Shown here: piece by piece, positions 1 through 64,000 of the stretch
Layout of the letters: each line of letters begins with the position of its first letter
Position numbering within the stretch: position 1 is the first letter of the stretch
NCBI GenBank assembly: GCA_965552055.1
Contig: CBEVQO010000007.1
Span: 41,005 to 105,004 of the forward strand
Length of the DNA stretch: 64,000 bases
From: an uncultured bacterium
GTDB lineage: Bacteria > Hydrothermota > UBA3073 > NMUJ01 > CBEVQO01
Direction of reading: 5' to 3'
Position numbers and translations under genes: made by a program
The notes under the pieces: generated by a model
Database searches by the model: none
Seen by the model: the letters and a program-made list of their open reading frames with translations, nothing else
Told to the model about the DNA's origin: nothing

Positions 1-2
1 TT

Positions 3-299
3 TATTGCGCTATGAGTGTGATAATGCAGGTGCATTTCGATATTGAATTGCTTTTCAAAATAAGAAGATTATATTTCTATCCCCGTCCAAAAGTTACACC
101 ATGTGTAATAAGGATGTTTCCAAAAGATTTAAAATTTGATTACGGTTTTTACGATTTCATGCATAAAGTTTTCAAACACAGGATGAAGCTTTTAAAAAAT
201 GTTATAAGATGTGAAATCAACCGCAGGGTTTATGAACTGGAACCCTATGAATTTGTAAAGCTTTATGAGATAATGAAAAAGAAAAATTTAAAAAAATAA
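3..299 (+). CDS. rsmA: 16S rRNA dimethyladenosine transferase RsmA/KsgA, C-terminal part (5' truncated by window)
   Basis: Frame open from window edge: YCAMSVIMQ...FYPRPKV...F.HRMKLLKN...RVYELEPYEFVKL resembles KsgA C-terminus (YG.LSV..Q, F.P.PKV, R.E.L). Confidence 0.7.
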   Translation, partial: YCAMSVIMQVHFDIELLFKIRRLYFYPRPKVTPCVIRMFPKDLKFDYGFYDFMHKVFKHRMKLLKNVIRCEINRRVYELEPYEFVKLYEIMKKKNLKK

Positions 300-300
300 T

Positions 301-328
301 TTGACAATTTAAATTTTTAGCTTACAAT
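301..328 (+). promoter_or_regulatory. sigma70-type promoter TTGACA-N16-TACAAT
   Basis: Hexamers at 301-306 and 323-328, followed by GGAGG SD and ATG 345. Confidence 0.75.
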
Positions 329-344
329 TAGAAATGGAGGAATT

Positions 345-1454
345 ATGTTTGAAGATAAACTTGAGAAGTATTGGTCGGTATTGGGCTGGGATACGAGTTT
401 GCTTGAAAAACACTTCACCCCCAAGAAGCGTCCCCGTAAGAATTTAAATCTCGTTGAAGTAATCGATAAAATTAAAGATTATTTTATAGCAAATAAAGAA
501 GTGCAAAATAAAGTTCGAGCAGAAATAGAAGAAGATGCATTTGAAAGCTTTGACACATTAACTGAACTCATTTCACTTGACAAAGGTTTATCTATAAGTG
601 TTATAGGATTGTATAAACGCCTTTACGATAGCGAAGAAGAAAATTTAAGAGAAGCAGTAGGATATCTGGGTTCATGGAGGATAAGAAATCTGGTAATAAT
701 AAGGTCACTGCTTAACGGAATAAAAGAAATAACCGAGGGATTGGAGAAAGAAATCATCGAAGAAAAAGAAGATATTGAATTGAAAAAATATGTAAGGATA
801 TTCTCGCTGACATCTTTTTTAATGGCTAATGCATCCAATATTATCGGTAAAGAGTTTATTGAATCTTCTGACATTGATTTTTTCACACTTGGTTTGTTGA
901 ATCGTCCCGATGAATTAATAATTGCATCTATCATTGATAATCACATATCAAGAGCAAGAACCTTTGCCAACCTCATAAGGGAGAAATATCATGTGAACCC
1001 TGTTAACCCAGAGATTCGAATCTTCAGTAAAGATGGTGAAATCCTGGCTATATTACCACGCAAAGAGTTTATCTTTTCTGTCTTAACAAAATGGAAATAT
1101 AGTTTGATTTTCTCGGTTGCTATATCTTCTGATATGAATCTATCGGAAATAAACTCATTTTATTCCTTGTTTAACGATGACGAATGGACTTTTTTAGTAA
1201 AATGTTGTTGCATAATTGATTGGGCACGCCATATTTTGAGAAAAATACTGGCTAAAGATATATTTTCAATTGATGACAAAAAACTATGCATGAGAGAACT
1301 TTTACCCGTCAATGATTTAGATGAGATAATGAAAAAGCTATTTTTATCTCACAGACATCTTCGGGAAATCGAAAAGACGATAGAAAGCCTTCTACCACTA
1401 TGGATAAGAAAGCACAAAGAAATAACTGAAAATTTCTTATCGGAAAAAAGTTGA
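345..1454 (+). CDS. HDOD domain protein (degenerate HD motif)
   Basis: LTELISLDKGLSISVI...LREAVGYLGSWRIRNLV matches HDOD pattern; GLLNRPD replaces GLLHDIG. Confidence 0.6.
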   Translation: MFEDKLEKYWSVLGWDTSLLEKHFTPKKRPRKNLNLVEVIDKIKDYFIANKEVQNKVRAEIEEDAFESFDTLTELISLDKGLSISVIGLYKRLYDSEEENLREAVGYLGSWRIRNLVIIRSLLNGIKEITEGLEKEIIEEKEDIELKKYVRIFSLTSFLMANASNIIGKEFIESSDIDFFTLGLLNRPDELIIASIIDNHISRARTFANLIREKYHVNPVNPEIRIFSKDGEILAILPRKEFIFSVLTKWKYSLIFSVAISSDMNLSEINSFYSLFNDDEWTFLVKCCCIIDWARHILRKILAKDIFSIDDKKLCMRELLPVNDLDEIMKKLFLSHRHLREIEKTIESLLPLWIRKHKEITENFLSEKS

Positions 1455-1477
1455 CAACAGGATAAAAAGAATAAAAT
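1451..1477 (+). promoter_or_regulatory. promoter TTGACA-N15-TAAAAT, leaderless geometry
   Basis: TTGACA 1451-1456, TAAAAT 1472-1477, ATG 1484 six nt later, no SD. Confidence 0.7.
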
Positions 1478-1483
1478 AGTAAG

Positions 1484-2698
1484 ATGATATTTCTTATTGT
1501 TTCAAGGATAATCCTTGGACGGATAGAGGGCATTATAGACCCTCCGACGACTGAATATTTTAACAGAGTTTGTGATTATGCTGAAAAAGTGAGAGCTGAA
1601 TTAATTTTATTTACAATGGATACTCCTGGTGGACTTGATAAATCAATGAGGGAGATAGTAAAACGGGAGCTCGGCAGTAAAATCCCGATATGCATCTATG
1701 TGTATCCTGATGGTGCAAGATGTGCATCAGCCGGTGTATTTATACTTTTAGCGGCTCACTATGCTGCGATGTGCCCGGGCACAAATATGGGTTCAGCACA
1801 TCCAGTAGCGATAGGAGGTAAAGTGCCAAAAGAAATGAAAGAAAAAATAGTAAATGATGCTGCCGCATACATAAAAGCCATCGCTGAAAAAAGAGGAAGA
1901 AATGAAGAGTGGGCAGAAAAAGCCGTTAGAAAAAGTGTAAATGTAACAGCACATAAGGCACTGGAATTAAACTTAATAGATTTCGTGGCAGATTCAGTTC
2001 AAGAATTGATAGAAAAAATTTCTCAAAAGATTGAAATAAGAGACAAAAATATAGAAGAAGTGAAATGGCTTTTCAAGGAGCGTTTTTTACATACAATTAC
2101 AAATCCCAATATTGCGTATCTTTTGCTGGTCCTCGGACTTTATGCTTTGATATTCGAGCTAATGCATCCTGGTGCAATATTTCCCGGTGTATTCGGTGCT
2201 GTATCGCTATTACTGGGGCTATATGGCTTGCATATTTTACCTGTAAATTACGCAGGCATAGGGCTTATAATACTTGGGATTGTTCTGTTCATACTCGAGG
2301 CATTAACACCAACTTTTGGACCGCTTACCATCGGTGGTATAACCTGTCTTATCTTTGGCTCTATGATGTTAATCCGTGTAAATGTGCCTTTTCTAAAAAT
2401 TTCCCGCTCATTGATACTGACGGTGGCAATTTTGCTTGGTGGATTTTTCAGCTTCGCTCTCACGATGGCACTCCGTGCAATGCGTCGTCGCCCGGTAACA
2501 GGGAAAGAAGGACTTATAGGTCTTGTGGGAGAATGCAAACAACCTATAAAACCGGGTAAAGAGGGGGTCGTAATGGTGCAGGGAACTTTATGGCGCGCAA
2601 TTGCAGATGAAAGCATAAAAAGAGGAGAAAGAGTAGAAGTAATAGAAACACTTCCCGGACTTATTTTGAAAGTAAAGAAAACAAAAAGAATAGCTTAA
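1484..2698 (+). CDS. nfeD: NfeD family membrane-bound ClpP-class serine protease
   Basis: MDTPGG, ASAGVFI, GSAHPV motifs, TM region, C-terminal OB fold (GTLWRA); adjacent to slipin. Confidence 0.93.
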
Positions 2699-2709
2699 AA
2701 GGAGGGGAT

Positions 2710-3459
2710 ATGTCAGGTGCAGTTATAACCCTTATAATAATATTTGGGATCATTTTATTGGCAAATGCTATAAGGATTTTCCCGGAATACGAAAGAGGGG
2801 TGCTGTTTCGCCTGGGAAGATTCGTTGGGGTAAGGGGACCCGGCATTGTGCTCATAATACCTATAATCGACAGAATACAGAGAGTGAGTTTAAGGATAGT
2901 GACGATGGATGTACCTCCACAGGAAGTTATCACAAAAGATAATGTTTCAATTTCTGTAAATGCAGTTGTTTACTTCAAAGTGGTTGACCCTGCTAAAGCT
3001 GTCCTCGAGGTACAGGATTATCTTTACGCTACATCACAAATTGCTCAAACTACTTTGCGAAGTGTTCTAGGTGCAGTTGAACTCGATGATGTGCTTGCGA
3101 GAAGAGAGAAATTGAATGAAGAATTAAGAAGGATAATCGATGAAGCAACAGACCCCTGGGGGATAAAAGTTACTGCTGTTGAGATAAAAGCAGTGGACCT
3201 ACCTGAAACGATGAAGCGTGCAATGGCAAGGCAGGCAGAAGCAGAAAGAGAAAAGAGAGCAAAAATCATAAGCTCTGAAGGTGAATATATGGCGGCAAGG
3301 AAATTCTACGAAGCTGCAGAAACCCTATCAAAACAGCCAATAGCTGTGCAATTGAGATTCCTGCATACTTTAACCGAAATAGCTTCGGAAAAGAATTCAA
3401 CAATCATATTCCCCGTACCAATCGAATTATTCAGAGCATTTATAAAAGAAAAGTCATGA
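2710..3459 (+). CDS. slipin/stomatin (SPFH, band 7) protein
   Basis: [51 protein letters not shown]. Confidence 0.95.
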
Positions 3460-3578
3460 AAAAATTGGTGATAATAGTTTTGATTTCTTTGTTTATAGCG
3501 GGTTTACTTTTTAAAGATTTTAAAATGATTTTCATCTATGGCTCTAAAATTTGCCTGTCTTGTCTTGGCTTAGGATAA
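3456..3578 (+). CDS. 40-aa CxxC membrane peptide (CD1871A-like), not in ORF track
   Basis: [44 protein letters not shown] overlap with slipin stop; C-terminal ICLxCxGxG directly before a 4Fe-4S membrane protein. Confidence 0.8.
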
Positions 3579-4336
3579 AAAGGATTTACTGGCAGTTAAT
3601 TTCCTTAATTTTATTGAATTCGAACTTTTATCGTCCATTTTACAGTCCGCTGAAGTACTTCCCGTGTCCCATCTTAAACTGCCATGCATGCCCCTATGCC
3701 CAAACAACATGCGCAATAGGAGCACTGCAGTTTTTTATCATGATGAAAAGAATCCCATATCTTATCCTTTCTGTGTTTTTATTTTCTTCCTTTTTCTTTG
3801 GCAGATTATTCTGTGGATGGATTTGCCCGCTCGGTCTAATCCAGGATTTATTTTCAAAACTGAGGAAAAAACATTTTCATATTCCGCATTTTCTTCGGTA
3901 CCTCAAATTTTTTGTTCTTTTTATGATTATTATAATCCCACTTTTTTACTACATCACTCCTTTTTGTAAATTCATTTGTCCTATGGGAGTAATTGGAGGG
4001 AGTTTTGCTTTTCTCTTCGATAAGAGTTTATTACAATTACCCTTAAATTTATTTAAATTCAAAGTATTTCTCACTTTAATTTTTCTGTTAAGTTTTATAT
4101 TCTGGCGCCGTCCTTTCTGTGCAGTTTTTTGCCCTGCAGGTGCTTTACTTTCCTTCCTTCATAAATTTTCAATTAAGAAGATAACTTTTGATGAGGATAA
4201 ATGCACAAAGTGTGGTGAATGTGTTACAAAATGTCCTGCTGGTTTAATTCCTTACAAAGATTATAATAGTTTCGATTGCATCAGATGTTATGAATGTGTA
4301 AAGATTTGCAAATTTAATGCCTTTAAAATTTTGTGA
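3551..4336 (+). CDS. 4Fe-4S binding membrane protein (NapH/MauN-like polyferredoxin)
   Basis: LNCHACP, GRLFCGWICPLG, FCKFICPMG, RPFCAVFCPAGA, CTKCGECVTKCP, CIRCYECVKIC. Confidence 0.88.
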   Translation: MPVLSWLRIKRIYWQLISLILLNSNFYRPFYSPLKYFPCPILNCHACPYAQTTCAIGALQFFIMMKRIPYLILSVFLFSSFFFGRLFCGWICPLGLIQDLFSKLRKKHFHIPHFLRYLKFFVLFMIIIIPLFYYITPFCKFICPMGVIGGSFAFLFDKSLLQLPLNLFKFKVFLTLIFLLSFIFWRRPFCAVFCPAGALLSFLHKFSIKKITFDEDKCTKCGECVTKCPAGLIPYKDYNSFDCIRCYECVKICKFNAFKIL

Positions 4337-4380
4337 AAATAATCTTGACAAAATGGAAAATCAATTATTAATAATTGAGG

Positions 4381-4452
4381 ACGCCGCTAGCTCAACGGTA
4401 GAGCACCGGATTCTTAATCCGGGGGTTCTGGGTTCGAATCCCAGGCGGCGTA
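4381..4452 (+). tRNA. tRNA-Lys (anticodon CTT), CCA not encoded
   Basis: Cloverleaf: acceptor ACGCCGC/GCGGCGT, D stem GCTC/GAGC, anticodon stem CCGGA/TCCGG with loop TTCTTAA, T arm CTGGG-TTCGAAT-CCCAG; TTGACA at 4345. Confidence 0.93.
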
Positions 4453-4459
4453 TTTTATT

Positions 4460-5485
4460 ATGATTTCAAAATTGATAACTGCTTTTTTATCTTCATTCCT
4501 CATCGTATTGATACTTACACCCATTTTTAAAAAATTAGCACTAAAATTAAATGTGGTGGATTATCCAAATGAAAGAAAAATACATAAGAAACCTGTTCCC
4601 CTCTTTGGAGGGATACCTGTTTTCATCTCCATTACTTTGTTAACATTTATCTTTGTAAAACCATCCAGAGAATTAATGGGGATTCTCATCGGTAGTGTTA
4701 TTGCATTTATTGATGGTTTGCTTGACGATGTTATGGAGCTTCGTGCATCTTTCCGCATATTTCCGCAAATACTGGCAGCTACTATCTGTATATTTTTCGG
4801 TGTAAGAATGACATTTTTGCCACACAACATATGGGGGACAGCTTTGGAATTCATACTTTCTTATCTCTGGCTAATTGGATTAACCAATGCAATGAATTTC
4901 TTCGATGGTATGGATGGTCTTGCTTCGAGTTTATCCGCTGTTATATGCTTTTTCCTTGCTGTAATCGGTTTTTTAACAAATCAATTTACACTCGTAATAG
5001 TATCAGTGATTGTGATGGGTGCTACTCTTTCTTTTCTTATTTACAATCATCATCCTGCTAAAATTTTCCTTGGAGACGCTGGAAGTGAATTTCTCGGCTT
5101 TTTCATCTCTGCTCTCGCTATGAATGCTGAATGGGCTGAAAAGGGACCTCTTTTTGCACTCGCAATTCCTGTGTTAATTTTCGGAGTAATGATTTTTGAC
5201 ATGATTTACATATCGATAAAAAGGTTCGTTAAAAAAGAAGTAAGAACTATAAGAGAATGGCTCGAATATACAGGTAAAGACCATTTGCATCACAGATTAT
5301 TTAATCTCGGTTTTTCTCAGCCCCAAACGGTATTTTTTATAGTGGCTGTCACCATCTGCCTTGGTGTATCGGGCATCATCTTAAGGCTTACTTTCTCGAA
5401 AACAAATGCCATCTTACTTGTATTACAGGCATGTATAATCTTATCTTGCCTCTCTGTTTTGATGATAAAGAAACAGAATGTATGA
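4460..5485 (+). CDS. undecaprenyl-phosphate GlcNAc-1-phosphate transferase (WecA/TagO, MraY-like family)
   Basis: RKIHKKPVPLFGG, GLLDD, NAMNFFDGMDGLA, IFLGDAGS, DHLHHRL; multi-pass. Confidence 0.9.
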   Translation: MISKLITAFLSSFLIVLILTPIFKKLALKLNVVDYPNERKIHKKPVPLFGGIPVFISITLLTFIFVKPSRELMGILIGSVIAFIDGLLDDVMELRASFRIFPQILAATICIFFGVRMTFLPHNIWGTALEFILSYLWLIGLTNAMNFFDGMDGLASSLSAVICFFLAVIGFLTNQFTLVIVSVIVMGATLSFLIYNHHPAKIFLGDAGSEFLGFFISALAMNAEWAEKGPLFALAIPVLIFGVMIFDMIYISIKRFVKKEVRTIREWLEYTGKDHLHHRLFNLGFSQPQTVFFIVAVTICLGVSGIILRLTFSKTNAILLVLQACIILSCLSVLMIKKQNV

Positions 5486-6269
5486 AAAATACTGGGGATT
5501 TAAAGAAAAGCCATTCGAAAATGTATGTAACCTTAAATATTTCTTCAAAAGTGAGTCACATATCGAAGCAATATCAAGGATGACATATACGGTAAAAGAA
5601 AGAAAAGGAGCAATGGTGTTGACAGGAGATTACGGAACAGGCAAAACACTTACCTTAAGATGGTTTATCGAAAATACAGAAGAAATAAAGTTTTTATTCA
5701 TCGATTATCCCGAAGGAAATCCAGAGAACTTTATGAAACAAATTCTTATTTCTGCAGGCGAAGAGATAGAAGAAAAAGACAGATTCTTACTGTCACAAAA
5801 AATAAAGGAATTAATTTTGAAAAATACAGAAGAGGGCATAAATACGGTCATGATAATAGATGAAGCACAAACTCTGGAAGACCCTCTATTTGAAGTGATA
5901 AAAATTTTGCTAAATCTCAGGGAAACATTTTCTGCTGATTTTTCTGTAATTTTAAGCGGAAGTGAAAAGTTGATTCATAAGATAAAACAAAACGAACAAC
6001 TATTACAAAGGATACCCGTTTATTTCCATTTAACTGCACTATCCTATGAGGAAACAGTGAGATACATAGATTACAGACTGGAAGTAGCAGGTGGCGATAC
6101 CGACATTTTTGATGAGACAGCCAAAAAGAAAATATATGAATTGTCAAAAGGAATACCCCGCAAAATAAACAACCTGTGCGATACCGCATTACTCATTGGC
6201 TTCGGTAAAAAGGAGAAAAAAATAAATGACAAAATAATAGAACTGGCTGAAAGAGAAATTTTGCCTTGA
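5478..6269 (+). CDS. ExeA/GspA-type AAA+ ATPase
   Basis: MYEKYWGFKEKPF start, GDYGTGKT, IIDEAQ, SKGIPRKINNLCD. Confidence 0.88.
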   Translation: MYEKYWGFKEKPFENVCNLKYFFKSESHIEAISRMTYTVKERKGAMVLTGDYGTGKTLTLRWFIENTEEIKFLFIDYPEGNPENFMKQILISAGEEIEEKDRFLLSQKIKELILKNTEEGINTVMIIDEAQTLEDPLFEVIKILLNLRETFSADFSVILSGSEKLIHKIKQNEQLLQRIPVYFHLTALSYEETVRYIDYRLEVAGGDTDIFDETAKKKIYELSKGIPRKINNLCDTALLIGFGKKEKKINDKIIELAEREILP

Positions 6270-6997
6270 ACGAAAAAATAAAAATAAGCGAAATTTTAAA
6301 ACTATCTGAAGAAAAAATAGAAAAAAGAGAAAAATATTCACCCGAAAGGGTAATCCTTAATTTAAAAGAAAATATAGAAAATACGGATTTCGGTGATATA
6401 ATATCGAAAATGAAAGAAGATGACCAGCCATTGTTATTCCATGCATTGAAAAAAAGCAAAGAAGGGAAAGCAGAAAAACTTATCACACAAATTCTCATAG
6501 CAATAGCAACAGGAATTGAAATGGGATTGGAAGAAGAAGCAATTAAACTGCTTGCAAAAAGTATAGTGCATCTCAAAATGGGAATCAATACAGAAGATAA
6601 AGAAATAAACTTCATTATAAACGAAGTAAAAGATAAAAAAACAAACTTTAAAAAAAGCAAAATTTCCCAGATAATAATTTTATCTGAAAAATTCTGTAAT
6701 ATGCTTTCGCATAAAGGAACATCTCTGTTTAATGTAGTAAATACCATTATGGATTTGAGTGCAAAAGAGTTACCTTTTGAAGTTGTAAAGAGTTTTGTAA
6801 AAAGAATAGGAGTGTATCCTTTGACATCAAAAGTCGTTCTTTCAACAGGTCAGGTTGCCGAAGTAATCAGGCAAAACCCTGATTCGCCCCTAAACCCGGT
6901 TGTTGAAATACAACAGGAAGCAGACGGAAGATTGTTGAAAAAGAAATATCAAATTGACCTGAGCGAATCAAATATTGAAATTAAAGAAATTTTATGA
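6266..6997 (+). CDS. degenerate HD-GYP-like protein
   Basis: C-terminal GVYPLTSKVVLSTGQVAEV..QNPDSPLNPVV typical of HD-GYP C-terminal extension; HD/GYP residues absent. Confidence 0.55.
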   Translation: MNEKIKISEILKLSEEKIEKREKYSPERVILNLKENIENTDFGDIISKMKEDDQPLLFHALKKSKEGKAEKLITQILIAIATGIEMGLEEEAIKLLAKSIVHLKMGINTEDKEINFIINEVKDKKTNFKKSKISQIIILSEKFCNMLSHKGTSLFNVVNTIMDLSAKELPFEVVKSFVKRIGVYPLTSKVVLSTGQVAEVIRQNPDSPLNPVVEIQQEADGRLLKKKYQIDLSESNIEIKEIL

Positions 6998-7584
6998 AAG
7001 TCTACAAAATCTGCGATGTAAAGATAGCAATAGATACAAATAAAGAAATAGATTTTTTAAAAGGCTTTGAAGATGTTAGTCCTTTTGACTTAAAAGTTGA
7101 TTTTATTGCGGATAAAGTTTTGCTTGAAAACAGAATAAGAGAAGTTTTATCGAATTATCTTCCCCATCATAATGGTTTTCTTCTGCATTCTGCTGGCTTA
7201 CTGATAGATGATATGGCATTTTTGCTGTGCGGTGGAACAGGTTCCGGAAAAACGCATTTCGTCAGATTATATGAAGAGTTATCCATGGGAGATGAGATAA
7301 TGGGCGTGAGGAAAATCGGTGATAAATTCTGGGCTTACAGCACTCCTTTTGGAGGAGAATTCCCTGCAAAAAACAACATAAAAGCAGAAATAGAAAAAGT
7401 AATCATTTTGCAAAAGAACAAAAGACCAGAAAAACTGAAAAAAGATAAAGCTTTATGGGAAATCTTAAAAAATGTTATAATCTTTAAAAACGATAAAATT
7501 ACATCGCAAAAATTACTTGACATTCTGAAAGAATTTATAGAAGTAGTAGATGTCTATGAAGGAACACCTTTCGTTATCCCCTGA
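6994..7584 (+). CDS. HPr kinase/PEPCK-like P-loop protein (ScmC-like)
   Basis: GFLLHSAG, GGTGSGKT, GDE, YSTPFGGE; followed by PqqD. Confidence 0.7.
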   Translation: MKVYKICDVKIAIDTNKEIDFLKGFEDVSPFDLKVDFIADKVLLENRIREVLSNYLPHHNGFLLHSAGLLIDDMAFLLCGGTGSGKTHFVRLYEELSMGDEIMGVRKIGDKFWAYSTPFGGEFPAKNNIKAEIEKVIILQKNKRPEKLKKDKALWEILKNVIIFKNDKITSQKLLDILKEFIEVVDVYEGTPFVIP

Positions 7585-7849
7585 TACCGTTATAAAGCGC
7601 TCGGAGAATATCGCATGGCAAAAATTTGAAGATAAAGTTTTTATAATCACTCCTGATGATTCAATGTTACACATGCTAAATGAAACAGGAACAAGAATTT
7701 GGGAAATTATTGAGAAACCAAAGAAAATTTCGGAAATAGTAGAAGAGATTTTAAAGGAATATGATGTGACAAAAGAAAAAGCAGAACAATCGGTAAAGAG
7801 ATTTATTTCTGAATTGATAAAGAAAGGAATTTGTGAAATTTCAGCTTGA
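7550..7849 (+). CDS. PqqD family (RiPP recognition element) protein
   Basis: LNETGTRIWEII...ISEIVEEILKEYDV...FISELIKKGI. Confidence 0.85.
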   Translation: MSMKEHLSLSPDTVIKRSENIAWQKFEDKVFIITPDDSMLHMLNETGTRIWEIIEKPKKISEIVEEILKEYDVTKEKAEQSVKRFISELIKKGICEISA

Positions 7850-7883
7850 CTTTTCGTAAAAATTGAATAATTATAAAGAAGTT

Positions 7884-8384
7884 ATGAGGGTATTAACTTT
7901 AAAGGAAGAGTTAGAAATTTATAAAAGGGAAGCCAAAGAAAATTGGGATAAATATTTGCGTGCACTCGCAGAGCTTGATAATTTTAAAAAGACAATGAAA
8001 AAAGAGATGGAAGAGGCAATCGAAAGGGCGAACGAGAAATTTATAAAAAATATTTTACCGGCACTCGATAATTTCGAAGCAGGAATAAAAATGCTTGAAA
8101 AAATGAAATCAAAAGACGATGAATTCCTTAAAGGTGTTAAAATAATATATAAACAACTCCTTGATGCATTGGAAAAAGAGGGTCTCGTGCAATATTCTGC
8201 ACTCGGTCAAAAATTTGACCCAAAACTCCATGAAGCAATATCTGTGAAAGAAACAGATGACTGCGAAGATGATACAATTATAGAAGAGATAGCAAAAGGA
8301 TATCTTTTTAAAGGTAAAGTTATAAGACCTGCAAAAGTCGTCGTAGCAAAACAAAAAGTTAAAGGGGAGGTAAAAAATGGCTAA
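7884..8384 (+). CDS. grpE: nucleotide exchange factor GrpE
   Basis: [25 protein letters not shown]...[12 protein letters not shown] 7884 preferred over TTG 7863. Confidence 0.93.
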
Positions 8385-10305
8385 AAAAGAAAAAATTATA
8401 GGAATAGACCTTGGGACCACAAATTCTTGTGTTGCAATAGTTGAAGGTGGTGAGCCAAAAGTTATAGTCAATCCAGAAGGCGGAAGAATTACTCCATCTG
8501 TCGTTACCTTTAAGGATGGTGAAATAATTGTTGGAATACAGGCAAAGAGACAACAAATACTTAACCCCGAAAATACAATTTATTCAATTAAAAGATTTAT
8601 GGGAAGAAGATACGATGAAGTTACAGAAGAAATAAAAAGAGTTCCTTATAAAGTAGTAAGAGGTCCCCATGACGACGCAAGAGTAGAAGTACAGGGCAAA
8701 GTTTATTCTCCGCCCGAAATTTCTGCAATGATTTTGAGATATTTGAAAAAGGCAGCGAGTGAGTATCTTGGGGAAGAAGTCAGGAAAGCGGTAATAACCG
8801 TTCCTGCTTACTTTAACGATGCACAACGCCAGGCAACCAAAGATGCAGGAAGGATAGCAGGACTCGAAGTCGTAAGGATATTCAACGAGCCCACAGCAGC
8901 AGCATTAGCGTATGGACTTGATAAACAGGGGAAAACACAAAAAATCGCAGTTTATGACCTCGGAGGAGGCACCTTTGATATTTCAATTCTCGAAATAGGT
9001 GAAGGTGTATATGAAGTGCTTGCAACAAATGGAGATACACATCTTGGAGGTGACGATTTTGACCAGAGAATAGTCGAATGGATTCTCGAAGAATTCAAAA
9101 AGCAACACGGGATTGATTTGAGGAATGATCGTCAGGCGATGCAAAGAATAAGGGAAGCAGCAGAAAGAGCAAAATGTGAGTTATCAACAAGATTGGAAAC
9201 AACAATCAGTTTGCCTTTCATCTATGCAGATTCTTCGGGTCCAAAGCATATAGAATTGACATTAACGAGAGCAAAACTCGAAAGCATGGTTGAAGATTTG
9301 ATAGAAAGAACAAGGGGACCCTGTGAGCAGGCTCTTAAAGATGCGAAACTGCGTCCAGAAGATATAGATGCCGTTGTGCTTGTGGGTGGTATGACGCGTA
9401 TGCCAAAGGTTCAGGAATTCGTAAAGGAATTCTTCGGTAAAGAGCCCTATAAAGGCATCAACCCTGATGAAGTGGTAGCAATAGGTGCAGCAATTCAGGC
9501 ATCCATCCTTGCTGGCGAAATGAAAGAAGTGGTATTGCTCGATGTAACCCCTCTAACACTTGGAATAGAAGTACTCGGTGGAATAATGGAACCCATAATT
9601 CCGAGAAATACAACTATACCTACAAGGAAATCAAAAATCTTTACCACTGCGGAAGATAATCAAACAGCAGTTACAATTAAAGTTTATCAGGGTGAGCGTA
9701 AAATGGCAGCGGATAATCGCCTTCTTGCACAATTTGACCTCGTTGGTATACCTCCTGCTCCCCGTGGTGTACCCCAAATTGAAGTAACATTTGATATAGA
9801 CGCAGATGGAATTTTGCATGTATCTGCAAAGGATTTAGGAACAGGTAAAGAGCAGAGTATAGTCATCAAATCAAGTAGTGGATTGACCGAAGAGGAAATC
9901 CAGAGAATGGTAGAAGAGGCAAAGAAATACGAGGAAGAAGATAGAAAGAAGAAAGAACTTGCAGAGACAAAGAACAAAGCAGATATGCTGATATACACAG
10001 TTGAAAAAAGTTTAAAAGAGGCAGGTGATAAAATACCTGAAACAGAGAAGAAAGAGATTCAAGCAGCTATTGAAGAATTAAAGAAAGCAATGCAGGGAAA
10101 TAGCAAGGAAGAAATAGAAAGAAAGATGGACGAATTACAGAGAAAGTCCCATAGGATAGCAGAAGTGCTCTACAGAAAAGCAGCAGGAACAGGTGGAACT
10201 GCTACAGGAGGTGGTACACAAACAGAAGGAAAGAAAGAAGAGAAAAAAGAAGAAAAAGTGGATTATGAAATCATAGAGGAAGAAGATAAAGATAAAGGTA
10301 ACTGA
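8377..10305 (+). CDS. dnaK: chaperone DnaK
   Basis: [47 protein letters not shown]. Confidence 0.99.
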
Positions 10306-19962: not shown

Positions 19963-21517
19963 ATCGCCCCCTCTCTACAAGATACTTATAAGTTAATACA
20001 GATACAAAACGCAAAAATCTAAATGAATGCCTCAATCTCAAAGACAAAGAAACAACATCACCTTTGTCATCCTGCTCAAGTAAAAAAGCATCAATTATGG
20101 GGCGCAAAAAGTAATTGCGCCTCAAATTCAAAATCCCTTCACTTACCCTCTTAATTTTACCCTCAACTTCCTCAAATTTCAATCTTTTACTTCTCAAAAT
20201 GGAACTCAACAAATAATCGCAAATTTTTTCGCCTTCAACACTCAAATTATGTAGATGGTATAAACCCATCTTCTCCTCCACAAATGGTTTATCAAAATTC
20301 GTGTCAAAGGAAACTTTTTCTTCAAAATTTCCGGATAAAATTTTACGCCATGTAAACATATAAACTTCATTATAAAAATCATAAAGTGTTTTCTTATGCA
20401 ATGGTAAAAGATGTAAAAGCCCGTCTTTGTGCCTTGTGACATAAACCCTTACTCCTTTCCATCTTGCCTCAATTTTCTCCTTTTTCAGCATCTTTTCCAT
20501 AATTTCGATTATAATTTCCGGTTTTATTTTATATTTGCATGCAAAAGATTTACAATTTGTATCTGGATGACAGGGATAACATGGAATATCTGGTTCCACA
20601 ACTATATTATCTGCGCTATAAGGAGCTGTTTCATAGCTTCTTGCTGTACCCATACAAAGGGTAAGGCATGGCACCCCTACTCTGCTCGCTATATGCATCG
20701 TGCCTGTATCATTTGTAAGTAAAATTTTGCATCTCTTCAGAATAGAAATCAATAAACCTAAATCAGTTTTACCAATCAAATCAATTACCTGTGCTCTCTT
20801 TTTTATCGCTTCACCAAGTGGCTTTTCTTTTTCCACGCCAAATAGGACTATCTTTGCCCTATTTTGAAAATGCTTCGCTACCTGTGCAAAATAATGTGGC
20901 ATCCATATTTTTTCGGGTCGGGATGCACCGGGTTGAAAACCTATCAGAATATCCCCTTCTTTTACACGATTTTTATACAAAATTTCAACGGCTTCCTTTT
21001 CTTTTTCTTCCTTAACACGAAGCTCAGCATCAATTTCCGCTTCTACATCGCTTATCCCGGCAAGGATATCTGTTAGATTAAAAGGATTAAATTTTCTGTT
21101 TAAAACCGCATTCATTAAAAAACGAGTCCAGTTATCAATACAAAAAACATCCCCCTTTTTATAAATAGCACCTCTTTTCTCTTTTGCCTTTATCATGTTC
21201 GCTAAAAGAGCACTCACAGCTTCTGGTACAAAATTTATAAGCAAATCATAATCTCTTTTATTTACTTCTTTTACAAAGTCACTGTAATATTTGTAGAATC
21301 TCGGAAAAAGAGCGTTTAACCGAGATAATGATGTCACAAAATCGAGTCGCTCAAATGTATGGATGAAATCACAATAAGGTATAAATTGAGTGATACCAGC
21401 AAATTCCTTATTTACCAGCAAATGTACTTCCGAAAATTTTCTCTTTAATGCTTTAAGTACAGGTACACTTTCGAGAATATCACCCATTCGTGTTAAATTC
21501 ATCACAAGTACTCTCAT
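19943..21517 (-). CDS. glycosyltransferase family 9
   Basis: LTRMGDILES, QPGAS, TNDTGTMHIA, ETAPY, CYPC. Confidence 0.88.
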   Translation of the reverse strand: MRVLVMNLTRMGDILESVPVLKALKRKFSEVHLLVNKEFAGITQFIPYCDFIHTFERLDFVTSLSRLNALFPRFYKYYSDFVKEVNKRDYDLLINFVPEAVSALLANMIKAKEKRGAIYKKGDVFCIDNWTRFLMNAVLNRKFNPFNLTDILAGISDVEAEIDAELRVKEEKEKEAVEILYKNRVKEGDILIGFQPGASRPEKIWMPHYFAQVAKHFQNRAKIVLFGVEKEKPLGEAIKKRAQVIDLIGKTDLGLLISILKRCKILLTNDTGTMHIASRVGVPCLTLCMGTARSYETAPYSADNIVVEPDIPCYPCHPDTNCKSFACKYKIKPEIIIEIMEKMLKKEKIEARWKGVRVYVTRHKDGLLHLLPLHKKTLYDFYNEVYMFTWRKILSGNFEEKVSFDTNFDKPFVEEKMGLYHLHNLSVEGEKICDYLLSSILRSKRLKFEEVEGKIKRVSEGILNLRRNYFLRPIIDAFLLEQDDKGDVVSLSLRLRHSFRFLRFVSVLTYKYLVERGRYVCEIW

Positions 21518-23202
21518 ACCTTCACTCCTTTTGCCCAGCGTCTTATGGCATCCATAAGTAAAATCACACCTTCTGCTACATTAAACTCATCCTTATTTTT
21601 ATCTATCACCCTCACAAGGTCATCAAAACTTATAAATTCATCGTCCTTAAAATGTTTAAGCAATGCCCTGAATTCTTCATCTTGAATTTTCTCTTTCAGT
21701 TCACTAACTTTATACTTCTCAGAAACTGCAAATCTTCTTTCTCTTTCGAAAATAAATTTTAAAAGTGCCTTTGCTCTTTCTTCATAAGTATGATATTTCA
21801 AAACTTTTTCCCTCGCCTTTAGCGCTATTTCTTCCCTCTCTGCATCTGCCTTTAAATAATAATCTATTTTCTTTTTCAACTCCGATAATGTTTTAAAACT
21901 GACAATTTCGTCTTCTTCAAAAAATTCCCTCAAATATTTTCTTTCGTCCACAAGCTGGAATGCCCCACATGATGCTATTTCAAAAGTCCTCGGATTCAGA
22001 TAATCGCCTTCGGGATTGATAACGGGATAAAATTTTGAAGAATGTAGATTCAGGTTAATCTTTGATGAAGAGTAAATTTTTACATATTCTTTATCTTCAA
22101 TTCTTCCCCTTTTACCCAATATTTTTGCAAATTCCGGATACTCTTCCCAGCCTTCACCCCATACTTTGAAATTGTAAGAAAATAATTGACGAAATACATT
22201 TACACGATTGAAATAAGGAGCACCTACAAAAGATATATCACTTCCGTAAAATTCTTTTTCTTTTTCATTCAAATCTAATTTTTTATGAATTTGTGGGTCT
22301 GCAGCGAGTGGCAGATAAAAATAATTTTTAACACCGATTGACTCTAACTCTTCAAAAAATTCATCCTTTTGTATTGTGAAAAAGTAATCGTATAAAGGAG
22401 CGACTTCTCTCCAGTATCCCATTGTTTTGTAATCTTCAACAAACCAGAAAGCAGTTGGCACTCCTTTCCTTCTGCATGCGGTCAGTGACTTTACTCCCAA
22501 AGGCGACTGCGCTACACCAAGAACAAGGTCTGGCTGAAAACTATCGATCTTCAAAATGATAACTTCCTCACAAAAATTCAAAAATAAATTCTGAGCTTTC
22601 CTTTGCAAAACAGAATCTTCAAATTTTGTCTCAATGTCGTCAAAAATATTCTTAAAAATGGAATTATCAAAAATTTCAACATTATGACCAAGTTTTTTCA
22701 ATGCATTTGCAAGATAATAAGCAATTGGCAATGAGCCACCATAAATGGGGGTGATAACCAAAATTTTTAAAATCAATTCTTTGTTTCTTAAATAATTTTG
22801 ATGCAGTTTAAATTTTTCGAAATAATTGTGAAAAATTTTTACTTCGGCTGGAAGTTCAAAAATTTTTCCATGTAAAAGCGGAATTTTTTCTGCATCATCA
22901 GAAATTATTTCAATTTTTTTCAGTAAATCTTCTATATTCCTTTCTTTTCTGGCAAGTTCTACTATTTCTCTTTCGGGCTCAATGACTGTGATTTTCTCTG
23001 GCTTTTTCTCCAGTAATTTTTCAATGTGATAACCAAATCCAAATCCCAGAACTATCACTCTATCACCTTCTTTTATATTGTGATGTTTCAAAAGTAATTC
23101 AGCTTCCTTGTAAGGGTCGGTTAAACTGTGTAATGCAATTCCCTTTACTCTTGGGATAGGAAGACCTTTTATAGTTTTCGTTATTTCTATAAACTTCCCC
23201 AC
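21514..23202 (-). CDS. Maf-like N-domain fused to CgeB/DUF3880-type glycosyltransferase
   Basis: LHSLTDPYKEA, LGFGFGYH; YLPLAADP, SKINLNLH, NPRTFEIASCGAFQL, HTYEERA. Confidence 0.8.
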   Translation of the reverse strand: MGKFIEITKTIKGLPIPRVKGIALHSLTDPYKEAELLLKHHNIKEGDRVIVLGFGFGYHIEKLLEKKPEKITVIEPEREIVELARKERNIEDLLKKIEIISDDAEKIPLLHGKIFELPAEVKIFHNYFEKFKLHQNYLRNKELILKILVITPIYGGSLPIAYYLANALKKLGHNVEIFDNSIFKNIFDDIETKFEDSVLQRKAQNLFLNFCEEVIILKIDSFQPDLVLGVAQSPLGVKSLTACRRKGVPTAFWFVEDYKTMGYWREVAPLYDYFFTIQKDEFFEELESIGVKNYFYLPLAADPQIHKKLDLNEKEKEFYGSDISFVGAPYFNRVNVFRQLFSYNFKVWGEGWEEYPEFAKILGKRGRIEDKEYVKIYSSSKINLNLHSSKFYPVINPEGDYLNPRTFEIASCGAFQLVDERKYLREFFEEDEIVSFKTLSELKKKIDYYLKADAEREEIALKAREKVLKYHTYEERAKALLKFIFERERRFAVSEKYKVSELKEKIQDEEFRALLKHFKDDEFISFDDLVRVIDKNKDEFNVAEGVILLMDAIRRWAKGVKV

Positions 23203-23261
23203 CCTTCATTTTTTAGCAAGTTTTATATCTTTTCATATTAAATTTTAATGAGAATAAATAA

Positions 23262-24686
23262 TCATTCTCTGCTTTCTAAAAGTTGTACGGTTTTTCCATT
23301 TTCCATCACAAAGACAGTAATGTTACCTATTGGCATTTTCACCACCTTTTTAATATCATGCAAGTGTAAAATTTTCTGACATTCATTTTCAAGATTTTCA
23401 CGATGCTTCCTTATCCTTTTTATAAGATTATTTACTTCTTCCTCTTCCCAGTAATATCCTTTCCATACTTCCAGTGATTTCAAAATCTCGTTTAAATACC
23501 AAATAAATCGATGCGCTACTGTATAATAGCCGGCTTCCTCACTAAATTGTTTTTCTATCTCCTTAGAATGTAATTTTATAATCAATAGCCCTTCTTTTAT
23601 CATGTTAAGATTCTGCTTAACATCTTTGCCAATTATATTTATGCACTTCTCCATAAATTCCTCGTCCGTTAGCTTACCATAATATCGCTGGAAAAACTCA
23701 TTTTTATTTTTTTCACTCAATTCCCTTCGATTACACATTTTCTCCTTTATTTCCTCTATCTCAGGAGCAGAGATGCTTTTTAATATATTTTCACAGCACT
23801 CGGACAAATCCTTTAGCCATTCGAGAGATATAAACATAAAGTTATTTATCATCTTATATTGCTTTCCTTTATCTTCTTTATCTTCAATTTTTCGTAATAT
23901 AAATTCGCAATATGCTATCATATCATCAATGGATATCTCAATTGCTTCAGCCAAAGATATTTTCTTTCCATATCCAGATGAAATCGGGATTTTCTCTTCC
24001 TTCAACTTATAGACAGTTACGCCATTAAAAAGATTTACCACTTTACATATGCCTGCTGAACGAAGAATTTCCCCACATTTCTTTACAAGGATTTTATAAT
24101 CTTTTTCCATTTTTCTTTCAAGGTTCTTTACTTCTCTTTCCTCCCAGAAATTTCCTTTCCACACATTTAATGTTTTTAAAAGGTCATCCAGATACCCTGC
24201 AAATGCATGCATCGTGGCGTAATTCTTCGAAAGTCCACAGGATATCTTTGATAGTTGATCAGAATAAGACTTTAATGTCAATAAACCTTCTCTCAATACA
24301 TCCATATTTTGTCTCACCTCTTTACCGATTGTTTCAATAAACTTTTCTCTATATTCTTCATCGTTCATCTTTCTTTCACAAAGTTTCACTCGCATATCTA
24401 TTTTTTCTTTCATTTTTCCCAATTCGGAGATGCCCAGCAGTGAAAGTCTCCAGCAATGAAAAGATGTAATTTTTAGTAAACTTAATGAAATATATAAATA
24501 ACAGGATATAAAGTCATATTGTTTTTCTTTGTCTTTTATATTTTCTATTTTTTGTGAAATGAAGTCACAATACGCTATCATGTCATCAATTGCGTTCTCC
24601 AGTGCCTGAGCGGAAGTAAGTTTACTTTTACATCCCATTAACCCAATCACAGATGAAATGAAAATCACAAATAAAAACTTTTTCAT
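23262..24686 (-). CDS. hypothetical lipoprotein with two ~220-aa internal repeats
   Basis: Lipobox LMGC; IDDMIAYC(D/E)FI and VWKG.(F/Y)WEE.EV.NL each occur twice; AGGAG SD. Confidence 0.8.
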   Translation of the reverse strand: MKKFLFVIFISSVIGLMGCKSKLTSAQALENAIDDMIAYCDFISQKIENIKDKEKQYDFISCYLYISLSLLKITSFHCWRLSLLGISELGKMKEKIDMRVKLCERKMNDEEYREKFIETIGKEVRQNMDVLREGLLTLKSYSDQLSKISCGLSKNYATMHAFAGYLDDLLKTLNVWKGNFWEEREVKNLERKMEKDYKILVKKCGEILRSAGICKVVNLFNGVTVYKLKEEKIPISSGYGKKISLAEAIEISIDDMIAYCEFILRKIEDKEDKGKQYKMINNFMFISLEWLKDLSECCENILKSISAPEIEEIKEKMCNRRELSEKNKNEFFQRYYGKLTDEEFMEKCINIIGKDVKQNLNMIKEGLLIIKLHSKEIEKQFSEEAGYYTVAHRFIWYLNEILKSLEVWKGYYWEEEEVNNLIKRIRKHRENLENECQKILHLHDIKKVVKMPIGNITVFVMENGKTVQLLESRE

Positions 24687-24711
24687 TTCACTCTCCTATT
24701 TTCCACATCAA

Positions 24712-24738
24712 ATTTTAATGAAAATATAAATTCGTCAA
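24712..24738 (-). promoter_or_regulatory. promoter TTGACG-N15-TAAAAT
   Basis: Reverse complements at 24733-24738 and 24712-24717. Confidence 0.6.
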
Positions 24739-25931
24739 TAAAAAATTTCTTTGAAGGTCTGGAGCAAACGAGGAAGTGCAGAAGGCACCCTTATAAGGTA
24801 TTCGCAGATTATCCTGATATCTGGATGGGATGTAAGGGCTTTCATCGCCTCTAAAAATTTCCCTTCACAATTAATAAGCACTTCCTTTAAAATTTTAAAT
24901 CCTCCCTGTAATTTGAATTTCCCGCATTTATAATCTGGATTGAAAAATTTACGCCAGAACTCAAGCCACAAATCCTTTTCACCATAATACACACCATATT
25001 CATCTAAATGCGCAACTAACTTTTCAAAATTTTTAACATCTTTTCCTTTTATCGCATTCAAAACATCAGCTGGATTTAAAATTTGCTTACATAATTCACA
25101 ATCAAAACTCTCTTCACAGGGATAACAGGGTAAATTCTTAATTTTTAAAACTATCGCTTTCTCTGTATAGGGACCAGTTTCATAAGGATTCGCTGAACCA
25201 AAAAATATACAAATTAATTTTTTACCTAAATAAGAAGCAAGATGCATTAAGCCTGTATCCGGTGATATTACCCATTCACATTCCTTCATTATCTCAACAA
25301 CCTCTTCTAATTTTGTCTTCCCCACAAAGTTTTTTAAGTTATTATCATCCTTGAAATTATAAATTTGAGATTTTCTGCCAAATAGATAAACTTTAAATCC
25401 TTCTCTTACCAAAATTTTTATTAAATTTTTCACAAAAGCTGGTGGTAAATCTCGCTTTCTATGTCCTGCATCACAAACAATGCCACAAATACTGCTTTGA
25501 ACCGAATCGCTGCAAACTTCAAATCTTCCCTTAATTCCAAAAGAATATCTGTAAACATCTGCTAGATTTATTCGCGCATATCTGCGATAAATTGCCTGGG
25601 AAATCACAAAATTATAATCATAAATTTCAAAATCACAGGATAGGATTTTTCCAAGAATAAAAGACTCTGGAAGATAATTAAGTGAATAAATTTTTTCAAC
25701 TTCTCTGTGAAATTTTTTTATCTCAGTGCTTATTTTCTTAAAATCTTCTGCAAAATTTTTAAGATTATAAGGAACTGGTAATATTTCTTTTGCTATTTTC
25801 ATCTTCTTTACAAAATCGGAAAAAATTTCATTGCAGATTAAAAGAACTTTTTCTTTCTTTTCAAAGTGTTTAATAACAGGCAAAGATTGTAATATATCTC
25901 CTATTCGTGCAAGCTGTATTATGCCTATCAC
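24735..25931 (-). CDS. glycosyltransferase family 9
   Basis: QLARIGDILQS, SPDTGLMHLA, ETGPY, CYPC. Confidence 0.87.
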   Translation of the reverse strand: MIGIIQLARIGDILQSLPVIKHFEKKEKVLLICNEIFSDFVKKMKIAKEILPVPYNLKNFAEDFKKISTEIKKFHREVEKIYSLNYLPESFILGKILSCDFEIYDYNFVISQAIYRRYARINLADVYRYSFGIKGRFEVCSDSVQSSICGIVCDAGHRKRDLPPAFVKNLIKILVREGFKVYLFGRKSQIYNFKDDNNLKNFVGKTKLEEVVEIMKECEWVISPDTGLMHLASYLGKKLICIFFGSANPYETGPYTEKAIVLKIKNLPCYPCEESFDCELCKQILNPADVLNAIKGKDVKNFEKLVAHLDEYGVYYGEKDLWLEFWRKFFNPDYKCGKFKLQGGFKILKEVLINCEGKFLEAMKALTSHPDIRIICEYLIRVPSALPRLLQTFKEIFY

Positions 25932-25958
25932 ACTTAAATTTTAACAATTTTTATAACA

Positions 25959-27029
25959 TTATTCCGGAAACAAACTGGGAATTTTTGGTTTTTTCTCAAG
26001 ATGTGATAATCTAACACCAAGCAATCTAACTTTTTTCTTCAAATTTTTATAAAAGTCGGTAAATAGTGATTTTATTTCCTGCCAGATAACATTATAAGAA
26101 TCTGTGTAAAATGGCAATGTCCTTTGACGGGTATGGGTGACAAAATCTTCTAACCTTATTTTCACACCCACATTTTTACAAAAATATCCATTTTCTTTTA
26201 ACACAGAATACACTTCTTTTGTCAATTCTTCCAGTGTTTTAATCAATATCTCAAAATCACTCTGGTCATATCTGAAGGTAATCTCCCTGCTAAAAGATTT
26301 GGGCTCTTTACGCTCTTCCACTTCCTCACTCCCTATCCCCCGGGATAATAAATAAAGAGAATAGCCCCATTTGCCAAAAGTATCCAACAATTTTTTCAAA
26401 GGTGTTTCTCTCAAATCTTTAATCGTATAAATTCCCATTGAATTTAAAATTTTTTCTGTCTTTTCCCCAACTCCTATTATTTTACGCACAGGTAAAGGGT
26501 CAAGAAAATGCTGAACATCTTCTGGCTTTACAACCGTCAACCCGTCTGGCTTCTGCACATCAGATGCTAACTTTGCGATAAATTTATTGGGACCTATACC
26601 AACGGAACATGTCAAATCTTCTTTTCTCTTTATCTCTGCTTTTAATTCTTTTGCAATATCAACTGCTTTATCGAAACTTCCTGCTCTCTGAGTAACATCA
26701 AGGAAAGCTTCATCGATACTAACCTGCTCAAATTTATCTCCGTATTTTTTTATTATCGTCATTACCTTTTTTGATACTTCTTTGTAAAGTTTCATGTTTA
26801 CAGGTAAAAATACGGCATGCGGACATAGTTTATATGCTTTTGAAATGGGCATCGCTGACCTAATTCCATATTTCCTTGCCTCGTAAGAACATGTGCTGAC
26901 AACACCTCGCCCCCTGCCTCCTTCTGGGTCTGCACCCACAACAACGGGTTTACCCCGCAATGATGGATTCTCCCTTATCTCAACAGATGCAAAAAACGCA
27001 TCCATATCAATATGAAGGATTATTTTCAC
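25959..27029 (-). CDS. dinB: DNA polymerase IV
   Basis: HIDMDAFFASVE, SYEARKYG, SIDEAFLD, AKLAS..KPDG. Confidence 0.96.
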   Translation of the reverse strand: MKIILHIDMDAFFASVEIRENPSLRGKPVVVGADPEGGRGRGVVSTCSYEARKYGIRSAMPISKAYKLCPHAVFLPVNMKLYKEVSKKVMTIIKKYGDKFEQVSIDEAFLDVTQRAGSFDKAVDIAKELKAEIKRKEDLTCSVGIGPNKFIAKLASDVQKPDGLTVVKPEDVQHFLDPLPVRKIIGVGEKTEKILNSMGIYTIKDLRETPLKKLLDTFGKWGYSLYLLSRGIGSEEVEERKEPKSFSREITFRYDQSDFEILIKTLEELTKEVYSVLKENGYFCKNVGVKIRLEDFVTHTRQRTLPFYTDSYNVIWQEIKSLFTDFYKNLKKKVRLLGVRLSHLEKKPKIPSLFPE

Positions 27030-27104
27030 ATGTTATTTATATCCCAAAAAATTAAAATATCAAGCTTTTTGCTTGACAAAATTAATTGCCGATTAAATTT
27101 AAAG

Positions 27105-28292
27105 ATGAAATTAGAATTAGAAAAAGTAGAGATTAAAAATTTCCGAAGCATTAAACATGCTATAATCCCTTTAAACTCTTTCAACATTTTCGCAGGAATA
27201 AACGGAAGCGGTAAAAGTAATTTTATTAAAGCAATAGAAGTAGTAATTCAAAGGGTAGAAATTAGATATCCCGAATTAGTTAAATTAATCTTTCTTTTAC
27301 CAGAATTCCCTTGGTCTTTAAATAAAAATATTGTTTACTCAAATCCATATCCTTTCCCTTTTGAAAAAGAAAATGATACAGAAATTAAATTGTATTTTAA
27401 AGAAGGATACATTCACACTGTTTTTCGATATAAAAAAGAAAGTATAATCCGTGAAGATACTGTCAAATTACCCGGTTGGGAAATTAAGAAGGATTCTAAA
27501 TTTATAGAAGTAAATGGGCAAAGGTTCTCGCTTAAAGAAGGGGAAGTTCTTCTTTCGCCCTTTAATTTTCAAATAACACAAGATTTAAAGAAACAGATAG
27601 AGAATAGCATAAAATTTATAGACCCTCAAGATAAATTAAACAAAATTTTATGGATACCAAAATCTTTTTTAAACAAGTTAAAACAGAGCAAAAATCCAAG
27701 ATTGACAATAAAGAACGCAATCAAAATGAAAAAAATTGATAGAGATACAGGATTACTTCTTTTATTCTTTACCAATAAAGAATTAAGAGAAAACTTGTTA
27801 AGCATTTTTAGGGAAGCTTTTACTTACACAAAAATCTCGAGGATGAGTTTAAAATCTCCTTCTTTTTTCTCTGTTTCATTATCAAAGGAAGAAGAAAAAT
27901 TTTATGAAATAATTTTTGTTGAGGAATTTATGGATAGAGAAGTTCCTATATCTTTGATGGATTTACCCGATGGTGTCAAAACTTTTCTAACTATATGGCT
28001 GGAAATACTGGATTGTCCAAAAAATGCAACTCTCATGATAGAAGAGCCAGAGAATCGCTTACATGTAACGGCTATTCGTAAGCTCGCAGATTTGCTCATT
28101 GAATACGCTGAAAAGAAAAATCTAAAGTTTATAATAACCACTCATTCACCAGATTTTGTAAGAAGATTTTTACCGCAGGATATAATAAGGGTTACTCGTG
28201 ATGTATGCGGAGCATCTCATTTTCATAGAATAACAGACGATGAAGCATTATCTCAAACAATAGAGAGCTTAGCCGAGATGCCATCCGAATGA
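27105..28292 (+). CDS. OLD/AAA_15-AAA_21-type ABC ATPase
   Basis: IKNFRSI, GINGSGKSN, signature-like LPDG, IEEPENRLH, ITTHSP; start moved to ATG 27105 behind TTGACA-N15-TAAATT. Confidence 0.85.
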   Translation: MKLELEKVEIKNFRSIKHAIIPLNSFNIFAGINGSGKSNFIKAIEVVIQRVEIRYPELVKLIFLLPEFPWSLNKNIVYSNPYPFPFEKENDTEIKLYFKEGYIHTVFRYKKESIIREDTVKLPGWEIKKDSKFIEVNGQRFSLKEGEVLLSPFNFQITQDLKKQIENSIKFIDPQDKLNKILWIPKSFLNKLKQSKNPRLTIKNAIKMKKIDRDTGLLLLFFTNKELRENLLSIFREAFTYTKISRMSLKSPSFFSVSLSKEEEKFYEIIFVEEFMDREVPISLMDLPDGVKTFLTIWLEILDCPKNATLMIEEPENRLHVTAIRKLADLLIEYAEKKNLKFIITTHSPDFVRRFLPQDIIRVTRDVCGASHFHRITDDEALSQTIESLAEMPSE

Positions 28293-28900
28293 AAGTTATC
28301 TTTTGCGAAGGTACAGATGACGAAATTTTTCTTAAACGATTTGCAAATTTTCTAAATATTCCTCTCTCAAACTTTTATATAAAGCCATTATCGGGTTCTG
28401 TTGGAGAGGAAGTTCCTTTAAGAATATTAAAAGACAAATTAAGAGAAGGACACATTCATAAAATGGAAAAGATAATCTTTTTCCTTGATAACGACCATAA
28501 TTATTTTACCGAATATAAGAGTAAATCAGTTTTCAATTTAATAAGAAGTGAATTCTCAATCCCAGTTATTTTTATAAAAATTTGCCCTTCGAGAGATATT
28601 TTCTATTTTTACAATGAACAGATTACTTCTTTGCTTTATGGTAAAAAAGCATGGCAGGATGTAAAAAATTTAATTAGTAAAAAGAAAGCCAAAGAAATAA
28701 GGAATATTTTAAAAGCAAAATATAAAGCGAAGATACAAAATATATTAAATCCACAAAGTAAGCGAAGTAAATTTAGGACATTTTACTCAAAAATTGAAAA
28801 ACATTTCACACCTATTGCTGAAGTTATGAAATGCAAAAAGATAGAGCTTAACCTTCAAATCAAAGTGGGATTTGCTCAAATAGAGATAATTTCTTATTAA
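28289..28900 (+). CDS. TOPRIM-like protein partnered with ABC ATPase
   Basis: IFCEGTDD and FLDND acidic motifs; ATGA coupling to ATPase. Confidence 0.65.
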   Translation: MKVIFCEGTDDEIFLKRFANFLNIPLSNFYIKPLSGSVGEEVPLRILKDKLREGHIHKMEKIIFFLDNDHNYFTEYKSKSVFNLIRSEFSIPVIFIKICPSRDIFYFYNEQITSLLYGKKAWQDVKNLISKKKAKEIRNILKAKYKAKIQNILNPQSKRSKFRTFYSKIEKHFTPIAEVMKCKKIELNLQIKVGFAQIEIISY

Positions 28901-29931
28901 AAGATTTTAACATCTATTTCGCCTCTTTCGCCTTCTTTCCCTTTTATCTTTATTTCTACATCTTTAAACTTTTTTATTACCCATATATTTGTGAGTAGAT
29001 GCAAGGTTATTTCGGATGTCGTAAATCTGAATTCTCCCTTACCGAGTGTTAAAAAGTTTATTATCTGATCGGCAAGATGTTTATCAAGCGCTCCTCCTCT
29101 TTTTTCATGTTTCAAAAATTCTTCCGTTGCTTCCTCGCCTACTTTTTCTGCGGGCTTGCCAGGTGCACCGAGTGAGGAAAATCCACATATACTGTTCTCG
29201 TATTCCGCAACAAGAAAGAAAAATGTACCTTTACTTAAACCTTTAACTTCCCATATTTCAATCTCTGGTGAATATCTTCTTAAAAGATTATAAGATGCCT
29301 TTCTCTGGCGTTCTGCAATATGCCGCGGCAAATCACACACCACAGATATGCCCCATAATTTTTGTAATCTTCCTCTTTCTGTGAAATCGCAATTTTTAAT
29401 TTCTTCTACAGGATTTATCTTTATATAAATTTCGCCTCCACCACGCGGATAAAAGCCCCATTTTTTGAGTTTACTCTCAATTTTTATACCAAGTTTTTTA
29501 AGCATTGGAAACAGCACCCATTCGAGATAATGATAAGGTGGACTCCATTCGGTATGTGTCCCTCCTTTAAGAATTATTTCCGAAACATTTTTTGCTTTGA
29601 GGAGTGGCACCATTATTGCCTGTAACACAAGCGCAGTTGAGCCAGCACTACCCCTTTCTTCTGCCACATCAAATATAAATTTGCCAGATTTTAAAGTTCT
29701 TGGACGAAATTCAAGTTCTGTACTACCATATTCTGCACCCTTTACATCTGCATCGGATATTTCTCTTGCCGCCTTCACAGAAGTTAAATGCTGTTGCATC
29801 AAACCGGGTTTTTTACGACCTTTCCTGATGTTATAAATATGAAATGCCTTACCTGTTATGCAACTCATACAAAGGGATGACCTTAAAATTTGACCACCGC
29901 CTTCGCCATAACTACCATCAATTACTATCAT
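28897..29931 (-). CDS. rtcA: RNA 3'-terminal phosphate cyclase
   Basis: IDGSYGEGGGQILR, GFYPRGGG, DKHLADQ, HLLTN. Confidence 0.96.
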   Translation of the reverse strand: MIVIDGSYGEGGGQILRSSLCMSCITGKAFHIYNIRKGRKKPGLMQQHLTSVKAAREISDADVKGAEYGSTELEFRPRTLKSGKFIFDVAEERGSAGSTALVLQAIMVPLLKAKNVSEIILKGGTHTEWSPPYHYLEWVLFPMLKKLGIKIESKLKKWGFYPRGGGEIYIKINPVEEIKNCDFTERGRLQKLWGISVVCDLPRHIAERQRKASYNLLRRYSPEIEIWEVKGLSKGTFFFLVAEYENSICGFSSLGAPGKPAEKVGEEATEEFLKHEKRGGALDKHLADQIINFLTLGKGEFRFTTSEITLHLLTNIWVIKKFKDVEIKIKGKEGERGEIDVKIF

Positions 29932-32900
29932 TATCTTACTATTATTATCTTATCGCAGTAATCAAAAGATTTTATTCTCACAAAATATACCCCAGATTTT
30001 AATTGTGCTTTTTCTCTAAAGTGATTCTTGCCTTCTTTTAATTTCATATAAAAAGCTTTTTGTAATCTACCTGCTACATCATAAATCTCAACTTTAACAT
30101 TTTGACTTTCCGGTGTCTCAAAATAAAAATTAAGGATACTTTTTGATGGATTTGGATATATGTGAATCCTTCTCAATTTTTCAACTTGCTCTTTTTCTTT
30201 AATGGTATCACCTATGAGATACATAAGTTTAACATCATCCACAAAAAATCCAGTACTTACTTCACTATCTCCATCTGCTACAAATCTAAATCTCAATTGC
30301 AAGGTTTCTCCTTCAAACTCACTTATATCATACTCCGCATAGCACCAGTCATGACCCATGGTAAGTGAATCAAGAGCACCACCTGTTCCTGTGTAATCAA
30401 GGGTTGCAAAAGGCAAAGAGTCATCCTTCACAAGTTCAACATACATTCCATCGCACCCATAAATCGGCACATCAAACTTGTACCAGAAACCAATTTTTGA
30501 ATCCTTTGTCACGATAAAAGAAGGAGATACAAGAGAGGCATCCATATTGTCTCTGTATTCCTGCGTTACTTCATCACCACAATAATAGCTGTAAGAACCT
30601 GAATGAGATGATAAATTTGTCCTGTGCCACAAACAATTTTTGCCATAAACCTTCCATTCAACAGTATCTTCAAAATCATAAACTTTTATCCTATCCCCAA
30701 CAAATATGTAAAAGGTAATTGTGTCAATTTCGCATCTTACAAAAGAATGCAAACGCCAGGGAGGAGAACCCGTTTTATCCACCCATACAGACAATGTGCA
30801 GATTTGATAAGGTAATAATTTTACGATTAAATCATGTGGCGAAACATTCGCATCGGATACACTTATTTCTAATGTGTCAAAAAGCGTATCAAGCCCTTTA
30901 TTGCTTATCACCACATATAAAGAGCCAGAATAATCAGGAGTGATTCTTTCATTCAGATAATCAACAAAATGCAAAATCGGTTTCTTACCCACATATTTCA
31001 ATACAAATTCTTGATTTAATTTATCAGAAGTCAACATCATCTTTATAAGATAAATCTTACCATTTTGAATTTGTGATAATAAAAATCTGATGGAATCTGT
31101 TTTCGATTGACCTGATGGCAGAATTCCTATTTCTCTCAAGGTATCCAGTAGAATAATTGAATCTGCATAAAAATGACATTTCACATTTCGCAAAGTGTCT
31201 CCTTCATTCGAAAGGTTAAAGCGTATTTTAAATGTATCCCCTTCTTCTATCACATAATTTAAAGACACAAAATTTACCTGTTTTATGTATATTTTCTTCT
31301 GACAGGGAATATAATTTCTCTTCAGACATGTGACTATCAGAGTACCCGGCGAATATGTTGTGAAACTGAAAACTCCTGAACCAGATAATGTATCAACGAT
31401 ATAAATTTCCGTATCCTTCAAAATACAAATTCTCACATTGTTTAAAGGCCTATTTTCCGAATCAGTCACCGCAATATTTAGAGTGATATCACCTTGCGGT
31501 ATTGTATCCTGTGTTATAATTTGCATCCCTTTTGGTTTTTCTGTCCACACTTTCATTGCCGGGTCGCCAAATAAATTTATCTGAAATTGATGCCACCTAT
31601 AAACATTCGAATCATGTGATAAAGGAACATAATAAGATTTGGCAAAAGATAGCACATCACCTATTCTTTCAACAGAATCTTTGAAAATTTCATAAAAAAT
31701 CCTTTTGTCAAACTTGTCAGAATATCCATAGCCGGGATTACCGGGAGAACCCCATCCATACCTTGAATTCGCAATAAAAGCAACAGCTCCGCCTTTACTT
31801 GTCTTTGTATAACATTCGGCAATAGAAACATAATCAAGCGCCCCAACCCAGCATCCAATCGACACCCACACAACAGGCATATCAGAATTTGTAAAAGATA
31901 AGGTATCTCCATTGAATAAATAATCTTCACCTATACACATTATATACCACCAGCCATGTCCATCGTGATTTACAAAATTCTTACCGGAATTTATAGATGA
32001 AAAGAAATGTGCAGAATCTTCATTACCATAAGATTGATATAGTTTATCAATCTCAAAATAAGGTGGTAAAATTTCACAAATCATATCTTTGCCTATCCCT
32101 GCATCGGTGTAAGGTTCATACCACAAAATTTCACCCAACATCAATGCTTTATTTTTTGAAGATTTGTGCGGATACTTTTCATATTTCAGGATTTTATTCA
32201 CAAAAGTAACAGCTTCCGAATAGTTCCTTACCGGAGCCCTTCCGATACTCAAATCAGGATACAAATCAACGCTATCTTCTACCTCACCAAAAACACCATC
32301 TCCATCTCTATCCCAATCGCCATCAAGGTCAGCATAGTAAAGGTCACAGGGAATATCATTTTCGTTTGGCATAATGCCTGCCTGACAATCAAAAGCATAA
32401 GCATACCTTACAGGGATAATGGGATGCGCACCACCCAGCAAAACATATTTTACACCGGAATCTTTAACTGCTTTTAAGTAATTCCTTATCTTTTCCTGCA
32501 AATCCCTTCCATGATAATTTTCCTCAATCCACTCAACGGTACGCAAAGCACAACGAAAACCCTCTTCCTCCCTCCACTTCAACAAAGGCAAAAAAGCAAA
32601 AGATAAACTATCACTCGTTATAATAAGATAATCAATCGAATTCAAAGTTTTATTTTTTGACTTTTTAGTCAAAATTTCGAATTTAAGGTCAGATATTTTT
32701 ATTAAGGTGGATTTTCTGGGGTTGTATTGCACAGGATACAGTTTCAGTAGCAGGTAATTCACATTTTTGATTTTTGCTTTCTCGTATTCGTAGATTTTCC
32801 CGGGATACAGGGTATCTTTTTCGTATATTTTTGCTTTTTTCACTTTTTTTGGTTTCAATTTTAAAATTACCTGTGGAGTTACGGGAGGAATTTCACCTTT

Positions 32901-33080
32901 TATTTTCTCTGTATCTGCTTTTATTTCTATTAAATTTATTTCGGTCAATTCTTCTTCTCCCAATTTTATCATTTTTATTACGACAGGAAGATTTGGATAG
33001 CCCGGTTTTGCTATCTCTTCTCCTTTTATATTTTTGCCAAAACTTATCTCGAGTATTTTAAAAATCAAAAAGGAAATCAT
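29931..33080 (-). CDS. C25 (gingipain-like) cysteine peptidase with T9SS-like C-terminal domain
   Basis: YVLLGG, DLYYADLDG, IGRAP, NHDGHG, IGCW, NSRYGW, LFGDP; tail IYPNP...IYDVAGR...SGVYFV. Confidence 0.88.
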   Translation of the reverse strand: MISFLIFKILEISFGKNIKGEEIAKPGYPNLPVVIKMIKLGEEELTEINLIEIKADTEKIKGEIPPVTPQVILKLKPKKVKKAKIYEKDTLYPGKIYEYEKAKIKNVNYLLLKLYPVQYNPRKSTLIKISDLKFEILTKKSKNKTLNSIDYLIITSDSLSFAFLPLLKWREEEGFRCALRTVEWIEENYHGRDLQEKIRNYLKAVKDSGVKYVLLGGAHPIIPVRYAYAFDCQAGIMPNENDIPCDLYYADLDGDWDRDGDGVFGEVEDSVDLYPDLSIGRAPVRNYSEAVTFVNKILKYEKYPHKSSKNKALMLGEILWYEPYTDAGIGKDMICEILPPYFEIDKLYQSYGNEDSAHFFSSINSGKNFVNHDGHGWWYIMCIGEDYLFNGDTLSFTNSDMPVVWVSIGCWVGALDYVSIAECYTKTSKGGAVAFIANSRYGWGSPGNPGYGYSDKFDKRIFYEIFKDSVERIGDVLSFAKSYYVPLSHDSNVYRWHQFQINLFGDPAMKVWTEKPKGMQIITQDTIPQGDITLNIAVTDSENRPLNNVRICILKDTEIYIVDTLSGSGVFSFTTYSPGTLIVTCLKRNYIPCQKKIYIKQVNFVSLNYVIEEGDTFKIRFNLSNEGDTLRNVKCHFYADSIILLDTLREIGILPSGQSKTDSIRFLLSQIQNGKIYLIKMMLTSDKLNQEFVLKYVGKKPILHFVDYLNERITPDYSGSLYVVISNKGLDTLFDTLEISVSDANVSPHDLIVKLLPYQICTLSVWVDKTGSPPWRLHSFVRCEIDTITFYIFVGDRIKVYDFEDTVEWKVYGKNCLWHRTNLSSHSGSYSYYCGDEVTQEYRDNMDASLVSPSFIVTKDSKIGFWYKFDVPIYGCDGMYVELVKDDSLPFATLDYTGTGGALDSLTMGHDWCYAEYDISEFEGETLQLRFRFVADGDSEVSTGFFVDDVKLMYLIGDTIKEKEQVEKLRRIHIYPNPSKSILNFYFETPESQNVKVEIYDVAGRLQKAFYMKLKEGKNHFREKAQLKSGVYFVRIKSFDYCDKIIIVR

Positions 33081-34180
33081 GAGTAAAATTCTTTTATTTT
33101 GTCCGTGATAAAGTGTATCTGTTCTTCTGTTATTTCGGGATACATTGGTAGTGATAATACTTCTTTTGCTAATTTTTCAGCAACAGGGAAATCTCCCTCT
33201 TTGTATCCAAGATATTTGTATGCTGGTTGAAGATGTAAAGGTATTGGATAGTGCACAAGTGCAGATATGCCGTTTTCATTCAGATACTTCATCAGTTTAT
33301 CTCTATCTTTTGCTCTTATCACATAAAGATGATATACATGTTTTGCGTAATCTGCTTCTCGTGGCAATATTACATCTGGCAAATCTTTTAATAATTCCGT
33401 GTATAATTTTGCTGCTCTCCTTCTTTTTTCATTCCATTCATCGAGATATTTTAATTTTACAAGCAAAATTGCAGCTTGCAGGTCATCCATTCTTAAATTG
33501 TATCCCTCAATATAATGTTCGTATTTTGTTGTCCTTCCGTGATTCTGTAGCAAATTTATTTTATCTGCAAGTTCTTTATCATCCGTTAACACCATTCCTG
33601 CATGTCCATAGGCATTTAGATTTTTGCTCGGATAAAAACTAAAGCATGATGCAATCCCGAAGCTTCCGCATTTTTTACCCTTGTATTCTGCTCCATGGGC
33701 CTGAGCTGCATCTTCAATCGCATAAAGCCCATATTTATCACAAATTTCTAAAATCGGATCAATATCTGCTGGATGACCATATAAATCGACAAAGATAATA
33801 GCTTTTGTATCTTTTGTTATCGCTTTCTCTATAAGGTTCGGGTCAATACAAAATGTTTTTTCCTCGCAATCTACAAATTTTATCTTTGCTCCTGCATGCG
33901 TTATTGCCTCTGTTGTTGCTATAAAAGTAAAAGGAGTTGTTATTATCTCTTTGCCTTTGAGTTCAAGAGCCATTAAGATAAGGTCAAGTGCTGCAGAACC
34001 CGATGCTACACCCACTCCATACTTCCTTCCGCAATATTTCGCAAATTCCTCCTGGAACTTTTTAATGTATTCGCCCGTGGTAAAGGCACCTCGCTCTAAT
34101 ATTCCACATATCGTTTTATCTATTTCTTCTTTAATCTGCCTGTATTGTGCTACAAGGTCTATTAAAGGTATTCTATCCAT
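33077..34180 (-). CDS. DegT/DnrJ/EryC1/StrS aminotransferase
   Basis: IEDAAQAHGA, SFYPSKNL, HVYHLYV, LSLPMYP; ATG 34180 has GAGGAGG SD. Confidence 0.94.
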   Translation of the reverse strand: MDRIPLIDLVAQYRQIKEEIDKTICGILERGAFTTGEYIKKFQEEFAKYCGRKYGVGVASGSAALDLILMALELKGKEIITTPFTFIATTEAITHAGAKIKFVDCEEKTFCIDPNLIEKAITKDTKAIIFVDLYGHPADIDPILEICDKYGLYAIEDAAQAHGAEYKGKKCGSFGIASCFSFYPSKNLNAYGHAGMVLTDDKELADKINLLQNHGRTTKYEHYIEGYNLRMDDLQAAILLVKLKYLDEWNEKRRRAAKLYTELLKDLPDVILPREADYAKHVYHLYVIRAKDRDKLMKYLNENGISALVHYPIPLHLQPAYKYLGYKEGDFPVAEKLAKEVLSLPMYPEITEEQIHFITDKIKEFYS

Positions 34181-36170
34181 GATACACCTCCTCAAGCACA
34201 TTTGTGCCAATTTGTGATGCATGAAAGTTTATCCTTTCAAGGTCACTTATAAGGTCCATATGCAATCTGCTTGTCTCCAGACTTTCTTTTAAGCCCCTTC
34301 TCAATCTTTGTAGATGTTTATTATGCAATTCTTTTAATAACTTATTCCCTTCTTCTCTTCTTTTTGCAAGATTTTCAGCAAGTGTTTTATCAAAAGATGT
34401 TAAAACTTCTGTTGCCATTTTTACGGATTGCGTGCAAAATGCATGAAATTCTTCAATCTCCTTAAATCCTTCTTTTGAGAAGACAAGTCCCAGATCTATT
34501 TTCTTCTTGGCGTAGTGCATCAAACTGTCGCTTATTATATCACCAATATGTTCAAGCTCATCAACAGCATAAAGAAGGGTTACTCCTCTTTTTGAAAGCT
34601 CCTCTGATATTTCTTCCTGTGATACTTTTGTTAGATATTTCCTTATTTCAATTTCAAGGATATCGACATCATCGTCTTTTTTCAATATTTCTTTTAATAG
34701 ATTTTCATCGTTGTTTTTAAACACATCTATTGTTTTTTGCATCATAAAGTTTACTATATCACACATTCTGTGTACTTCTCGCATAGCAAGTGCAATTGCA
34801 GATGGCGGACTCGAACTAACAATGGCTTCATCAAGATAAACAGGTTTTACTCTTTCTTCTTTTTCTTTTATCAATCCTTTGATTAATTTTTCGTAATATC
34901 TTAAAATCGGCAGGAAGAAAATCGCAGCCATAATGTTAAAAATAGTGTGTGCATTTGCTATCTGTCTTGGGACAGATTTTGCAGTTAGAGAAACTAACTT
35001 TGTAAATTGTGGTAAAAACGGGAAAACAATTGCAACGAAAATTATTTTGAAGAGAAAATGTGCGAGTGCTACCCTTTTAGCTTCCGATGACTTGCCTATA
35101 GCAGCGTTTATAGCGTTTATGCATGTCCCTATATTTGCACCGAAAATTATTGGTATTGCAGAATTAATATCTATAAGTCCCTGGAATGCAAAAGATAGTA
35201 GCATTGCTATTGTTGTAGCAGATGACCTTACTATTGCCGTAAGAATTAATCCGATTAATAATCCCACGAAACTGTTTTTGCAGAAATCACATAGAATTTT
35301 GCGAATATTAGGATGATAGCGAAGTGGAGAAAGCGAAGAGCTCATTAAAGAGATTCCAAAGAATATCATTCCAAATGCAAATATCACTCTACCGAGATAA
35401 TGTAAATTTCTTCTTTTTGAAAATGTCATCAGGAAAAATCCAATTGCCAGTATTCCGAGTGCATAGTTGAAAATTTTGAATGCGATTATCTGGACTGTTA
35501 TCGTTGTAGCGATATCTGCACCGAGCAACACTCCGAGTGATTGAAACAATTTTAAAAGACCTGCATGTGCAAAAGATACGAGCATAACCGATGTGGCAGA
35601 ACTCGATTGCGTTAACATCGTTATACCTATCCCAGATATTACACCGAGCAAAGGAGTTTTTGTCATCTTCCATAATATTTCCCTTATTTTACCACCAGCG
35701 AATTTCGTAAGCGATTTGCTACCAAAATTCAATCCATTCATAAAGATGGCAAGTCCGCCGAGTAAAGCAAGGAAAGATAAAAGTTTCCATAATTTATGTA
35801 AAACTATGAAGGAAAAAGATAATTTATTTTTTGCATTAGGACTCCATGCTTCCAGGAAATATTCTCCTGTTGCCTCTCCTGTGTATACACGGAATAAAGC
35901 ATATCCTCTTTCGTCGGTTTTGCAAACAGCAGGCACTATCTTTGTCTTTTTACCCGTTATCAAATTATCAAAAGGTTCTCCTTTCACCTCAAGATATACA
36001 GGGATATCTGGAACAGGTTTTCCTTTTTCATCAACAGCTTCAATAACTATTGGCTTTGGAAGATAGGATAAATGATGCCCAACCTGATGGTCACCCGATA
36101 TATCTCTTCCTGTTACATCGTGTGCTTTTTTTAAAATTACAGCATTTATTATGATGAGTAAGATAACCAT
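34173..36170 (-). CDS. Na/Pi cotransporter family protein with N-terminal Ig-like and C-terminal PhoU domains
   Basis: QSSSATSV, GADIATT, GANIGT, RQIANAHTIFN, LEHIGD. Confidence 0.9.
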   Translation of the reverse strand: MVILLIIINAVILKKAHDVTGRDISGDHQVGHHLSYLPKPIVIEAVDEKGKPVPDIPVYLEVKGEPFDNLITGKKTKIVPAVCKTDERGYALFRVYTGEATGEYFLEAWSPNAKNKLSFSFIVLHKLWKLLSFLALLGGLAIFMNGLNFGSKSLTKFAGGKIREILWKMTKTPLLGVISGIGITMLTQSSSATSVMLVSFAHAGLLKLFQSLGVLLGADIATTITVQIIAFKIFNYALGILAIGFFLMTFSKRRNLHYLGRVIFAFGMIFFGISLMSSSLSPLRYHPNIRKILCDFCKNSFVGLLIGLILTAIVRSSATTIAMLLSFAFQGLIDINSAIPIIFGANIGTCINAINAAIGKSSEAKRVALAHFLFKIIFVAIVFPFLPQFTKLVSLTAKSVPRQIANAHTIFNIMAAIFFLPILRYYEKLIKGLIKEKEERVKPVYLDEAIVSSSPPSAIALAMREVHRMCDIVNFMMQKTIDVFKNNDENLLKEILKKDDDVDILEIEIRKYLTKVSQEEISEELSKRGVTLLYAVDELEHIGDIISDSLMHYAKKKIDLGLVFSKEGFKEIEEFHAFCTQSVKMATEVLTSFDKTLAENLAKRREEGNKLLKELHNKHLQRLRRGLKESLETSRLHMDLISDLERINFHASQIGTNVLEEVYHG

Positions 36171-36610
36171 TTTTTAACTCTTTTCTCCAGCACTTCATAG
36201 TGTGTGCCTTCCCAGTAATATTTATCACAATTTGGGCAATATGCAAATTCCTCGTGCGTCCGGTAAACAAAAAAGGGAACTTTGCCCTTAACTTTGCTTT
36301 TATCAACAATTTGTAACTTTGCATTACATTCTATACATCTTGTAAATGGCTTTAAAACAGGTTTAAATTTTTCGATAATTTCCTTTATTTGTTCATCCAC
36401 TTTTTCCGATTTCAGGACAAAAATTTTGTCATTTTTCGGAAGATTATGTGCCCTTGTTAGAATTATCCTTCCTTCTTTTAATGCGGTTTCAAATAATTTT
36501 TTTCTATCGGGTTCCCTTATATAAATTGTGTCTATTCCGAGCAATCTAAGGGCTTTTGCTGTTTTGCCGAGCATGAAATCTGCTGCAAACTTCGGGGAAT
36601 TATTCATCAA
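36149..36610 (-). CDS. Mut7-C RNase domain protein
   Basis: FAADFMLGKTAKALRLLGID, RIILTR, RCIECN, CPNCDKYYWEGTH. Confidence 0.9.
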   Translation of the reverse strand: MMNNSPKFAADFMLGKTAKALRLLGIDTIYIREPDRKKLFETALKEGRIILTRAHNLPKNDKIFVLKSEKVDEQIKEIIEKFKPVLKPFTRCIECNAKLQIVDKSKVKGKVPFFVYRTHEEFAYCPNCDKYYWEGTHYEVLEKRVKKWLSYSS

Positions 36611-37166
36611 CTATTGGTCTTGTTCTCCTGTTACAATATTTTGCAGCTTCGTCTATTCCTTCTTCGATGTAAAGTTTTACTGTATTTACTGCAAGTTTTA
36701 TAACATCCTGCAATATTTCTTCTTCCTCCTCTGTAAAATTTTGCAAAACAAATTCCGATAAGCTTCCGATTACAGGACCTATCCCGATTCTTAATCTTGG
36801 AAATTCTATGGTTCCAAGTTCATAAATCACGGATTTAAGCCCTTTATGTCCGCCGCTCGAACCTTTTGTGCGTAAGCGTGCCCTCCCGAGCGGAAGCGAA
36901 GCATCATCGAGCACTACCAGAAAATTCTCAAGGTCAATACCTGTTTCTTCAACAACTTCCCTTGCAGCAAGACCACTGAGATTTACAAAAGTCATGGGTT
37001 TTACAAGTAATACATCTGAGCTCTCCCCGTAAACATAATTCCGTGCCATGCGATTTACAGGAATGGAAAGCTCCTTTGACAATGCATCTATTACCCTGAA
37101 ACCAACATTGTGCCGTGTAAACTGATATTCTTCGCCAGGATTGCCAATGCCAAAGATTACTTTCAT
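36600..37166 (-). CDS. pth: peptidyl-tRNA hydrolase
   Basis: GIGNPG, TRHNVGF, KPMTFVNLSG, GGHKGLKS, RLRIGIG. Confidence 0.97.
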   Translation of the reverse strand: MKVIFGIGNPGEEYQFTRHNVGFRVIDALSKELSIPVNRMARNYVYGESSDVLLVKPMTFVNLSGLAAREVVEETGIDLENFLVVLDDASLPLGRARLRTKGSSGGHKGLKSVIYELGTIEFPRLRIGIGPVIGSLSEFVLQNFTEEEEEILQDVIKLAVNTVKLYIEEGIDEAAKYCNRRTRPIVDE

Positions 37167-37786
37167 TCTTCTTTCTCTTCCTCTTTCTTTTCTTCTGCTT
37201 TTTCTTCGGGCTTTTCTTCTTCTGCTACTTCTTCTTTCTTTTCTTCCTCTTCAACTTTTCTCGGTGCAATGATGGTTGCAACTGTTTCGTCCGGAGGCGT
37301 TAATAATCTCCTGTTCCCAATATCTATATCTTTTACATGTAATGCTTCTTCAAGGTCAAGATGCGATACATCGACTTTAAATTCATGTGGTATATCTTCT
37401 GCAAGGCATTCAATTTCTATTTCGTGCAATATTTGTTCTAAAATGCCTCCTTTCTGCACACCAACAGGCGTACCTTCGAGTATCACAGGTACTTTTACTC
37501 TTACTTTTTCACCTTTCTTCAGATGCTGGAAATCCACATGTATCACCTCATCCGTAACGGGATGGAACTGCACTTCTTTTATCAATGCATCTTTTTCCTC
37601 ACCATTTAAACTTATCTTTACGATTTCATCACCAGCTTTAAGTACTTCCATAAACTCCTTTTTATCAATGGCAATATGAACCGTTTCTTCGCCGTGTCCA
37701 TACATCACAGCAGGTATTTTGCCCTGTCTGCGTAATCTTTTTGCTACCTGTTTGCCAACATCACGAAATTCAGCTTTTAACTTCAT
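37163..37786 (-). CDS. rplY: 50S ribosomal protein bL25/Ctc
   Basis: RLRRQGKIPAVMYG, QFHPV, HVDF, GVQKGG, acidic tail. Confidence 0.96.
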   Translation of the reverse strand: MKLKAEFRDVGKQVAKRLRRQGKIPAVMYGHGEETVHIAIDKKEFMEVLKAGDEIVKISLNGEEKDALIKEVQFHPVTDEVIHVDFQHLKKGEKVRVKVPVILEGTPVGVQKGGILEQILHEIEIECLAEDIPHEFKVDVSHLDLEEALHVKDIDIGNRRLLTPPDETVATIIAPRKVEEEEKKEEVAEEEKPEEKAEEKKEEEKEE

Positions 37787-37830
37787 ATCACCCCCAATCT
37801 ATATATAATCCATTTATTTCTTTGTCAAGC

Positions 37831-37869
37831 TTTTATAAAACTTGACAAACTGGTTTTACAAATAAAATT
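37831..37869 (+). repeat. 39-nt direct repeat copy 1, containing TTGACA-N15-TAAAAT
   Basis: TTTTATAAAACTTGACAAACTGGTTTTACAAATAAAATT identical to 38432-38470. Confidence 0.95.
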
Positions 37870-37893
37870 TTCTGTGTTAAAGGATAAAAAGAA

Positions 37894-38430
37894 ATGAAGG
37901 TATTTTTAATAATTATGTGCATGGAATTTCATTTTATTCCAATAAATTTAGATTTGGGGTTTTATGTTTCAACTGCGTATTTTTCAATTCGTTTTCTCCG
38001 CACAGATTTTAAGATAAAAGAAAGCACATTTAGTATCTCAGCAAATAGATGGGATGGGATTATTCACCATGGTCTTTATGAAAGTGTTTTTCCTTTGAGA
38101 TATATGTTTAGAAACTTTAATATAGAAGTCGACTGGCTTTACTATCAATTTGTATTGGGAGACGAATTTCAATTATCTGCTTATTTATGTCACGCTATCA
38201 GAGCAGGGATATCAAACCAATATATTTTTGGAAAGAAAGTTTACTTTTTGATTTCACCTCATATTAACATCATTGTGATTTATAAGCCATATTGTAATGA
38301 TACGGATTTTGGAATTTCAGCGGGTGCCGAAATATTTATTGGTGCAAGAACAAGGGAAAAAGGAACTGCAATTCGGCTTTTGATTACACAATATTGTAGT
38401 TGCATCCTTTTCTGGCTTTGCAATCTCTAA
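37894..38430 (+). CDS. hypothetical exported beta-rich protein (paralog of 38973)
   Basis: EFHFIPIN and LRTDFKIKE shared with third gene. Confidence 0.75.
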   Translation: MKVFLIIMCMEFHFIPINLDLGFYVSTAYFSIRFLRTDFKIKESTFSISANRWDGIIHHGLYESVFPLRYMFRNFNIEVDWLYYQFVLGDEFQLSAYLCHAIRAGISNQYIFGKKVYFLISPHINIIVIYKPYCNDTDFGISAGAEIFIGARTREKGTAIRLLITQYCSCILFWLCNL

Positions 38431-38431
38431 T

Positions 38432-38470
38432 TTTTATAAAACTTGACAAACTGGTTTTACAAATAAAATT
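38432..38470 (+). repeat. 39-nt direct repeat copy 2 (promoter), 5 nt before ATG 38476
   Basis: Identical to 37831-37869. Confidence 0.95.
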
Positions 38471-38475
38471 AAACG

Positions 38476-38976
38476 ATGGTGCTATTGTTTATAAGCGTGG
38501 TTGAACTGATACCCTATGAATTTTACCTGAATTATAATATCGGATTTTATGACAAAAAGCGTTTGGAAGAAAGTCCATATGAAGTGCATCCTTTTCCATT
38601 AAGCATAACTATCAGCAAAATGCAATATGAAAAAGGGAAATGGGGAATAGGTGCTAAAGTTTTGGAAATAGGTGGCACTGATTTGCCCTGGATTGGCTTT
38701 ATGAATGTCCTCCTGCAAACCAAATTTCAATTTCTTAAACTGGAATTAGAGTATTCACTCCTTTATGGAGTATGTCTTTGGATAGTTTATAGAGAACCCG
38801 GTTACGCGAAACTTTCACTTATTGCTGCGTATAAAGAGGGGATGACAAAAAGCATATTTTACAGGTTTCTGTTAAAATTTACATATATTTTATCCTATTA
38901 TGATGAAGATTACAGGATATGGGCGCACTGGATTTCGTTAGGAGTGGGCTTAAATTTCGGCCTGGAGGTTAAATGA
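38476..38976 (+). CDS. hypothetical exported beta-rich protein
   Basis: Aromatic alternating strands; ends ISLGVGLNFGLEVK; leaderless promoter. Confidence 0.7.
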   Translation: MVLLFISVVELIPYEFYLNYNIGFYDKKRLEESPYEVHPFPLSITISKMQYEKGKWGIGAKVLEIGGTDLPWIGFMNVLLQTKFQFLKLELEYSLLYGVCLWIVYREPGYAKLSLIAAYKEGMTKSIFYRFLLKFTYILSYYDEDYRIWAHWISLGVGLNFGLEVK

Positions 38977-39517
38977 AAATATTTTTGATAATTATGGCAA
39001 CCGAATTTCATTTCGTTCCCATAAACTTTGAGTTTGGATATCAATATTCTTTAAATGAAAATTTTTCATCTTTTAATTTTTCGCTTCGCCTTTTGCGTAC
39101 AGATTTTAAGGTAAAAGAAGATGTGTTCAGTATATCAATAGTAAAATGCGGAGCACCCGGTGCCCCTTATATAAGTCTTTTGCCATTAAGGTGTATGTCC
39201 AAACATTTTTATGTAGAAATCGAACCTTTTTCATGGTACTGGATTGAGCCATTTGAAGGTTCTCGTTGCCCCTCTTTGACAGCAGGGATATTTAATAAAT
39301 TCAATCTTGGCAAAAAAGCTTTCCTTTCGGTTTTGCCTTATGCTAATTTTCGTATGCTTTATGATATTGAATATGGAGAGACATTCCTCTGGTTTTTTTC
39401 AATTGGTGTTGAATTTGTGCAGGTGCCAGAACAAAAGATAAAGATGTGGCAATTCCTTTCTTGATTTTATACTATCTTCCTCCTCTCATTATTTTGCTTT
39501 TACTTTATAGCTCTTAA
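38973..39517 (+). pseudogene. paralog of 37894 with 1-nt frameshift near 39414 (uninterrupted ORF ends 39464)
   Basis: Homology GARTREKGTAI vs GARTKDKDVAI continues in a shifted frame to TAA at 39515-39517. Confidence 0.65.
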
Positions 39518-40261
39518 TTTTATCTTTTCTCCAACTTTTGCGTTCAAAAATTTACTGCAATCACCATTTGGCAAAGCGATTTCAAGCATACCACAACTAT
39601 CAATTATGCAGATAGGGGAATCTCCCTCATAACATCTCTTCAATCCTTTTATTTTAACTCCCTTTATCTCAACTTCAACATCTTCATTCAGCAAATTTTC
39701 CGAAATGTTTGTTATTAAATTGCCGAATCTGTCGATTGCTATTATTTTTCCTTCTATTTCATTTTCCCTGATTTCCGGTTTCGGAAATTCAATTAATTTT
39801 ATTTCCTTTAAGGGTTTGCCCAATTTATGGGGAGGTATGTCTTTTGCAAGGCGGGCTGATGCCGGTGCGAACACATCCCTTCCGTGAAAAGTATAACTTA
39901 TTTTGCCACGCACAGTTATTTCAAATGCTTCAAACTCTTTTTCTTCCGATAAAACATAGCCAAAAAGTCCGTTATCAGGTCCAACAAAATAATATTTCCT
40001 TGTCTTTACGATTATGGGTTTCCTTTGTGTACCTACTCCTGGGTCAACTACACACAAAAATACGGTTTTGGCGGGGAAATATCTGTAAGAGCGCCATAGG
40101 TTGAAAGCCCCAAGATGAATATCTCCCTGTGGTATCTCGTGTGTCAAATCAACAATTTTTACATCAGGAGCAATACTCAAAATTACCGCTTTCATTTCCG
40201 CAACATAGGTATCTTTTTGTCCAAAATCGGTCAATATCGCTATTATCCTGGATTCACCCAT
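39500..40261 (-). CDS. SAM hydroxide adenosyltransferase (DUF62, chlorinase/fluorinase family)
   Basis: LTDFG, VVDPGVG, GPDNG, TFHGRDVFAP, IDRFGNLITN. Confidence 0.93.
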   Translation of the reverse strand: MGESRIIAILTDFGQKDTYVAEMKAVILSIAPDVKIVDLTHEIPQGDIHLGAFNLWRSYRYFPAKTVFLCVVDPGVGTQRKPIIVKTRKYYFVGPDNGLFGYVLSEEKEFEAFEITVRGKISYTFHGRDVFAPASARLAKDIPPHKLGKPLKEIKLIEFPKPEIRENEIEGKIIAIDRFGNLITNISENLLNEDVEVEIKGVKIKGLKRCYEGDSPICIIDSCGMLEIALPNGDCSKFLNAKVGEKIKLRAIK

Positions 40262-40760
40262 TTTTATCTAATTCTTCAAGATTTATAAAAGTGAGGATTG
40301 TATCACCAACTTGCCGTTGTTCACCGCAATTTATTTTCTCAAATTTGCTGTGCTCTATTATCAACAATCCTTTTTTGTCTTTTAATTTTTTCAAAATTCT
40401 TTTAGCATATCCTTTGTTATAGGGTGGGTCTGCGAAGTAAATATCCGCATCGGGTATTTTAAGTTTAAAAACATCACCAAAAATTACCTTTGAACTTCCT
40501 TCATATCCCAATTTTCTTATATTTTCGTTTAAAATTTTTGTTATTTCTCTATTGTTTTCGATGAAATAGCAAAAATATGCGCCTCTGGAGAGTGCCTCCA
40601 ATCCCACATTTCCCGTGCCTGCAAATAAATCGACAAAAATTTTGCCATCCACATCTTTCAGTATATCAAATAGAACTTTTTTAACCCTTTGAGATGTAAT
40701 TCTTATATCCTTTGTGATTTTAAGTTTAAATCCTTTCTTTTCTCCGCCTATTATCGTCAA
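40254..40760 (-). CDS. rsmD: 16S rRNA m2G966 methyltransferase
   Basis: IIGGEKKG, DLFAGTG, EALSRGA, FADPPY, IIEH. Confidence 0.92.
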   Translation of the reverse strand: MTIIGGEKKGFKLKITKDIRITSQRVKKVLFDILKDVDGKIFVDLFAGTGNVGLEALSRGAYFCYFIENNREITKILNENIRKLGYEGSSKVIFGDVFKLKIPDADIYFADPPYNKGYAKRILKKLKDKKGLLIIEHSKFEKINCGEQRQVGDTILTFINLEELDKNG

Positions 40761-40761
40761 T

Positions 40762-40917
40762 TTATCCCCAGTATTCTGGCTTTTCGCTTTTCCTCACTTT
40801 ATCAAGTGGGTCATCTTTACTTTTATTCTTACCGCCATTTTCTAAAATTTTTATATGTCCAACTCTTATTTTTGGTTTTCTTCTCTTTATTATTCTTATA
40901 GTTTTAACTTTAATCAT
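40762..40917 (-). CDS. 51-aa basic hypothetical protein (not in ORF track)
   Basis: MIKVKTIRIIKRRKPKIRVGHIKILENGGKNKSKDDPLDKVRKSEKPEYWG*; ATG 5 nt after TTGACA-N16-TATAAT; stop 1 nt before rsmD start. Confidence 0.7.
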   Translation of the reverse strand: MIKVKTIRIIKRRKPKIRVGHIKILENGGKNKSKDDPLDKVRKSEKPEYWG

Positions 40918-40946
40918 CTTTAATTATAAACCAATTTTGCCTGTTG

Positions 40947-41837
40947 TCAAGGTGATTTTTCCCTTGGGTGGTATTCTTTTAAATCTTCTTTTAATCTTTG
41001 TCTATCTATCTGCGTATAAATTTCAGTGGTTGATATTTTTTGATGTCCCAGCAATACCTGTACTGTGCGTATATCTGCACCGCCTTCCAAAAGATGTGTT
41101 GCGAAACTGTGTCGCAAAGTATGGGGATGAACATTTTTCCTTATACCTGCTTTCAAAACATATTTCCTTAAAATCTTCCATACACCCATTCTTGATAATT
41201 TTCTTCCATCTTTATTCAAAAATAAAGTTTCTGTCTCCCTTCCTCTTTTTAAGAAAGGTCTAACATCACGAATATAAACAGATAGCCATTTTTTTGCTTC
41301 TTCTGTTAAAGGAATCATCCTTTGTTTTCCGCCTTTGCCAAAGCATCTTATAAATCCTTCATCAAGGAAAACATCCGAAACTTTAAGGTCAATTAATTCC
41401 TGCACTCTTACTCCTGTTGCATACATAAGTTCTAACATAGCTTTATCACGCTTGCCAAGCGGAGTTCCAGTATCTGGCTGGTCAAGCAGTTTGAAAACCT
41501 CCTCAACATCTAAAACCTCTGGCAATTTCTTATATTTCTTCGGTGGCTCAATTATTTCCATAACTTCGGAATCAATCCCATATTCTTTTTCCAGAAATTT
41601 AAAGAATAATCTCAAAGATGTAATGCATCTTGCAACGGTAGATAACTCTGAATTCTTACGCAAATCCGAGATAAACTTTAACAAAACTGCTTCATCCACC
41701 CTCTTTAAAGATATTTCCTTATCTTCAAGAAAATTCAAAAATTTTTTAATATCATAACAATAAGATTCCACACTTTTCTCGGACAATCCCTTATCTATTT
41801 TCAAATACATTTCAAAATTTTTTAAAATATCTTTCAT
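40947..41837 (-). CDS. xerD: site-specific tyrosine recombinase XerD
   Basis: RDKAMLELMYATGVR, GKGGKQR, HPHTLRHSFATHLL, LGHQKISTTEIY. Confidence 0.9.
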   Translation of the reverse strand: MKDILKNFEMYLKIDKGLSEKSVESYCYDIKKFLNFLEDKEISLKRVDEAVLLKFISDLRKNSELSTVARCITSLRLFFKFLEKEYGIDSEVMEIIEPPKKYKKLPEVLDVEEVFKLLDQPDTGTPLGKRDKAMLELMYATGVRVQELIDLKVSDVFLDEGFIRCFGKGGKQRMIPLTEEAKKWLSVYIRDVRPFLKRGRETETLFLNKDGRKLSRMGVWKILRKYVLKAGIRKNVHPHTLRHSFATHLLEGGADIRTVQVLLGHQKISTTEIYTQIDRQRLKEDLKEYHPREKSP

Positions 41838-42814
41838 GGCATGGGTATCGATTTTATACCAAGTTTTCTTTGGATTGCACGCGCAAGGGAAGGTGCATCT
41901 CCAACTCTGTAATTGTCGGTTATCACAAGGGACGGAGAACTTTCTTCAACATAGTGTAATAAACCATTAAAATCCGCATGGTCACTTAGAGCAATCTGAA
42001 AAGTTTCATCTTCTATTTTTTTAACCGGCACATCGAATTGCCAGCCACTTAAAATTATCTTCAAACCTTTAAACTTCCTGTATTTCGACGACATATGAAA
42101 TATCCCTATAAATTTGCCAGATTTCAAAAATTCTATACCGTCTTCGCTCTTATCAGAATAATAAAGAGGAAAGTTAAAACCAAACCTTTCGTAAACTCTC
42201 ATCAATCTAAAAATTTTTTCTGTCGTCAGAATTGGTATTTCTAACCTTAAATTTTTAAAAAGAGAAAGTACTTCCTGTAACTTTCCATGATAACCAAAAA
42301 TCAAAATAGGTAAATTTTTTAAATTTTCTTGGATAAAGTTTAAGAAAATTTCTTCAATTTCATCTTCAAAGTATCGCTTCCAGCGTGGATTCCCATAAGT
42401 GGCTTCCATCACCAGAATGTCGCATTTTAAAGGCTCTGTCCCCTTCTTAAAATCGCCTGTGTAAACTATTCTCAAATCTCCCTTTTGATAAAAGACCTGT
42501 GCAGCTCCCGGAACATGGCTGGATGGATACAATTTTATCCTTTCATCATCAACTATAAATTCTTTCTCATATTCAAGTGGATGAAATTTTGAAGAATTAT
42601 AATTTTTCATTTCTTTGATGATTTCTATTGTTAAAGGAGTTGCTATTATTTTTTCGCATTCTCTTATACTGTCTTTCAATCCCCACATATGATCTGCGTG
42701 TGCATGGGTTACTATTCTTATTTTCTTCTTAAAATGTGCATCTGCCACAAAATTTTCACCAAGTAAAATTGCACCATTAAAATGTATGGAAGCAGGAAGA
42801 TTATGGAAGGACAC
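41834..42814 (-). CDS. MBL-fold/beta-CASP exonuclease-like protein
   Basis: THAHADH, HVPGA, YTGDF, EATYG, LSDHADF. Confidence 0.85.
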   Translation of the reverse strand: MSFHNLPASIHFNGAILLGENFVADAHFKKKIRIVTHAHADHMWGLKDSIRECEKIIATPLTIEIIKEMKNYNSSKFHPLEYEKEFIVDDERIKLYPSSHVPGAAQVFYQKGDLRIVYTGDFKKGTEPLKCDILVMEATYGNPRWKRYFEDEIEEIFLNFIQENLKNLPILIFGYHGKLQEVLSLFKNLRLEIPILTTEKIFRLMRVYERFGFNFPLYYSDKSEDGIEFLKSGKFIGIFHMSSKYRKFKGLKIILSGWQFDVPVKKIEDETFQIALSDHADFNGLLHYVEESSPSLVITDNYRVGDAPSLARAIQRKLGIKSIPMP

Positions 42815-44954
42815 CTATTACTCTAAAGTCAACCCTTTGATTTTTGATTCTTCCTTCTTTTGTCAATTCAGAACCCAGTGGCTCTGTATTTCCATATCCT
42901 TTAACGGTCAATCTGCTTGCATCCACTCCCTTTTGCACCAGCCAGTTATATACTGACCTGGCTCTCCGTAAAGATAACTCTGGGTCGCGCTTCTCCTCTG
43001 CTCTACAGGTGTGACCTCCTATTTGTATCTTCAATTTAGGATGTTCTTTCATAAATTCCATCAGTTTATTCAAAGCATCATATTCTGTTGACCTTACTTT
43101 ATCGCTTAAAGTGGCAAAATAAACAATCATCCCGGGCAATCTTTTACCCAGAGGAATTAACTTTATATCAAGTGGTGGCATCACACCGCCAGGGAGTTCA
43201 ATCTCTTTTTCGTAAGGAACATAATCCTTTGCAGTTACTGTTATTTTTGTTTTTTCTCCTTTAAGTTCCATTTTAAATCCTTCTTTTGTGCACTTCATTT
43301 TTACTCCCTGGGGATGAGCCAGAATTTCTGCTTCTATGGGTTCTCCTGTGCAATAATCAAATATTTTACCAACTACCAGTGTCTTCTTATAAGCAGGTGT
43401 TAATGCTATTTTCATTACAATTGGTTCTGTTTTCGGTGTTATCATTTCGCTATAGGTCTCATATTCCGGCGCTTTAATAACAATCTCGTAGGGCTCTTCT
43501 CTCAGAGGCACACTTACTTTGAATAAACCAAGGGTGTCGGATTTTGTTTTAATATTTGTACCCGTGATAGTTATTTCAGCGGATAAAGGTTTATTCGTTT
43601 CTTTGTCAAAAATTTTACCACTTATTACACAAATTCCTTTTTTCAGAGGGATTTCAATTGCATTTTCACCTTCTTTGAATTCTATTTTCTTAACATAGGG
43701 GATATATCCTTTTACTTTCGCTGTAATAGTGTAGATTCCCGGCTTTAATCCGATTGTGAAATTTCCGAGTGAATCGGTTTTTATTTTCTTTTTGACTTCC
43801 GGGATTTCGATTTCCGCCATTAAAGGAGATTTTGTCTCTTCATCAATAACATGACCTTTTATTATTGCTCTCGCAATTTGCAATGCGAAATTTAATTCTT
43901 TTTCTTTTTTCTTTTTAATTGTAACTATCATTTCTTCTGATGTCTCATATCCTGCTTTGCCGCACATTACGAGCACTTTCCCTACCGGTAGCTTTACCCT
44001 GTATTGCCCTGTTTCGTCGGTATATGCAGTTGTATCGAGCTCCGGGAATATTATCATAGCAGCAGGAATAGGAGCACCTGTTTTTGCGTCAACGACTTTT
44101 CCATAAAGAATTCCTGTTGGCTTTTCTTCAGGAATAAAATAGAATTTGAAACCGAGTGCTAAATCTATTACCCACTTGGGAGCCGAACCCCATCCTCCTT
44201 TTACATAATACACAGTATCATTTATCAAAGAAGGTTCTTTGCTCAATCTCAAAGGAGTATTTATCTCAAAATTTATTTTCTTACCTATTCTGAAACCTGG
44301 CGTAAAGTAAAATGCTCCATCGTTCAAATCCCGCTTATTTCTTCTCCACCAGTAAAATGTAAACATCGGTTTGAATGCACCGTAAAACATGGATAGCCTA
44401 CCTGAAAGGAAGAATTTATCTGCATCGGATTTATTAAAGAAATAATGGATATATCCGCAGCCTGCGTTCACTCCGACTGGAACTTTTTCACCGAATATAG
44501 CAGAAAGAAAGAGTGCACATCCTATAGCCTGCTTCTTCGCAGTAAAATAGCGTAAACACCCGCCCTTGTAGTCCCAGTAACCAGTGTGATGCTCCTTCAC
44601 ACCCATTTTCTCACCGGATGGGTAACTATAATAAGGACAAATTGAAACATAGAAAGGATGAAAAGGCATGCAAACCGCGGCTTCTAAATCTATATCACCA
44701 AATCCATAAGCCAGAGTCTCTTCCTTTGTCCCCCAATCGGTTATGTAATCAAGATGTCCTTTTGTTTTAAAAGATAGAGAAAGCCATTTTGCGAATGTAA
44801 ATCCAATGCCTGCTTTTAAATCACCCAATATGAGGTAGTATTCATCTTTGCCCTTTACGGCGCTCCCAAGTCCGAATCCGATATCAAGACAGCCAGCTTT
44901 TTGCTCGTATCCTTCTACGATTACGAGATTTAAAATAAAAAGTAGCACGCTCAT
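42801..44954 (-). CDS. OmpA-family protein with N-terminal barrel-like region and four carboxypeptidase-regulatory-like repeats
   Basis: Four G(K/H)(V/I).D..T..P(I/L) repeats; IGGHT, LSLRRARSV, GYGNTEP, NQRVDF; start ATG 44954 after TTGACA-N15-TAAAAT. Confidence 0.85.
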   Translation of the reverse strand: MSVLLFILNLVIVEGYEQKAGCLDIGFGLGSAVKGKDEYYLILGDLKAGIGFTFAKWLSLSFKTKGHLDYITDWGTKEETLAYGFGDIDLEAAVCMPFHPFYVSICPYYSYPSGEKMGVKEHHTGYWDYKGGCLRYFTAKKQAIGCALFLSAIFGEKVPVGVNAGCGYIHYFFNKSDADKFFLSGRLSMFYGAFKPMFTFYWWRRNKRDLNDGAFYFTPGFRIGKKINFEINTPLRLSKEPSLINDTVYYVKGGWGSAPKWVIDLALGFKFYFIPEEKPTGILYGKVVDAKTGAPIPAAMIIFPELDTTAYTDETGQYRVKLPVGKVLVMCGKAGYETSEEMIVTIKKKKEKELNFALQIARAIIKGHVIDEETKSPLMAEIEIPEVKKKIKTDSLGNFTIGLKPGIYTITAKVKGYIPYVKKIEFKEGENAIEIPLKKGICVISGKIFDKETNKPLSAEITITGTNIKTKSDTLGLFKVSVPLREEPYEIVIKAPEYETYSEMITPKTEPIVMKIALTPAYKKTLVVGKIFDYCTGEPIEAEILAHPQGVKMKCTKEGFKMELKGEKTKITVTAKDYVPYEKEIELPGGVMPPLDIKLIPLGKRLPGMIVYFATLSDKVRSTEYDALNKLMEFMKEHPKLKIQIGGHTCRAEEKRDPELSLRRARSVYNWLVQKGVDASRLTVKGYGNTEPLGSELTKEGRIKNQRVDFRVIGVLP

Positions 44955-45012
44955 CAAAATATTTTATATAATTTTTCCGAATGTCAAGGAAAAAAATTGC
45001 CGAATATTCTAA

Positions 45013-45041
45013 TTGACATACCCACCCCCCATATATATATT
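45013..45041 (+). promoter_or_regulatory. dnaA promoter (TTGACA; TATATA at spacer 15 or TATATT at spacer 17)
   Basis: TTGACA 45013-45018 followed by C-rich spacer and (AT)n run. Confidence 0.6.
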
Positions 45042-45171
45042 AGATGATAGTCCTTATTCAAAATATTAGCAAAAATTTAAGATTCGGAAAGTGCTGGCTC
45101 GGAGATGTAGAAAATATCTTATTTAAAAAATGCCCCCCTCTCAAATTAAAATCAAAATCTACAAAAATTCC

Positions 45172-45210
45172 TGTGGATAAAGGTGTGGATAACCCAGAAA
45201 GTTATCAACA
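45172..45210. promoter_or_regulatory. DnaA-box cluster upstream of dnaA (oriC part 1)
   Basis: TGTGGATAA at 45172-45180 and 45184-45192, TTATCAACA at 45202-45210. Confidence 0.85.
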
Positions 45211-46554
45211 ATGGATACTTTAAAAGAAATATGGGATAAGACATTAAAAGTAATAAAAGAGAAGATGCGTGAAGAGACATTTAAATCCCTTTTCGCAGAA
45301 GAAACGATAGCACCGGTGCTACTAAGAATCGAAAATGGTAAAGCAATCGTTGGATTGCAACACAATTTCTTCTCTGATTTCTTTAAAAAGAACAAAATGG
45401 ACATTTTAATATCTGATGCAATATCTTCAGTAGTTGGTAAGAGGTTAGAAGTTGAATTTAAAGTTCATGAAGGAAAGAAAGTTGTTCCCAGATTACCTGA
45501 GAAAGATGATGGTAAAAAGGAGACAAGTTCTTCTTTCCTGAAAAGATTCACTTTTGACAATTTTGTGGTAGGTGAGGGCAATCGCCTTGCTTATAGTGCT
45601 GCTTTCGCAGTATCTGAGAAGCCGGGTGAAATCTACAATCCGCTTTTTATTTACGGAGGAGTCGGGCTCGGGAAAACTCATTTGCTCGGTGCAATTTATA
45701 ACCACATTAAGAAAAACAGACCCGATATTAAAGTAATGTATGTAACATGTGAAAAATTCCTTGACGATTTAATCGATGCAATACAGAAAAGACAGCAATT
45801 GATATTTAAAAGAAAATACAGAAAGAATGACATTTTACTCATAGATGATGTCCATCTTGTTAAAGATAGGTCAGGATTACAGGAAGAGCTATTCCACATT
45901 TTTAATGAATTTCATTCCGTTGGTAAGCAAATTGTTTTCACATCTGACAGACCTCCTGTTGAGATACCAAATCTCACGGAGAGAATAAGGTCGCGCTTCC
46001 TCGCTGGACTCGTTTGTGATATCCAGCCACCCGATTTCGAAACAAGAGTCGCAATCCTGAAGAAAAAATGCGAATTATTTAAAGTAAAAGTTGACGATAA
46101 CATACTGAAAAAAATAGCAGAAAGAGTTAAAGGAAATGTTAGATTATTAGAATGTGCATTGCAAAAGATAAAAGCAATACAAAGTCATATCGGAAGAACC
46201 ATCACCGAAGAAATACTTGACCTCATATTAAAAGATATAGCCCCGGGTAGAAAAACAGTAAGTCCAGAAAGAATAATAGAAGAAGTTTCAAAATTTTACA
46301 GAATACCCGTTACCGATATAAAAAGCAGAAAAAGGAATCAAATAGTGAGTCAGGCTCGTCAAATTGCAGTTTACTTAATGAGAGAATTGCTCGAATTATC
46401 TTTCCCTGTAATCGGAAGAATAATCGGAAGAGACCATTCAACAATAATCCATGATTATAAAAAAATAGAAAAATTAAAAGAGGAAGACCCCGATGTAAAG
46501 GAAGTTTTAAAATTGTTAAAAGAAAAACTCGGTTATGAACAGGAAAAATTTTAA
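45211..46554 (+). CDS. dnaA: chromosomal replication initiator DnaA
   Basis: FTFDNFVVG, YNPLFIYGGVGLGKTHL, LIDDV, SDRPP, RDHSTII. Confidence 0.98.
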   Translation: MDTLKEIWDKTLKVIKEKMREETFKSLFAEETIAPVLLRIENGKAIVGLQHNFFSDFFKKNKMDILISDAISSVVGKRLEVEFKVHEGKKVVPRLPEKDDGKKETSSSFLKRFTFDNFVVGEGNRLAYSAAFAVSEKPGEIYNPLFIYGGVGLGKTHLLGAIYNHIKKNRPDIKVMYVTCEKFLDDLIDAIQKRQQLIFKRKYRKNDILLIDDVHLVKDRSGLQEELFHIFNEFHSVGKQIVFTSDRPPVEIPNLTERIRSRFLAGLVCDIQPPDFETRVAILKKKCELFKVKVDDNILKKIAERVKGNVRLLECALQKIKAIQSHIGRTITEEILDLILKDIAPGRKTVSPERIIEEVSKFYRIPVTDIKSRKRNQIVSQARQIAVYLMRELLELSFPVIGRIIGRDHSTIIHDYKKIEKLKEEDPDVKEVLKLLKEKLGYEQEKF

Positions 46555-46575
46555 AAGATATAACAAAAATAAGCA

Positions 46576-46607
46576 TTATCAACATTATCAACAGATTATC
46601 ATCAACA
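46576..46607. promoter_or_regulatory. DnaA-box-like cluster between dnaA and dnaN (oriC part 2)
   Basis: Tandem TTATCAACA 46576-46584 and 46585-46593, TCATCAACA 46599-46607. Confidence 0.7.
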
Positions 46608-46620
46608 AAAAGGAGGTAAC

Positions 46621-47709
46621 ATGAAAGTAGATTTTAGAAGAAAAGATTTAATAGATGCATTAGCTGTGGTTATGCCGGTAGTCCCGAGTAAAAGTCCGCT
46701 TCCTGCTCTTTCGAGTATTCTTATCAGAACACATGAAGATGAAGTTGAGATAATAGGAACAGACCTTGATATATGCGTATCTGCAAAAGTAAAAGCGACT
46801 GTCGAAGAAAAAGGAGAAATAACACTTGAAGCAAAAAAATTTTATGCTTTATGCAGACAGATAAAAGAAGATATAATATCTCTGGAGGGCACAACTACGC
46901 CTGTTATTCGTGCAGGAACAGGTACTTACGAAATACCGGGTGCACCTGTTGAAGATTTCCCAGAGCTAATACTTATTGAAAATCCGATTGGCAGTTTTGA
47001 AACAGAAGCCGATATTTTGAGAAGAAGTTCACAGAAAACGAGTTTCGCAGCAGCTAAAGATTCTACTGAATCTATCTTTAAAGCAATTTTAATGCATATC
47101 AAAGGAAAAGAACTGAGATTCGTAGCGACCGATGCTCATAAACTTGCTCTAATAAAAAAGTACGAAATGGATTTTGAAAGCGAACAAAAATTTCTTTTGC
47201 CAAATAAATTCTGGAAAGAAGTTACTAAATTAACAGGAGATGTAAGTGTCTTTTATGACGATACTAAAATATCATTTGCAACAGAAGATTGTGCTATTAC
47301 AACAAGATTGGTTGAGGGTGAATATCCTGATTACGAATCCGTAATCCCTGTTGATAACGATAAAGTTTTAACGGTATCCCGTCCATTGCTTGAAAGTGCG
47401 TTAAGAAGGGGGATGATTTTTGCACACGAAGAATCGAAGATGTGCATTTTATCGCTTTCTTCCGATGTTTTAAAAGTATCCGTACAGGGAGAAGGAAGTG
47501 CGGTTGAGGAAATACCCTGCGAATATCAGGGAGAAGAAATGGAAATAGGATATAACATAAGCTATCTTCTTGAAATTTTAACTCACATAGATTCCGAAGA
47601 AGTGCAATTTTTCCTGAAAGACCCGATATCCGCTGCTATTATCAAACCCGTCTATCAAAGAGAAGCAGAAGAATTAATGTATTTGTTGATGCCGATTAGA
47701 TTAGAATAA
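46621..47709 (+). CDS. dnaN: DNA polymerase III beta clamp
   Basis: GTDLD, VATDAHKL, RLVEGEYPDY, LLMPIRL; AGGAGG SD. Confidence 0.97.
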   Translation: MKVDFRRKDLIDALAVVMPVVPSKSPLPALSSILIRTHEDEVEIIGTDLDICVSAKVKATVEEKGEITLEAKKFYALCRQIKEDIISLEGTTTPVIRAGTGTYEIPGAPVEDFPELILIENPIGSFETEADILRRSSQKTSFAAAKDSTESIFKAILMHIKGKELRFVATDAHKLALIKKYEMDFESEQKFLLPNKFWKEVTKLTGDVSVFYDDTKISFATEDCAITTRLVEGEYPDYESVIPVDNDKVLTVSRPLLESALRRGMIFAHEESKMCILSLSSDVLKVSVQGEGSAVEEIPCEYQGEEMEIGYNISYLLEILTHIDSEEVQFFLKDPISAAIIKPVYQREAEELMYLLMPIRLE

Positions 47710-48996
47710 TTTCGAATTTAATTCTTTTCTCTTTTGCTTTAAATATTCTATTTCTTCAGGTCTTAATTCAAAATAAGGATAAACTGTGTTATTCTGCAAA
47801 AGTGGGTCTTTTCCTTTTATTTTGCAGTTTTCCCAGTCCTTTGTACCGGGTATGGGCGAGTATTCTGTTAGGTAAATTTTTGCACCTAAAGAATTTACAA
47901 ATTCCATGGATTTTAAAACTTCGGAAACTGTCTGACCTGGCAAGCCATACATTACATATACACCTATATCTTTTGGGGAATATCCAGCATAACATAAATT
48001 CTCAATGGCTCTTATTAGGTCTTCGTTATAAACTTTACCACCTGTTTCTTTTTGGCGCGCAGGGTCGGAGCTTTCCAAACTAACTCTTATCGTTTTGAAA
48101 CCCGATTTAAACATTGCAACTGCAACTTCTTTATCGATAAAACGAGCATGTAAGCCATTTGGAGTATGAAAATTTATCTTCAAGCCTTTATCTATTATAA
48201 GATTAAGTAATCTCAAAATGTGTTCTTTTGCACGAAATAGAAGTGCATCATCATAAAATGCAATGTTTCTGACATTAAATTTTTCATAATAATATTCTAT
48301 CCAGTAAAATATTTTTTCGATATCTAAAAACTGCATTTTCGGGAAAAAATAAGGGGTTGAGCAGTAAGTGCAGCGAAAAGGGCAGCCAATGGAGGTCATA
48401 ACACCGATATGTCGCAAATCAGGATATAAATCATACAGTGGAAAGTCGTCCTCTACTTTCAAATCTTTACCAATTATTTTTGATAACTCTTTGCTTACAT
48501 CTTTTAAATTCCTTTTTGCGATTACAAAGTCAGCGCCCGATAACTTAGCATGCACGGGATAAAGGGAAGCATAGAAGCCACCTATAATTATTTTTGAATT
48601 TCTAAATCTATTTTTCAAAATTTTAACTGCTTCAAATACTCCGGGATACCAGTAAGTCATTACAGATGTTACAAGGATAAAATCAGGTTCTACAATTTTT
48701 TCAATTTCATTTAAGAAAATTTCCATTTTCAATCCATATCTTTTGTATTTTCTTGGTACAAATTTTAAAACATCGGGTTTTTCAACAACTTCTGCATAAA
48801 ATTTACCTGTGCAGAATTCAGGATTTTCTTTTATGAGTGGCATATCAGGGTGATACCTATCCGTGCAGTCAATTAAATGTATTTCAAATCCGTTATCTTT
48901 AAGGATGCGTGCGATTTGCAGTAAGCCATAAGGCTTTATCCAGAAGTCATAAGCGGCGAAATCATAAATCCAGGGGTTAACAAGGAGAAATTTCAT
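47701..48996 (-). CDS. B12-binding-domain radical SAM protein
   Basis: LLVNPWIYDFAAYD, GCPFRCTYC, FYDDAL, FHTPNG, GLPGQT. Confidence 0.9.
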   Translation of the reverse strand: MKFLLVNPWIYDFAAYDFWIKPYGLLQIARILKDNGFEIHLIDCTDRYHPDMPLIKENPEFCTGKFYAEVVEKPDVLKFVPRKYKRYGLKMEIFLNEIEKIVEPDFILVTSVMTYWYPGVFEAVKILKNRFRNSKIIIGGFYASLYPVHAKLSGADFVIAKRNLKDVSKELSKIIGKDLKVEDDFPLYDLYPDLRHIGVMTSIGCPFRCTYCSTPYFFPKMQFLDIEKIFYWIEYYYEKFNVRNIAFYDDALLFRAKEHILRLLNLIIDKGLKINFHTPNGLHARFIDKEVAVAMFKSGFKTIRVSLESSDPARQKETGGKVYNEDLIRAIENLCYAGYSPKDIGVYVMYGLPGQTVSEVLKSMEFVNSLGAKIYLTEYSPIPGTKDWENCKIKGKDPLLQNNTVYPYFELRPEEIEYLKQKRKELNSKLF

Positions 48997-49670
48997 TAAG
49001 GATAATAATAAAAGTAGTTTTCTTCTCTGCCTCTGTTTAATCTGAATAAATAAGCTACAGCATCTTTAAATTCTTCTGCAAGAGAATAAAATCTTGTTGT
49101 AAGGTCAATTGACATTCCAAAATAAGCTTCTCTTCCATTGACCGGACGGCAACCAAATTGCAAAGTCAATTCATCATTAATATCCAATCCGATGAAGACA
49201 AAAGAAGAGTCAAAGTTAAATTTCCTTATTTCTTTTAAAGGAAAAGTGACACCAAAAGAAAGCCTTGTTTTTCTCTTTCGGTATTTCCTGACTCTTTTTT
49301 CTATTTGCGTGAGCCTGGACTTCATCTTATCGGGTATTTCAACTCCTGTTATTTCAGCGAGATTATGGATTTGATTTATATACGCCAAAACTTTTTTAAA
49401 ATTTGGATACTTTGGATTAAACAGGTTATATTTTAAACTAACACCACCGATGTAATCTTTATCACCATTTATAATAATTCCGCCTGTGAGATGCATTTCA
49501 AGGTAAATTCTGCGCTGCGACATCTTTTCAACCTCTTTCATCAACATCATTATATTTTTTAGTCCATAAAAATATATTTCATGGGCAATAAGTTTATCCA
49601 CTGCTTTTAAGCCACCTATAGTGTCCTGAATTAGAACACGATAGGGAATCATTATGAGGAAGATAATCAT
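48996..49670 (-). CDS. hypothetical exported protein
   Basis: Long ORF, short hydrophobic start MIIFLIMIP, ATG 5 nt after TTGACA-N15-TAAAAT. Confidence 0.7.
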   Translation of the reverse strand: MIIFLIMIPYRVLIQDTIGGLKAVDKLIAHEIYFYGLKNIMMLMKEVEKMSQRRIYLEMHLTGGIIINGDKDYIGGVSLKYNLFNPKYPNFKKVLAYINQIHNLAEITGVEIPDKMKSRLTQIEKRVRKYRKRKTRLSFGVTFPLKEIRKFNFDSSFVFIGLDINDELTLQFGCRPVNGREAYFGMSIDLTTRFYSLAEEFKDAVAYLFRLNRGREENYFYYYP

Positions 49671-49836
49671 CAATCATTTTAATGATAAGTTCAGTTTGTC
49701 AAGTTTATTTATTTTAAATTTAAATGCATATCCTCTCATATATAACACATTTACACCCTCGATTTGTGGCAGTTTTCTGAACCACATTTTAGAAGGTAAG
49801 AGTGCATGTTAAAATTTTTGAAATTCATATTAAAAT

Positions 49837-49915
49837 TTTTAATGCGAACGTAAGCGAGCCTGTTACATATGGGTTGTGAGGAGGGTGGTGGGGACAGGGA
49901 GGCGGGGCTAAAAAT
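49837..49915 (+). repeat. intergenic repeat element copy 1 (block A 49837-49876, G-rich block B 49887-49915)
   Basis: Block A 37/40 identical to 56696-56735; block B matches 56840-56869 with one indel and one mismatch. Confidence 0.9.
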
Positions 49916-49954
49916 AAAAATTTGACAAATAAAGAATTTCAATATATTTAATGC

Positions 49955-51214
49955 ATGGCTGTAAATCTGCCATATAATTTGTCGAAAGAAAGTGTAAAAT
50001 TTGAAATAGAAGAAAAATATGTAAAAGAAATAATCGAACCCAGAAAGCTTAATGAGATAAATTTGAAGGAAGTTTTGATACAAAAATTGTCAATTTTAAA
50101 TGAAGATAAAAGATTAAAAAAAGCAAAAAAAATAGCAATTCTTGTCGATGATTACACCAGACCCACACCCACAAGGGAAATTTTACCGTTACTTATAGAA
50201 AAGATTGAAGGGATAAACAAAAATTGTGAAATAAAGATAATATATGCGGAAGGGACTCATCCTGTTACAAAGATGGAGCAAATTTATCAGAAGATACCTG
50301 AAGATATTTATGAAAAATATGATGTCGTGATTCATGATGCTTATGATGATAGCAAAAATGTATTCGTGGGAATCACAAAGTTTGGTACTCCTTTATTTTT
50401 AAATAAGGAAGCAGTTTCTACGGATTACAGGATAATAATAAATTCTATTTTTCCAACAGAAATAACAGGATTTACTGGTTCGAGCAAAATGATAGTACCC
50501 GGTATTGCAAGTGCATTTACAACGGACAGAAATCATGCATTGATGATAGCGAGGGGAATTGATGCTGGAAGTTTTGATAATGTTGTTCGTCAAGATATGG
50601 ATGATGCAGCAGAAATTTTTGGAGTGCATCTTGATATAGAGGTGATAATGAATCCAGATTACACTATTCATGAGATTTTGATAGGTGATTTTAAAGAAGT
50701 TTATAGAAAAGGATGTGAAATTTCAAAAGAAATTTTCATGCCTTATGTAAGAGGCAAATCTGATTTTGTGATAGTGAGTCCGGGTGGTGTTGAGGATGTT
50801 GACCTCTGCCAATCATTTAAGGCACTTGCATCTGCTTATAGAATATGCGATGGTGATATAATTTTGGTAGCAGCTTGTCCACTTGGTACTCAATGGCCAG
50901 AATTTGCAGATGTCTTGCACTATGTGAGAAGGAAATGCAAAAAAAGAGAAGATGTTTTGAAATTGCTCGGTGAAGAAGAATTTGAATCAATTTCCGTAGT
51001 TCTCTTATACAGATACTATGATTCACTTGTTGAATTAAAGCGTAAAATTTATCTTTATTCCGATGGGATAACAGAAAGAGAAGCACAATCTTTTGGCTTT
51101 GTAAAAATAAAAAATGTTGAAGAAGGAATAGAAATGTGCCTGAAGAAAAAAAGCGATGCTAAATTTTACATAATCCCTCACGCAGCTTACACTTTTCCCG
51201 TAATTAAAGCTTGA
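49955..51214 (+). CDS. LarA family nickel-pincer-dependent racemase/epimerase homolog
   Basis: DDYTRPTP, EGTH, IHD, GFTGSSKMIVPGIA, NH, DVDLCQSFKAL. Confidence 0.82.
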   Translation: MAVNLPYNLSKESVKFEIEEKYVKEIIEPRKLNEINLKEVLIQKLSILNEDKRLKKAKKIAILVDDYTRPTPTREILPLLIEKIEGINKNCEIKIIYAEGTHPVTKMEQIYQKIPEDIYEKYDVVIHDAYDDSKNVFVGITKFGTPLFLNKEAVSTDYRIIINSIFPTEITGFTGSSKMIVPGIASAFTTDRNHALMIARGIDAGSFDNVVRQDMDDAAEIFGVHLDIEVIMNPDYTIHEILIGDFKEVYRKGCEISKEIFMPYVRGKSDFVIVSPGGVEDVDLCQSFKALASAYRICDGDIILVAACPLGTQWPEFADVLHYVRRKCKKREDVLKLLGEEEFESISVVLLYRYYDSLVELKRKIYLYSDGITEREAQSFGFVKIKNVEEGIEMCLKKKSDAKFYIIPHAAYTFPVIKA

Positions 51215-51242
51215 CATTGTAGAGAAGTTTATAAAATGATGG

Positions 51243-52085
51243 GTGATAAAATTAATGAAATCCTTTTATCATTCTTTCTTTTATAAGATACATGTGCAAT
51301 TTATTCGCATTCTTTCCAATTTTATAATGTTTTTGCTATCCCCAAAAAGGGTAAGGATACTGGATGAGGAATGGGATTATTTGATAATTCTTGATGCTTG
51401 CAGATATGATTTTTTTAAAAAATACAATTTCATCAAGGGCAAACTTGAAAGGAAAGTGAGTATGGGTTCATCTACTCCCGAATGGTTCAGGAAGAATTTT
51501 GAGAGAAAAGTAGATGATGTGGTATATGTTACTGCGAATCCGTATATTTCGAGATGGATTGAAGAAGGGAAGCTCCTGCAAAGATTTTTTTATATGGAGC
51601 ATTTATGGCAATATGAGTGGGATGAAGAGTTAAATTCTGTGCATCCTGACCGTGTTGTTGAGAATGTTCTCAGATTGAAAGAGAAGTATCCCGATAAAAG
51701 AATGATAATTCATTTTTTACAGCCTCATACACCTTTTATAGGCGAGACAAGGATACCACCTGATGGCAGGGTATCTGTAGAAAGAAGGAGAAAAGCATAT
51801 AAAGATAATCTAATCTTAGTTTTAAAAAGTGTGAAAAAACTCATTGATAATCTTTGTGGCAAAATAATAGTGACAGCAGATCATGGAGAATGTCTGGGAG
51901 AATGGGGTCTGTGGAAGCATCCCGATAATGTACATGTAAAGGAGCTAATCGTGATACCATGGCTCATTATAAATAAAGGAAAAAGGAAAATAGTCCCAAA
52001 ATCAATAGAACCCCCGAAAGAGAAAAAAATAGATGAAGGGATTCTCACGAAAAGATTAAAATCATTGGGATATTATCCTGACTGA
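51243..52085 (+). CDS. sulfatase/alkaline-phosphatase superfamily protein
   Basis: LDACRYD, GSSTPEW, HFLQPHTPF, TADHGE, RLKSLGY. Confidence 0.82.
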   Translation: MIKLMKSFYHSFFYKIHVQFIRILSNFIMFLLSPKRVRILDEEWDYLIILDACRYDFFKKYNFIKGKLERKVSMGSSTPEWFRKNFERKVDDVVYVTANPYISRWIEEGKLLQRFFYMEHLWQYEWDEELNSVHPDRVVENVLRLKEKYPDKRMIIHFLQPHTPFIGETRIPPDGRVSVERRRKAYKDNLILVLKSVKKLIDNLCGKIIVTADHGECLGEWGLWKHPDNVHVKELIVIPWLIINKGKRKIVPKSIEPPKEKKIDEGILTKRLKSLGYYPD

Positions 52086-53368
52086 TGATTGCACTTTTTG
52101 TAATTGCTGGAGTGATTGCCGGTGCTATATTCTCACTTCTACCTGCTTTACATATTTATAACATTGTTGCGATTATTCTTTTGATGAAGTTTCCGCCGCT
52201 ATGCGTTGCCTCTTTTTGCCTTGGACTCATTGTAGGCTTTTCTGTCGTTAATACGATACCTTCGGTATTTCTTGGTGCACCTGATGAGAGTGCGGTATTT
52301 CTTGTACTCCCGGGGCAAAAATATCTTTTGCTCGGTAGGGGATATGAAGCATGTGTATTGAGCGGGATAGGCAGTATTCTTGCGATTTTTTCTCTAATAC
52401 TTTTGATTCCATTATTTCAAAAATTTTTACCCTTTTTAAAAATTTTACTCGCAAGGCATTATTACTGGCTTCTTGGTTCTATAATTTGTTATATTTTGAT
52501 GTCAGAATGGCCAAAAGGAGGCGATAGGGGTACTCCCTTTTATCGCTTTTTAGATGGCTGGCGTACACTTTCTTACGGACTTTTGACCTTCTTTTTATCT
52601 GGTTTGCTTGGTATTATTTTGTTTTATAAACCTTTAATACCTGTTGAGCGTGGTTTTCAAAACTTAATGCCCGTTTTTGTTGGTTTGTTTGCGATTCCAT
52701 GGGTGCTAATGAATATAATTTCTGGCACAAAGGTTCCTGAGCAAAATATAAGCAGTAGTGTAAATGTTCGTCCTGTTCATATTTTTCATGGCTGGTTCGC
52801 GGGAGCTATTGGAGGATTATTGGCTGCTTTCCTTCCTGCTATCACAGGTGGAGTGGGGGGTTTACTTGCTGGTCATGCCACTGCTCAGCGTGATGACCGT
52901 GTTTTTATAATTTCTCAGGGAGCATCAAAAGTTTTCTATTATGTTGGTGGTTACTTATTTTATTTAATCCCTGGAGTGAATTTGAAAAGAGGAGGTCTTG
53001 CCTGGATGGTTGGCACAGTTTATTCTCCTGCTTCTTACAAGGAATTCTGGCAAATGATGATAGGCTTATGCATTGGTGGTCTACTTGCATTCTTTCTTTT
53101 AATTTACTTTGCGAAAATTTTTGCGAGATACATTTATCATTTTTCATACAAAATGATTTCAATAATTGCACTTTGCATAATAATTTTACTTGTAGTTTTG
53201 CTGACAGGGATAAAGGGTTTACTGATAGCTGCTACTGCAACAGGTATAGGTTTGATTCCTGTTTTATATGGTTCGAGAAGGATGAATTGTCTAGGAGTAA
53301 TACTTTTGCCCATCACCTTGAATATGGCGGGATTAGGAGATGATATTGCAAAATTTTTAGGTTTTTAA
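52085..53368 (+). CDS. tripartite tricarboxylate transporter TctA-like permease (archaeal type)
   Basis: LLPALHIYN, IPSVFLGAPDE, VLPGQKYLL.GRG, GLFAIP; multi-pass. Confidence 0.8.
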   Translation: MIALFVIAGVIAGAIFSLLPALHIYNIVAIILLMKFPPLCVASFCLGLIVGFSVVNTIPSVFLGAPDESAVFLVLPGQKYLLLGRGYEACVLSGIGSILAIFSLILLIPLFQKFLPFLKILLARHYYWLLGSIICYILMSEWPKGGDRGTPFYRFLDGWRTLSYGLLTFFLSGLLGIILFYKPLIPVERGFQNLMPVFVGLFAIPWVLMNIISGTKVPEQNISSSVNVRPVHIFHGWFAGAIGGLLAAFLPAITGGVGGLLAGHATAQRDDRVFIISQGASKVFYYVGGYLFYLIPGVNLKRGGLAWMVGTVYSPASYKEFWQMMIGLCIGGLLAFFLLIYFAKIFARYIYHFSYKMISIIALCIIILLVVLLTGIKGLLIAATATGIGLIPVLYGSRRMNCLGVILLPITLNMAGLGDDIAKFLGF

Positions 53369-53378
53369 AGGGGGGATT

Positions 53379-55415
53379 ATGTTTGTGTTACTCTGTATAA
53401 TGTACATGGAGACGAAATATGCGACAGGGTGCTTGGTGGAAGACCCCACGACCATTCCATGGCTTCATCGTGCTGAAATAAAAGCGAAGAAAATCTTGCC
53501 ATCGAAGGTTGATTTATCGAAATTCATGCCTCCTGTTGGGAATCAGGATGGTCAGGGTTCCTGTGTTGCATGGGCTGTTGGCTATTATCATAAGACATTT
53601 CAGGAATGGCTCGAACATAGATGGGATGTTACTTCGCCTTATCATCAATTCAGTCCTGCTTTTATTTACAATCAGATAAATGGTGGTGTGGATGGTGGCT
53701 CTTACATTTCCGATGCCTTGAAATGCCTTTGTGACCTTGGATGCGCAAATTTGGTGCTATCACCTTATGATCCTTATGATTCAACTACATGGCCAAGTGA
53801 AGAAGCATATGACTCTGCGATAAAGTATCGGAGTGACTCTGCATATTATTTGTATTGCGGGGATACTGCTGGAATAAGGATGATAAAGCAATTGCTTTAT
53901 GATAGTATAACTGTTATAATTGCGATTGCTGTTTATTACAATTATCTTTACATTGAAAATTATGATACGATGTATTGTGTTGCTGATTCTGCTGGTGAGC
54001 TTTATGGCTGGCATGCTCAATGTATAGTCGGTTATGATGATAACAAGCCAACGCATGATGGTGTGGGAGCTTTCAGGGTAGTCAATTCATGGGGGACTGA
54101 CTGGGGCAACAACGGGTATTACTGGATGTCATATGAAGCTGTAATGAGACCTTCTTTCTGCTGGTGTTATGCTTACTATTCTACCGATAAAATAAATTAC
54201 TCTCCCAGGGTTAAATCACGCATAAGGATAATACATCCTTCGAGGTATACCGTTGGGATAAGTCTGGGAGCAGGAGAGTCCACTTCTCCTGTTTGGGAGA
54301 AGAACTATTTCGACTGGTATATGCCGAGGCGAGCTGACTGGCCATTTCCCTCGCATAAAATAGTCCTTGATTTAACTGATGGTACAGATTTTATTTCGCG
54401 CGGAACCAATATATTTCTCCGATGCGTTGATGAAGTTATTGATGCATATACGGGCTCGGTTGATACATTTCTTGTGCAACATCTTGAATGGGCGGTAACA
54501 GTGGCATCACAGCAGACACCTGCTCCGATAACCGATGGCGGAACTGCTTATGTGAATGTAATATTGCCAGGCACCGCATACTACTCAATATCAGGATATG
54601 TAAAGAGATGGGATGATACTCCTGCAGACTCAATTATGATGGTGCTTACAGGATATGTTAATGAAACATTATATACAGATAGCAGTGGATATTATGAGTT
54701 TGACAGCCTTTTATCTGGTAAAAATTATATTTTAACTCCCTATAAAGAGAGCTGGATATTTGACCCGGATTGCAGGGAATATAATACTTTAAGCGCAAGT
54801 CAAACAGAGCAAAATTTCACAGGATATACTGATATTTATGAGCCAAATAATACAATTGCACAGGCTTATGGACCGCTTTTGAAAGATACTTTATACTACT
54901 CTTTCATCTGGTCTGCTGATGATACAGACTGGTATTACTTTGAATTACCTGAGAGTGTTTTCTATTCAATTGATGTTATTTTAACCAGTTTACCAGCTGA
55001 CTATGACTTATTTTTGTATGACGAAAATGGTCAAATGATAGCAAGTTCGGAGAATTCTGGCTTTCATTACGAAAGAATAGAAATGGATACATTAACTGGC
55101 AAGAAATACATTAAAATAATCGGCAAAAATGGTGCTTATCATCAAAAAGATACATATTTATTAAAAGTAAGCTGGTCTTTCCTTGCATTAAACGAAGAAA
55201 TAATCAAACACAAAGTCTTAATTTATCCCAATCCAGCGCATGGAGAAATAAAAATTTTCGCATCACCTGGAATGCGATATGAAATTTATGATATTAGCGG
55301 TAGATTAATAGAAAAAGGCTTTTCTAAAATAAATGCGAGAAATTTATCTCCCGGGATTTACTTTATAAGAATCGGTAATTCAAAAAGATTGCATAAAATA
55401 ATATTGCTTAAATGA
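53379..55415 (+). CDS. C1 papain-like cysteine peptidase with PPC-like and T9SS-like C-terminal domains
   Basis: QDGQGSCVAWA, GWHA, NSWGTDWG; YEPNN...DYDLFLY; IYPNP...IYDISGR...PGIYF. Confidence 0.88.
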   Translation: MFVLLCIMYMETKYATGCLVEDPTTIPWLHRAEIKAKKILPSKVDLSKFMPPVGNQDGQGSCVAWAVGYYHKTFQEWLEHRWDVTSPYHQFSPAFIYNQINGGVDGGSYISDALKCLCDLGCANLVLSPYDPYDSTTWPSEEAYDSAIKYRSDSAYYLYCGDTAGIRMIKQLLYDSITVIIAIAVYYNYLYIENYDTMYCVADSAGELYGWHAQCIVGYDDNKPTHDGVGAFRVVNSWGTDWGNNGYYWMSYEAVMRPSFCWCYAYYSTDKINYSPRVKSRIRIIHPSRYTVGISLGAGESTSPVWEKNYFDWYMPRRADWPFPSHKIVLDLTDGTDFISRGTNIFLRCVDEVIDAYTGSVDTFLVQHLEWAVTVASQQTPAPITDGGTAYVNVILPGTAYYSISGYVKRWDDTPADSIMMVLTGYVNETLYTDSSGYYEFDSLLSGKNYILTPYKESWIFDPDCREYNTLSASQTEQNFTGYTDIYEPNNTIAQAYGPLLKDTLYYSFIWSADDTDWYYFELPESVFYSIDVILTSLPADYDLFLYDENGQMIASSENSGFHYERIEMDTLTGKKYIKIIGKNGAYHQKDTYLLKVSWSFLALNEEIIKHKVLIYPNPAHGEIKIFASPGMRYEIYDISGRLIEKGFSKINARNLSPGIYFIRIGNSKRLHKIILLK

Positions 55416-56695
55416 TTGGATTTTTGGTTTGTGTATTTTATCTTAATTTGGACCATCCTGTTTATGATATTCTTCCTGTTTTATATATTTCGGGAGAAAT
55501 TAAAAATTTACCTATTGATAGACCTTATGATTTAGACGGTCTTTTATCTTCTGAATTACTCAAAAAATATGTTGGTAAGAGGTGGAAATTTTTTTCTTAT
55601 TTCTTTGCCGATGTTTTTTATTGTGATTCGCCTGGTTTTCATTTATCTGCATCGTTCTATTATTCTGATAAGTTCTTTTCTCTTGGCTGGCAGGGGATAG
55701 GCGGTACACTTGAGGGTTTACCCCTGGCAAGACCCTGGCGTGGCGAAGTGCCTTTTCGTACCCCTTATATGGGATTTATCAATAAGCAGGGGTACTTATC
55801 TTTTACTTTTAAGCGAACCGAATTTTTATTTGGTAGATTCCCGTTGCTGGAAGGACCGGGCTGGAATTCAGGATTACTCGTTTCTCCAAAGCCTTACGAT
55901 GTTTTAATGATGAAATATAAAATAAATGACAGAATAAAGTTAAAATATTTTGTTTTATTTCTTGATAAATATGAGGAAGATAGTGTGATATACAAGAGGT
56001 GGCTTTCATTTCATGAGATTAGCATTAGATTTAAGGGATTAACTCTTGGTTTATCAGAAGCCATTTTATATGGCAGGACGAGTTATGTTCCAGAATTATA
56101 TTATTTGAATCCTGTACTTTTGTGGATTGCCAGTCAGCATAATTGCTGGGAAGATGATAATTTATTTTTCAAACTGGAATTTGCTTTAGACTTAAGGGGA
56201 TTGCGTATTTATGGAGAATTTCTTGTGGATGATTTTCAGTATGCACCTGACCCGAGGGGCGAGCCGAACGAAATAGGTGGTATTATCGGGGTGCAAAAAT
56301 ATTTTAAAAATGAATTTTTGAATTATTTATGGATTGAATACAGAGCTGTTACTGCATGGGTTTATAATCAGAGGCATCCGAGAAACAGGTTGATATATTA
56401 TGGTGAATGCCTTGGTAACGAATTTGGACCCGATGGTGATAAGCTCTTGATAAAACTCGGCAGATTGAAGAGTGGCAGATTGATGGAACTTGAGGCTTAT
56501 ATACAAAGGAAAGGAGAGAATGAGATAGAAACGCAATGGCCCGATGTCTTTCCTGGAGATTATTTTTTGACGGGCAAGGTGAAAAAAGATTTTGGAATGA
56601 TTCTGAAGTGTATTTTAGTTCCGCAATATAGATTTGAAATAGGGATGGGTACGAAGGATAAAATACTTCGCTTTGTTTATACTGTTTCTTTTTAA
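55412..56695 (+). CDS. capsule assembly Wzi-like outer-membrane protein
   Basis: GPG...GLLVS, LGLSEAILY, YLNP, DDN, YGEFLVDD; terminal Phe. Confidence 0.65.
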   Translation: MIGFLVCVFYLNLDHPVYDILPVLYISGEIKNLPIDRPYDLDGLLSSELLKKYVGKRWKFFSYFFADVFYCDSPGFHLSASFYYSDKFFSLGWQGIGGTLEGLPLARPWRGEVPFRTPYMGFINKQGYLSFTFKRTEFLFGRFPLLEGPGWNSGLLVSPKPYDVLMMKYKINDRIKLKYFVLFLDKYEEDSVIYKRWLSFHEISIRFKGLTLGLSEAILYGRTSYVPELYYLNPVLLWIASQHNCWEDDNLFFKLEFALDLRGLRIYGEFLVDDFQYAPDPRGEPNEIGGIIGVQKYFKNEFLNYLWIEYRAVTAWVYNQRHPRNRLIYYGECLGNEFGPDGDKLLIKLGRLKSGRLMELEAYIQRKGENEIETQWPDVFPGDYFLTGKVKKDFGMILKCILVPQYRFEIGMGTKDKILRFVYTVSF

Positions 56696-56869
56696 TTTTA
56701 ATGCGAGCGTAAGCGAGCTTATTACATATGGGTTGATATGTCAGCCCATTACGGGTTTTTGATTTACTCGGGTGTTTTTGCGCTTTATCTTCTGATTGCG
56801 TTTAAATAAGGGTAAGGAGTGGGCTGACTTAATCGGGAAGGTGGGGACAGCGGAGGAGGGGCTAAAAAT
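56696..56869 (+). repeat. intergenic repeat element copy 2 with ~100-nt hairpin-bounded insert
   Basis: Blocks A (56696-56735) and B (56840-56869); GTCAGCCCATT 56740-56750 pairs with AGTGGGCTGAC 56818-56828. Confidence 0.88.
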
Positions 56870-56916
56870 TTTTGAAAAAATTGTTGACAGAATGATAATA
56901 TGCTTAAATGTATAAG

Positions 56917-58005
56917 ATGAATTTGTTATTTTTGCTTGTTTTTATTCCGCAGAATGTTGTTGCGGAAGATTATCCCAACGATGCTGGCAATGCCATAATA
57001 ATTCGCTGGTCTTTTCCCGATAGTTTACTGCCCTATGTTCGTGCGTTTCAGATCTGGCGCAAAGAAGAAGGGGGTGAATTCAGGTTAAGGGGTGTTTCCA
57101 TTACTAATTCTTTTCTCGATGATTCAACCGAAGATGGCAAGCCATATTATTATAAAGTTGCTACTGTTTTAAAAGATGGTAGAATATTTGAGTCGGATAT
57201 TTCGGGTCCTGCTGTTTCGAGTGCCCAGTGGTTTCATACCGGGAGATGGAATGCTTTAATTCTGGGAGTTATATTCAGTTTTCTTATTCTGTGGTATATA
57301 AGGCGTGCGAAGAGGGGTGAGAAATTGTTTTTGCGAAGGATACCGGGTCTTGATGCTGTTGATGAAGCTGTTGGGCGTTCAACCGAGATGGGCAGACCTG
57401 TTTTGTTTGTCCTTGGGCTTGGCTATATAAGTGATATTCCGACGATCGCTGGGCTATCTATTTTGAGCAGAGTTGCGAAGAAGGCAGCAGAATATGAGAC
57501 ACCTGTACTGGTTCCTTGCTATGACCCTGTTGTTATGACAGCTGCTCAGGAGACAGTTAAGCAGGCGTATGCTGAAGCAGGCAGACCCGATTTATACAAT
57601 GAGAAAAACATTTTCTATCTGACATCCGATCAATTTGGCTATGCTGCCGGTGTTGATGGTATTATGTTAAGAGAGCGTCCTGGTGCTGTATTCCTGCAGG
57701 GATATTTCTTTGCAGAGTCATTAATACTTGCGGAAACGGGCTATTCGATAGGGGCGATTCAGATTGCCGGGACATCGGCGATTACTCAGCTGCCTTTCTT
57801 TATTGCAGCATGTGATTACACATTGATAGGTGAGGAGATGTTTGTTGCATCGACCTATCTCTCCCGAGAACCTGTAATGCTTGGCAGTATAAAGGGCGAG
57901 GATTTTGCCAAAATAATTCTTATGATACTGATAGTGATAGGCGTTATATGTGCATGCATAGGTGGTAAATTTCTAAAATTTATAGAATTTTTCAGCAGTG
58001 CGTAG
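56917..58005 (+). CDS. FN3-like domain plus DUF6754-like membrane protein
   Basis: DYPNDAG...W...YYYKV FN3 pattern; RRIPGLDAVDEAVGRSTEMGRP, AESLILAE, LIGEEMF; start 56917 preferred over 56908. Confidence 0.75.
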   Translation: MNLLFLLVFIPQNVVAEDYPNDAGNAIIIRWSFPDSLLPYVRAFQIWRKEEGGEFRLRGVSITNSFLDDSTEDGKPYYYKVATVLKDGRIFESDISGPAVSSAQWFHTGRWNALILGVIFSFLILWYIRRAKRGEKLFLRRIPGLDAVDEAVGRSTEMGRPVLFVLGLGYISDIPTIAGLSILSRVAKKAAEYETPVLVPCYDPVVMTAAQETVKQAYAEAGRPDLYNEKNIFYLTSDQFGYAAGVDGIMLRERPGAVFLQGYFFAESLILAETGYSIGAIQIAGTSAITQLPFFIAACDYTLIGEEMFVASTYLSREPVMLGSIKGEDFAKIILMILIVIGVICACIGGKFLKFIEFFSSA

Positions 58006-58630
58006 GGAAGTACCTTTAGTAATAACTTTTGTTACGGGTATCGTAATAATAATAGGACTATTTGTTCCCCATAAACCTTTTGGAGAGATTCAGCAAACTT
58101 TTTTAAAGTGGTATGTTATAATTGCAGGGTTTACTCTTTTACTTGGTATTGACAGTTTAGTAATTACTCACTGGGGTAAAATAAAGCGTCGTCAACCTGG
58201 TTTTGGCTATAGTGTGGTTCTTATTGCGAGTTTAGCATTTACTTTGATACTCGGGATTTATTCGATAATAAAATATGGTTCTGCTTTTGATGTTAGGGCT
58301 CCCTTTATGTATCTTTACATGCATGTGATTTTGCCTTTGTCTGCTACTATGTTTTCTTTGCTTGCGTTTTTCATAGCGTCAGCTGCTTACAGGGCTTTCA
58401 GGGCTCGAAATGTTGATGCTGCTCTTCTTCTTGTTGCAGGTATACTTGTTATGCTTGGCAGGGTGCCTCTTGGCAGTATGCTATATTCTAAAATGCCACA
58501 AATAGCGGACTGGATAATGGATGTGCCTCAGATGGCAGCAAAAAGGGGCTTACTCATAGGAATAGCTCTTGGTCAAATAGCGATGTCTTTAAGAGTAATA
58601 TTGGGGATTGAGAGAACATATTTGAGATGA
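57998..58630 (+). CDS. conserved multi-pass membrane protein
   Basis: PLSATMFSLLAFFIASAAYRAFRAR, LRVILGIERTYL; overlaps both neighbours. Confidence 0.8.
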   Translation: MRREVPLVITFVTGIVIIIGLFVPHKPFGEIQQTFLKWYVIIAGFTLLLGIDSLVITHWGKIKRRQPGFGYSVVLIASLAFTLILGIYSIIKYGSAFDVRAPFMYLYMHVILPLSATMFSLLAFFIASAAYRAFRARNVDAALLLVAGILVMLGRVPLGSMLYSKMPQIADWIMDVPQMAAKRGLLIGIALGQIAMSLRVILGIERTYLR

Positions 58631-59427
58631 GGGGCTTAGAGAGGAGAATAATTTATCTTCTGATAGCGCTTTCGGTTATTATTCCTTTTCTTTTCAAGAT
58701 AAAGACAAAGGTGGAGATAAGTCCTCCTGTAATGTCGGCGTATAATACGATTGAAAGCTTAAAAGAGGGTACACCTGTTCTTATTTCGATTGATTATGAT
58801 CCTGCGAGCATGCCGGAGCTTCAACCGATGTTACTTGCTATCTTAAGGCATTGTGTAAAGAAGAAGTTAAAAATAATTTTGATGGCTCACTGGCCACTTG
58901 GGGTGCCACTTGGTCAGGAAGCGATTGAGAAGATAGCAAAAGAATATGGCTTAAAATATGGTGAGGACTATGTAAATTTAGGTTACAGACCGGGAGGAGC
59001 TGGCGTCATAATATCTATGGGTAGGGAGATAAGAGATATATTTGATTGTGATTTCAAAGGGACTCCTGTTGATTCACTTCCATTGATGCGTAATGTTCAC
59101 AATTACGATGATATAGGTGTTGTGATAGGTCTTGAGGCGGGCTCTGTTGGTGACTGGTGGGCTCAAAATTTAGGACCTCGATTTGGTGCAAAATTAATAC
59201 TTGGTTCCACTGCTGTTGTTACTCCTGACCTTTATCCTTATCTTGCTTCAGGGCAATGTCAGGGCTTGATAGGTGGATTAAGGGGTGCTGCAGAATATGA
59301 AAATCTGGTTGGACATCCATCAGTTGCTACAATAGGCATGATACCACAATCAGCAGCCCATGCTCTTATAATCATCTTCATAATAATTGGGAATATAATT
59401 TACATTTTGCAGAGGAGAAGAAAATGA
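58627..59427 (+). CDS. conserved membrane-anchored alpha/beta protein
   Basis: TM - DYDPASMPEL, YGEDYVNLGY, YPYLASGQ, GLRGAAEYE - TM. Confidence 0.8.
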   Translation: MRGLERRIIYLLIALSVIIPFLFKIKTKVEISPPVMSAYNTIESLKEGTPVLISIDYDPASMPELQPMLLAILRHCVKKKLKIILMAHWPLGVPLGQEAIEKIAKEYGLKYGEDYVNLGYRPGGAGVIISMGREIRDIFDCDFKGTPVDSLPLMRNVHNYDDIGVVIGLEAGSVGDWWAQNLGPRFGAKLILGSTAVVTPDLYPYLASGQCQGLIGGLRGAAEYENLVGHPSVATIGMIPQSAAHALIIIFIIIGNIIYILQRRRK

Positions 59428-60032
59428 TGGAAACTCTGGGTGTATGGCTTGCAGCCGGGTTTACTCTTTGCATTTTCTCTTTCCTTTATAAAGACAATCC
59501 ATTTTACAAACTTGCCGAACATATCTATGTAGGAGCTTCTGCTGCTTATATGGTGATATTTGTGTGGAGTTTCGATGTAAAGCCGATGCTCATAGACCGA
59601 TTTATTGTTAATGGTAAGGTAAACTGGTCATTACTCTTTCCTGCGTTCTTCAGTGCCTTGATGTTATGTCGTTTTATCCCGCGTATTGCATGGCTTTCTC
59701 GCTGGGCAATAGCTTTTACAGTGGGAATAGGTGCGGGGATAGGATTTACTATGGGTTTACATGGCTATATCTTACCTCAATTAAAGGCAACGATGGTGCC
59801 ACTTGTAAATGTAAATAATATCATTATAGTGATTGGTGTTCTCTCTGTTTTAATGTATTTCTATTTCTCAATAGAGCATAAGGGTCCTGTCAAATATGTT
59901 TCTCGTCTTGGCAGGATTTTTATAATGATAGCATTTGGAGCATCATTTGGTTATACTGTTATGGCAAGAATATCCCTTCTTATCGGCAGAATACACTTCC
60001 TCTTATCCGACTGGCTTAAGATAATAAAATAG
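59424..60032 (+). CDS. conserved multi-pass membrane protein
   Basis: FSFLYKDNPFYKLAEHIYVG, FGASFGYTVMARISLLIGR. Confidence 0.8.
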   Translation: MMETLGVWLAAGFTLCIFSFLYKDNPFYKLAEHIYVGASAAYMVIFVWSFDVKPMLIDRFIVNGKVNWSLLFPAFFSALMLCRFIPRIAWLSRWAIAFTVGIGAGIGFTMGLHGYILPQLKATMVPLVNVNNIIIVIGVLSVLMYFYFSIEHKGPVKYVSRLGRIFIMIAFGASFGYTVMARISLLIGRIHFLLSDWLKIIK

Positions 60033-60041
60033 GAGGGGGCT

Positions 60042-63000
60042 ATGTTAATATTAGCCCTAATTTTTGCATATTCAAAAGGAGACACGATTTCATTATGGAT
60101 GTATGACCCTGGATTTTATTCCAGATATTACCTCACAAAAGCAGCTTGTAGAAAGGTGGGAGCTGATTTTTACATTTTCACACAGGAAGAGACATTGAGG
60201 ATAAAAGAATTGTGCTGGAATAGAATAACGGGTGCTATTTTCATGGTAAAAGGTCATTATGATTCGCTTTACAGGACAACCGATTATGGTTGCAACTGGA
60301 CTGCTCTTGATAAGGAAAATGTCATGGATATGGATATAGCTCCTTTGTCTTCTACTTCTTCATTATTAATCGTGGGTTGTTATAATGATAATGTTTACTG
60401 GACTACGGATGATGGAGCGAGCTGGAAGTATAAAAATATAGGTGATAAAAAGATAAGGAGAGTAGCAGTTTCTCCTTATACTGTTTCTGGGACATATTAT
60501 TTTTACTATGCAACGGATACAGCCGTATATAGTAAGGATAATTCTGTCTTTACTGCATGGCAACATCTGCCTGGCTCAGATACTCTTGGGACGATAACAT
60601 GTATGAGAGGTCATCTCACAAATTATGGCAAATTATTTGTTGGCACAAAAGAAAAAGGTGTCTATAAATGGGTGGCTTCCGATAATCGGTGGTACAGTAT
60701 TAACAATGGCTTATCGAATCTCAATATAAAAGATATAGCAATAGATTTTCAGGATTCACTAAAACTCTACCTTATAACAGGTGACGGCTTATATGTTAGC
60801 TTTGATGAAGGTTCAAACTGGAATAAAATAAACACTCCTTTTGATACTTTGATAAATTGTGTTTATGTTGATAAAAATTCGAATATTTTCCTTGGTACAG
60901 AAAAAGGGCTTTATAAATCGTCGGATGGTGGTATCACATGGGTGTTGCTCGATTCAGGCATGGGTGATTGGGGATATTTACCTTATGCTCATAATACATT
61001 CAGGGTAGTGGCAGAGAATGATACCATTATCTGTGGTACCTATCAGGGTGTCTTTATAAGCTTCGATGGAATAAATTTTGAAGAGCGCAATAAAGATTTA
61101 CTTATAAGTTACATAACACCCTCTGATGTTGATACTATTTCCAAATATTATCAAGAGGTTGCAACGATTTTAAGAAATGAATTTGGTAATGAACCCGATG
61201 TTGATAATGATGGTAAAGTGATTGTTTATCTTTCTAACATTAGAAAGGGACGGTGGTGGGGGTATTCTGTTTATGTTGATGGTTATTTTGACCCTGTAAA
61301 TGAGTATCCTCAAAATGTGGTTGATACACTTTATGGTGAAGAATTTAAGTCGAATTTCTGTGAAATTATTTATTACAATGCGAAAAATGGTTTTATTGAC
61401 CCTCAAAAAGTTAAAGGTGCTTTATCTACTGCTTTCTGTAAGCTGATACACTGGGGCAAAGACCCAGATGAATTCCCTGCAATAGGGCTACGATGCGGAT
61501 ATGTTTGTGATTTCCTTATAGAAGGAATAGCAGGATACGCTAAATACATAGTTAATGTAGGTAAAGGTAATACAGACCCCGCAACTTATAGTTTGCCACT
61601 TAATAACGATTTAGTATACTGGGGAGATGACTATCTTGCTGACGAAATTAACTATGCGTACGAGTTTATGATGTTTATTTATGAGTATTATGGAGATACT
61701 GTTATTAAAAAGATAATGGAAAATGATTTGAACGACAAAGAAAGTATAGAAGATGTGTTATCTTTACCGTTTTCCAAAATATTTTCTAAATTCTCATCAG
61801 TGATAGGGATAGAGACAGAAGGGATGGGAGATACTTTATGTTTGAAATATCTTAACATTTCTCCTAGTTTTCTGAATATAATAGATTACTATAAAGAAAA
61901 GATTATGCCTTGGTCTATTCGTAGATATGTGATGAGGCGTGGAGAAGCTAACTTTGGTGATAGTGTTTATTTTGATGCAGATGATTATGGTGTTGTAAAA
62001 GTATGGGTGTTGAAAGACCCTGCACCTTATACTGCTGGTTTCCCATCGGACACACTAGGAGTGGTTAAATGCTTTGCTCTTTCGCTTGATAATGAGAACT
62101 TTGGCAAGTTTGAAGTTACATTGGAAGATTCACAGGTTGGGCTGGTAATTGCTAACCCTTCGGATACTTTTTATGATTTCTGGATTGACCCGAATTCGGA
62201 TACTCTCTTGCCTCCGCATTCTCTTGAATGGGTAAATGAATGGGAAGCAGATAGTGTTGTGCTGAAATGGTCGCCACCTGTTGTTACAAAAGAAGCGAAA
62301 ATCACAGGATATAATGTTTACAGAAGAAAAGAGAGTGAAACAACTTACACAAAAATAGCAGGTGTGATAACCCCGGAATATATTGATAAAAATGTTTTGA
62401 ATGAAACAACTTATTACTATGTGGTTACTGCACTTTATAATCGTGGTGAAAGCGGTTATTCTGAACCTCTCAAAGTGACGCCAACGCATTATCCGCCACC
62501 GGGTGATTTCAGAGCATCGGGAGGCTATGGAAAAGTATTCTTAACATGGAGTTTGCCGAGGGGTGTTTCTATGAGCAAGTTTATAAAGAGTATGAAAATG
62601 AAAGATAAAGGTTCTCTTTATTTCAGATTGTACAGGTCAAAGACATCTGGCGGACCTTATGTAGTTATTGCTCCTGAAATTTATACTTTATTTTACATAG
62701 ATACGAGTGTGATGCTTGACAGCACCTATTACTATGTGATAAAAGCAATTTATAGCACAGGTGAAAGCCCTTACAGTGATGAGTGTTCTACGACTGTATC
62801 TTCTTCAGGTGGAGCATCACTGGGTTATAGATTTATTGAATCAGGAGAATTATGGACAGCTATAAGTAATTTTGGTAGCTATGGACATCCTGGGGCAGGT
62901 GGTTTGGGTGTGCCCTCATATAATTGGCCCGGTTCTTATCAAGGCGAGCCGACCTATAATTATTATCTTTATGAAGGAGGGTTATGGCTTGGTGCAAAAG

Positions 63001-64000
63001 TTAGCGGAGAATATTATGTGTCAACTGCATTTTATGATTGGGAATTAGCTCCGACTGCTGATTGCAAATGGGAGCTTTCTGAAGATTCTCTATGGTTTTC
63101 TATCACTGTAAAATATTGCGATTATGACCCGGATTATAATTCAAATAGGGGGCTTGGTTTTACAATAATTGAAAAGATGTTGCATTCTTTGCATCCTGCT
63201 TTTGATGATTTCTATGCATTTGAGTATAAAATAATTTACGATAAGAATAAAGCGCTGATATCGAATCCGCCGGATACTCTTACATTTTACATTGGGTGGT
63301 GGATGGATGCAGATATATCGGGTGCAGAACCTTATCGTGAGTATATAGATGACTGGGTTTGCTGGGATGGGTGGACAAATCACGAATGGGATGATTTACC
63401 TCATGGTCCAAAGGATTCTTTAACTATTTTATATGACCATGTGTTGAATAAACCTGATGGTGTCCTTGATAATTATGTTATCTGGGGGGATGATGAATGG
63501 GAGATGTGTTTATCCCGTCCTGATACTATAATGAGGGATGGAGAGATTTTAGCAGTTCAATTAATACCAAGGGATATGGCATACATTTATGATGGCGATA
63601 ATCCATCAATAGAGGGTAATGATGCAGGGTATTACGGTGCATCCGCAGGATATTTCTTTGGCAAATTACTATATGCTCCACCTTCTCCATCCGATAACAT
63701 CTGGGTAGATGAACAGGGAAGACAATGTCGTTTAATAAGACCAGTATCTTTTGCATGGTGGAACTGGGAAGAAGACCCTGGTAATGATGAAGAGCAGTAT
63801 AAATATATGACGGGGACTCATCCAGCGATGCATGGTTATCATTTCAAGCCTCATCCTCAAGACCTCGGTGCGTCAGAATTTGATTACAGATTTCTCGTGA
63901 GTTACGGACCTTACACAATATCTTCAGGTGATACACTTGAATTTGTCTATGTTCTTGGAGTGGGTCAGGGTTTAAATGGTGGGATTGATGATTATTGGGA
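60042..64000 (+). CDS. large secreted protein (3' truncated, >1300 aa): BNR beta-propeller, inactive M30-like metallopeptidase, two FN3, uncharacterised C-domain
   Basis: AGGAGG SD, MLILALIFAY; Asp-boxes RTTDYGCNW, TTDDGASW, SFDEGSNW, SSDGGITW; FGNEPDVDNDGK; GYNVYR/YYYVV/GESGYS; absent from ORF track because no stop in window. Confidence 0.85.
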   Translation, partial: MLILALIFAYSKGDTISLWMYDPGFYSRYYLTKAACRKVGADFYIFTQEETLRIKELCWNRITGAIFMVKGHYDSLYRTTDYGCNWTALDKENVMDMDIAPLSSTSSLLIVGCYNDNVYWTTDDGASWKYKNIGDKKIRRVAVSPYTVSGTYYFYYATDTAVYSKDNSVFTAWQHLPGSDTLGTITCMRGHLTNYGKLFVGTKEKGVYKWVASDNRWYSINNGLSNLNIKDIAIDFQDSLKLYLITGDGLYVSFDEGSNWNKINTPFDTLINCVYVDKNSNIFLGTEKGLYKSSDGGITWVLLDSGMGDWGYLPYAHNTFRVVAENDTIICGTYQGVFISFDGINFEERNKDLLISYITPSDVDTISKYYQEVATILRNEFGNEPDVDNDGKVIVYLSNIRKGRWWGYSVYVDGYFDPVNEYPQNVVDTLYGEEFKSNFCEIIYYNAKNGFIDPQKVKGALSTAFCKLIHWGKDPDEFPAIGLRCGYVCDFLIEGIAGYAKYIVNVGKGNTDPATYSLPLNNDLVYWGDDYLADEINYAYEFMMFIYEYYGDTVIKKIMENDLNDKESIEDVLSLPFSKIFSKFSSVIGIETEGMGDTLCLKYLNISPSFLNIIDYYKEKIMPWSIRRYVMRRGEANFGDSVYFDADDYGVVKVWVLKDPAPYTAGFPSDTLGVVKCFALSLDNENFGKFEVTLEDSQVGLVIANPSDTFYDFWIDPNSDTLLPPHSLEWVNEWEADSVVLKWSPPVVTKEAKITGYNVYRRKESETTYTKIAGVITPEYIDKNVLNETTYYYVVTALYNRGESGYSEPLKVTPTHYPPPGDFRASGGYGKVFLTWSLPRGVSMSKFIKSMKMKDKGSLYFRLYRSKTSGGPYVVIAPEIYTLFYIDTSVMLDSTYYYVIKAIYSTGESPYSDECSTTVSSSGGASLGYRFIESGELWTAISNFGSYGHPGAGGLGVPSYNWPGSYQGEPTYNYYLYEGGLWLGAKVSGEYYVSTAFYDWELAPTADCKWELSEDSLWFSITVKYCDYDPDYNSNRGLGFTIIEKMLHSLHPAFDDFYAFEYKIIYDKNKALISNPPDTLTFYIGWWMDADISGAEPYREYIDDWVCWDGWTNHEWDDLPHGPKDSLTILYDHVLNKPDGVLDNYVIWGDDEWEMCLSRPDTIMRDGEILAVQLIPRDMAYIYDGDNPSIEGNDAGYYGASAGYFFGKLLYAPPSPSDNIWVDEQGRQCRLIRPVSFAWWNWEEDPGNDEEQYKYMTGTHPAMHGYHFKPHPQDLGASEFDYRFLVSYGPYTISSGDTLEFVYVLGVGQGLNGGIDDYW

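Follow-up and report, generated by a model that had tools for sequence, protein, structure and literature searches.

Promoter-type sites in the window

The window, by which we mean the whole stretch of 64,000 nucleotides analysed here, belongs to a 2.23-Mb genome (G000) and carries an adjacent dnaG-rpoD pair together with sites on both strands that pair a TTGAC(A/G) hexamer with a -10-like box at an unusually short distance (Table 1). We use N15, N16 and N17 for the spacer length from -35 to -10. Coordinates and spacers were confirmed for all 12 sites listed in the initial annotation. Nine of its ten N15 sites have a TAnnnT box, but the one at 56884 lacks T at -7; at eight of the ten, as had been claimed, a start codon follows the -10 by 5-6 nt, in each case an in-frame ATG or GTG that opens a long ORF. 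The sites at 37842 and 38443 are not independent, because they share an identical 27-nt sequence. Among the 68 TTGAC(A/G) hexamers in the window, TAnnnT occurs at N15 in 10, at N16 in three, at N17 in one and at N14 in two.

Table 1. Promoter-type sites and the dnaG-rpoD pair, in positions of the window.
Feature	Coordinates	Strand	Downstream context
N16 promoter TTGACA/TACAAT	301..328	+	main ATG at 16 nt, after SD
N15 promoter TTGACA/TAAAAT	1451..1477	+	ATG 6 nt on opens NfeD-family gene (404 aa)
Additional N15-type site (TATTAA, lacking T at -7)	4345..4371	+	immediately 5' of tRNA-Lys and of the gene run ending in dnaG-rpoD
dnaG	14718..16376	+	immediately 5' of rpoD
rpoD, 575 aa	16369..18096	+	directly after dnaG
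N15 promoter TTGACG/TAAAAT	24712..24738	-	GTG at 5 nt, 7-codon ORF whose TGA overlaps main ATG (25 nt); main ATG SD-led
N15 promoter TTGACA/TAAATT	27073..27099	+	ATG 5 nt on opens AAA ATPase (395 aa)
Additional N15-type site (TATATA)	37802..37828	-	precedes SD-led rplY (bL25)
N15 promoter TTGACA/TAAAAT	37842..37868	+	GTG at 5 nt, 7-codon ORF whose TGA overlaps main ATG (25 nt)
N15 promoter, sequence as at 37842	38443..38469	+	ATG 6 nt on (166 aa)
N16 promoter TTGACA/TATAAT	40923..40950	-	ATG at 5 nt opens 51-codon ORF
N15 promoter TTGACA/TAAAAT	44961..44987	-	ATG 6 nt on opens OmpA-domain protein (717 aa)
dnaA upstream site	45013..45041	+	two possible readings, N15 with TATATA and N17 with TATATT; lies back to back with 44987
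N15 promoter TTGACA/TAAAAT	49676..49702	-	ATG 5 nt on (224 aa)
N15 promoter TTGACA/TATATT	49922..49948	+	ATG 6 nt on opens LarA-family racemase (419 aa)
N15 promoter TTGACA/TAAAAT	51211..51237	+	GTG at 5 nt, in frame; alternative start at an in-frame ATG, 17 nt
N15 site, weak -10 TAAATG	56884..56910	+	ATG 6 nt on opens DUF6754 protein

Genome-wide spacer statistics

Housekeeping promoters read by sigma70/SigA have a spacer of 17+/-1 bp. In G000, pairs of TTGACA and TA[AT]AAT number 253 at N15, 47 at N16 and 17 at N17, with 2-14 at each remaining spacer from 8 to 26. Intergenic TTGACA-TAnnnT pairs occur 328/52/70 times at N15/N16/N17, compared with 4.0/4.7/3.2 in ten dinucleotide shuffles. The genome-wide mode is 15, and the mode of 17 that would have contradicted the initial annotation is not seen. 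Measuring from TTGACA to the start codon, with no -10 presupposed, gives preferred distances of 32 nt (156 cases) and 33 nt (81 cases), and the 156 cases carry T, A and T at the -12, -11 and -7 positions of an N15 promoter in 89, 92 and 83%. A homopolymer artefact was rejected as the origin of the mode, since N15 dominates also among spacers free of any run of four (96/15/4).

The -10 at intergenic N15 sites is most often TAAAAT (120) or TATAAT (114), and the consensus over 367 sites has A at -9 and -8 in 83 and 73% (TAWAAT). A TG dinucleotide lies at -16/-15 in 28% of sites, as opposed to -15/-14 in 48% in an N17 family. The TTGACA -35, the TATAAT-like -10 and the placement before first genes of operons and stable RNAs are those of sigma70 housekeeping promoters; the spacer is not. 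We conclude that N15 TTGACA/TA(A/T)AAT dominates among the promoter-type signals of G000 and of its whole order, and these sites are very probably working housekeeping promoters. A search of mainly openly available papers returned no promoter set of a primary sigma in which 15 bp is the commonest spacer, and nothing on WOR-3 promoters.

Placement and predicted leaderless starts

Among 350 divergent-first genes of G000, an N15 promoter precedes 198, an N16 promoter 23 and an N17 promoter 34; of the 1114 internal genes with tight coupling, only 21 have an N15 promoter. In the 47 stable-RNA entries, 19 tRNAs and the tmRNA have an N15 site whose TAnnnT lies 6-18 nt 5' of the mature end, a single entry has just N17, and both rrn promoters are N15.

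The start codon lies most often 5 nt after the -10. An ATG or GTG follows the -10 by 4-8 nt at 148 of the 236 divergent-first genes with a detectable promoter, so the proposal that most operon-first genes are leaderless stands, as a prediction, for this group; for the full set of divergent-first genes (148 of 350) it is not supported. Overall, the predicted leaderless arrangement, with the start codon at TSS distance, was found at 256 of 446 sites. An SD-like word accompanies just 7 of 234 predicted leaderless cases, and in 76 of 89 the alignments with homologues begin ahead of the next possible start, which supports the predicted N-termini. Most N15 promoters would be expected to fire at, or one base ahead of, the ATG or GTG and to yield leaderless mRNAs, the rest having short SD leaders. 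A large class of SD-led genes with short leaders coexists in G000, where the anti-SD and bS21 are intact; loss of bS21 as a cause of leaderless use was rejected, bS21 having been found in five of five genomes. Coupled leaderless mini-ORFs are not proposed here, although 7 of 24 mini-ORFs end in an ATGA overlap.

Distribution across the phylum

G000 belongs to a small order of uncultured WOR-3 bacteria that comprises only two families; the sister family is represented by three draft genomes, G001, G002 and G003 (99, 87 and 66% complete). Counts of TTGACW-N-TAWWWT at spacers of 15/16/17 were 399/74/94 in G000, 83/26/12 in G001, 65/25/6 in G002 and 48/15/4 in G003. Of the 151 phylum members examined, only G000, G001 and G002 have more N15 pairs than N16 and N17 pairs combined, and the peak of other lineages lies at 16 or 17; among the genomes searched, the trait marks one order. 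A further family, f3, was rejected as N15: the strict pattern is weakly N15 (16/9/4 in G004), and looser patterns give 16 or 17. The shifted promoter geometry proposed for the lineage is therefore supported by the 15-bp mode, the N15 stable-RNA promoters and the order-wide occurrence. In G001 the -35 is TTGAC and, of 56 sites, 73% carry T at position -8 of the -10 box (TAnnTT). Searches for relatives close enough for dN/dS or orthologous promoters yielded only a 99% identical copy (L205), and searches of genome contigs and proteins gave nothing above ~45%.

Repeated searches found no RpoD in the sister-family drafts (99, 87 and 66% complete), and in G001 and G002 dnaG is followed, mid-contig, by an unrelated gene. 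G020 (84% complete) also lacks most of rpoD, apparently owing to an assembly gap. The tie between the 15-bp geometry and the RpoD of the window, implied in the initial annotation, is thus doubtful, as the sister genomes are N15 yet have no RpoD detected. That the sister family seems to have lost rpoD constitutes a separate, second finding.

RpoD and a short sigma factor

The RpoD of the window has regions 1.1, 1.2, 2, 3 and 4 and lies after dnaG, as expected of a group 1 sigma; its region 1.1 is a tandem duplicate, and it scores under curated cut-offs (369.7 against 555 for NF004208; 284.8 against 354 for TIGR02393). Divergence is local to regions 2.4-3.0 and 4.1: regions 2.3 (identity 0.84) and 4.2 (0.75) are conserved, and 2.4-3.0 is lowest at 0.40, with T440M, R441K and E458N in E. 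coli numbering, one residue uniquely deleted from 3.0 and two insertions, of one residue each, in 3.2/linker. Retained residues include T432, which is presumably linked with A at -9, W433, W434, Q437, R584, E585 and Q589. In a quick tree of 30 RpoDs, with long branches flagged, that of G000 has the longest branch (0.71; identity 0.51 versus 0.56-0.64), and RpoB is not accelerated. Such a long branch would equally be expected if selection on RpoD had relaxed once the short sigma described below took over.

A short group-2-type sigma is encoded at an htrA-sigma-M23 locus (C5:66601-67371 in G000). It has regions 1.2, 2, 3 and 4 and no region 1.1, matching the layout of Bacteroidota-type primary sigmas, and is the sole group 1/2 sigma found in the drafts G001-G003, G000 having RpoD as well. 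When RpoD 2.4-3.0 was considered as a possible copy of part of the short sigma, windows fell to 0.06 but at no point favoured the short family. Separate promoter classes for the two sigmas were not seen in G000, no second class covarying with the -8 base (p>0.2 for seven of eight features). G000 also encodes a FliA-like sigma (C1:473688), whose consensus the N15 boxes do not match.

What sets the 15-bp spacing

That two different sigmas go with one spacer points to the core enzyme, and our leading though still tentative reading is that the 15-bp spacing is set by the core RNA polymerase of the order. A sigma70-family holoenzyme would read N15, with a core that holds the sigma4/beta-flap module ~2 bp nearer the -10 than in model bacteria; according to the excerpted text of PMC10216364, spacer length is accommodated through rotation of the sigma4-flap-tip module. 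In G000 the reader would be RpoD, the TAWAAT -10 being as in RpoD-bearing relatives, and in the sister family, whose drafts yielded no RpoD, the short group-2-type sigma (TAnnTT -10, like Bacteroidota). The shift would have a single origin, in the core polymerase of the ancestor of the order, through candidate changes in the beta flap (K890R, V924F/L), in the RNA-exit/switch region (Q1264R/F1265A, V1239A, M1304T/V) and, on the beta-prime side, in zipper and dock (E42D, E386Q/H). RpoD region 2.4-3.0 may then have been re-tuned to the new DNA path.

Our comparison, which covered RpoB and roughly the N-terminal 500 residues of RpoC, did find core substitutions common to the order, of which beta-prime E42D occurs otherwise only in G035, the strongest N16 genome. 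Most are conservative and, because the order has only two families, they amount to one evolutionary event that is inseparable from neutral synapomorphies. Indels in flap or zipper were rejected as the cause, as G000 has none; flap G907A, common to G035, is absent from the sister family. A broader version, to which we give somewhat less credence, combines a core ruler re-set to 15 bp for any sigma70 with the passing of the housekeeping role from RpoD to its short paralogue, complete in the sister family and a second case besides Bacteroidota.

The main rival, which we consider unlikely, holds that the short sigma became primary in the order's ancestor and brought its own 15-bp preference, RpoD diverging in G000 and being lost in the sister family. 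Consistent with such a takeover, the short sigma alone was found in all four N15 genomes, the G000 copy groups with a sister copy (SH-aLRT 86), and RpoD sits on a long branch, altered at T440, R441 and E458; the excerpted text of PMC12632263, furthermore, describes a Bacteroidota sigma without region 1.1 and a TANNTTTGY box. The melting region (2.3) of the short sigma shows its highest conservation in G000, G001, G002 and G016 (0.74-0.75), compared with 0.39-0.49 in the strict N17 family, and the short-sigma linker is 2-3 residues shorter than that of RpoD (148-149 versus 151, WW to RER). However, the short linker is shared by the class relatives G010, G014 and G016, which peak at 16 or 17 without a clear minor N15 class, the TAWAAT -10 of G000 differs from the TAnnTT of the sister family, and the divergence of RpoD is local, with 2.3 and 4.2 kept, unlike plain decay.

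Less likely again is that the shift is intrinsic to the sigmas and happened twice, in RpoD (2.4-3.0 and 3.2 linker) and independently in the short sigma of the sister family, on an ordinary core. The indels of the RpoD of G000 and its low 2.4-3.0 identity suit this view, as does TG at -16/-15, which is in line with E458N; yet it requires two parallel shifts to one rare value in sister families, G035, whose RpoD has none of these indels, likewise places TG at -16/-15 and has its mode at 16 bp, and G029 peaks at 16 with a similarly low 2.4-3.0 identity (0.44).

An ordinary polymerase acting on relaxed or positively supercoiled DNA, which would favour short spacers, is very improbable and largely refuted as the sole cause. 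Reverse gyrase is present in G000, G001 and G002, the sole type IIA topoisomerase A subunit of G000 lacks a GyrA box, and relaxation favours 15-nt spacers in the excerpted text of PMC9303308. Against this, the reverse-gyrase genomes G026 and G038 have their mode at 17 (2/1/20 and 0/2/28), with no type IIA subunit found in G038, G001 peaks at 15 despite a GyrA box, and G035 peaks at 16 without reverse gyrase; from the optimal angle of 543 degrees given in that excerpt, 15 bp would require a superhelical density of ~+0.065. DNA topology may still sharpen the 15-bp preference in G000. Finally, another register (TTGACA paired with a different -10 at 17 bp, or bound by an activator) or an assembly artefact is the least credible reading: the loose pattern gives 94 N17 matches and certain AT-rich sites, such as 45013, can be read both ways, but an N15 -10 accounts for 54 of 82 N17 matches as by-products, a -10 two bases further downstream would lie 3-4 nt from start codons and, at two tRNAs, 4 nt from the mature end, no CarD was found in 41 genomes (37 of them gave frames of Mfd length and none gave a match of CarD length), and N15 persists without homopolymers and across four assemblies.

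Implications

The 17-bp spacer is regarded as fixed by the geometry of bacterial RNA polymerase, and here canonical boxes stand 2 bp (~70 degrees of helix) closer, across the predicted promoters of a whole transcriptome. Relatives that peak sharply at 16 or 17 should make the determinants of spacing findable through subunit swaps and a few residues, and if a re-set core is the true cause, the phylum would be a natural 17-16-15 series that shows what sets bacterial promoter spacing. Such promoters would form a class poorly read by model polymerases, offering orthogonal parts and leaving genes silent in clone libraries. Promoter finders restricted to 16-18 bp miss or mis-register them; three N15 promoters were indeed assigned wrong -10 boxes at 18 bp by promoter prediction.

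Comparison with known systems

Compared with the group 1 sigma70/SigA promoters of E. coli and B. subtilis, those of G000 have the same TTGACA and TAnAAT boxes, an A/T-rich tract upstream of the -35, and likewise a T-rich tract and TG near the -10, and the sigma residues for both boxes are conserved; they differ in a spacer of 15 rather than 17 and in TG at -16/-15 rather than -15/-14. Short spacers are known from alternative sigmas, with 15 bp for sigma28/FliA and 13-15 bp for sigma32, and the likeness lies in a sigma70-family holoenzyme that functions at 15 bp or less. Those factors, however, read other boxes and serve small regulons, whereas in G000 canonical boxes precede tRNA, rRNA and hundreds of operons.

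In Bacteroidota the spacing is equivalent to 16-18. The sister family resembles the Bacteroidota described in PMC12632263 in that it appears to run on a short sigma without region 1.1 and has a TAnnTT -10; it departs from their -33/-7 promoter in keeping a canonical TTGAC -35 and a spacer of 15, and G000 departs further in retaining a full RpoD. In 49 TSS-mapped species the TSS is centred 7 bp after the -10 (PMC12641261), to be set against the modal start-codon distance of 5 nt in G000. Finally, G000 shares with the leaderless-rich Actinomycetota and Deinococcus-Thermus a -10 placed 5-7 nt before an ATG or GTG with no SD, SD being kept for internal and leadered genes, but differs from them in keeping a strong -35, in having G and not a pyrimidine before the start codon, and in possessing bS21.

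A 15-bp spacer throughout the genome

Across the genome under study (G000; 2.23 Mb, 97% complete, 35% G+C), the pattern TTGACA-TA[AT]AAT occurs 253 times with a 15-bp spacer (N15), 47 times at N16 and 17 times at N17, while any other spacer from 8 to 26 gives 2-14 matches. The genome-wide mode is thus 15 and not 17, as the shifted geometry proposed in the initial annotation had implied. Intergenic TTGACA-TAnnnT matches number 328, 52 and 70 at N15, N16 and N17, with about 4 in shuffled sequence, and 54 of 82 N17 matches are overlaps of an N15 box. When no -10 element is presupposed, TTGACA is found 32 or 33 nt ahead of start codons and the -10 letters emerge at the N15 position, and the full consensus comprises an A/T tract, cTTGACA, 15 bp with a TGAT end, and TA(A/T)AAT. 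N15 sites precede 198 of 350 divergent first genes versus 21 of the 1114 internal genes that are tightly coupled, counts resting on simple gene calls made for this analysis (1945 genes). They also occur at the two rRNA promoters and at what appears to be the RNase P promoter, and with TAnnnT in 20 of 47 tRNA/tmRNA rows (N17 only in one), the remaining rows being mostly cluster-internal or having a -10 without T at -7. The N15 promoter signal in G000 is real.

Within the window (G000:C7:41005-105004), all twelve promoters of the initial annotation were recovered at their positions with their spacers, as were the in-frame ATG or GTG codons 5-6 nt past the -10 at eight of the ten N15 sites. Nine of these ten have a TAnnnT -10, the exception being 56884 (TAAATG). 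The N15 sites 24738 and 37842 are each followed, 5 nt past the -10, by a GTG whose short ORF ends on the main ATG (see table); such an overlap is seen in 7 of 24 comparable cases across the genome. The promoter at 49702 is similar to the identical pair at 37842 and 38443.

Coordinates of features discussed in the text (window positions unless a contig is given)
Feature	Position	Strand	Remark
bS21 gene (rpsU)	12569-12730		between dnaK-dnaJ-rsmE genes and mutS2-dnaG-rpoD; below ORF-list length
RpoD region 1.1, two tandem copies	16369-16755		38% identity between copies
Seven-codon ORF	24686-24706	-	from GTG at predicted transcription start; TGA overlaps main ATG
Seven-codon ORF	37874-37897	+	from GTG at predicted transcription start; TGA overlaps main ATG
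Identical promoters	37842-37869 and 38443-38470		before two neighbouring genes (178 and 166 aa, function unassigned)
51-codon ORF	40762-40917	-	start 5 nt past a perfect N16 promoter; rsmD lies downstream
Type IIA topoisomerase A subunit	G000:C1:27250-29580		only one in G000

Predicted leaderless starts

At 256 of 446 N15 sites a long frame is opened by ATG or GTG 4-8 nt past the -10 (mode 5), and such starts in G000 are predicted to be leaderless. A Shine-Dalgarno-like word precedes the start in 7 of 234 leaderless-type cases and a Shine-Dalgarno-led alternative lies downstream in 4 of 234, while 207 of 241 candidates are preceded in frame by a stop codon no more than 45 nt away. For 110 of the 241, relatives' sequence totalling 2.08 Mb contains homologues; the alignment begins within the first 10 residues for 85, and for 76 of the 89 candidates open to this test it starts ahead of the next codon that could initiate. 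By this classification the 350 first genes divide into 148 leaderless-type, 88 leadered and 114 without a detected promoter. A second class of start has a Shine-Dalgarno directly after the predicted transcription start, with ATG at 17-18 nt, and both the anti-Shine-Dalgarno and bS21 are intact. The base before a leaderless start is usually a pyrimidine; here it is G in 72% of starts at 5 nt and 63% at 6 nt, and this G may be the true transcript start, giving a one-base leader. In G035, a relative from family f17, the base is mostly T. Leaderless-type starts were counted at 13 of 40 sites in G035 (300 kb), 4 of 62 in family f4 (359 kb) and 24 of 56 selected sites in the sister-family genome G001 (916 kb).

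Distribution of spacer modes within WOR-3

G000 is placed in WOR-3 on the basis of DnaK, whose named matches among those listed belong mostly to WOR-3, Stahlbacteria and TA06. A strict-pattern survey of 40 relatives shows that the spacer mode is lineage-specific within the phylum, being sharply 16 in G035 (5/224/17 at N15/N16/N17) and sharply 17 in f4 (e.g. 3/5/265), with other relatives mixed. The three sister-family genomes of the same order, G001-G003, give few strict matches, and a looser -10 yields a mode of 15 in each (83/26/12, 65/25/6 and 48/15/4). N15 exceeds N16 and N17 combined in only three of 151 phylum genomes (G000, 399 vs 168; G001, 83 vs 38; G002, 65 vs 31), the other 148 having at most 46 N15 matches each, a comparison that bears on families with appreciable signal at N15-N17. 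The TTGACW-TAWWWT signal at 15-17 is nearly absent in several families (f19, f20, f22, f28 and f30), which may use another promoter type.

Possible determinants of the short spacer

The window's rpoD directly follows dnaG, and G000 also encodes a short sigma factor comprising regions 1.2-4, flanked by htrA and a gene for an M23 peptidase; most relatives likewise have a second, short sigma match. In G001-G003, searches with G000 RpoD, a relative's N-terminal half and Pfam regions 1.1, 2 and 4 found no RpoD. In G001 and G002 the gene after dnaG is an unrelated one; no dnaG was found in G003. The only sigma factors left there are an ECF sigma and a group-2-type short sigma of 270-280 aa, the sole candidate primary sigma. 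N15 promoters of these genomes carry a TAnnTT -10 without TG or an upstream tract, resembling the Bacteroides -7 box, which a sigma lacking region 1.1 recognises (PMC12632263). The -10 of G000, TAWAAT, matches that of relatives using RpoD, and no second promoter class was found among its N15 sites; two sigmas with one spacer is therefore the most economical interpretation. In the sister family rpoB and rpoC lie apart (G001:C18 and C31), with an unrelated gene after rpoB.

That the core enzyme sets the spacer is a plausible account, which we favour tentatively. Spacer length is described as being met through rotation of the sigma4-flap-tip module, with beta-prime R47 contacting the spacer (PMC10216364), and the beta C-terminal helix as influencing activity over various spacer lengths (10.1101/534826). 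In a comparison with about 30 other WOR-3 sequences, changes common to the order are found in beta (K890R, V924F/L, Q510P, V1239A, Q1264R, F1265A, M1304T/V) and beta-prime (E42D, R312K, S353A, E386Q/H and changes at the V407 position), E42D occurring outside the order in G035 only; beta-prime R47K is found in G000 alone. These residues, which we take to lie in the flap, switch, zipper and dock, are candidate determinants only, because they reflect a single evolutionary event. CarD was not found in a search of G000 and its relatives' genomes.

Takeover of N15 promoters by the short sigma, the sole primary candidate in the sister family, is unlikely given the TAWAAT element in G000. Rather improbable are parallel shifts intrinsic to each sigma. 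In a quickly built tree with 59 rows, G000 RpoD has the longest branch of any RpoD, its divergence is focused in regions 2.4-3.0 and 4.1, and it is altered at T440, R441 and E458 (E. coli numbering); its tandem region 1.1 was not seen in nine relatives' RpoD N-termini. It retains R451 together with Q437, R584, E585 and Q589, residues assigned to -12 (Q437) and -35 (the other three) in PMC3130263.

DNA topology is a very improbable explanation. Its G+C-rich 16S and reverse gyrase suggest that G000 is a thermophile, and its type IIA A subunit has no GyrA box, which four relatives keep, and a C-terminal domain that has diverged. Combined with reverse gyrase, this may leave the chromosome without negative supercoiling, and relaxation is described as favouring short spacers (PMC9303308). 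Topology does not, however, account for the spacer by itself, because the phylum relatives G026 and G038 carry reverse gyrase with a mode of 17, while the GyrA box is intact in G001, where the mode is 15. In G038 (99% complete, 4 contigs) no type IIA A subunit was found. There is scarcely any room for another register or an artefact. N15 also dominates among homopolymer-free spacers (96/15/4), and a sequencing artefact is therefore ruled out.

Comparison with known promoters

Spacers of 17 bp are reported to predominate over 49 species, according to an E. coli-trained model limited to 15-19 bp (PMC12641261), and the general range is given as 16-20 bp (PMC1615881). Among the papers covered by our literature search, we found nothing on WOR-3 promoters and no primary-sigma promoter set with a 15-bp mode. 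The N15 promoters of G000 are predicted to work like sigma70 housekeeping promoters but fall outside the 17 +/- 1 spacer criterion; with no literature precedent found for its 15-bp mode, the set is a variant of the sigma70 housekeeping promoter.

Follow-up and report, generated by a model that had tools for sequence, protein, structure and literature searches.

Proteins exported through the Sec pathway typically carry signal peptides of ~18–30 aa, and the n–h–c plan of these signals is a basic rule of bacterial export. In an excerpt from the SignalP 6.0 report (10.1101/2021.06.09.447770), labelling assigns at least two residues to n, a 7-residue window, and at least three residues to c. The parts of PMC9360617 drawn on here state that a basic N-terminus raises efficiency, describe no natural class without it, and name lipoprotein signals, with their short h-region, as the shortest classical kind. 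The leaders described below are shorter than the textbook signal rules allow, and no published account of such leaders was found in the literature. They came to light in a 64,000-nucleotide stretch of DNA (the window) from an uncultured bacterium, assigned to WOR-3 on the basis of how its NfeD homologs are named. In this stretch, a preliminary description had noted that proteins of normally exported families start with a hydrophobic run of 6–9 residues.

All of the short hydrophobic starts named there are present in the window as claimed (Table 1). The family labels given to them are backed by Pfam, apart from that of the Wzi-like protein, whose match is weak (E 7.5e-4) and under the cut-off. 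No Pfam family was found for the ORFs at 38476 and 49670, and the latter has no family match to back its export; the former product is probably a small outer-membrane β-barrel, a lead with a recognition score below threshold. The lipoprotein at 24686 does keep a normal signal. The named examples mostly lack a basic n-region, as had been noted, although two more window ORFs (37894 and 38973) carry a Lys, and they lack an AxA site, although a weaker large-x-small site is often there. The FN3-DUF6754 leader had been read as MNLLFLLVF, but a second ATG lies three codons earlier (MYKMNLL...), so that the leader may include one Lys. The yardstick of 18–30 aa does not suit this genome, whose own normal SPase I signals are short, with a mode of 16–18. 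A paralog of the giant protein (g1268) has a T9SS tail and a similar short leader (stub). Rfam found one tRNA in the window and nothing else.

Table 1. Stub leaders and associated elements in the window; positions are counted from its first nucleotide and promoters are predicted.
Feature	Position	Strand	Details
nfeD promoter, sigma70-type	1451..1477	+	-35 TTGACA 1451-1456; spacer 15 nt; -10 TAAAAT 1472-1477
NfeD leader MIFLIVS, 7 residues	1484..1504	+	abuts first β-strand of ClpP-like domain; Pfam supports NfeD
Control lipoprotein signal, normal, 18 residues	24633..24686	-	Lys-Lys n-region; Cys19
C25 peptidase leader MISFLIF, 7 residues	33060..33080	-	T9SS tail; Pfam supports C25
Na/Pi cotransporter leader MVILLIIINA, 10 residues	36141..36170	-	ahead of extra N-terminal domain; stop one codon upstream; Pfam supports family
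9-residue stub with Lys2, protein of no assigned family	37894..37920	+	paralog of 38973 ORF
Promoter and leader MVLLFIS, 7 residues (38476-38496)	38443..38496	+	-35 38443; -10 38464-38469
9-residue stub with Lys2	38973..38999	+	paralog of 37894 ORF; in-frame stop directly upstream
Promoter and OmpA-domain leader MSVLLFILNL, ~10 residues (44925-44954)	44925..44987	-	-35 44982-44987; -10 44961-44966; Pfam supports OmpA
Promoter and stub MIIFLIM, 7 residues (49650-49670)	49650..49702	-	-35 49697-49702; -10 49676-49681
C1 peptidase leader MFVLLCIMY, 9 residues	53379..53405	+	T9SS tail; strong Shine-Dalgarno upstream; Pfam supports C1
Wzi-like leader MIGFLVCVFY, 10 residues	55412..55441	+	in-frame stop directly upstream
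FN3-DUF6754 leader, 10-13 residues	56908..56946	+	start 56908 or 56917; Pfam supports DUF6754
Giant-protein leader MLILALIFA, 9 residues	60042..60068	+	protein cut off by contig end

In the whole WOR-3 genome, a Met with 6–9 hydrophobic residues and no basic n-region is found at 166 of 2065 called gene starts (8.0%), compared with 105 of 9824 internal Met positions (1.07%), which give the chance level. Positions 2–8 of the stubs are 73–95% I/L/F/V/M/W/C, a figure partly imposed by the filter, and NfeD orthologs are alike; the hydrophobic core has about seven or more residues and makes up the entire leader. According to Pfam, the domains of stub proteins begin at residue 9–13 (Peripla_BP_6 at 9, Peripla_BP_2 at 10, ZnuA at 11 and YceG at 12).

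Pfam matches were obtained for 84 of the 126 stub proteins scanned (out of 166), and by reading these are 50 envelope or exported proteins, 6 cytoplasmic enzymes whose first strand is hydrophobic, 2 integral membrane proteins and 26 that are uninformative. A control scan of non-stub proteins (40 of 140 sampled) gave 15 matches, 13 cytoplasmic, one membrane and one exported, and the last of these, g0855, is a stub protein with a wrongly called start. The stub-bearing envelope families include LolA, LptA, DegP, TonB receptors, binding proteins, FlgA/FlgH, Wza and T9SS-tail proteins, and about 150 envelope and surface proteins with a stub look exported. The T9SS-tail set (n = 71) was picked blind to N-termini, and 23 of its members pass the stub filter vs. 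143 of 1994 other proteins (odds 6.2, p 1e-9). By eye, the same 71 N-termini comprise 29 stubs, 32 charged signals, 7 fragments and 3 stubs for which no canonical start codon is in frame.

Could the pattern be an artefact, with the true starts lying upstream at unusual codons, or with signals lost and the proteins cytoplasmic? Unusual starts do seem to be used here: no ATG, GTG or TTG precedes the anchor of lepB, and the three T9SS paralogs just mentioned are similar. The six cytoplasmic enzymes among the 84 annotated matches also fit, and cytoplasmic-looking relatives exist for some stub proteins (g1693/g1694; AMMECR1, g1866). However, 106 of the 166 stub genes have an in-frame stop no more than six codons upstream, and several stub ATGs are 5–6 nt downstream of a predicted promoter. 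In the window, as the preliminary description had it, the starts can barely be extended: there are 0–6 open codons upstream of every example but C25, where 32 open polar codons contain no ATG, GTG or TTG and the start abuts the preceding stop. The in-frame TAA reported at 1472 is present and lies inside the nfeD -10 box; the nfeD ATG comes 6 nt past this box, so a leaderless transcript is likely. Among four public runs, two carry a 1-nt insertion at 1476 plus an alteration at 1481, with no change listed in the nfeD ATG and stub, and this frame-shifting insertion speaks against a start further upstream. So does the conservation of the stub across ~15 families, as do LolA and LptA, essential envelope proteins that cannot work in the cytoplasm. 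An artefact is thus largely refuted and extremely unlikely. Equally short leaders on homologs from other phyla, real starts at upstream non-canonical codons and a cytoplasmic location of the proteins had been named beforehand as grounds for abandoning the idea, and none of these grounds applied.

In the databases, 22 of 120 NfeD entries start at an internal Met, eight residues before the reference column. Gene callers mis-start stub proteins, and WOR-3 secretomes are therefore probably undercounted.

The earlier suggestion of a lineage-specific minimal export signal has held up, in that stubs mark exported families, alternate with normal signals between paralogs and between orthologs, and are spread across WOR-3. 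Relatives of the stub proteins have a charged export signal of 16–25 residues in this place. None was seen on homologs from named non-WOR-3 organisms among those inspected; out-of-phylum control loci taken from a DnaA scan, which lie around replication origins where exported proteins are few, passed the filter in 0/58, 3/100 and 0/50 genes. The NfeD leaders form two discrete classes, with lengths of 14–20 almost empty. K/R is present in 1 of 47 short leaders (6–13 aa), which were chosen without regard to charge, and in 33 of 34 long ones (17–27 aa), counts that omit three truncated entries and all lengths outside 16–23 and 27–37, and that overstate independence because NfeD homologs are kin. 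At the level of sequence, leader shortness is demonstrably coupled with loss of Lys/Arg. Paralogs within one genome have either a normal signal or a stub on the same mature start, and the class switches freely; a C25 paralog (g0820), for example, has a charged 15-residue signal ahead of the same first strand. The paralog pairs place the mature start at residue 8–10.

Before the junctions were counted, 14 filter matches judged cytoplasmic, membrane or mis-started were removed (166 to 152). Among the 83 stubs in which the residue ending the hydrophobic run sits at position 9 or beyond, 38 have S/A/G there, vs. 27.7% background (p 5e-4). Compared with internal hydrophobic runs, S/A/G terminators are not enriched (85/152 vs. 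50%, p 0.18), while Ser alone is (22% vs. 11.5%). S/A/G is found within the last two leader positions of 42 of 47 short NfeD leaders, but a small residue also precedes the first strand in 91% of long forms, so this smallness may be imposed by the fold of the mature protein. The stubs have a large residue at -3 and no separate polar c-region, folds starting at 9–13; the normal signals of the genome have Leu/Ile at -3 in 76 of 129 cases by a custom heuristic scorer. Gln is mildly enriched at positions 8–12 (3.2% vs. 1.8%). A pyroglutamate “Q-rule” as a cleavage mark was dropped, as a PF05096 cyclase, the one family searched for, was not found. A single-sequence fold of a BtuF-like stub protein (pLDDT 41) was discarded.

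These junctions bear on a doubtful reading in which the stub is an uncleaved Sec signal, either too short to stay in the membrane and so pulled through with the protein, or acting as a weak half-bilayer anchor able to replace a lipid anchor. It would account for the 22–41 of 152 stubs without a usable -1 residue (41 have no S/A/G at positions 6–12, and 22 no S/A/G/T/C) and for a homologous -1 that is frequently Met, Leu, Thr or Phe (Met, Thr, Leu, Ser and Ser in the exactly mappable paralog pairs, and Phe, by eye, in the C25 protein of the window). FlgH, Wza, CsgG and LPP20, which are lipoproteins in other bacteria, begin with a stub that is not followed by Cys in this genome, and a stub serpin adjoins a lipoprotein paralog. 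On the other hand, junction S/A/G is enriched and kept in the NfeD stubs, and TonB receptors, LolA, LptA and T9SS cargo have to leave the inner membrane. It is possible, if tentative, that the uncharged 7–9-residue stubs are a distinct natural class, in which the neutral N-terminus moves away from the cytoplasmic face, and that many periplasmic, outer-membrane and T9SS proteins pass through an unmodified Sec channel and are released uncut. This would set the true minimum of a Sec signal, and such secretomes would be systematically missed or mis-started by annotation.

The export machinery appears ordinary. SecA, SecY, LepB, YidC, Fmt and Def were all found in the genome, together with an SprA-like match, two Omp85 genes and just one S26 peptidase. 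The pore and plug residues of SecY are conventional, both aligned to E. coli SecY and across 31 WOR-3 SecY, and are the same in stub-rich and stub-poor families; by the E. coli residue numbers and prl allele positions, a prl-like relaxed channel was ruled out for SecY by its wild-type pore ring and plug. The catalytic and pocket residues of SPase I are also conventional, and a special pocket was rejected, since stub-rich and stub-poor families could not be told apart by any residue pattern. SecA has an insert of ~100 extra residues, but it was rejected as the cause because the same spacing matched in 13 of 21 SecA (the other 8 being unassessed), including those of the stub-poor families f9 and f31. 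No change in SecY, LepB or SecA that explains stub tolerance was found. The proposal of an altered machinery is thus mostly unsupported, except for SRP: FtsY and SRP RNA were not found in the genome, nor Ffh in 22/22 genomes of its class. Leaving lipoproteins aside, about half of the exported proteome here does without n and c regions, though channel and peptidase look ordinary.

A separate lineage-specific route or peptidase beside Sec/SPase I, such as YidC-assisted entry or a protease preferring a large -1, would suit the discrete NfeD classes, the many stubs that end in large residues, and a genome in which YidC is present and SRP was not found. It is nonetheless unlikely. There is a single S26 peptidase, paralogs change class freely, and leader lengths across the genome are continuous, from 7 through 11–14 to 16–18. 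In the passages of PMC9360617 used here, YidC moves only short segments.

Another explanation is that the stubs arose in adaptation to SRP loss or followed from it, since SRP would no longer capture very hydrophobic N-termini and these would be free for use. The missing SRP components of this class fit the idea. However, the Ffh-bearing families f10, f15 and f21 are stub-rich (5/74, 6/90 and 9/59 genes), also on NfeD, and pooled stubs number 18/393 in 6 Ffh-less genomes vs. 34/802 in 13 Ffh-bearing ones (p 0.29), based on samples of 57–100 kb per genome. Since stubs abound in SRP-bearing families, SRP loss is not their cause, and the explanation is highly improbable. The reverse order, with stubs first and SRP loss afterwards, may apply. 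Leptospira, Dehalococcoides and SAR86 have likewise lost Ffh, FtsY and SRP RNA while keeping Sec and SPase I (PMC4758666), but the portion of that paper cited mentions no short signals, and in WOR-3 SRP loss is a co-occurring trait.

The reading that we prefer, with a probability of about 0.55, is that the stub on ~150 envelope proteins is a bare Sec signal used by SecA and a normal SecYEG, and that most stubs are predicted substrates of the one SPase I. SecA would feed the stub proteins into the ordinary SecYEG channel, probably post-translationally, because no SRP was found and T9SS cargo, like outer-membrane proteins, depends on Sec. A 7–9-residue core would be too short to span the membrane while tethered at the cytoplasmic side, and this may be why the charge was lost. 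The neutral N-terminus, probably still formylated, could sink into the bilayer, so that the junction would reach the outer face and be cut there by LepB, behind Ser/Ala/Gly and with -3 occupied by a large residue. In the ~15–27% without such a site, the stub may be kept or trimmed otherwise. The charged lipoprotein signals of 12–21 residues are kept, which would make sense if Lgt/SPase II continue to depend on a helix that spans the membrane.

Natural matched pairs, such as g0615/g0614 and g0740/g1247, in which the same mature protein has a long or a stub leader in one genome, make such questions testable, including the minimum length of a Sec signal, the role of positive charge, and the need to span the membrane for cutting. 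A cultured diderm WOR-3 strain, sy37, exists according to the cited part of PMC12285271.

Among known signals, the type IV prepilin (SPase III) leader is likewise very short. However, its short part is basic and cut in the cytoplasm while the hydrophobic helix is retained, whereas in WOR-3 the short part is the hydrophobic one; stubs are uncharged with no long helix after them, and were not accepted as prepilin leaders. A Tat signal was rejected as the stubs lack any n-region, and an uncleaved signal-anchor (~18 or more hydrophobic residues) as the runs end at 6–12, the filter having excluded long runs, and folds begin at 9–13. Lipoprotein (SPase II) signals need a lipobox Cys and keep K/R; a lipobox is present in 0/152 stubs, and the lipoproteins of the genome have Cys at 13–22 and retain K/R. 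Two uncharged lipobox leaders of 10–11 residues occur in relatives (G022 and G064). The prl alleles of E. coli SecY and SecE demonstrate that a defective signal need not stop export through Sec, but in the cited section of PMC3101351 these are laboratory channel mutants, whereas in WOR-3 SecY the residues of pore ring and plug are those of the wild type. Compared with the Sec/SPase I signal, the stub has neither a basic n-region nor a separate polar c-region and totals 7–10 residues, but it is likewise N-terminal and hydrophobic, stands before exported domains, can be swapped with normal signals and often has a small residue at the junction.

The window belongs to a genome of 2.23 Mb with a GC content of 35% and a completeness of 97%, which is treated here as WOR-3 because the names on its NfeD homologs read "candidate division WOR-3". 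The preliminary description had reported exported proteins in the window with hydrophobic leaders of only 6–9 residues, mostly without a basic n-region; such a leader, a methionine followed by 6–9 uncharged hydrophobic residues, is called a stub here. All of the quoted leader starts are present in the window sequence. Pfam agreed with the family labels NfeD, C25, Na/Pi, OmpA, C1 and DUF6754, but the Wzi match is weak, and the ORFs at 38476 and 49670 have no family. ORF 38476 is similar to small outer-membrane barrels by language-model features, which is a lead only. The Na/Pi cotransporter has an additional N-terminal domain of about 130 residues after its stub. Feature positions are collected in the table.

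Positions of features in the window, in the contigs of this genome (G000:Cn) and in sampled loci (L)
Feature	Position	Locus or basis
Window	C7:41005-105004	
Promoter, 15-nt spacer	window 1451-1477	motif match
Promoter, 15-nt spacer	window 38443-38469	motif match
Promoter, 15-nt spacer	window 44961-44987	motif match
Promoter, 15-nt spacer	window 49676-49702	motif match
4Fe-4S membrane protein	window 3548-4336	Pfam
rpoD	window 16369-18096	
Na/Pi cotransporter	window 34173-36170	
flhF	G000:C1:475494-476060	L054
lepB	G000:C1:37768-38505	L053:1441-2178
secA		L096:4368-7550
flgA, flgH, flgI	G000:C8:69466-71611	L065
g1693, g1694	G000:C7:35160-36079	L089
g0200, T9SS tail	G000:C1, 218777	
g0202, T9SS tail	G000:C1, 223843	
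g0350, T9SS tail	G000:C1, 392156	
Lipobox leaders, relative G022		L165-L168
Lipobox leaders, relative G064		L180-L183

The stub starts are real. As had been claimed, they can hardly be extended: only 0–6 in-frame codons are available upstream in all examples except C25, and genome-wide, a stop lies at most 6 codons upstream in 106 of 166 stub genes and at most 9 in 121. The FN3-DUF6754 gene has a second possible ATG three codons upstream. At nfeD, 38476, ompA and 49670, the ATG lies 5–6 nt downstream of a -10 box, an arrangement common in this genome (230 genes with a gap of 4–8 nt), so that upstream mRNA to translate is likely absent. Two of four public sequencing runs have a 1-nt insertion between the -10 box and the ATG of nfeD; the stub has no listed change. 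NfeD in the public protein record is the same protein of 404 residues.

The promoters themselves have a 15-nt spacer. Genome-wide, TTGACA-N15-TA[ACT]AAT occurs at 260 sites, compared to 48 for N16, 21 for N17 and 3–14 for other spacings; the peak in sampled relatives is at 16 or 17. Within the part compared, RpoD differs from other primary sigmas by 1-residue gaps only. In the paralogs g0200, g0202 and g0350, which share a common 5' end, the promoter-adjacent ATG is off frame by one base at a G run, and in the long frame the sequence resembles an ordinary stub. Possible causes are slippage, a non-canonical start and a lesion that the three have in common. Among the NfeD database entries, 22 of 120 (including P0024, P0029 and P0030) begin at an internal Met, apparently without the stub; for relative G036, the full form with a stub was seen at the locus level.

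A filter for short, uncharged hydrophobic runs passed 166 starts among the 2065 genes from our own gene caller, compared to 105 of 9824 internal Met positions. The gene caller is incomplete, since it missed the 4Fe-4S membrane protein in the window. The first 420 residues of 126 of the 166 stub proteins were scanned with Pfam. Of the 84 with matches, 50 read as envelope or exported proteins, 2 as integral membrane proteins and 6 as enzymes of the cytoplasm whose first strand is hydrophobic; 26 were uninformative. The exported set includes LolA, LptA-like, DegP, three TonB receptors, four kinds of binding protein, FlgA, FlgH, Wza, CsgG, SPOR, MltG, ComEA, C25 and S8. The T9SS sorting tail, whose cargo is described as requiring a Sec signal (PMC12618676), provides a set of 71 matches independent of the filter and with two leader classes. 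By eye, 32 of these have charged signals and 29 have stubs; 3 more are stubs that lack a canonical start in frame, and 7 are fragments. By automatic call, 23 of 71 pass, compared to 143 of 1994 other genes (p 1e-9).

Normal signals are retained in BamA and FlgI, and 47 of 50 lipobox calls retain K/R with the Cys at 13–22; the remaining three look like internal starts. FlgH, a lipoprotein in other bacteria, has a stub and no Cys here, next to FlgA with a stub. In relatives G022 and G064, uncharged leaders of 10–11 residues end in a lipobox Cys, possibly a micro form of the lipoprotein signal. The short coiled-coil proteins g1693 and g1694 have stubs absent from their paralogs g0321, g0322 and g1132; these could be false positives or newly exported copies.

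The stub is the entire leader. The first Pfam domain begins at residue 9–13 in stub proteins, and same-genome paralogs have an identical mature start after either leader type: MIILCLLM and a 17-residue charged signal both precede H-T/I-ITVDG, and MLLFILFT, MMILCVL, MILTLLIS and MIIYLLTFS are matched by 16, 17, 15 and 16 residues, respectively. The window C25 has a charged-signal partner of the same kind, g0820. NfeD homologs include 47 distinct short leaders of 6–13 residues, one with K/R, and 34 long ones of 17–27 residues, 33 with K/R. Homologs outside WOR-3 bear out the lineage-specific shortness: the sole named NfeD (TA06) has a long leader, as do named homologs of a stub-bearing binding protein.

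The stub is a phylum trait graded in strength, as indicated by uneven filter pass rates in samples of 57–100 kb per genome, with few matches each, some of them false: 2.6–11.8% of genes in this genome's own class, 6.7–15.3% in families f10/f15/f21, 3.3–4.8% in f12/f19 and 0–2.3% in f9, f31, f13, f17, f11, f16 and f27. Across the 30 loci examined, NfeD has a stub or an 11–12-residue form in most readable families, while f8 and f11 retain long signals.

The altered export machinery proposed earlier is mostly unsupported, apart from the SRP. SecA, SecY, one SPase I (LepB), YidC, Fmt and Def are encoded, whereas Ffh, FtsY and SRP RNA were not found in this genome, where FlhF is the sole SRP-type GTPase. 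Ffh was found in none of the 22 genomes of the class, nor in families f12, f18–f20, f22, f25, f28–f30, and is present in 81 of 151 genomes of the phylum. A midpoint-rooted tree of SecY places the Ffh-less class in a single clade adjoining Ffh-bearing f10/f15/f21, f8 and f13/f26; f12+f19 and f18 form separate Ffh-less branches. Stub frequency shows no difference by Ffh status (18/393 genes without, 34/802 with; p 0.29). SecY equals that of E. coli at the residues that we take to form the pore ring and plug, which are uniform in 31 WOR-3 sequences. LepB retains its Ser-Lys dyad, and its pocket residues fail to separate stub-rich from stub-poor families. SecA has about 100 additional residues in the preprotein-binding region, common to families with and without many stubs. 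Unlike in 29 of 29 parsed relatives, lepB has no ATG, GTG or TTG ahead of the membrane anchor; candidate starts are an ATT that follows a strong Shine–Dalgarno site and an ATA that overlaps the stop codon of panC, and two runs list no difference there.

We favor export by SecA/SecYEG in which the hydrophobic core alone serves as the signal, with predicted LepB cleavage for the majority, at a probability of roughly 0.55; Sec export as such, cleaved or not, is predicted with good confidence. Shortness is tightly coupled to charge loss, which suggests that the N-terminus would need to leave the cytoplasmic face if the very short core is to reach the peptidase. The main rival, that the stub stays uncleaved, is less probable. 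In favor of cleavage, 38 of the 83 hydrophobic runs that stop at position 9 or beyond are ended by Ser, Ala or Gly, compared to a background of 27.7%, and 42 of 47 NfeD stubs have one within the last two positions, although the small residue of NfeD may be part of the fold. By a heuristic scorer, normal signals here are short too (mode 16–18, tail to 11–14), often with Leu or Ile at -3, so that the stubs appear as the short extreme of a series. On the other hand, small residues are no commoner than at internal hydrophobic runs, 41 of 152 stubs have none at 6–12 (22 not even Thr or Cys), and Met, Leu, Thr and Phe occur among the residues mapped to position -1.

Stub leaders are thus real, both genome-wide and phylum-wide. 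No description of such leaders was found in the titles and abstract openings searched, subscription journals being outside coverage, and "signal peptide" is absent from the main text of WOR-3 papers PMC12285271 and PMC12542636. Mutants of the prl type are treated in PMC3101351 and natural SRP loss in PMC4758666. Signal peptides follow an n-h-c plan in which the basic end raises efficiency (PMC9360617), and SignalP 6.0 has minimum n and c regions built in. The stub acts like a Sec signal peptide in its predicted way of working, yet appears to lack two defining features of that class.

Follow-up and report, generated by a model that had tools for sequence, protein, structure and literature searches.

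The window, that is, the whole 64,000-nt stretch of DNA analysed, forms the end of contig C7 of a 2.23-Mb genome that is 97% complete and whose closest relatives are labelled WOR-3. Its last part carries a cassette of four genes (A to D) and most of a large gene (E), arranged as follows:

56743-56757, + strand, terminator-like hairpin 3′ of the upstream Wzi-like gene, within the 212-nt gap before the cassette
56872-56901, + strand, sigma-70-like promoter candidates directly 5′ of gene A
56908-58005, + strand, subunit A (DUF6754, PF20539), 365 aa
57998-58630, + strand, subunit B, 210 aa, about six transmembrane (TM) helices, no family
58627-59427, + strand, subunit C, 266 aa, TM helix, Rossmann-type domain and TM helix
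59424-60032, + strand, subunit D, 202 aa, about six TM helices, no family
60042-64000, + strand, gene E, first 1,319 of 1,460 aa, open to the window end

Neighboring cassette genes overlap by 8 nt (A/B), 4 nt (B/C) and 4 nt (C/D), and the 9-nt gap between D and E contains a Shine-Dalgarno-like purine run; these coordinates agree with the original prediction of four overlapping genes closely followed by a large reading frame. A single promoter had also been proposed. Candidate sites do exist at the expected place, yet the number of sigma-70-like sites, 11, is level with the 10.9 that shuffles lead one to expect, and because consensus sites are no commoner than in shuffled sequence a promoter of the cassette is not claimed. 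The hairpin is weak for a similar reason, with four terminator-like sites found and 3.1 expected.

Subunit A is a full member of DUF6754 (395 bits vs. a cut-off of 27, profile positions 2-252 of 257; Pfam), a family without assigned function whose definition omits B, C and D, the link to an ATPase and the partner protein described below. For B, C and D, no family in Pfam or NCBIfam scores above cut-off. None of the four subunits matches BPD_transp_1, CbiQ or an ABC-type ATPase above cut-off in Pfam or NCBIfam, or TrkA_N or TrkH in Pfam, and they share no invariant cofactor-binding cysteines or histidines. Subunit A consists of a short signal peptide, an FN3-like external domain, a first membrane helix (TM1), a Rossmann-type domain predicted to be cytoplasmic and a second membrane helix (TM2). 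The helix-α/β-helix part of this arrangement stands as first described, while the FN3 domain has no Pfam match in this copy and a weak fn3 match in three of the seven homologues tested. AlphaFold modelled A (without FN3) and C with confidence (pLDDT 93.6 and 94.3). The C model upholds the proposed TM-α/β-TM layout, and the two models display the same order of elements, namely a membrane helix, a helix, six β-α units and a membrane helix. B and D each contain about six hydrophobic segments, as expected of multi-TM proteins; B, in which residues R132 and R183 are invariant, is predicted to have both termini inside and D to have its N-terminus outside. Basic residues follow the first membrane helix in A and flank both ends of C, and this placement predicts the A domain inside and the C domain outside, on opposite faces of the membrane. 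The SH3b or CARDB inserts carried by C homologues agree with an external C domain. A is the most conserved subunit, its inner domain being the most conserved part, and C is the most divergent overall.

The four subunits had been proposed to form two pseudo-symmetric pairs, of which the A/C pair has fared better. Profiles of A and C align in register (E 0.025, 85 rows), and deeper alignments give a score of 31.4 (E 0.001, probability 22%), higher than any of 40 block shuffles or either reversal, all of which stay at or below 29.6. Common ancestry of A and C is thus suggested, not proven, by their sequences. The match between B and D is weak and off-register (score 23.0, E 0.01), so that symmetry of this pair is not borne out; with D rotated, the alignment extends over 125 columns at no higher score, and a circular permutation between B and D is possible. 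Fold searches with A and C return generic Rossmann matches alone, tied at Z of about 9-10, and at E below 0.001 Foldseek matches nothing to A and three structures, all generic, to C. MT0777 (PDB 1kjn) ranks first for C (Z 10.2, rmsd 3.0, 137 aligned) and is among the tied matches for A (Z 9.1, rmsd 3.9, 136 aligned), as are RCK domains (Z 8.3-9.3). Searches of PDB sequences with profiles of A to D and of the ATPase and with the partner sequence found nothing convincing, the profiles of B and D giving no match below E 0.02, and the ESM Atlas places B and C in unnamed clusters alone.

The order A-B-C-D is retained in 167 of 177 testable related loci from WOR-3, Bacillota, Chloroflexota and metagenomes, locus sets that overlap through shared kin and some duplicates. 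Among 74 WOR-3 A genes with room downstream, 65 are followed in the order ABCD, four occur as AABCD and five as a lone A; the order is kept in all 51 metagenome loci, all 41 Bacillota loci and 10 of 11 GTDB loci. This fixed order is the outcome of the neighborhood and co-occurrence profiling that had been proposed for the quartet, and similar quartets were indeed found in WOR-3 and in Chloroflexota, the latter being among the groups first named. DUF6754 is present in 135/151 WOR-3 genomes (one to six matches each), in 14/201 genomes of the Bacillota sample (up to 12 cassettes per genome) and in 42/151 genomes of the Chloroflexota sample, where it is single-copy in 42/42. Clustered at 50% identity, the subunit C family alone comprises 5,457 clusters. 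Across 45 sampled cassettes the pairwise identities of A, B, C and D correlate with one another (Spearman 0.81-0.88), and less so (0.07-0.50) among 12 paralogous cassettes of one genome. Contig C4 of the present genome carries a second cassette, 43-51% identical and with other neighbors, and cassette neighbors in WOR-3 are mostly housekeeping genes. A to D are a conserved, uncharacterized four-subunit membrane module, and a literature search covering mostly non-subscription main texts found no paper on DUF6754 or on a cassette-ATPase system.

Gene E continues onto contig C8 via a 55-nt overlap, and the whole protein has 1,460 aa (P0121). It consists of a β-propeller, a degenerate zinc-peptidase-like domain, two FN3 domains and a T9SS-type sorting domain that lies beyond the window, and so bears out the exported protein of more than 1,300 aa that had been recognized 3′ of the quartet. 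Alignment with P0122, in which the HEXXH motif is kept, shows that both histidines and the glutamate are absent from E. One domain is 46% identical to a protein of a TonB-receptor locus on contig C4, and the two halves match two different genes of this TonB-receptor/PorV locus (46% and 23%), which makes E a chimera. Neither half has a homologue in any of 156 other loci, the sole match (L138) being 100% identical to the window, and the middle domain has one relative among 5.8 billion proteins of comparable length, which retains the zinc ligands missing from E. E is therefore a genome-specific chimera and not a conserved part of the system. A functional link between cassette and E was considered and rejected on the 0/156 count: the giant protein accompanies the quartet in this genome alone. 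The secreted C1 (53379-55415) and C25 (29931-33080) peptidases reported in the window were confirmed, and both carry T9SS tails. In 7/60 WOR-3 regions the cassette is followed, on its own strand, by a TonB-dependent receptor or an ExbBD-TonB cluster (genes identified by eye), a pattern that suits uptake no less well than export.

The four genes lack a Walker motif, as had been stated, but this does not hold for the system, since an ATPase is encoded elsewhere in the genome. It and its partner are located as follows:

C4:33399-35186, long actin-fold ATPase of the GlmL/MutL family (PF13941, 439 bits), single copy
C2:398082-399209, partner protein, single copy

The genome thus contains two cassettes, one ATPase and one partner, the latter two unlinked to the window cassette. 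Elsewhere the association is closer: in Chloroflexota loci a PF13941 gene and the gene of a 370-aa partner often come immediately after D, and in several WOR-3 and Bacillota loci the ATPase and partner genes precede or follow cassettes. Across 151 WOR-3 genomes DUF6754 occurs in 135 and PF13941 in 134, with both in 133 and neither in 15, all of which belong to the genus g20; the three discordant genomes have DUF6754 alone (two) or PF13941 alone (one). In Bacillota (n = 201) DUF6754 occurs in 14 genomes, the partner in 13 and both in 12. PF13941 is present in 41/42 DUF6754 genomes of Chloroflexota, where it is the wider family (84/151 vs. 42). This almost perfect co-occurrence of ATPase and partner with the cassette counts against ion coupling, the default energy source of the original prediction.

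The ATPase of this genome keeps three ATP-binding motifs, which we take to be the phosphate-1, phosphate-2 and adenosine motifs of the actin/Hsp70 family. All three are found in 32/33 long WOR-3 copies examined and in most Bacillota copies, and are degenerate in the Chloroflexota copies; most WOR-3 copies are about 66-79% identical. The protein shares the actin-fold core and the intact motifs of GlmL/MutL (PF13941, NF040745, TIGR01319) and Or-4 (NF040744), but is longer (about 595 aa, including an additional C-terminal domain, vs. about 470 aa in GlmL/MutL) and, unlike GlmL/MutL, is tied to a membrane cassette and a partner. It falls below all NCBIfam cut-offs (243 against 475 for GlmL, 227 against 600 for Or-4, and 176 against 204 for TIGR01319), whereas a true short GlmL adjoining a mutase passes. 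The partner contains a lipoyl-like barrel without a conserved lysine, so that its lipoylation is unlikely. The partner gene is here followed by two genes for cyclic-nucleotide-binding proteins. At 19 loci the cassette or the ATPase has a lipoate-ligase-like gene in its vicinity.

The substrate was approached from two sides. WOR-3 bins have been reported among the phyla richest in peptidases (PMC4411801). It was expected before the test that g20, the genus without the system, would have another peptide importer. An Opp/Dpp/Yej-type permease is present in 14/15 g20 genomes vs. 5/136 other WOR-3 genomes, the Opp ATPase tail PF08352 is above cut-off in 13/15 vs. 4/136, and PF19300 is found in 6/15 vs. 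5/136. Permease and ATPase-tail queries were used because family-5 binding proteins are a poor proxy for Opp; such proteins occur in 83/151 WOR-3 genomes, and the copy of the present genome adjoins a sensor-like gene and no permease. OPT transporters are present in 40/151 WOR-3 genomes and POT transporters in none above cut-off, and 92/135 carriers of the cassette have none of Opp permease, OPT and POT. The present genome belongs to these; it encodes a permease of the CstA family, which may be capable of peptide uptake. The anticorrelation with Opp rests on one loss event, in g20. Moreover, g20 is devoid of OPT (0/15) while its five sister genera have it (5/5), so that the gain of Opp may replace OPT instead. 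The cassette and Opp also coexist in five WOR-3 genomes and in Bacillota genome G151 (L256).

The second test concerns the neighbors of the cassettes in Bacillota. Peptidase or amidohydrolase genes make up 30/145 of the nearest ORFs vs. 13/148 of distant ORFs (Fisher p 0.005), the list of hydrolases having been compiled after the near set was seen, the distant ORFs having been counted with a wider list, and the thresholds being 1e-8 near and 1e-12 far. At 1e-12 the near count is 28, and a narrow list at this single threshold gives 28 near vs. 7 far (p 0.0001). Ten of 155 near ORFs were dropped for a size limit, and 148 of 212 far ORFs were sampled. The hydrolases comprise Amidohydro_3, M81/MlrC, M20, beta-lactamase-like, amidase, C26, TldD/PmbA, DUF885 and carbon-nitrogen hydrolase proteins; they occur in 16/37 Bacillota regions, all positives coming from seven genomes, and 25/30 lie on the cassette strand. 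By eye, 29/30 are without a signal peptide, meaning that import would be required for their substrates. No hydrolase neighbors were seen at ATPase-linked cassettes. After both tests peptide uptake, one of the roles originally suggested, remains the best guess.

On balance there is about an even chance that the system uses ATP to import peptides or related amides, with one actin-fold ATPase shared among exchangeable ABCD cassettes. This reading draws on the observed gene order, co-occurrence, motifs, copy ratio, distribution relative to Opp and hydrolase neighbors, and on the predicted folds and orientation; from these we infer a physical complex, its coupling, its direction and its substrate. 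The inner-membrane cassette would import peptides or other amide-linked amino-acid compounds, powered by the long GlmL/MutL-form ATPase from C4 and the partner from C2, which are likely common to the second cassette on C4. B and D are predicted to build the membrane core, with the Rossmann-type domain of C outside and the similar domain of A inside. Substrate released by secreted peptidases and passed through TonB-dependent receptors may reach the periplasm, where C, together with the FN3 domain of A, would capture it. The ATPase may then dock on A, whose strongly conserved inner domain fits a docking site for a common ATPase, and ATP hydrolysis would drive passage between B and D. Duplication of the cassette would widen the substrate range, much as ECF modules serve several S components, and gene E would be a passenger. 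The broader claim is more tentative and falls somewhat short of even odds: that this is a new class of primary active transporter, a heterotetramer with mirror-image Rossmann domains on its two faces, driven by an actin/Hsp70-fold ATPase where other classes use ABC, P-type or rotary motors, which is the main peptide importer of protein-degrading anaerobes such as WOR-3 and is replaced by Opp when lost.

Other readings of the same components are less probable. It is unlikely that an ion gradient drives the importer, with the ATPase and partner merely regulating or assembling the cassette. Charged or polar residues are kept in or near membrane segments (R132, R183 and H58 in B; E32, R93 and Q119 in D; D228 in A), the inverted arrangement of A and C recalls secondary carriers, and the tied fold matches include potassium-channel RCK domains. 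However, hydropathy places no invariant acidic residue mid-helix in B or D, the ATPase is kept or lost together with the cassette in three phyla, and most of its WOR-3 copies are about 66-79% identical with all motifs intact. Rather unlikely, too, is a trans-membrane sensor or envelope scaffold, in which C senses or binds the wall and A relays to the actin-fold protein with no transport taking place. Such a device would suit the Chloroflexota, with their single copies, degenerate ATPase motifs, SH3b insert and very long acidic low-complexity N-terminus on C, and also the two cyclic-nucleotide-binding proteins next to the partner here. Against it, two six-helix subunits exceed the membrane mass needed by a relay, up to 12 divergent cassettes per genome adjoin catabolic hydrolases, and g20, which is equipped with Opp, can dispense with the system. 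In Chloroflexota, where C is extended by as many as about 1,500 low-complexity residues, the combination of single copy, degenerate ATPase motifs and extended C fits a scaffold better than a pump, and this form may have turned to a structural role.

Export or assembly of surface proteins such as E, the other role first suggested, is very improbable. The position of E 9 nt after D and the 7/60 downstream TonB receptors or ExbBD-TonB clusters would be in keeping with it, but E is unparalleled at the 156 other loci, its middle domain is nearly so among 5.8 billion proteins of comparable length, and it has its own T9SS-type tail. Furthermore, the second cassette of this genome is without such a neighbor, and Bacillota and Chloroflexota also carry the module, with no such cargo genes among the neighbors examined. 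Least probable, and largely refuted, is a cassette serving B12 or redox metabolism with an ATPase that reactivates a B12 mutase. A chaperone role in reactivating glutamate mutase has been described for MutL/GlmL (PMC4682846), and the PF13941 match of 439 bits and the 19 loci with a lipoate-ligase-like gene point the same way. Yet no glutamate mutase E subunit was found in the 97% complete genome, the ATPase lies far below the GlmL, Or-4 and TIGR01319 cut-offs while the true short GlmL passes, the partner barrel is without a conserved lysine, and A to D are without invariant cofactor-binding cysteines or histidines. Mutase reactivation was rejected on the missing E subunit and the missed cut-offs.

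The proposed ATP-driven peptide importer would resemble group II ECF and Opp/Dpp/Yej ABC importers in having one common ATPase module, several cassettes and an external binding face, and its distribution in WOR-3 is complementary to that of Opp. By contrast with ABC and ECF importers, it has no ABC ATPase, and its binding-like domain belongs to a two-helix subunit integral to the membrane and has a mirror counterpart on the inner side. Rossmann-type domains also adjoin the membrane in RCK-gated channels (KtrAB, TrkAH, MthK) and MT0777; however, B and D match no pore-forming K+ channel family, and the fold matches to RCK and MT0777 are tied with dozens of unrelated Rossmann folds. No solute transporter is known to be driven by an actin/Hsp70-fold ATPase, and nothing in the literature searched speaks against this. 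If the proposal is true, it explains peptide uptake by sediment and vent bacteria such as WOR-3, corrects the annotation of many genes as "glutamate mutase L", and opens a six-gene system to expression and assay. The family is large and nearly universal in WOR-3, which are reportedly peptidase-rich yet here mostly without Opp, OPT and POT. To this the window adds the rejected link to E, the two substrate tests and a case of scattered yet retained parts: in this genome they are spread over four loci, yet none is lost.

Subunit A (the DUF6754 protein) may be exchangeable by itself, since solitary A genes occur without B, C and D (loci L108, L109, L110, L129 and L088) and, elsewhere, two A genes precede a single BCD set (L094, L122, L127 and L078). 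Subunit C varies in architecture. In the Chloroflexota loci L010, L012, L014 and L016 its length is 1,700-1,930 aa; it carries an SH3b insert, its N-terminus is a very long low-complexity stretch rich in proline and acidic residues, and the motifs of the GlmL/MutL-family ATPase are degenerate at the same loci. In two further C homologues (P0132 and P0263), the external domain is tandemly duplicated or a HEAT-repeat insert is present. In the Bacillota genomes G151 and G285 (L286, L247 and L259), many cassettes are accompanied by several pairs of ATPase and partner, and longer partners carry a duplicated barrel domain.

The surroundings of the cassette, of the partner gene and of the genes related to the secreted chimera E include the following (C2 and C4 are contigs of G000, the genome of the window):

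Window 45211-47709: dnaA and dnaN, about 10 kb upstream of the cassette
Window 49955-53368: genes resembling those of lactate racemase and sulfatase, with an archaeal-looking TctA-family permease, 5' of the C1 peptidase
C2:399223-400172 (L306): two stand-alone cyclic-nucleotide-binding proteins, directly 3' of the partner gene
C4:119347-133273 (L305): TonB-dependent receptor, 750-aa protein, PorV/PorQ-family gene and T9SS-tail proteins

The position of dnaA and dnaN indicates that the window cassette likely lies close to the replication origin. On C2, a class III-like aminotransferase gene follows the cyclic-nucleotide-binding pair. Both halves of gene E derive from L305; judged by eye, the HEXXH ligands seem to be absent from the 1,098-aa gene of this locus too.

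A lipoate-ligase-like gene (LplA-B_cat; C4:32643-33392, equivalent to L048:400-1149) follows the ATPase gene, and recurs near cassettes at 18 further loci in WOR-3 and metagenomes, frequently immediately 3' of D. The partner protein contains a lipoyl-like barrel that lacks a conserved lysine. This proximity to the cassettes and the ATPase may reflect either ancestral synteny or a genuine link.

Many family-5 solute-binding domains of WOR-3 sit within reading frames of 1,030-1,140 aa, in genomes without an Opp permease, and are probably parts of fused sensors rather than transport proteins.
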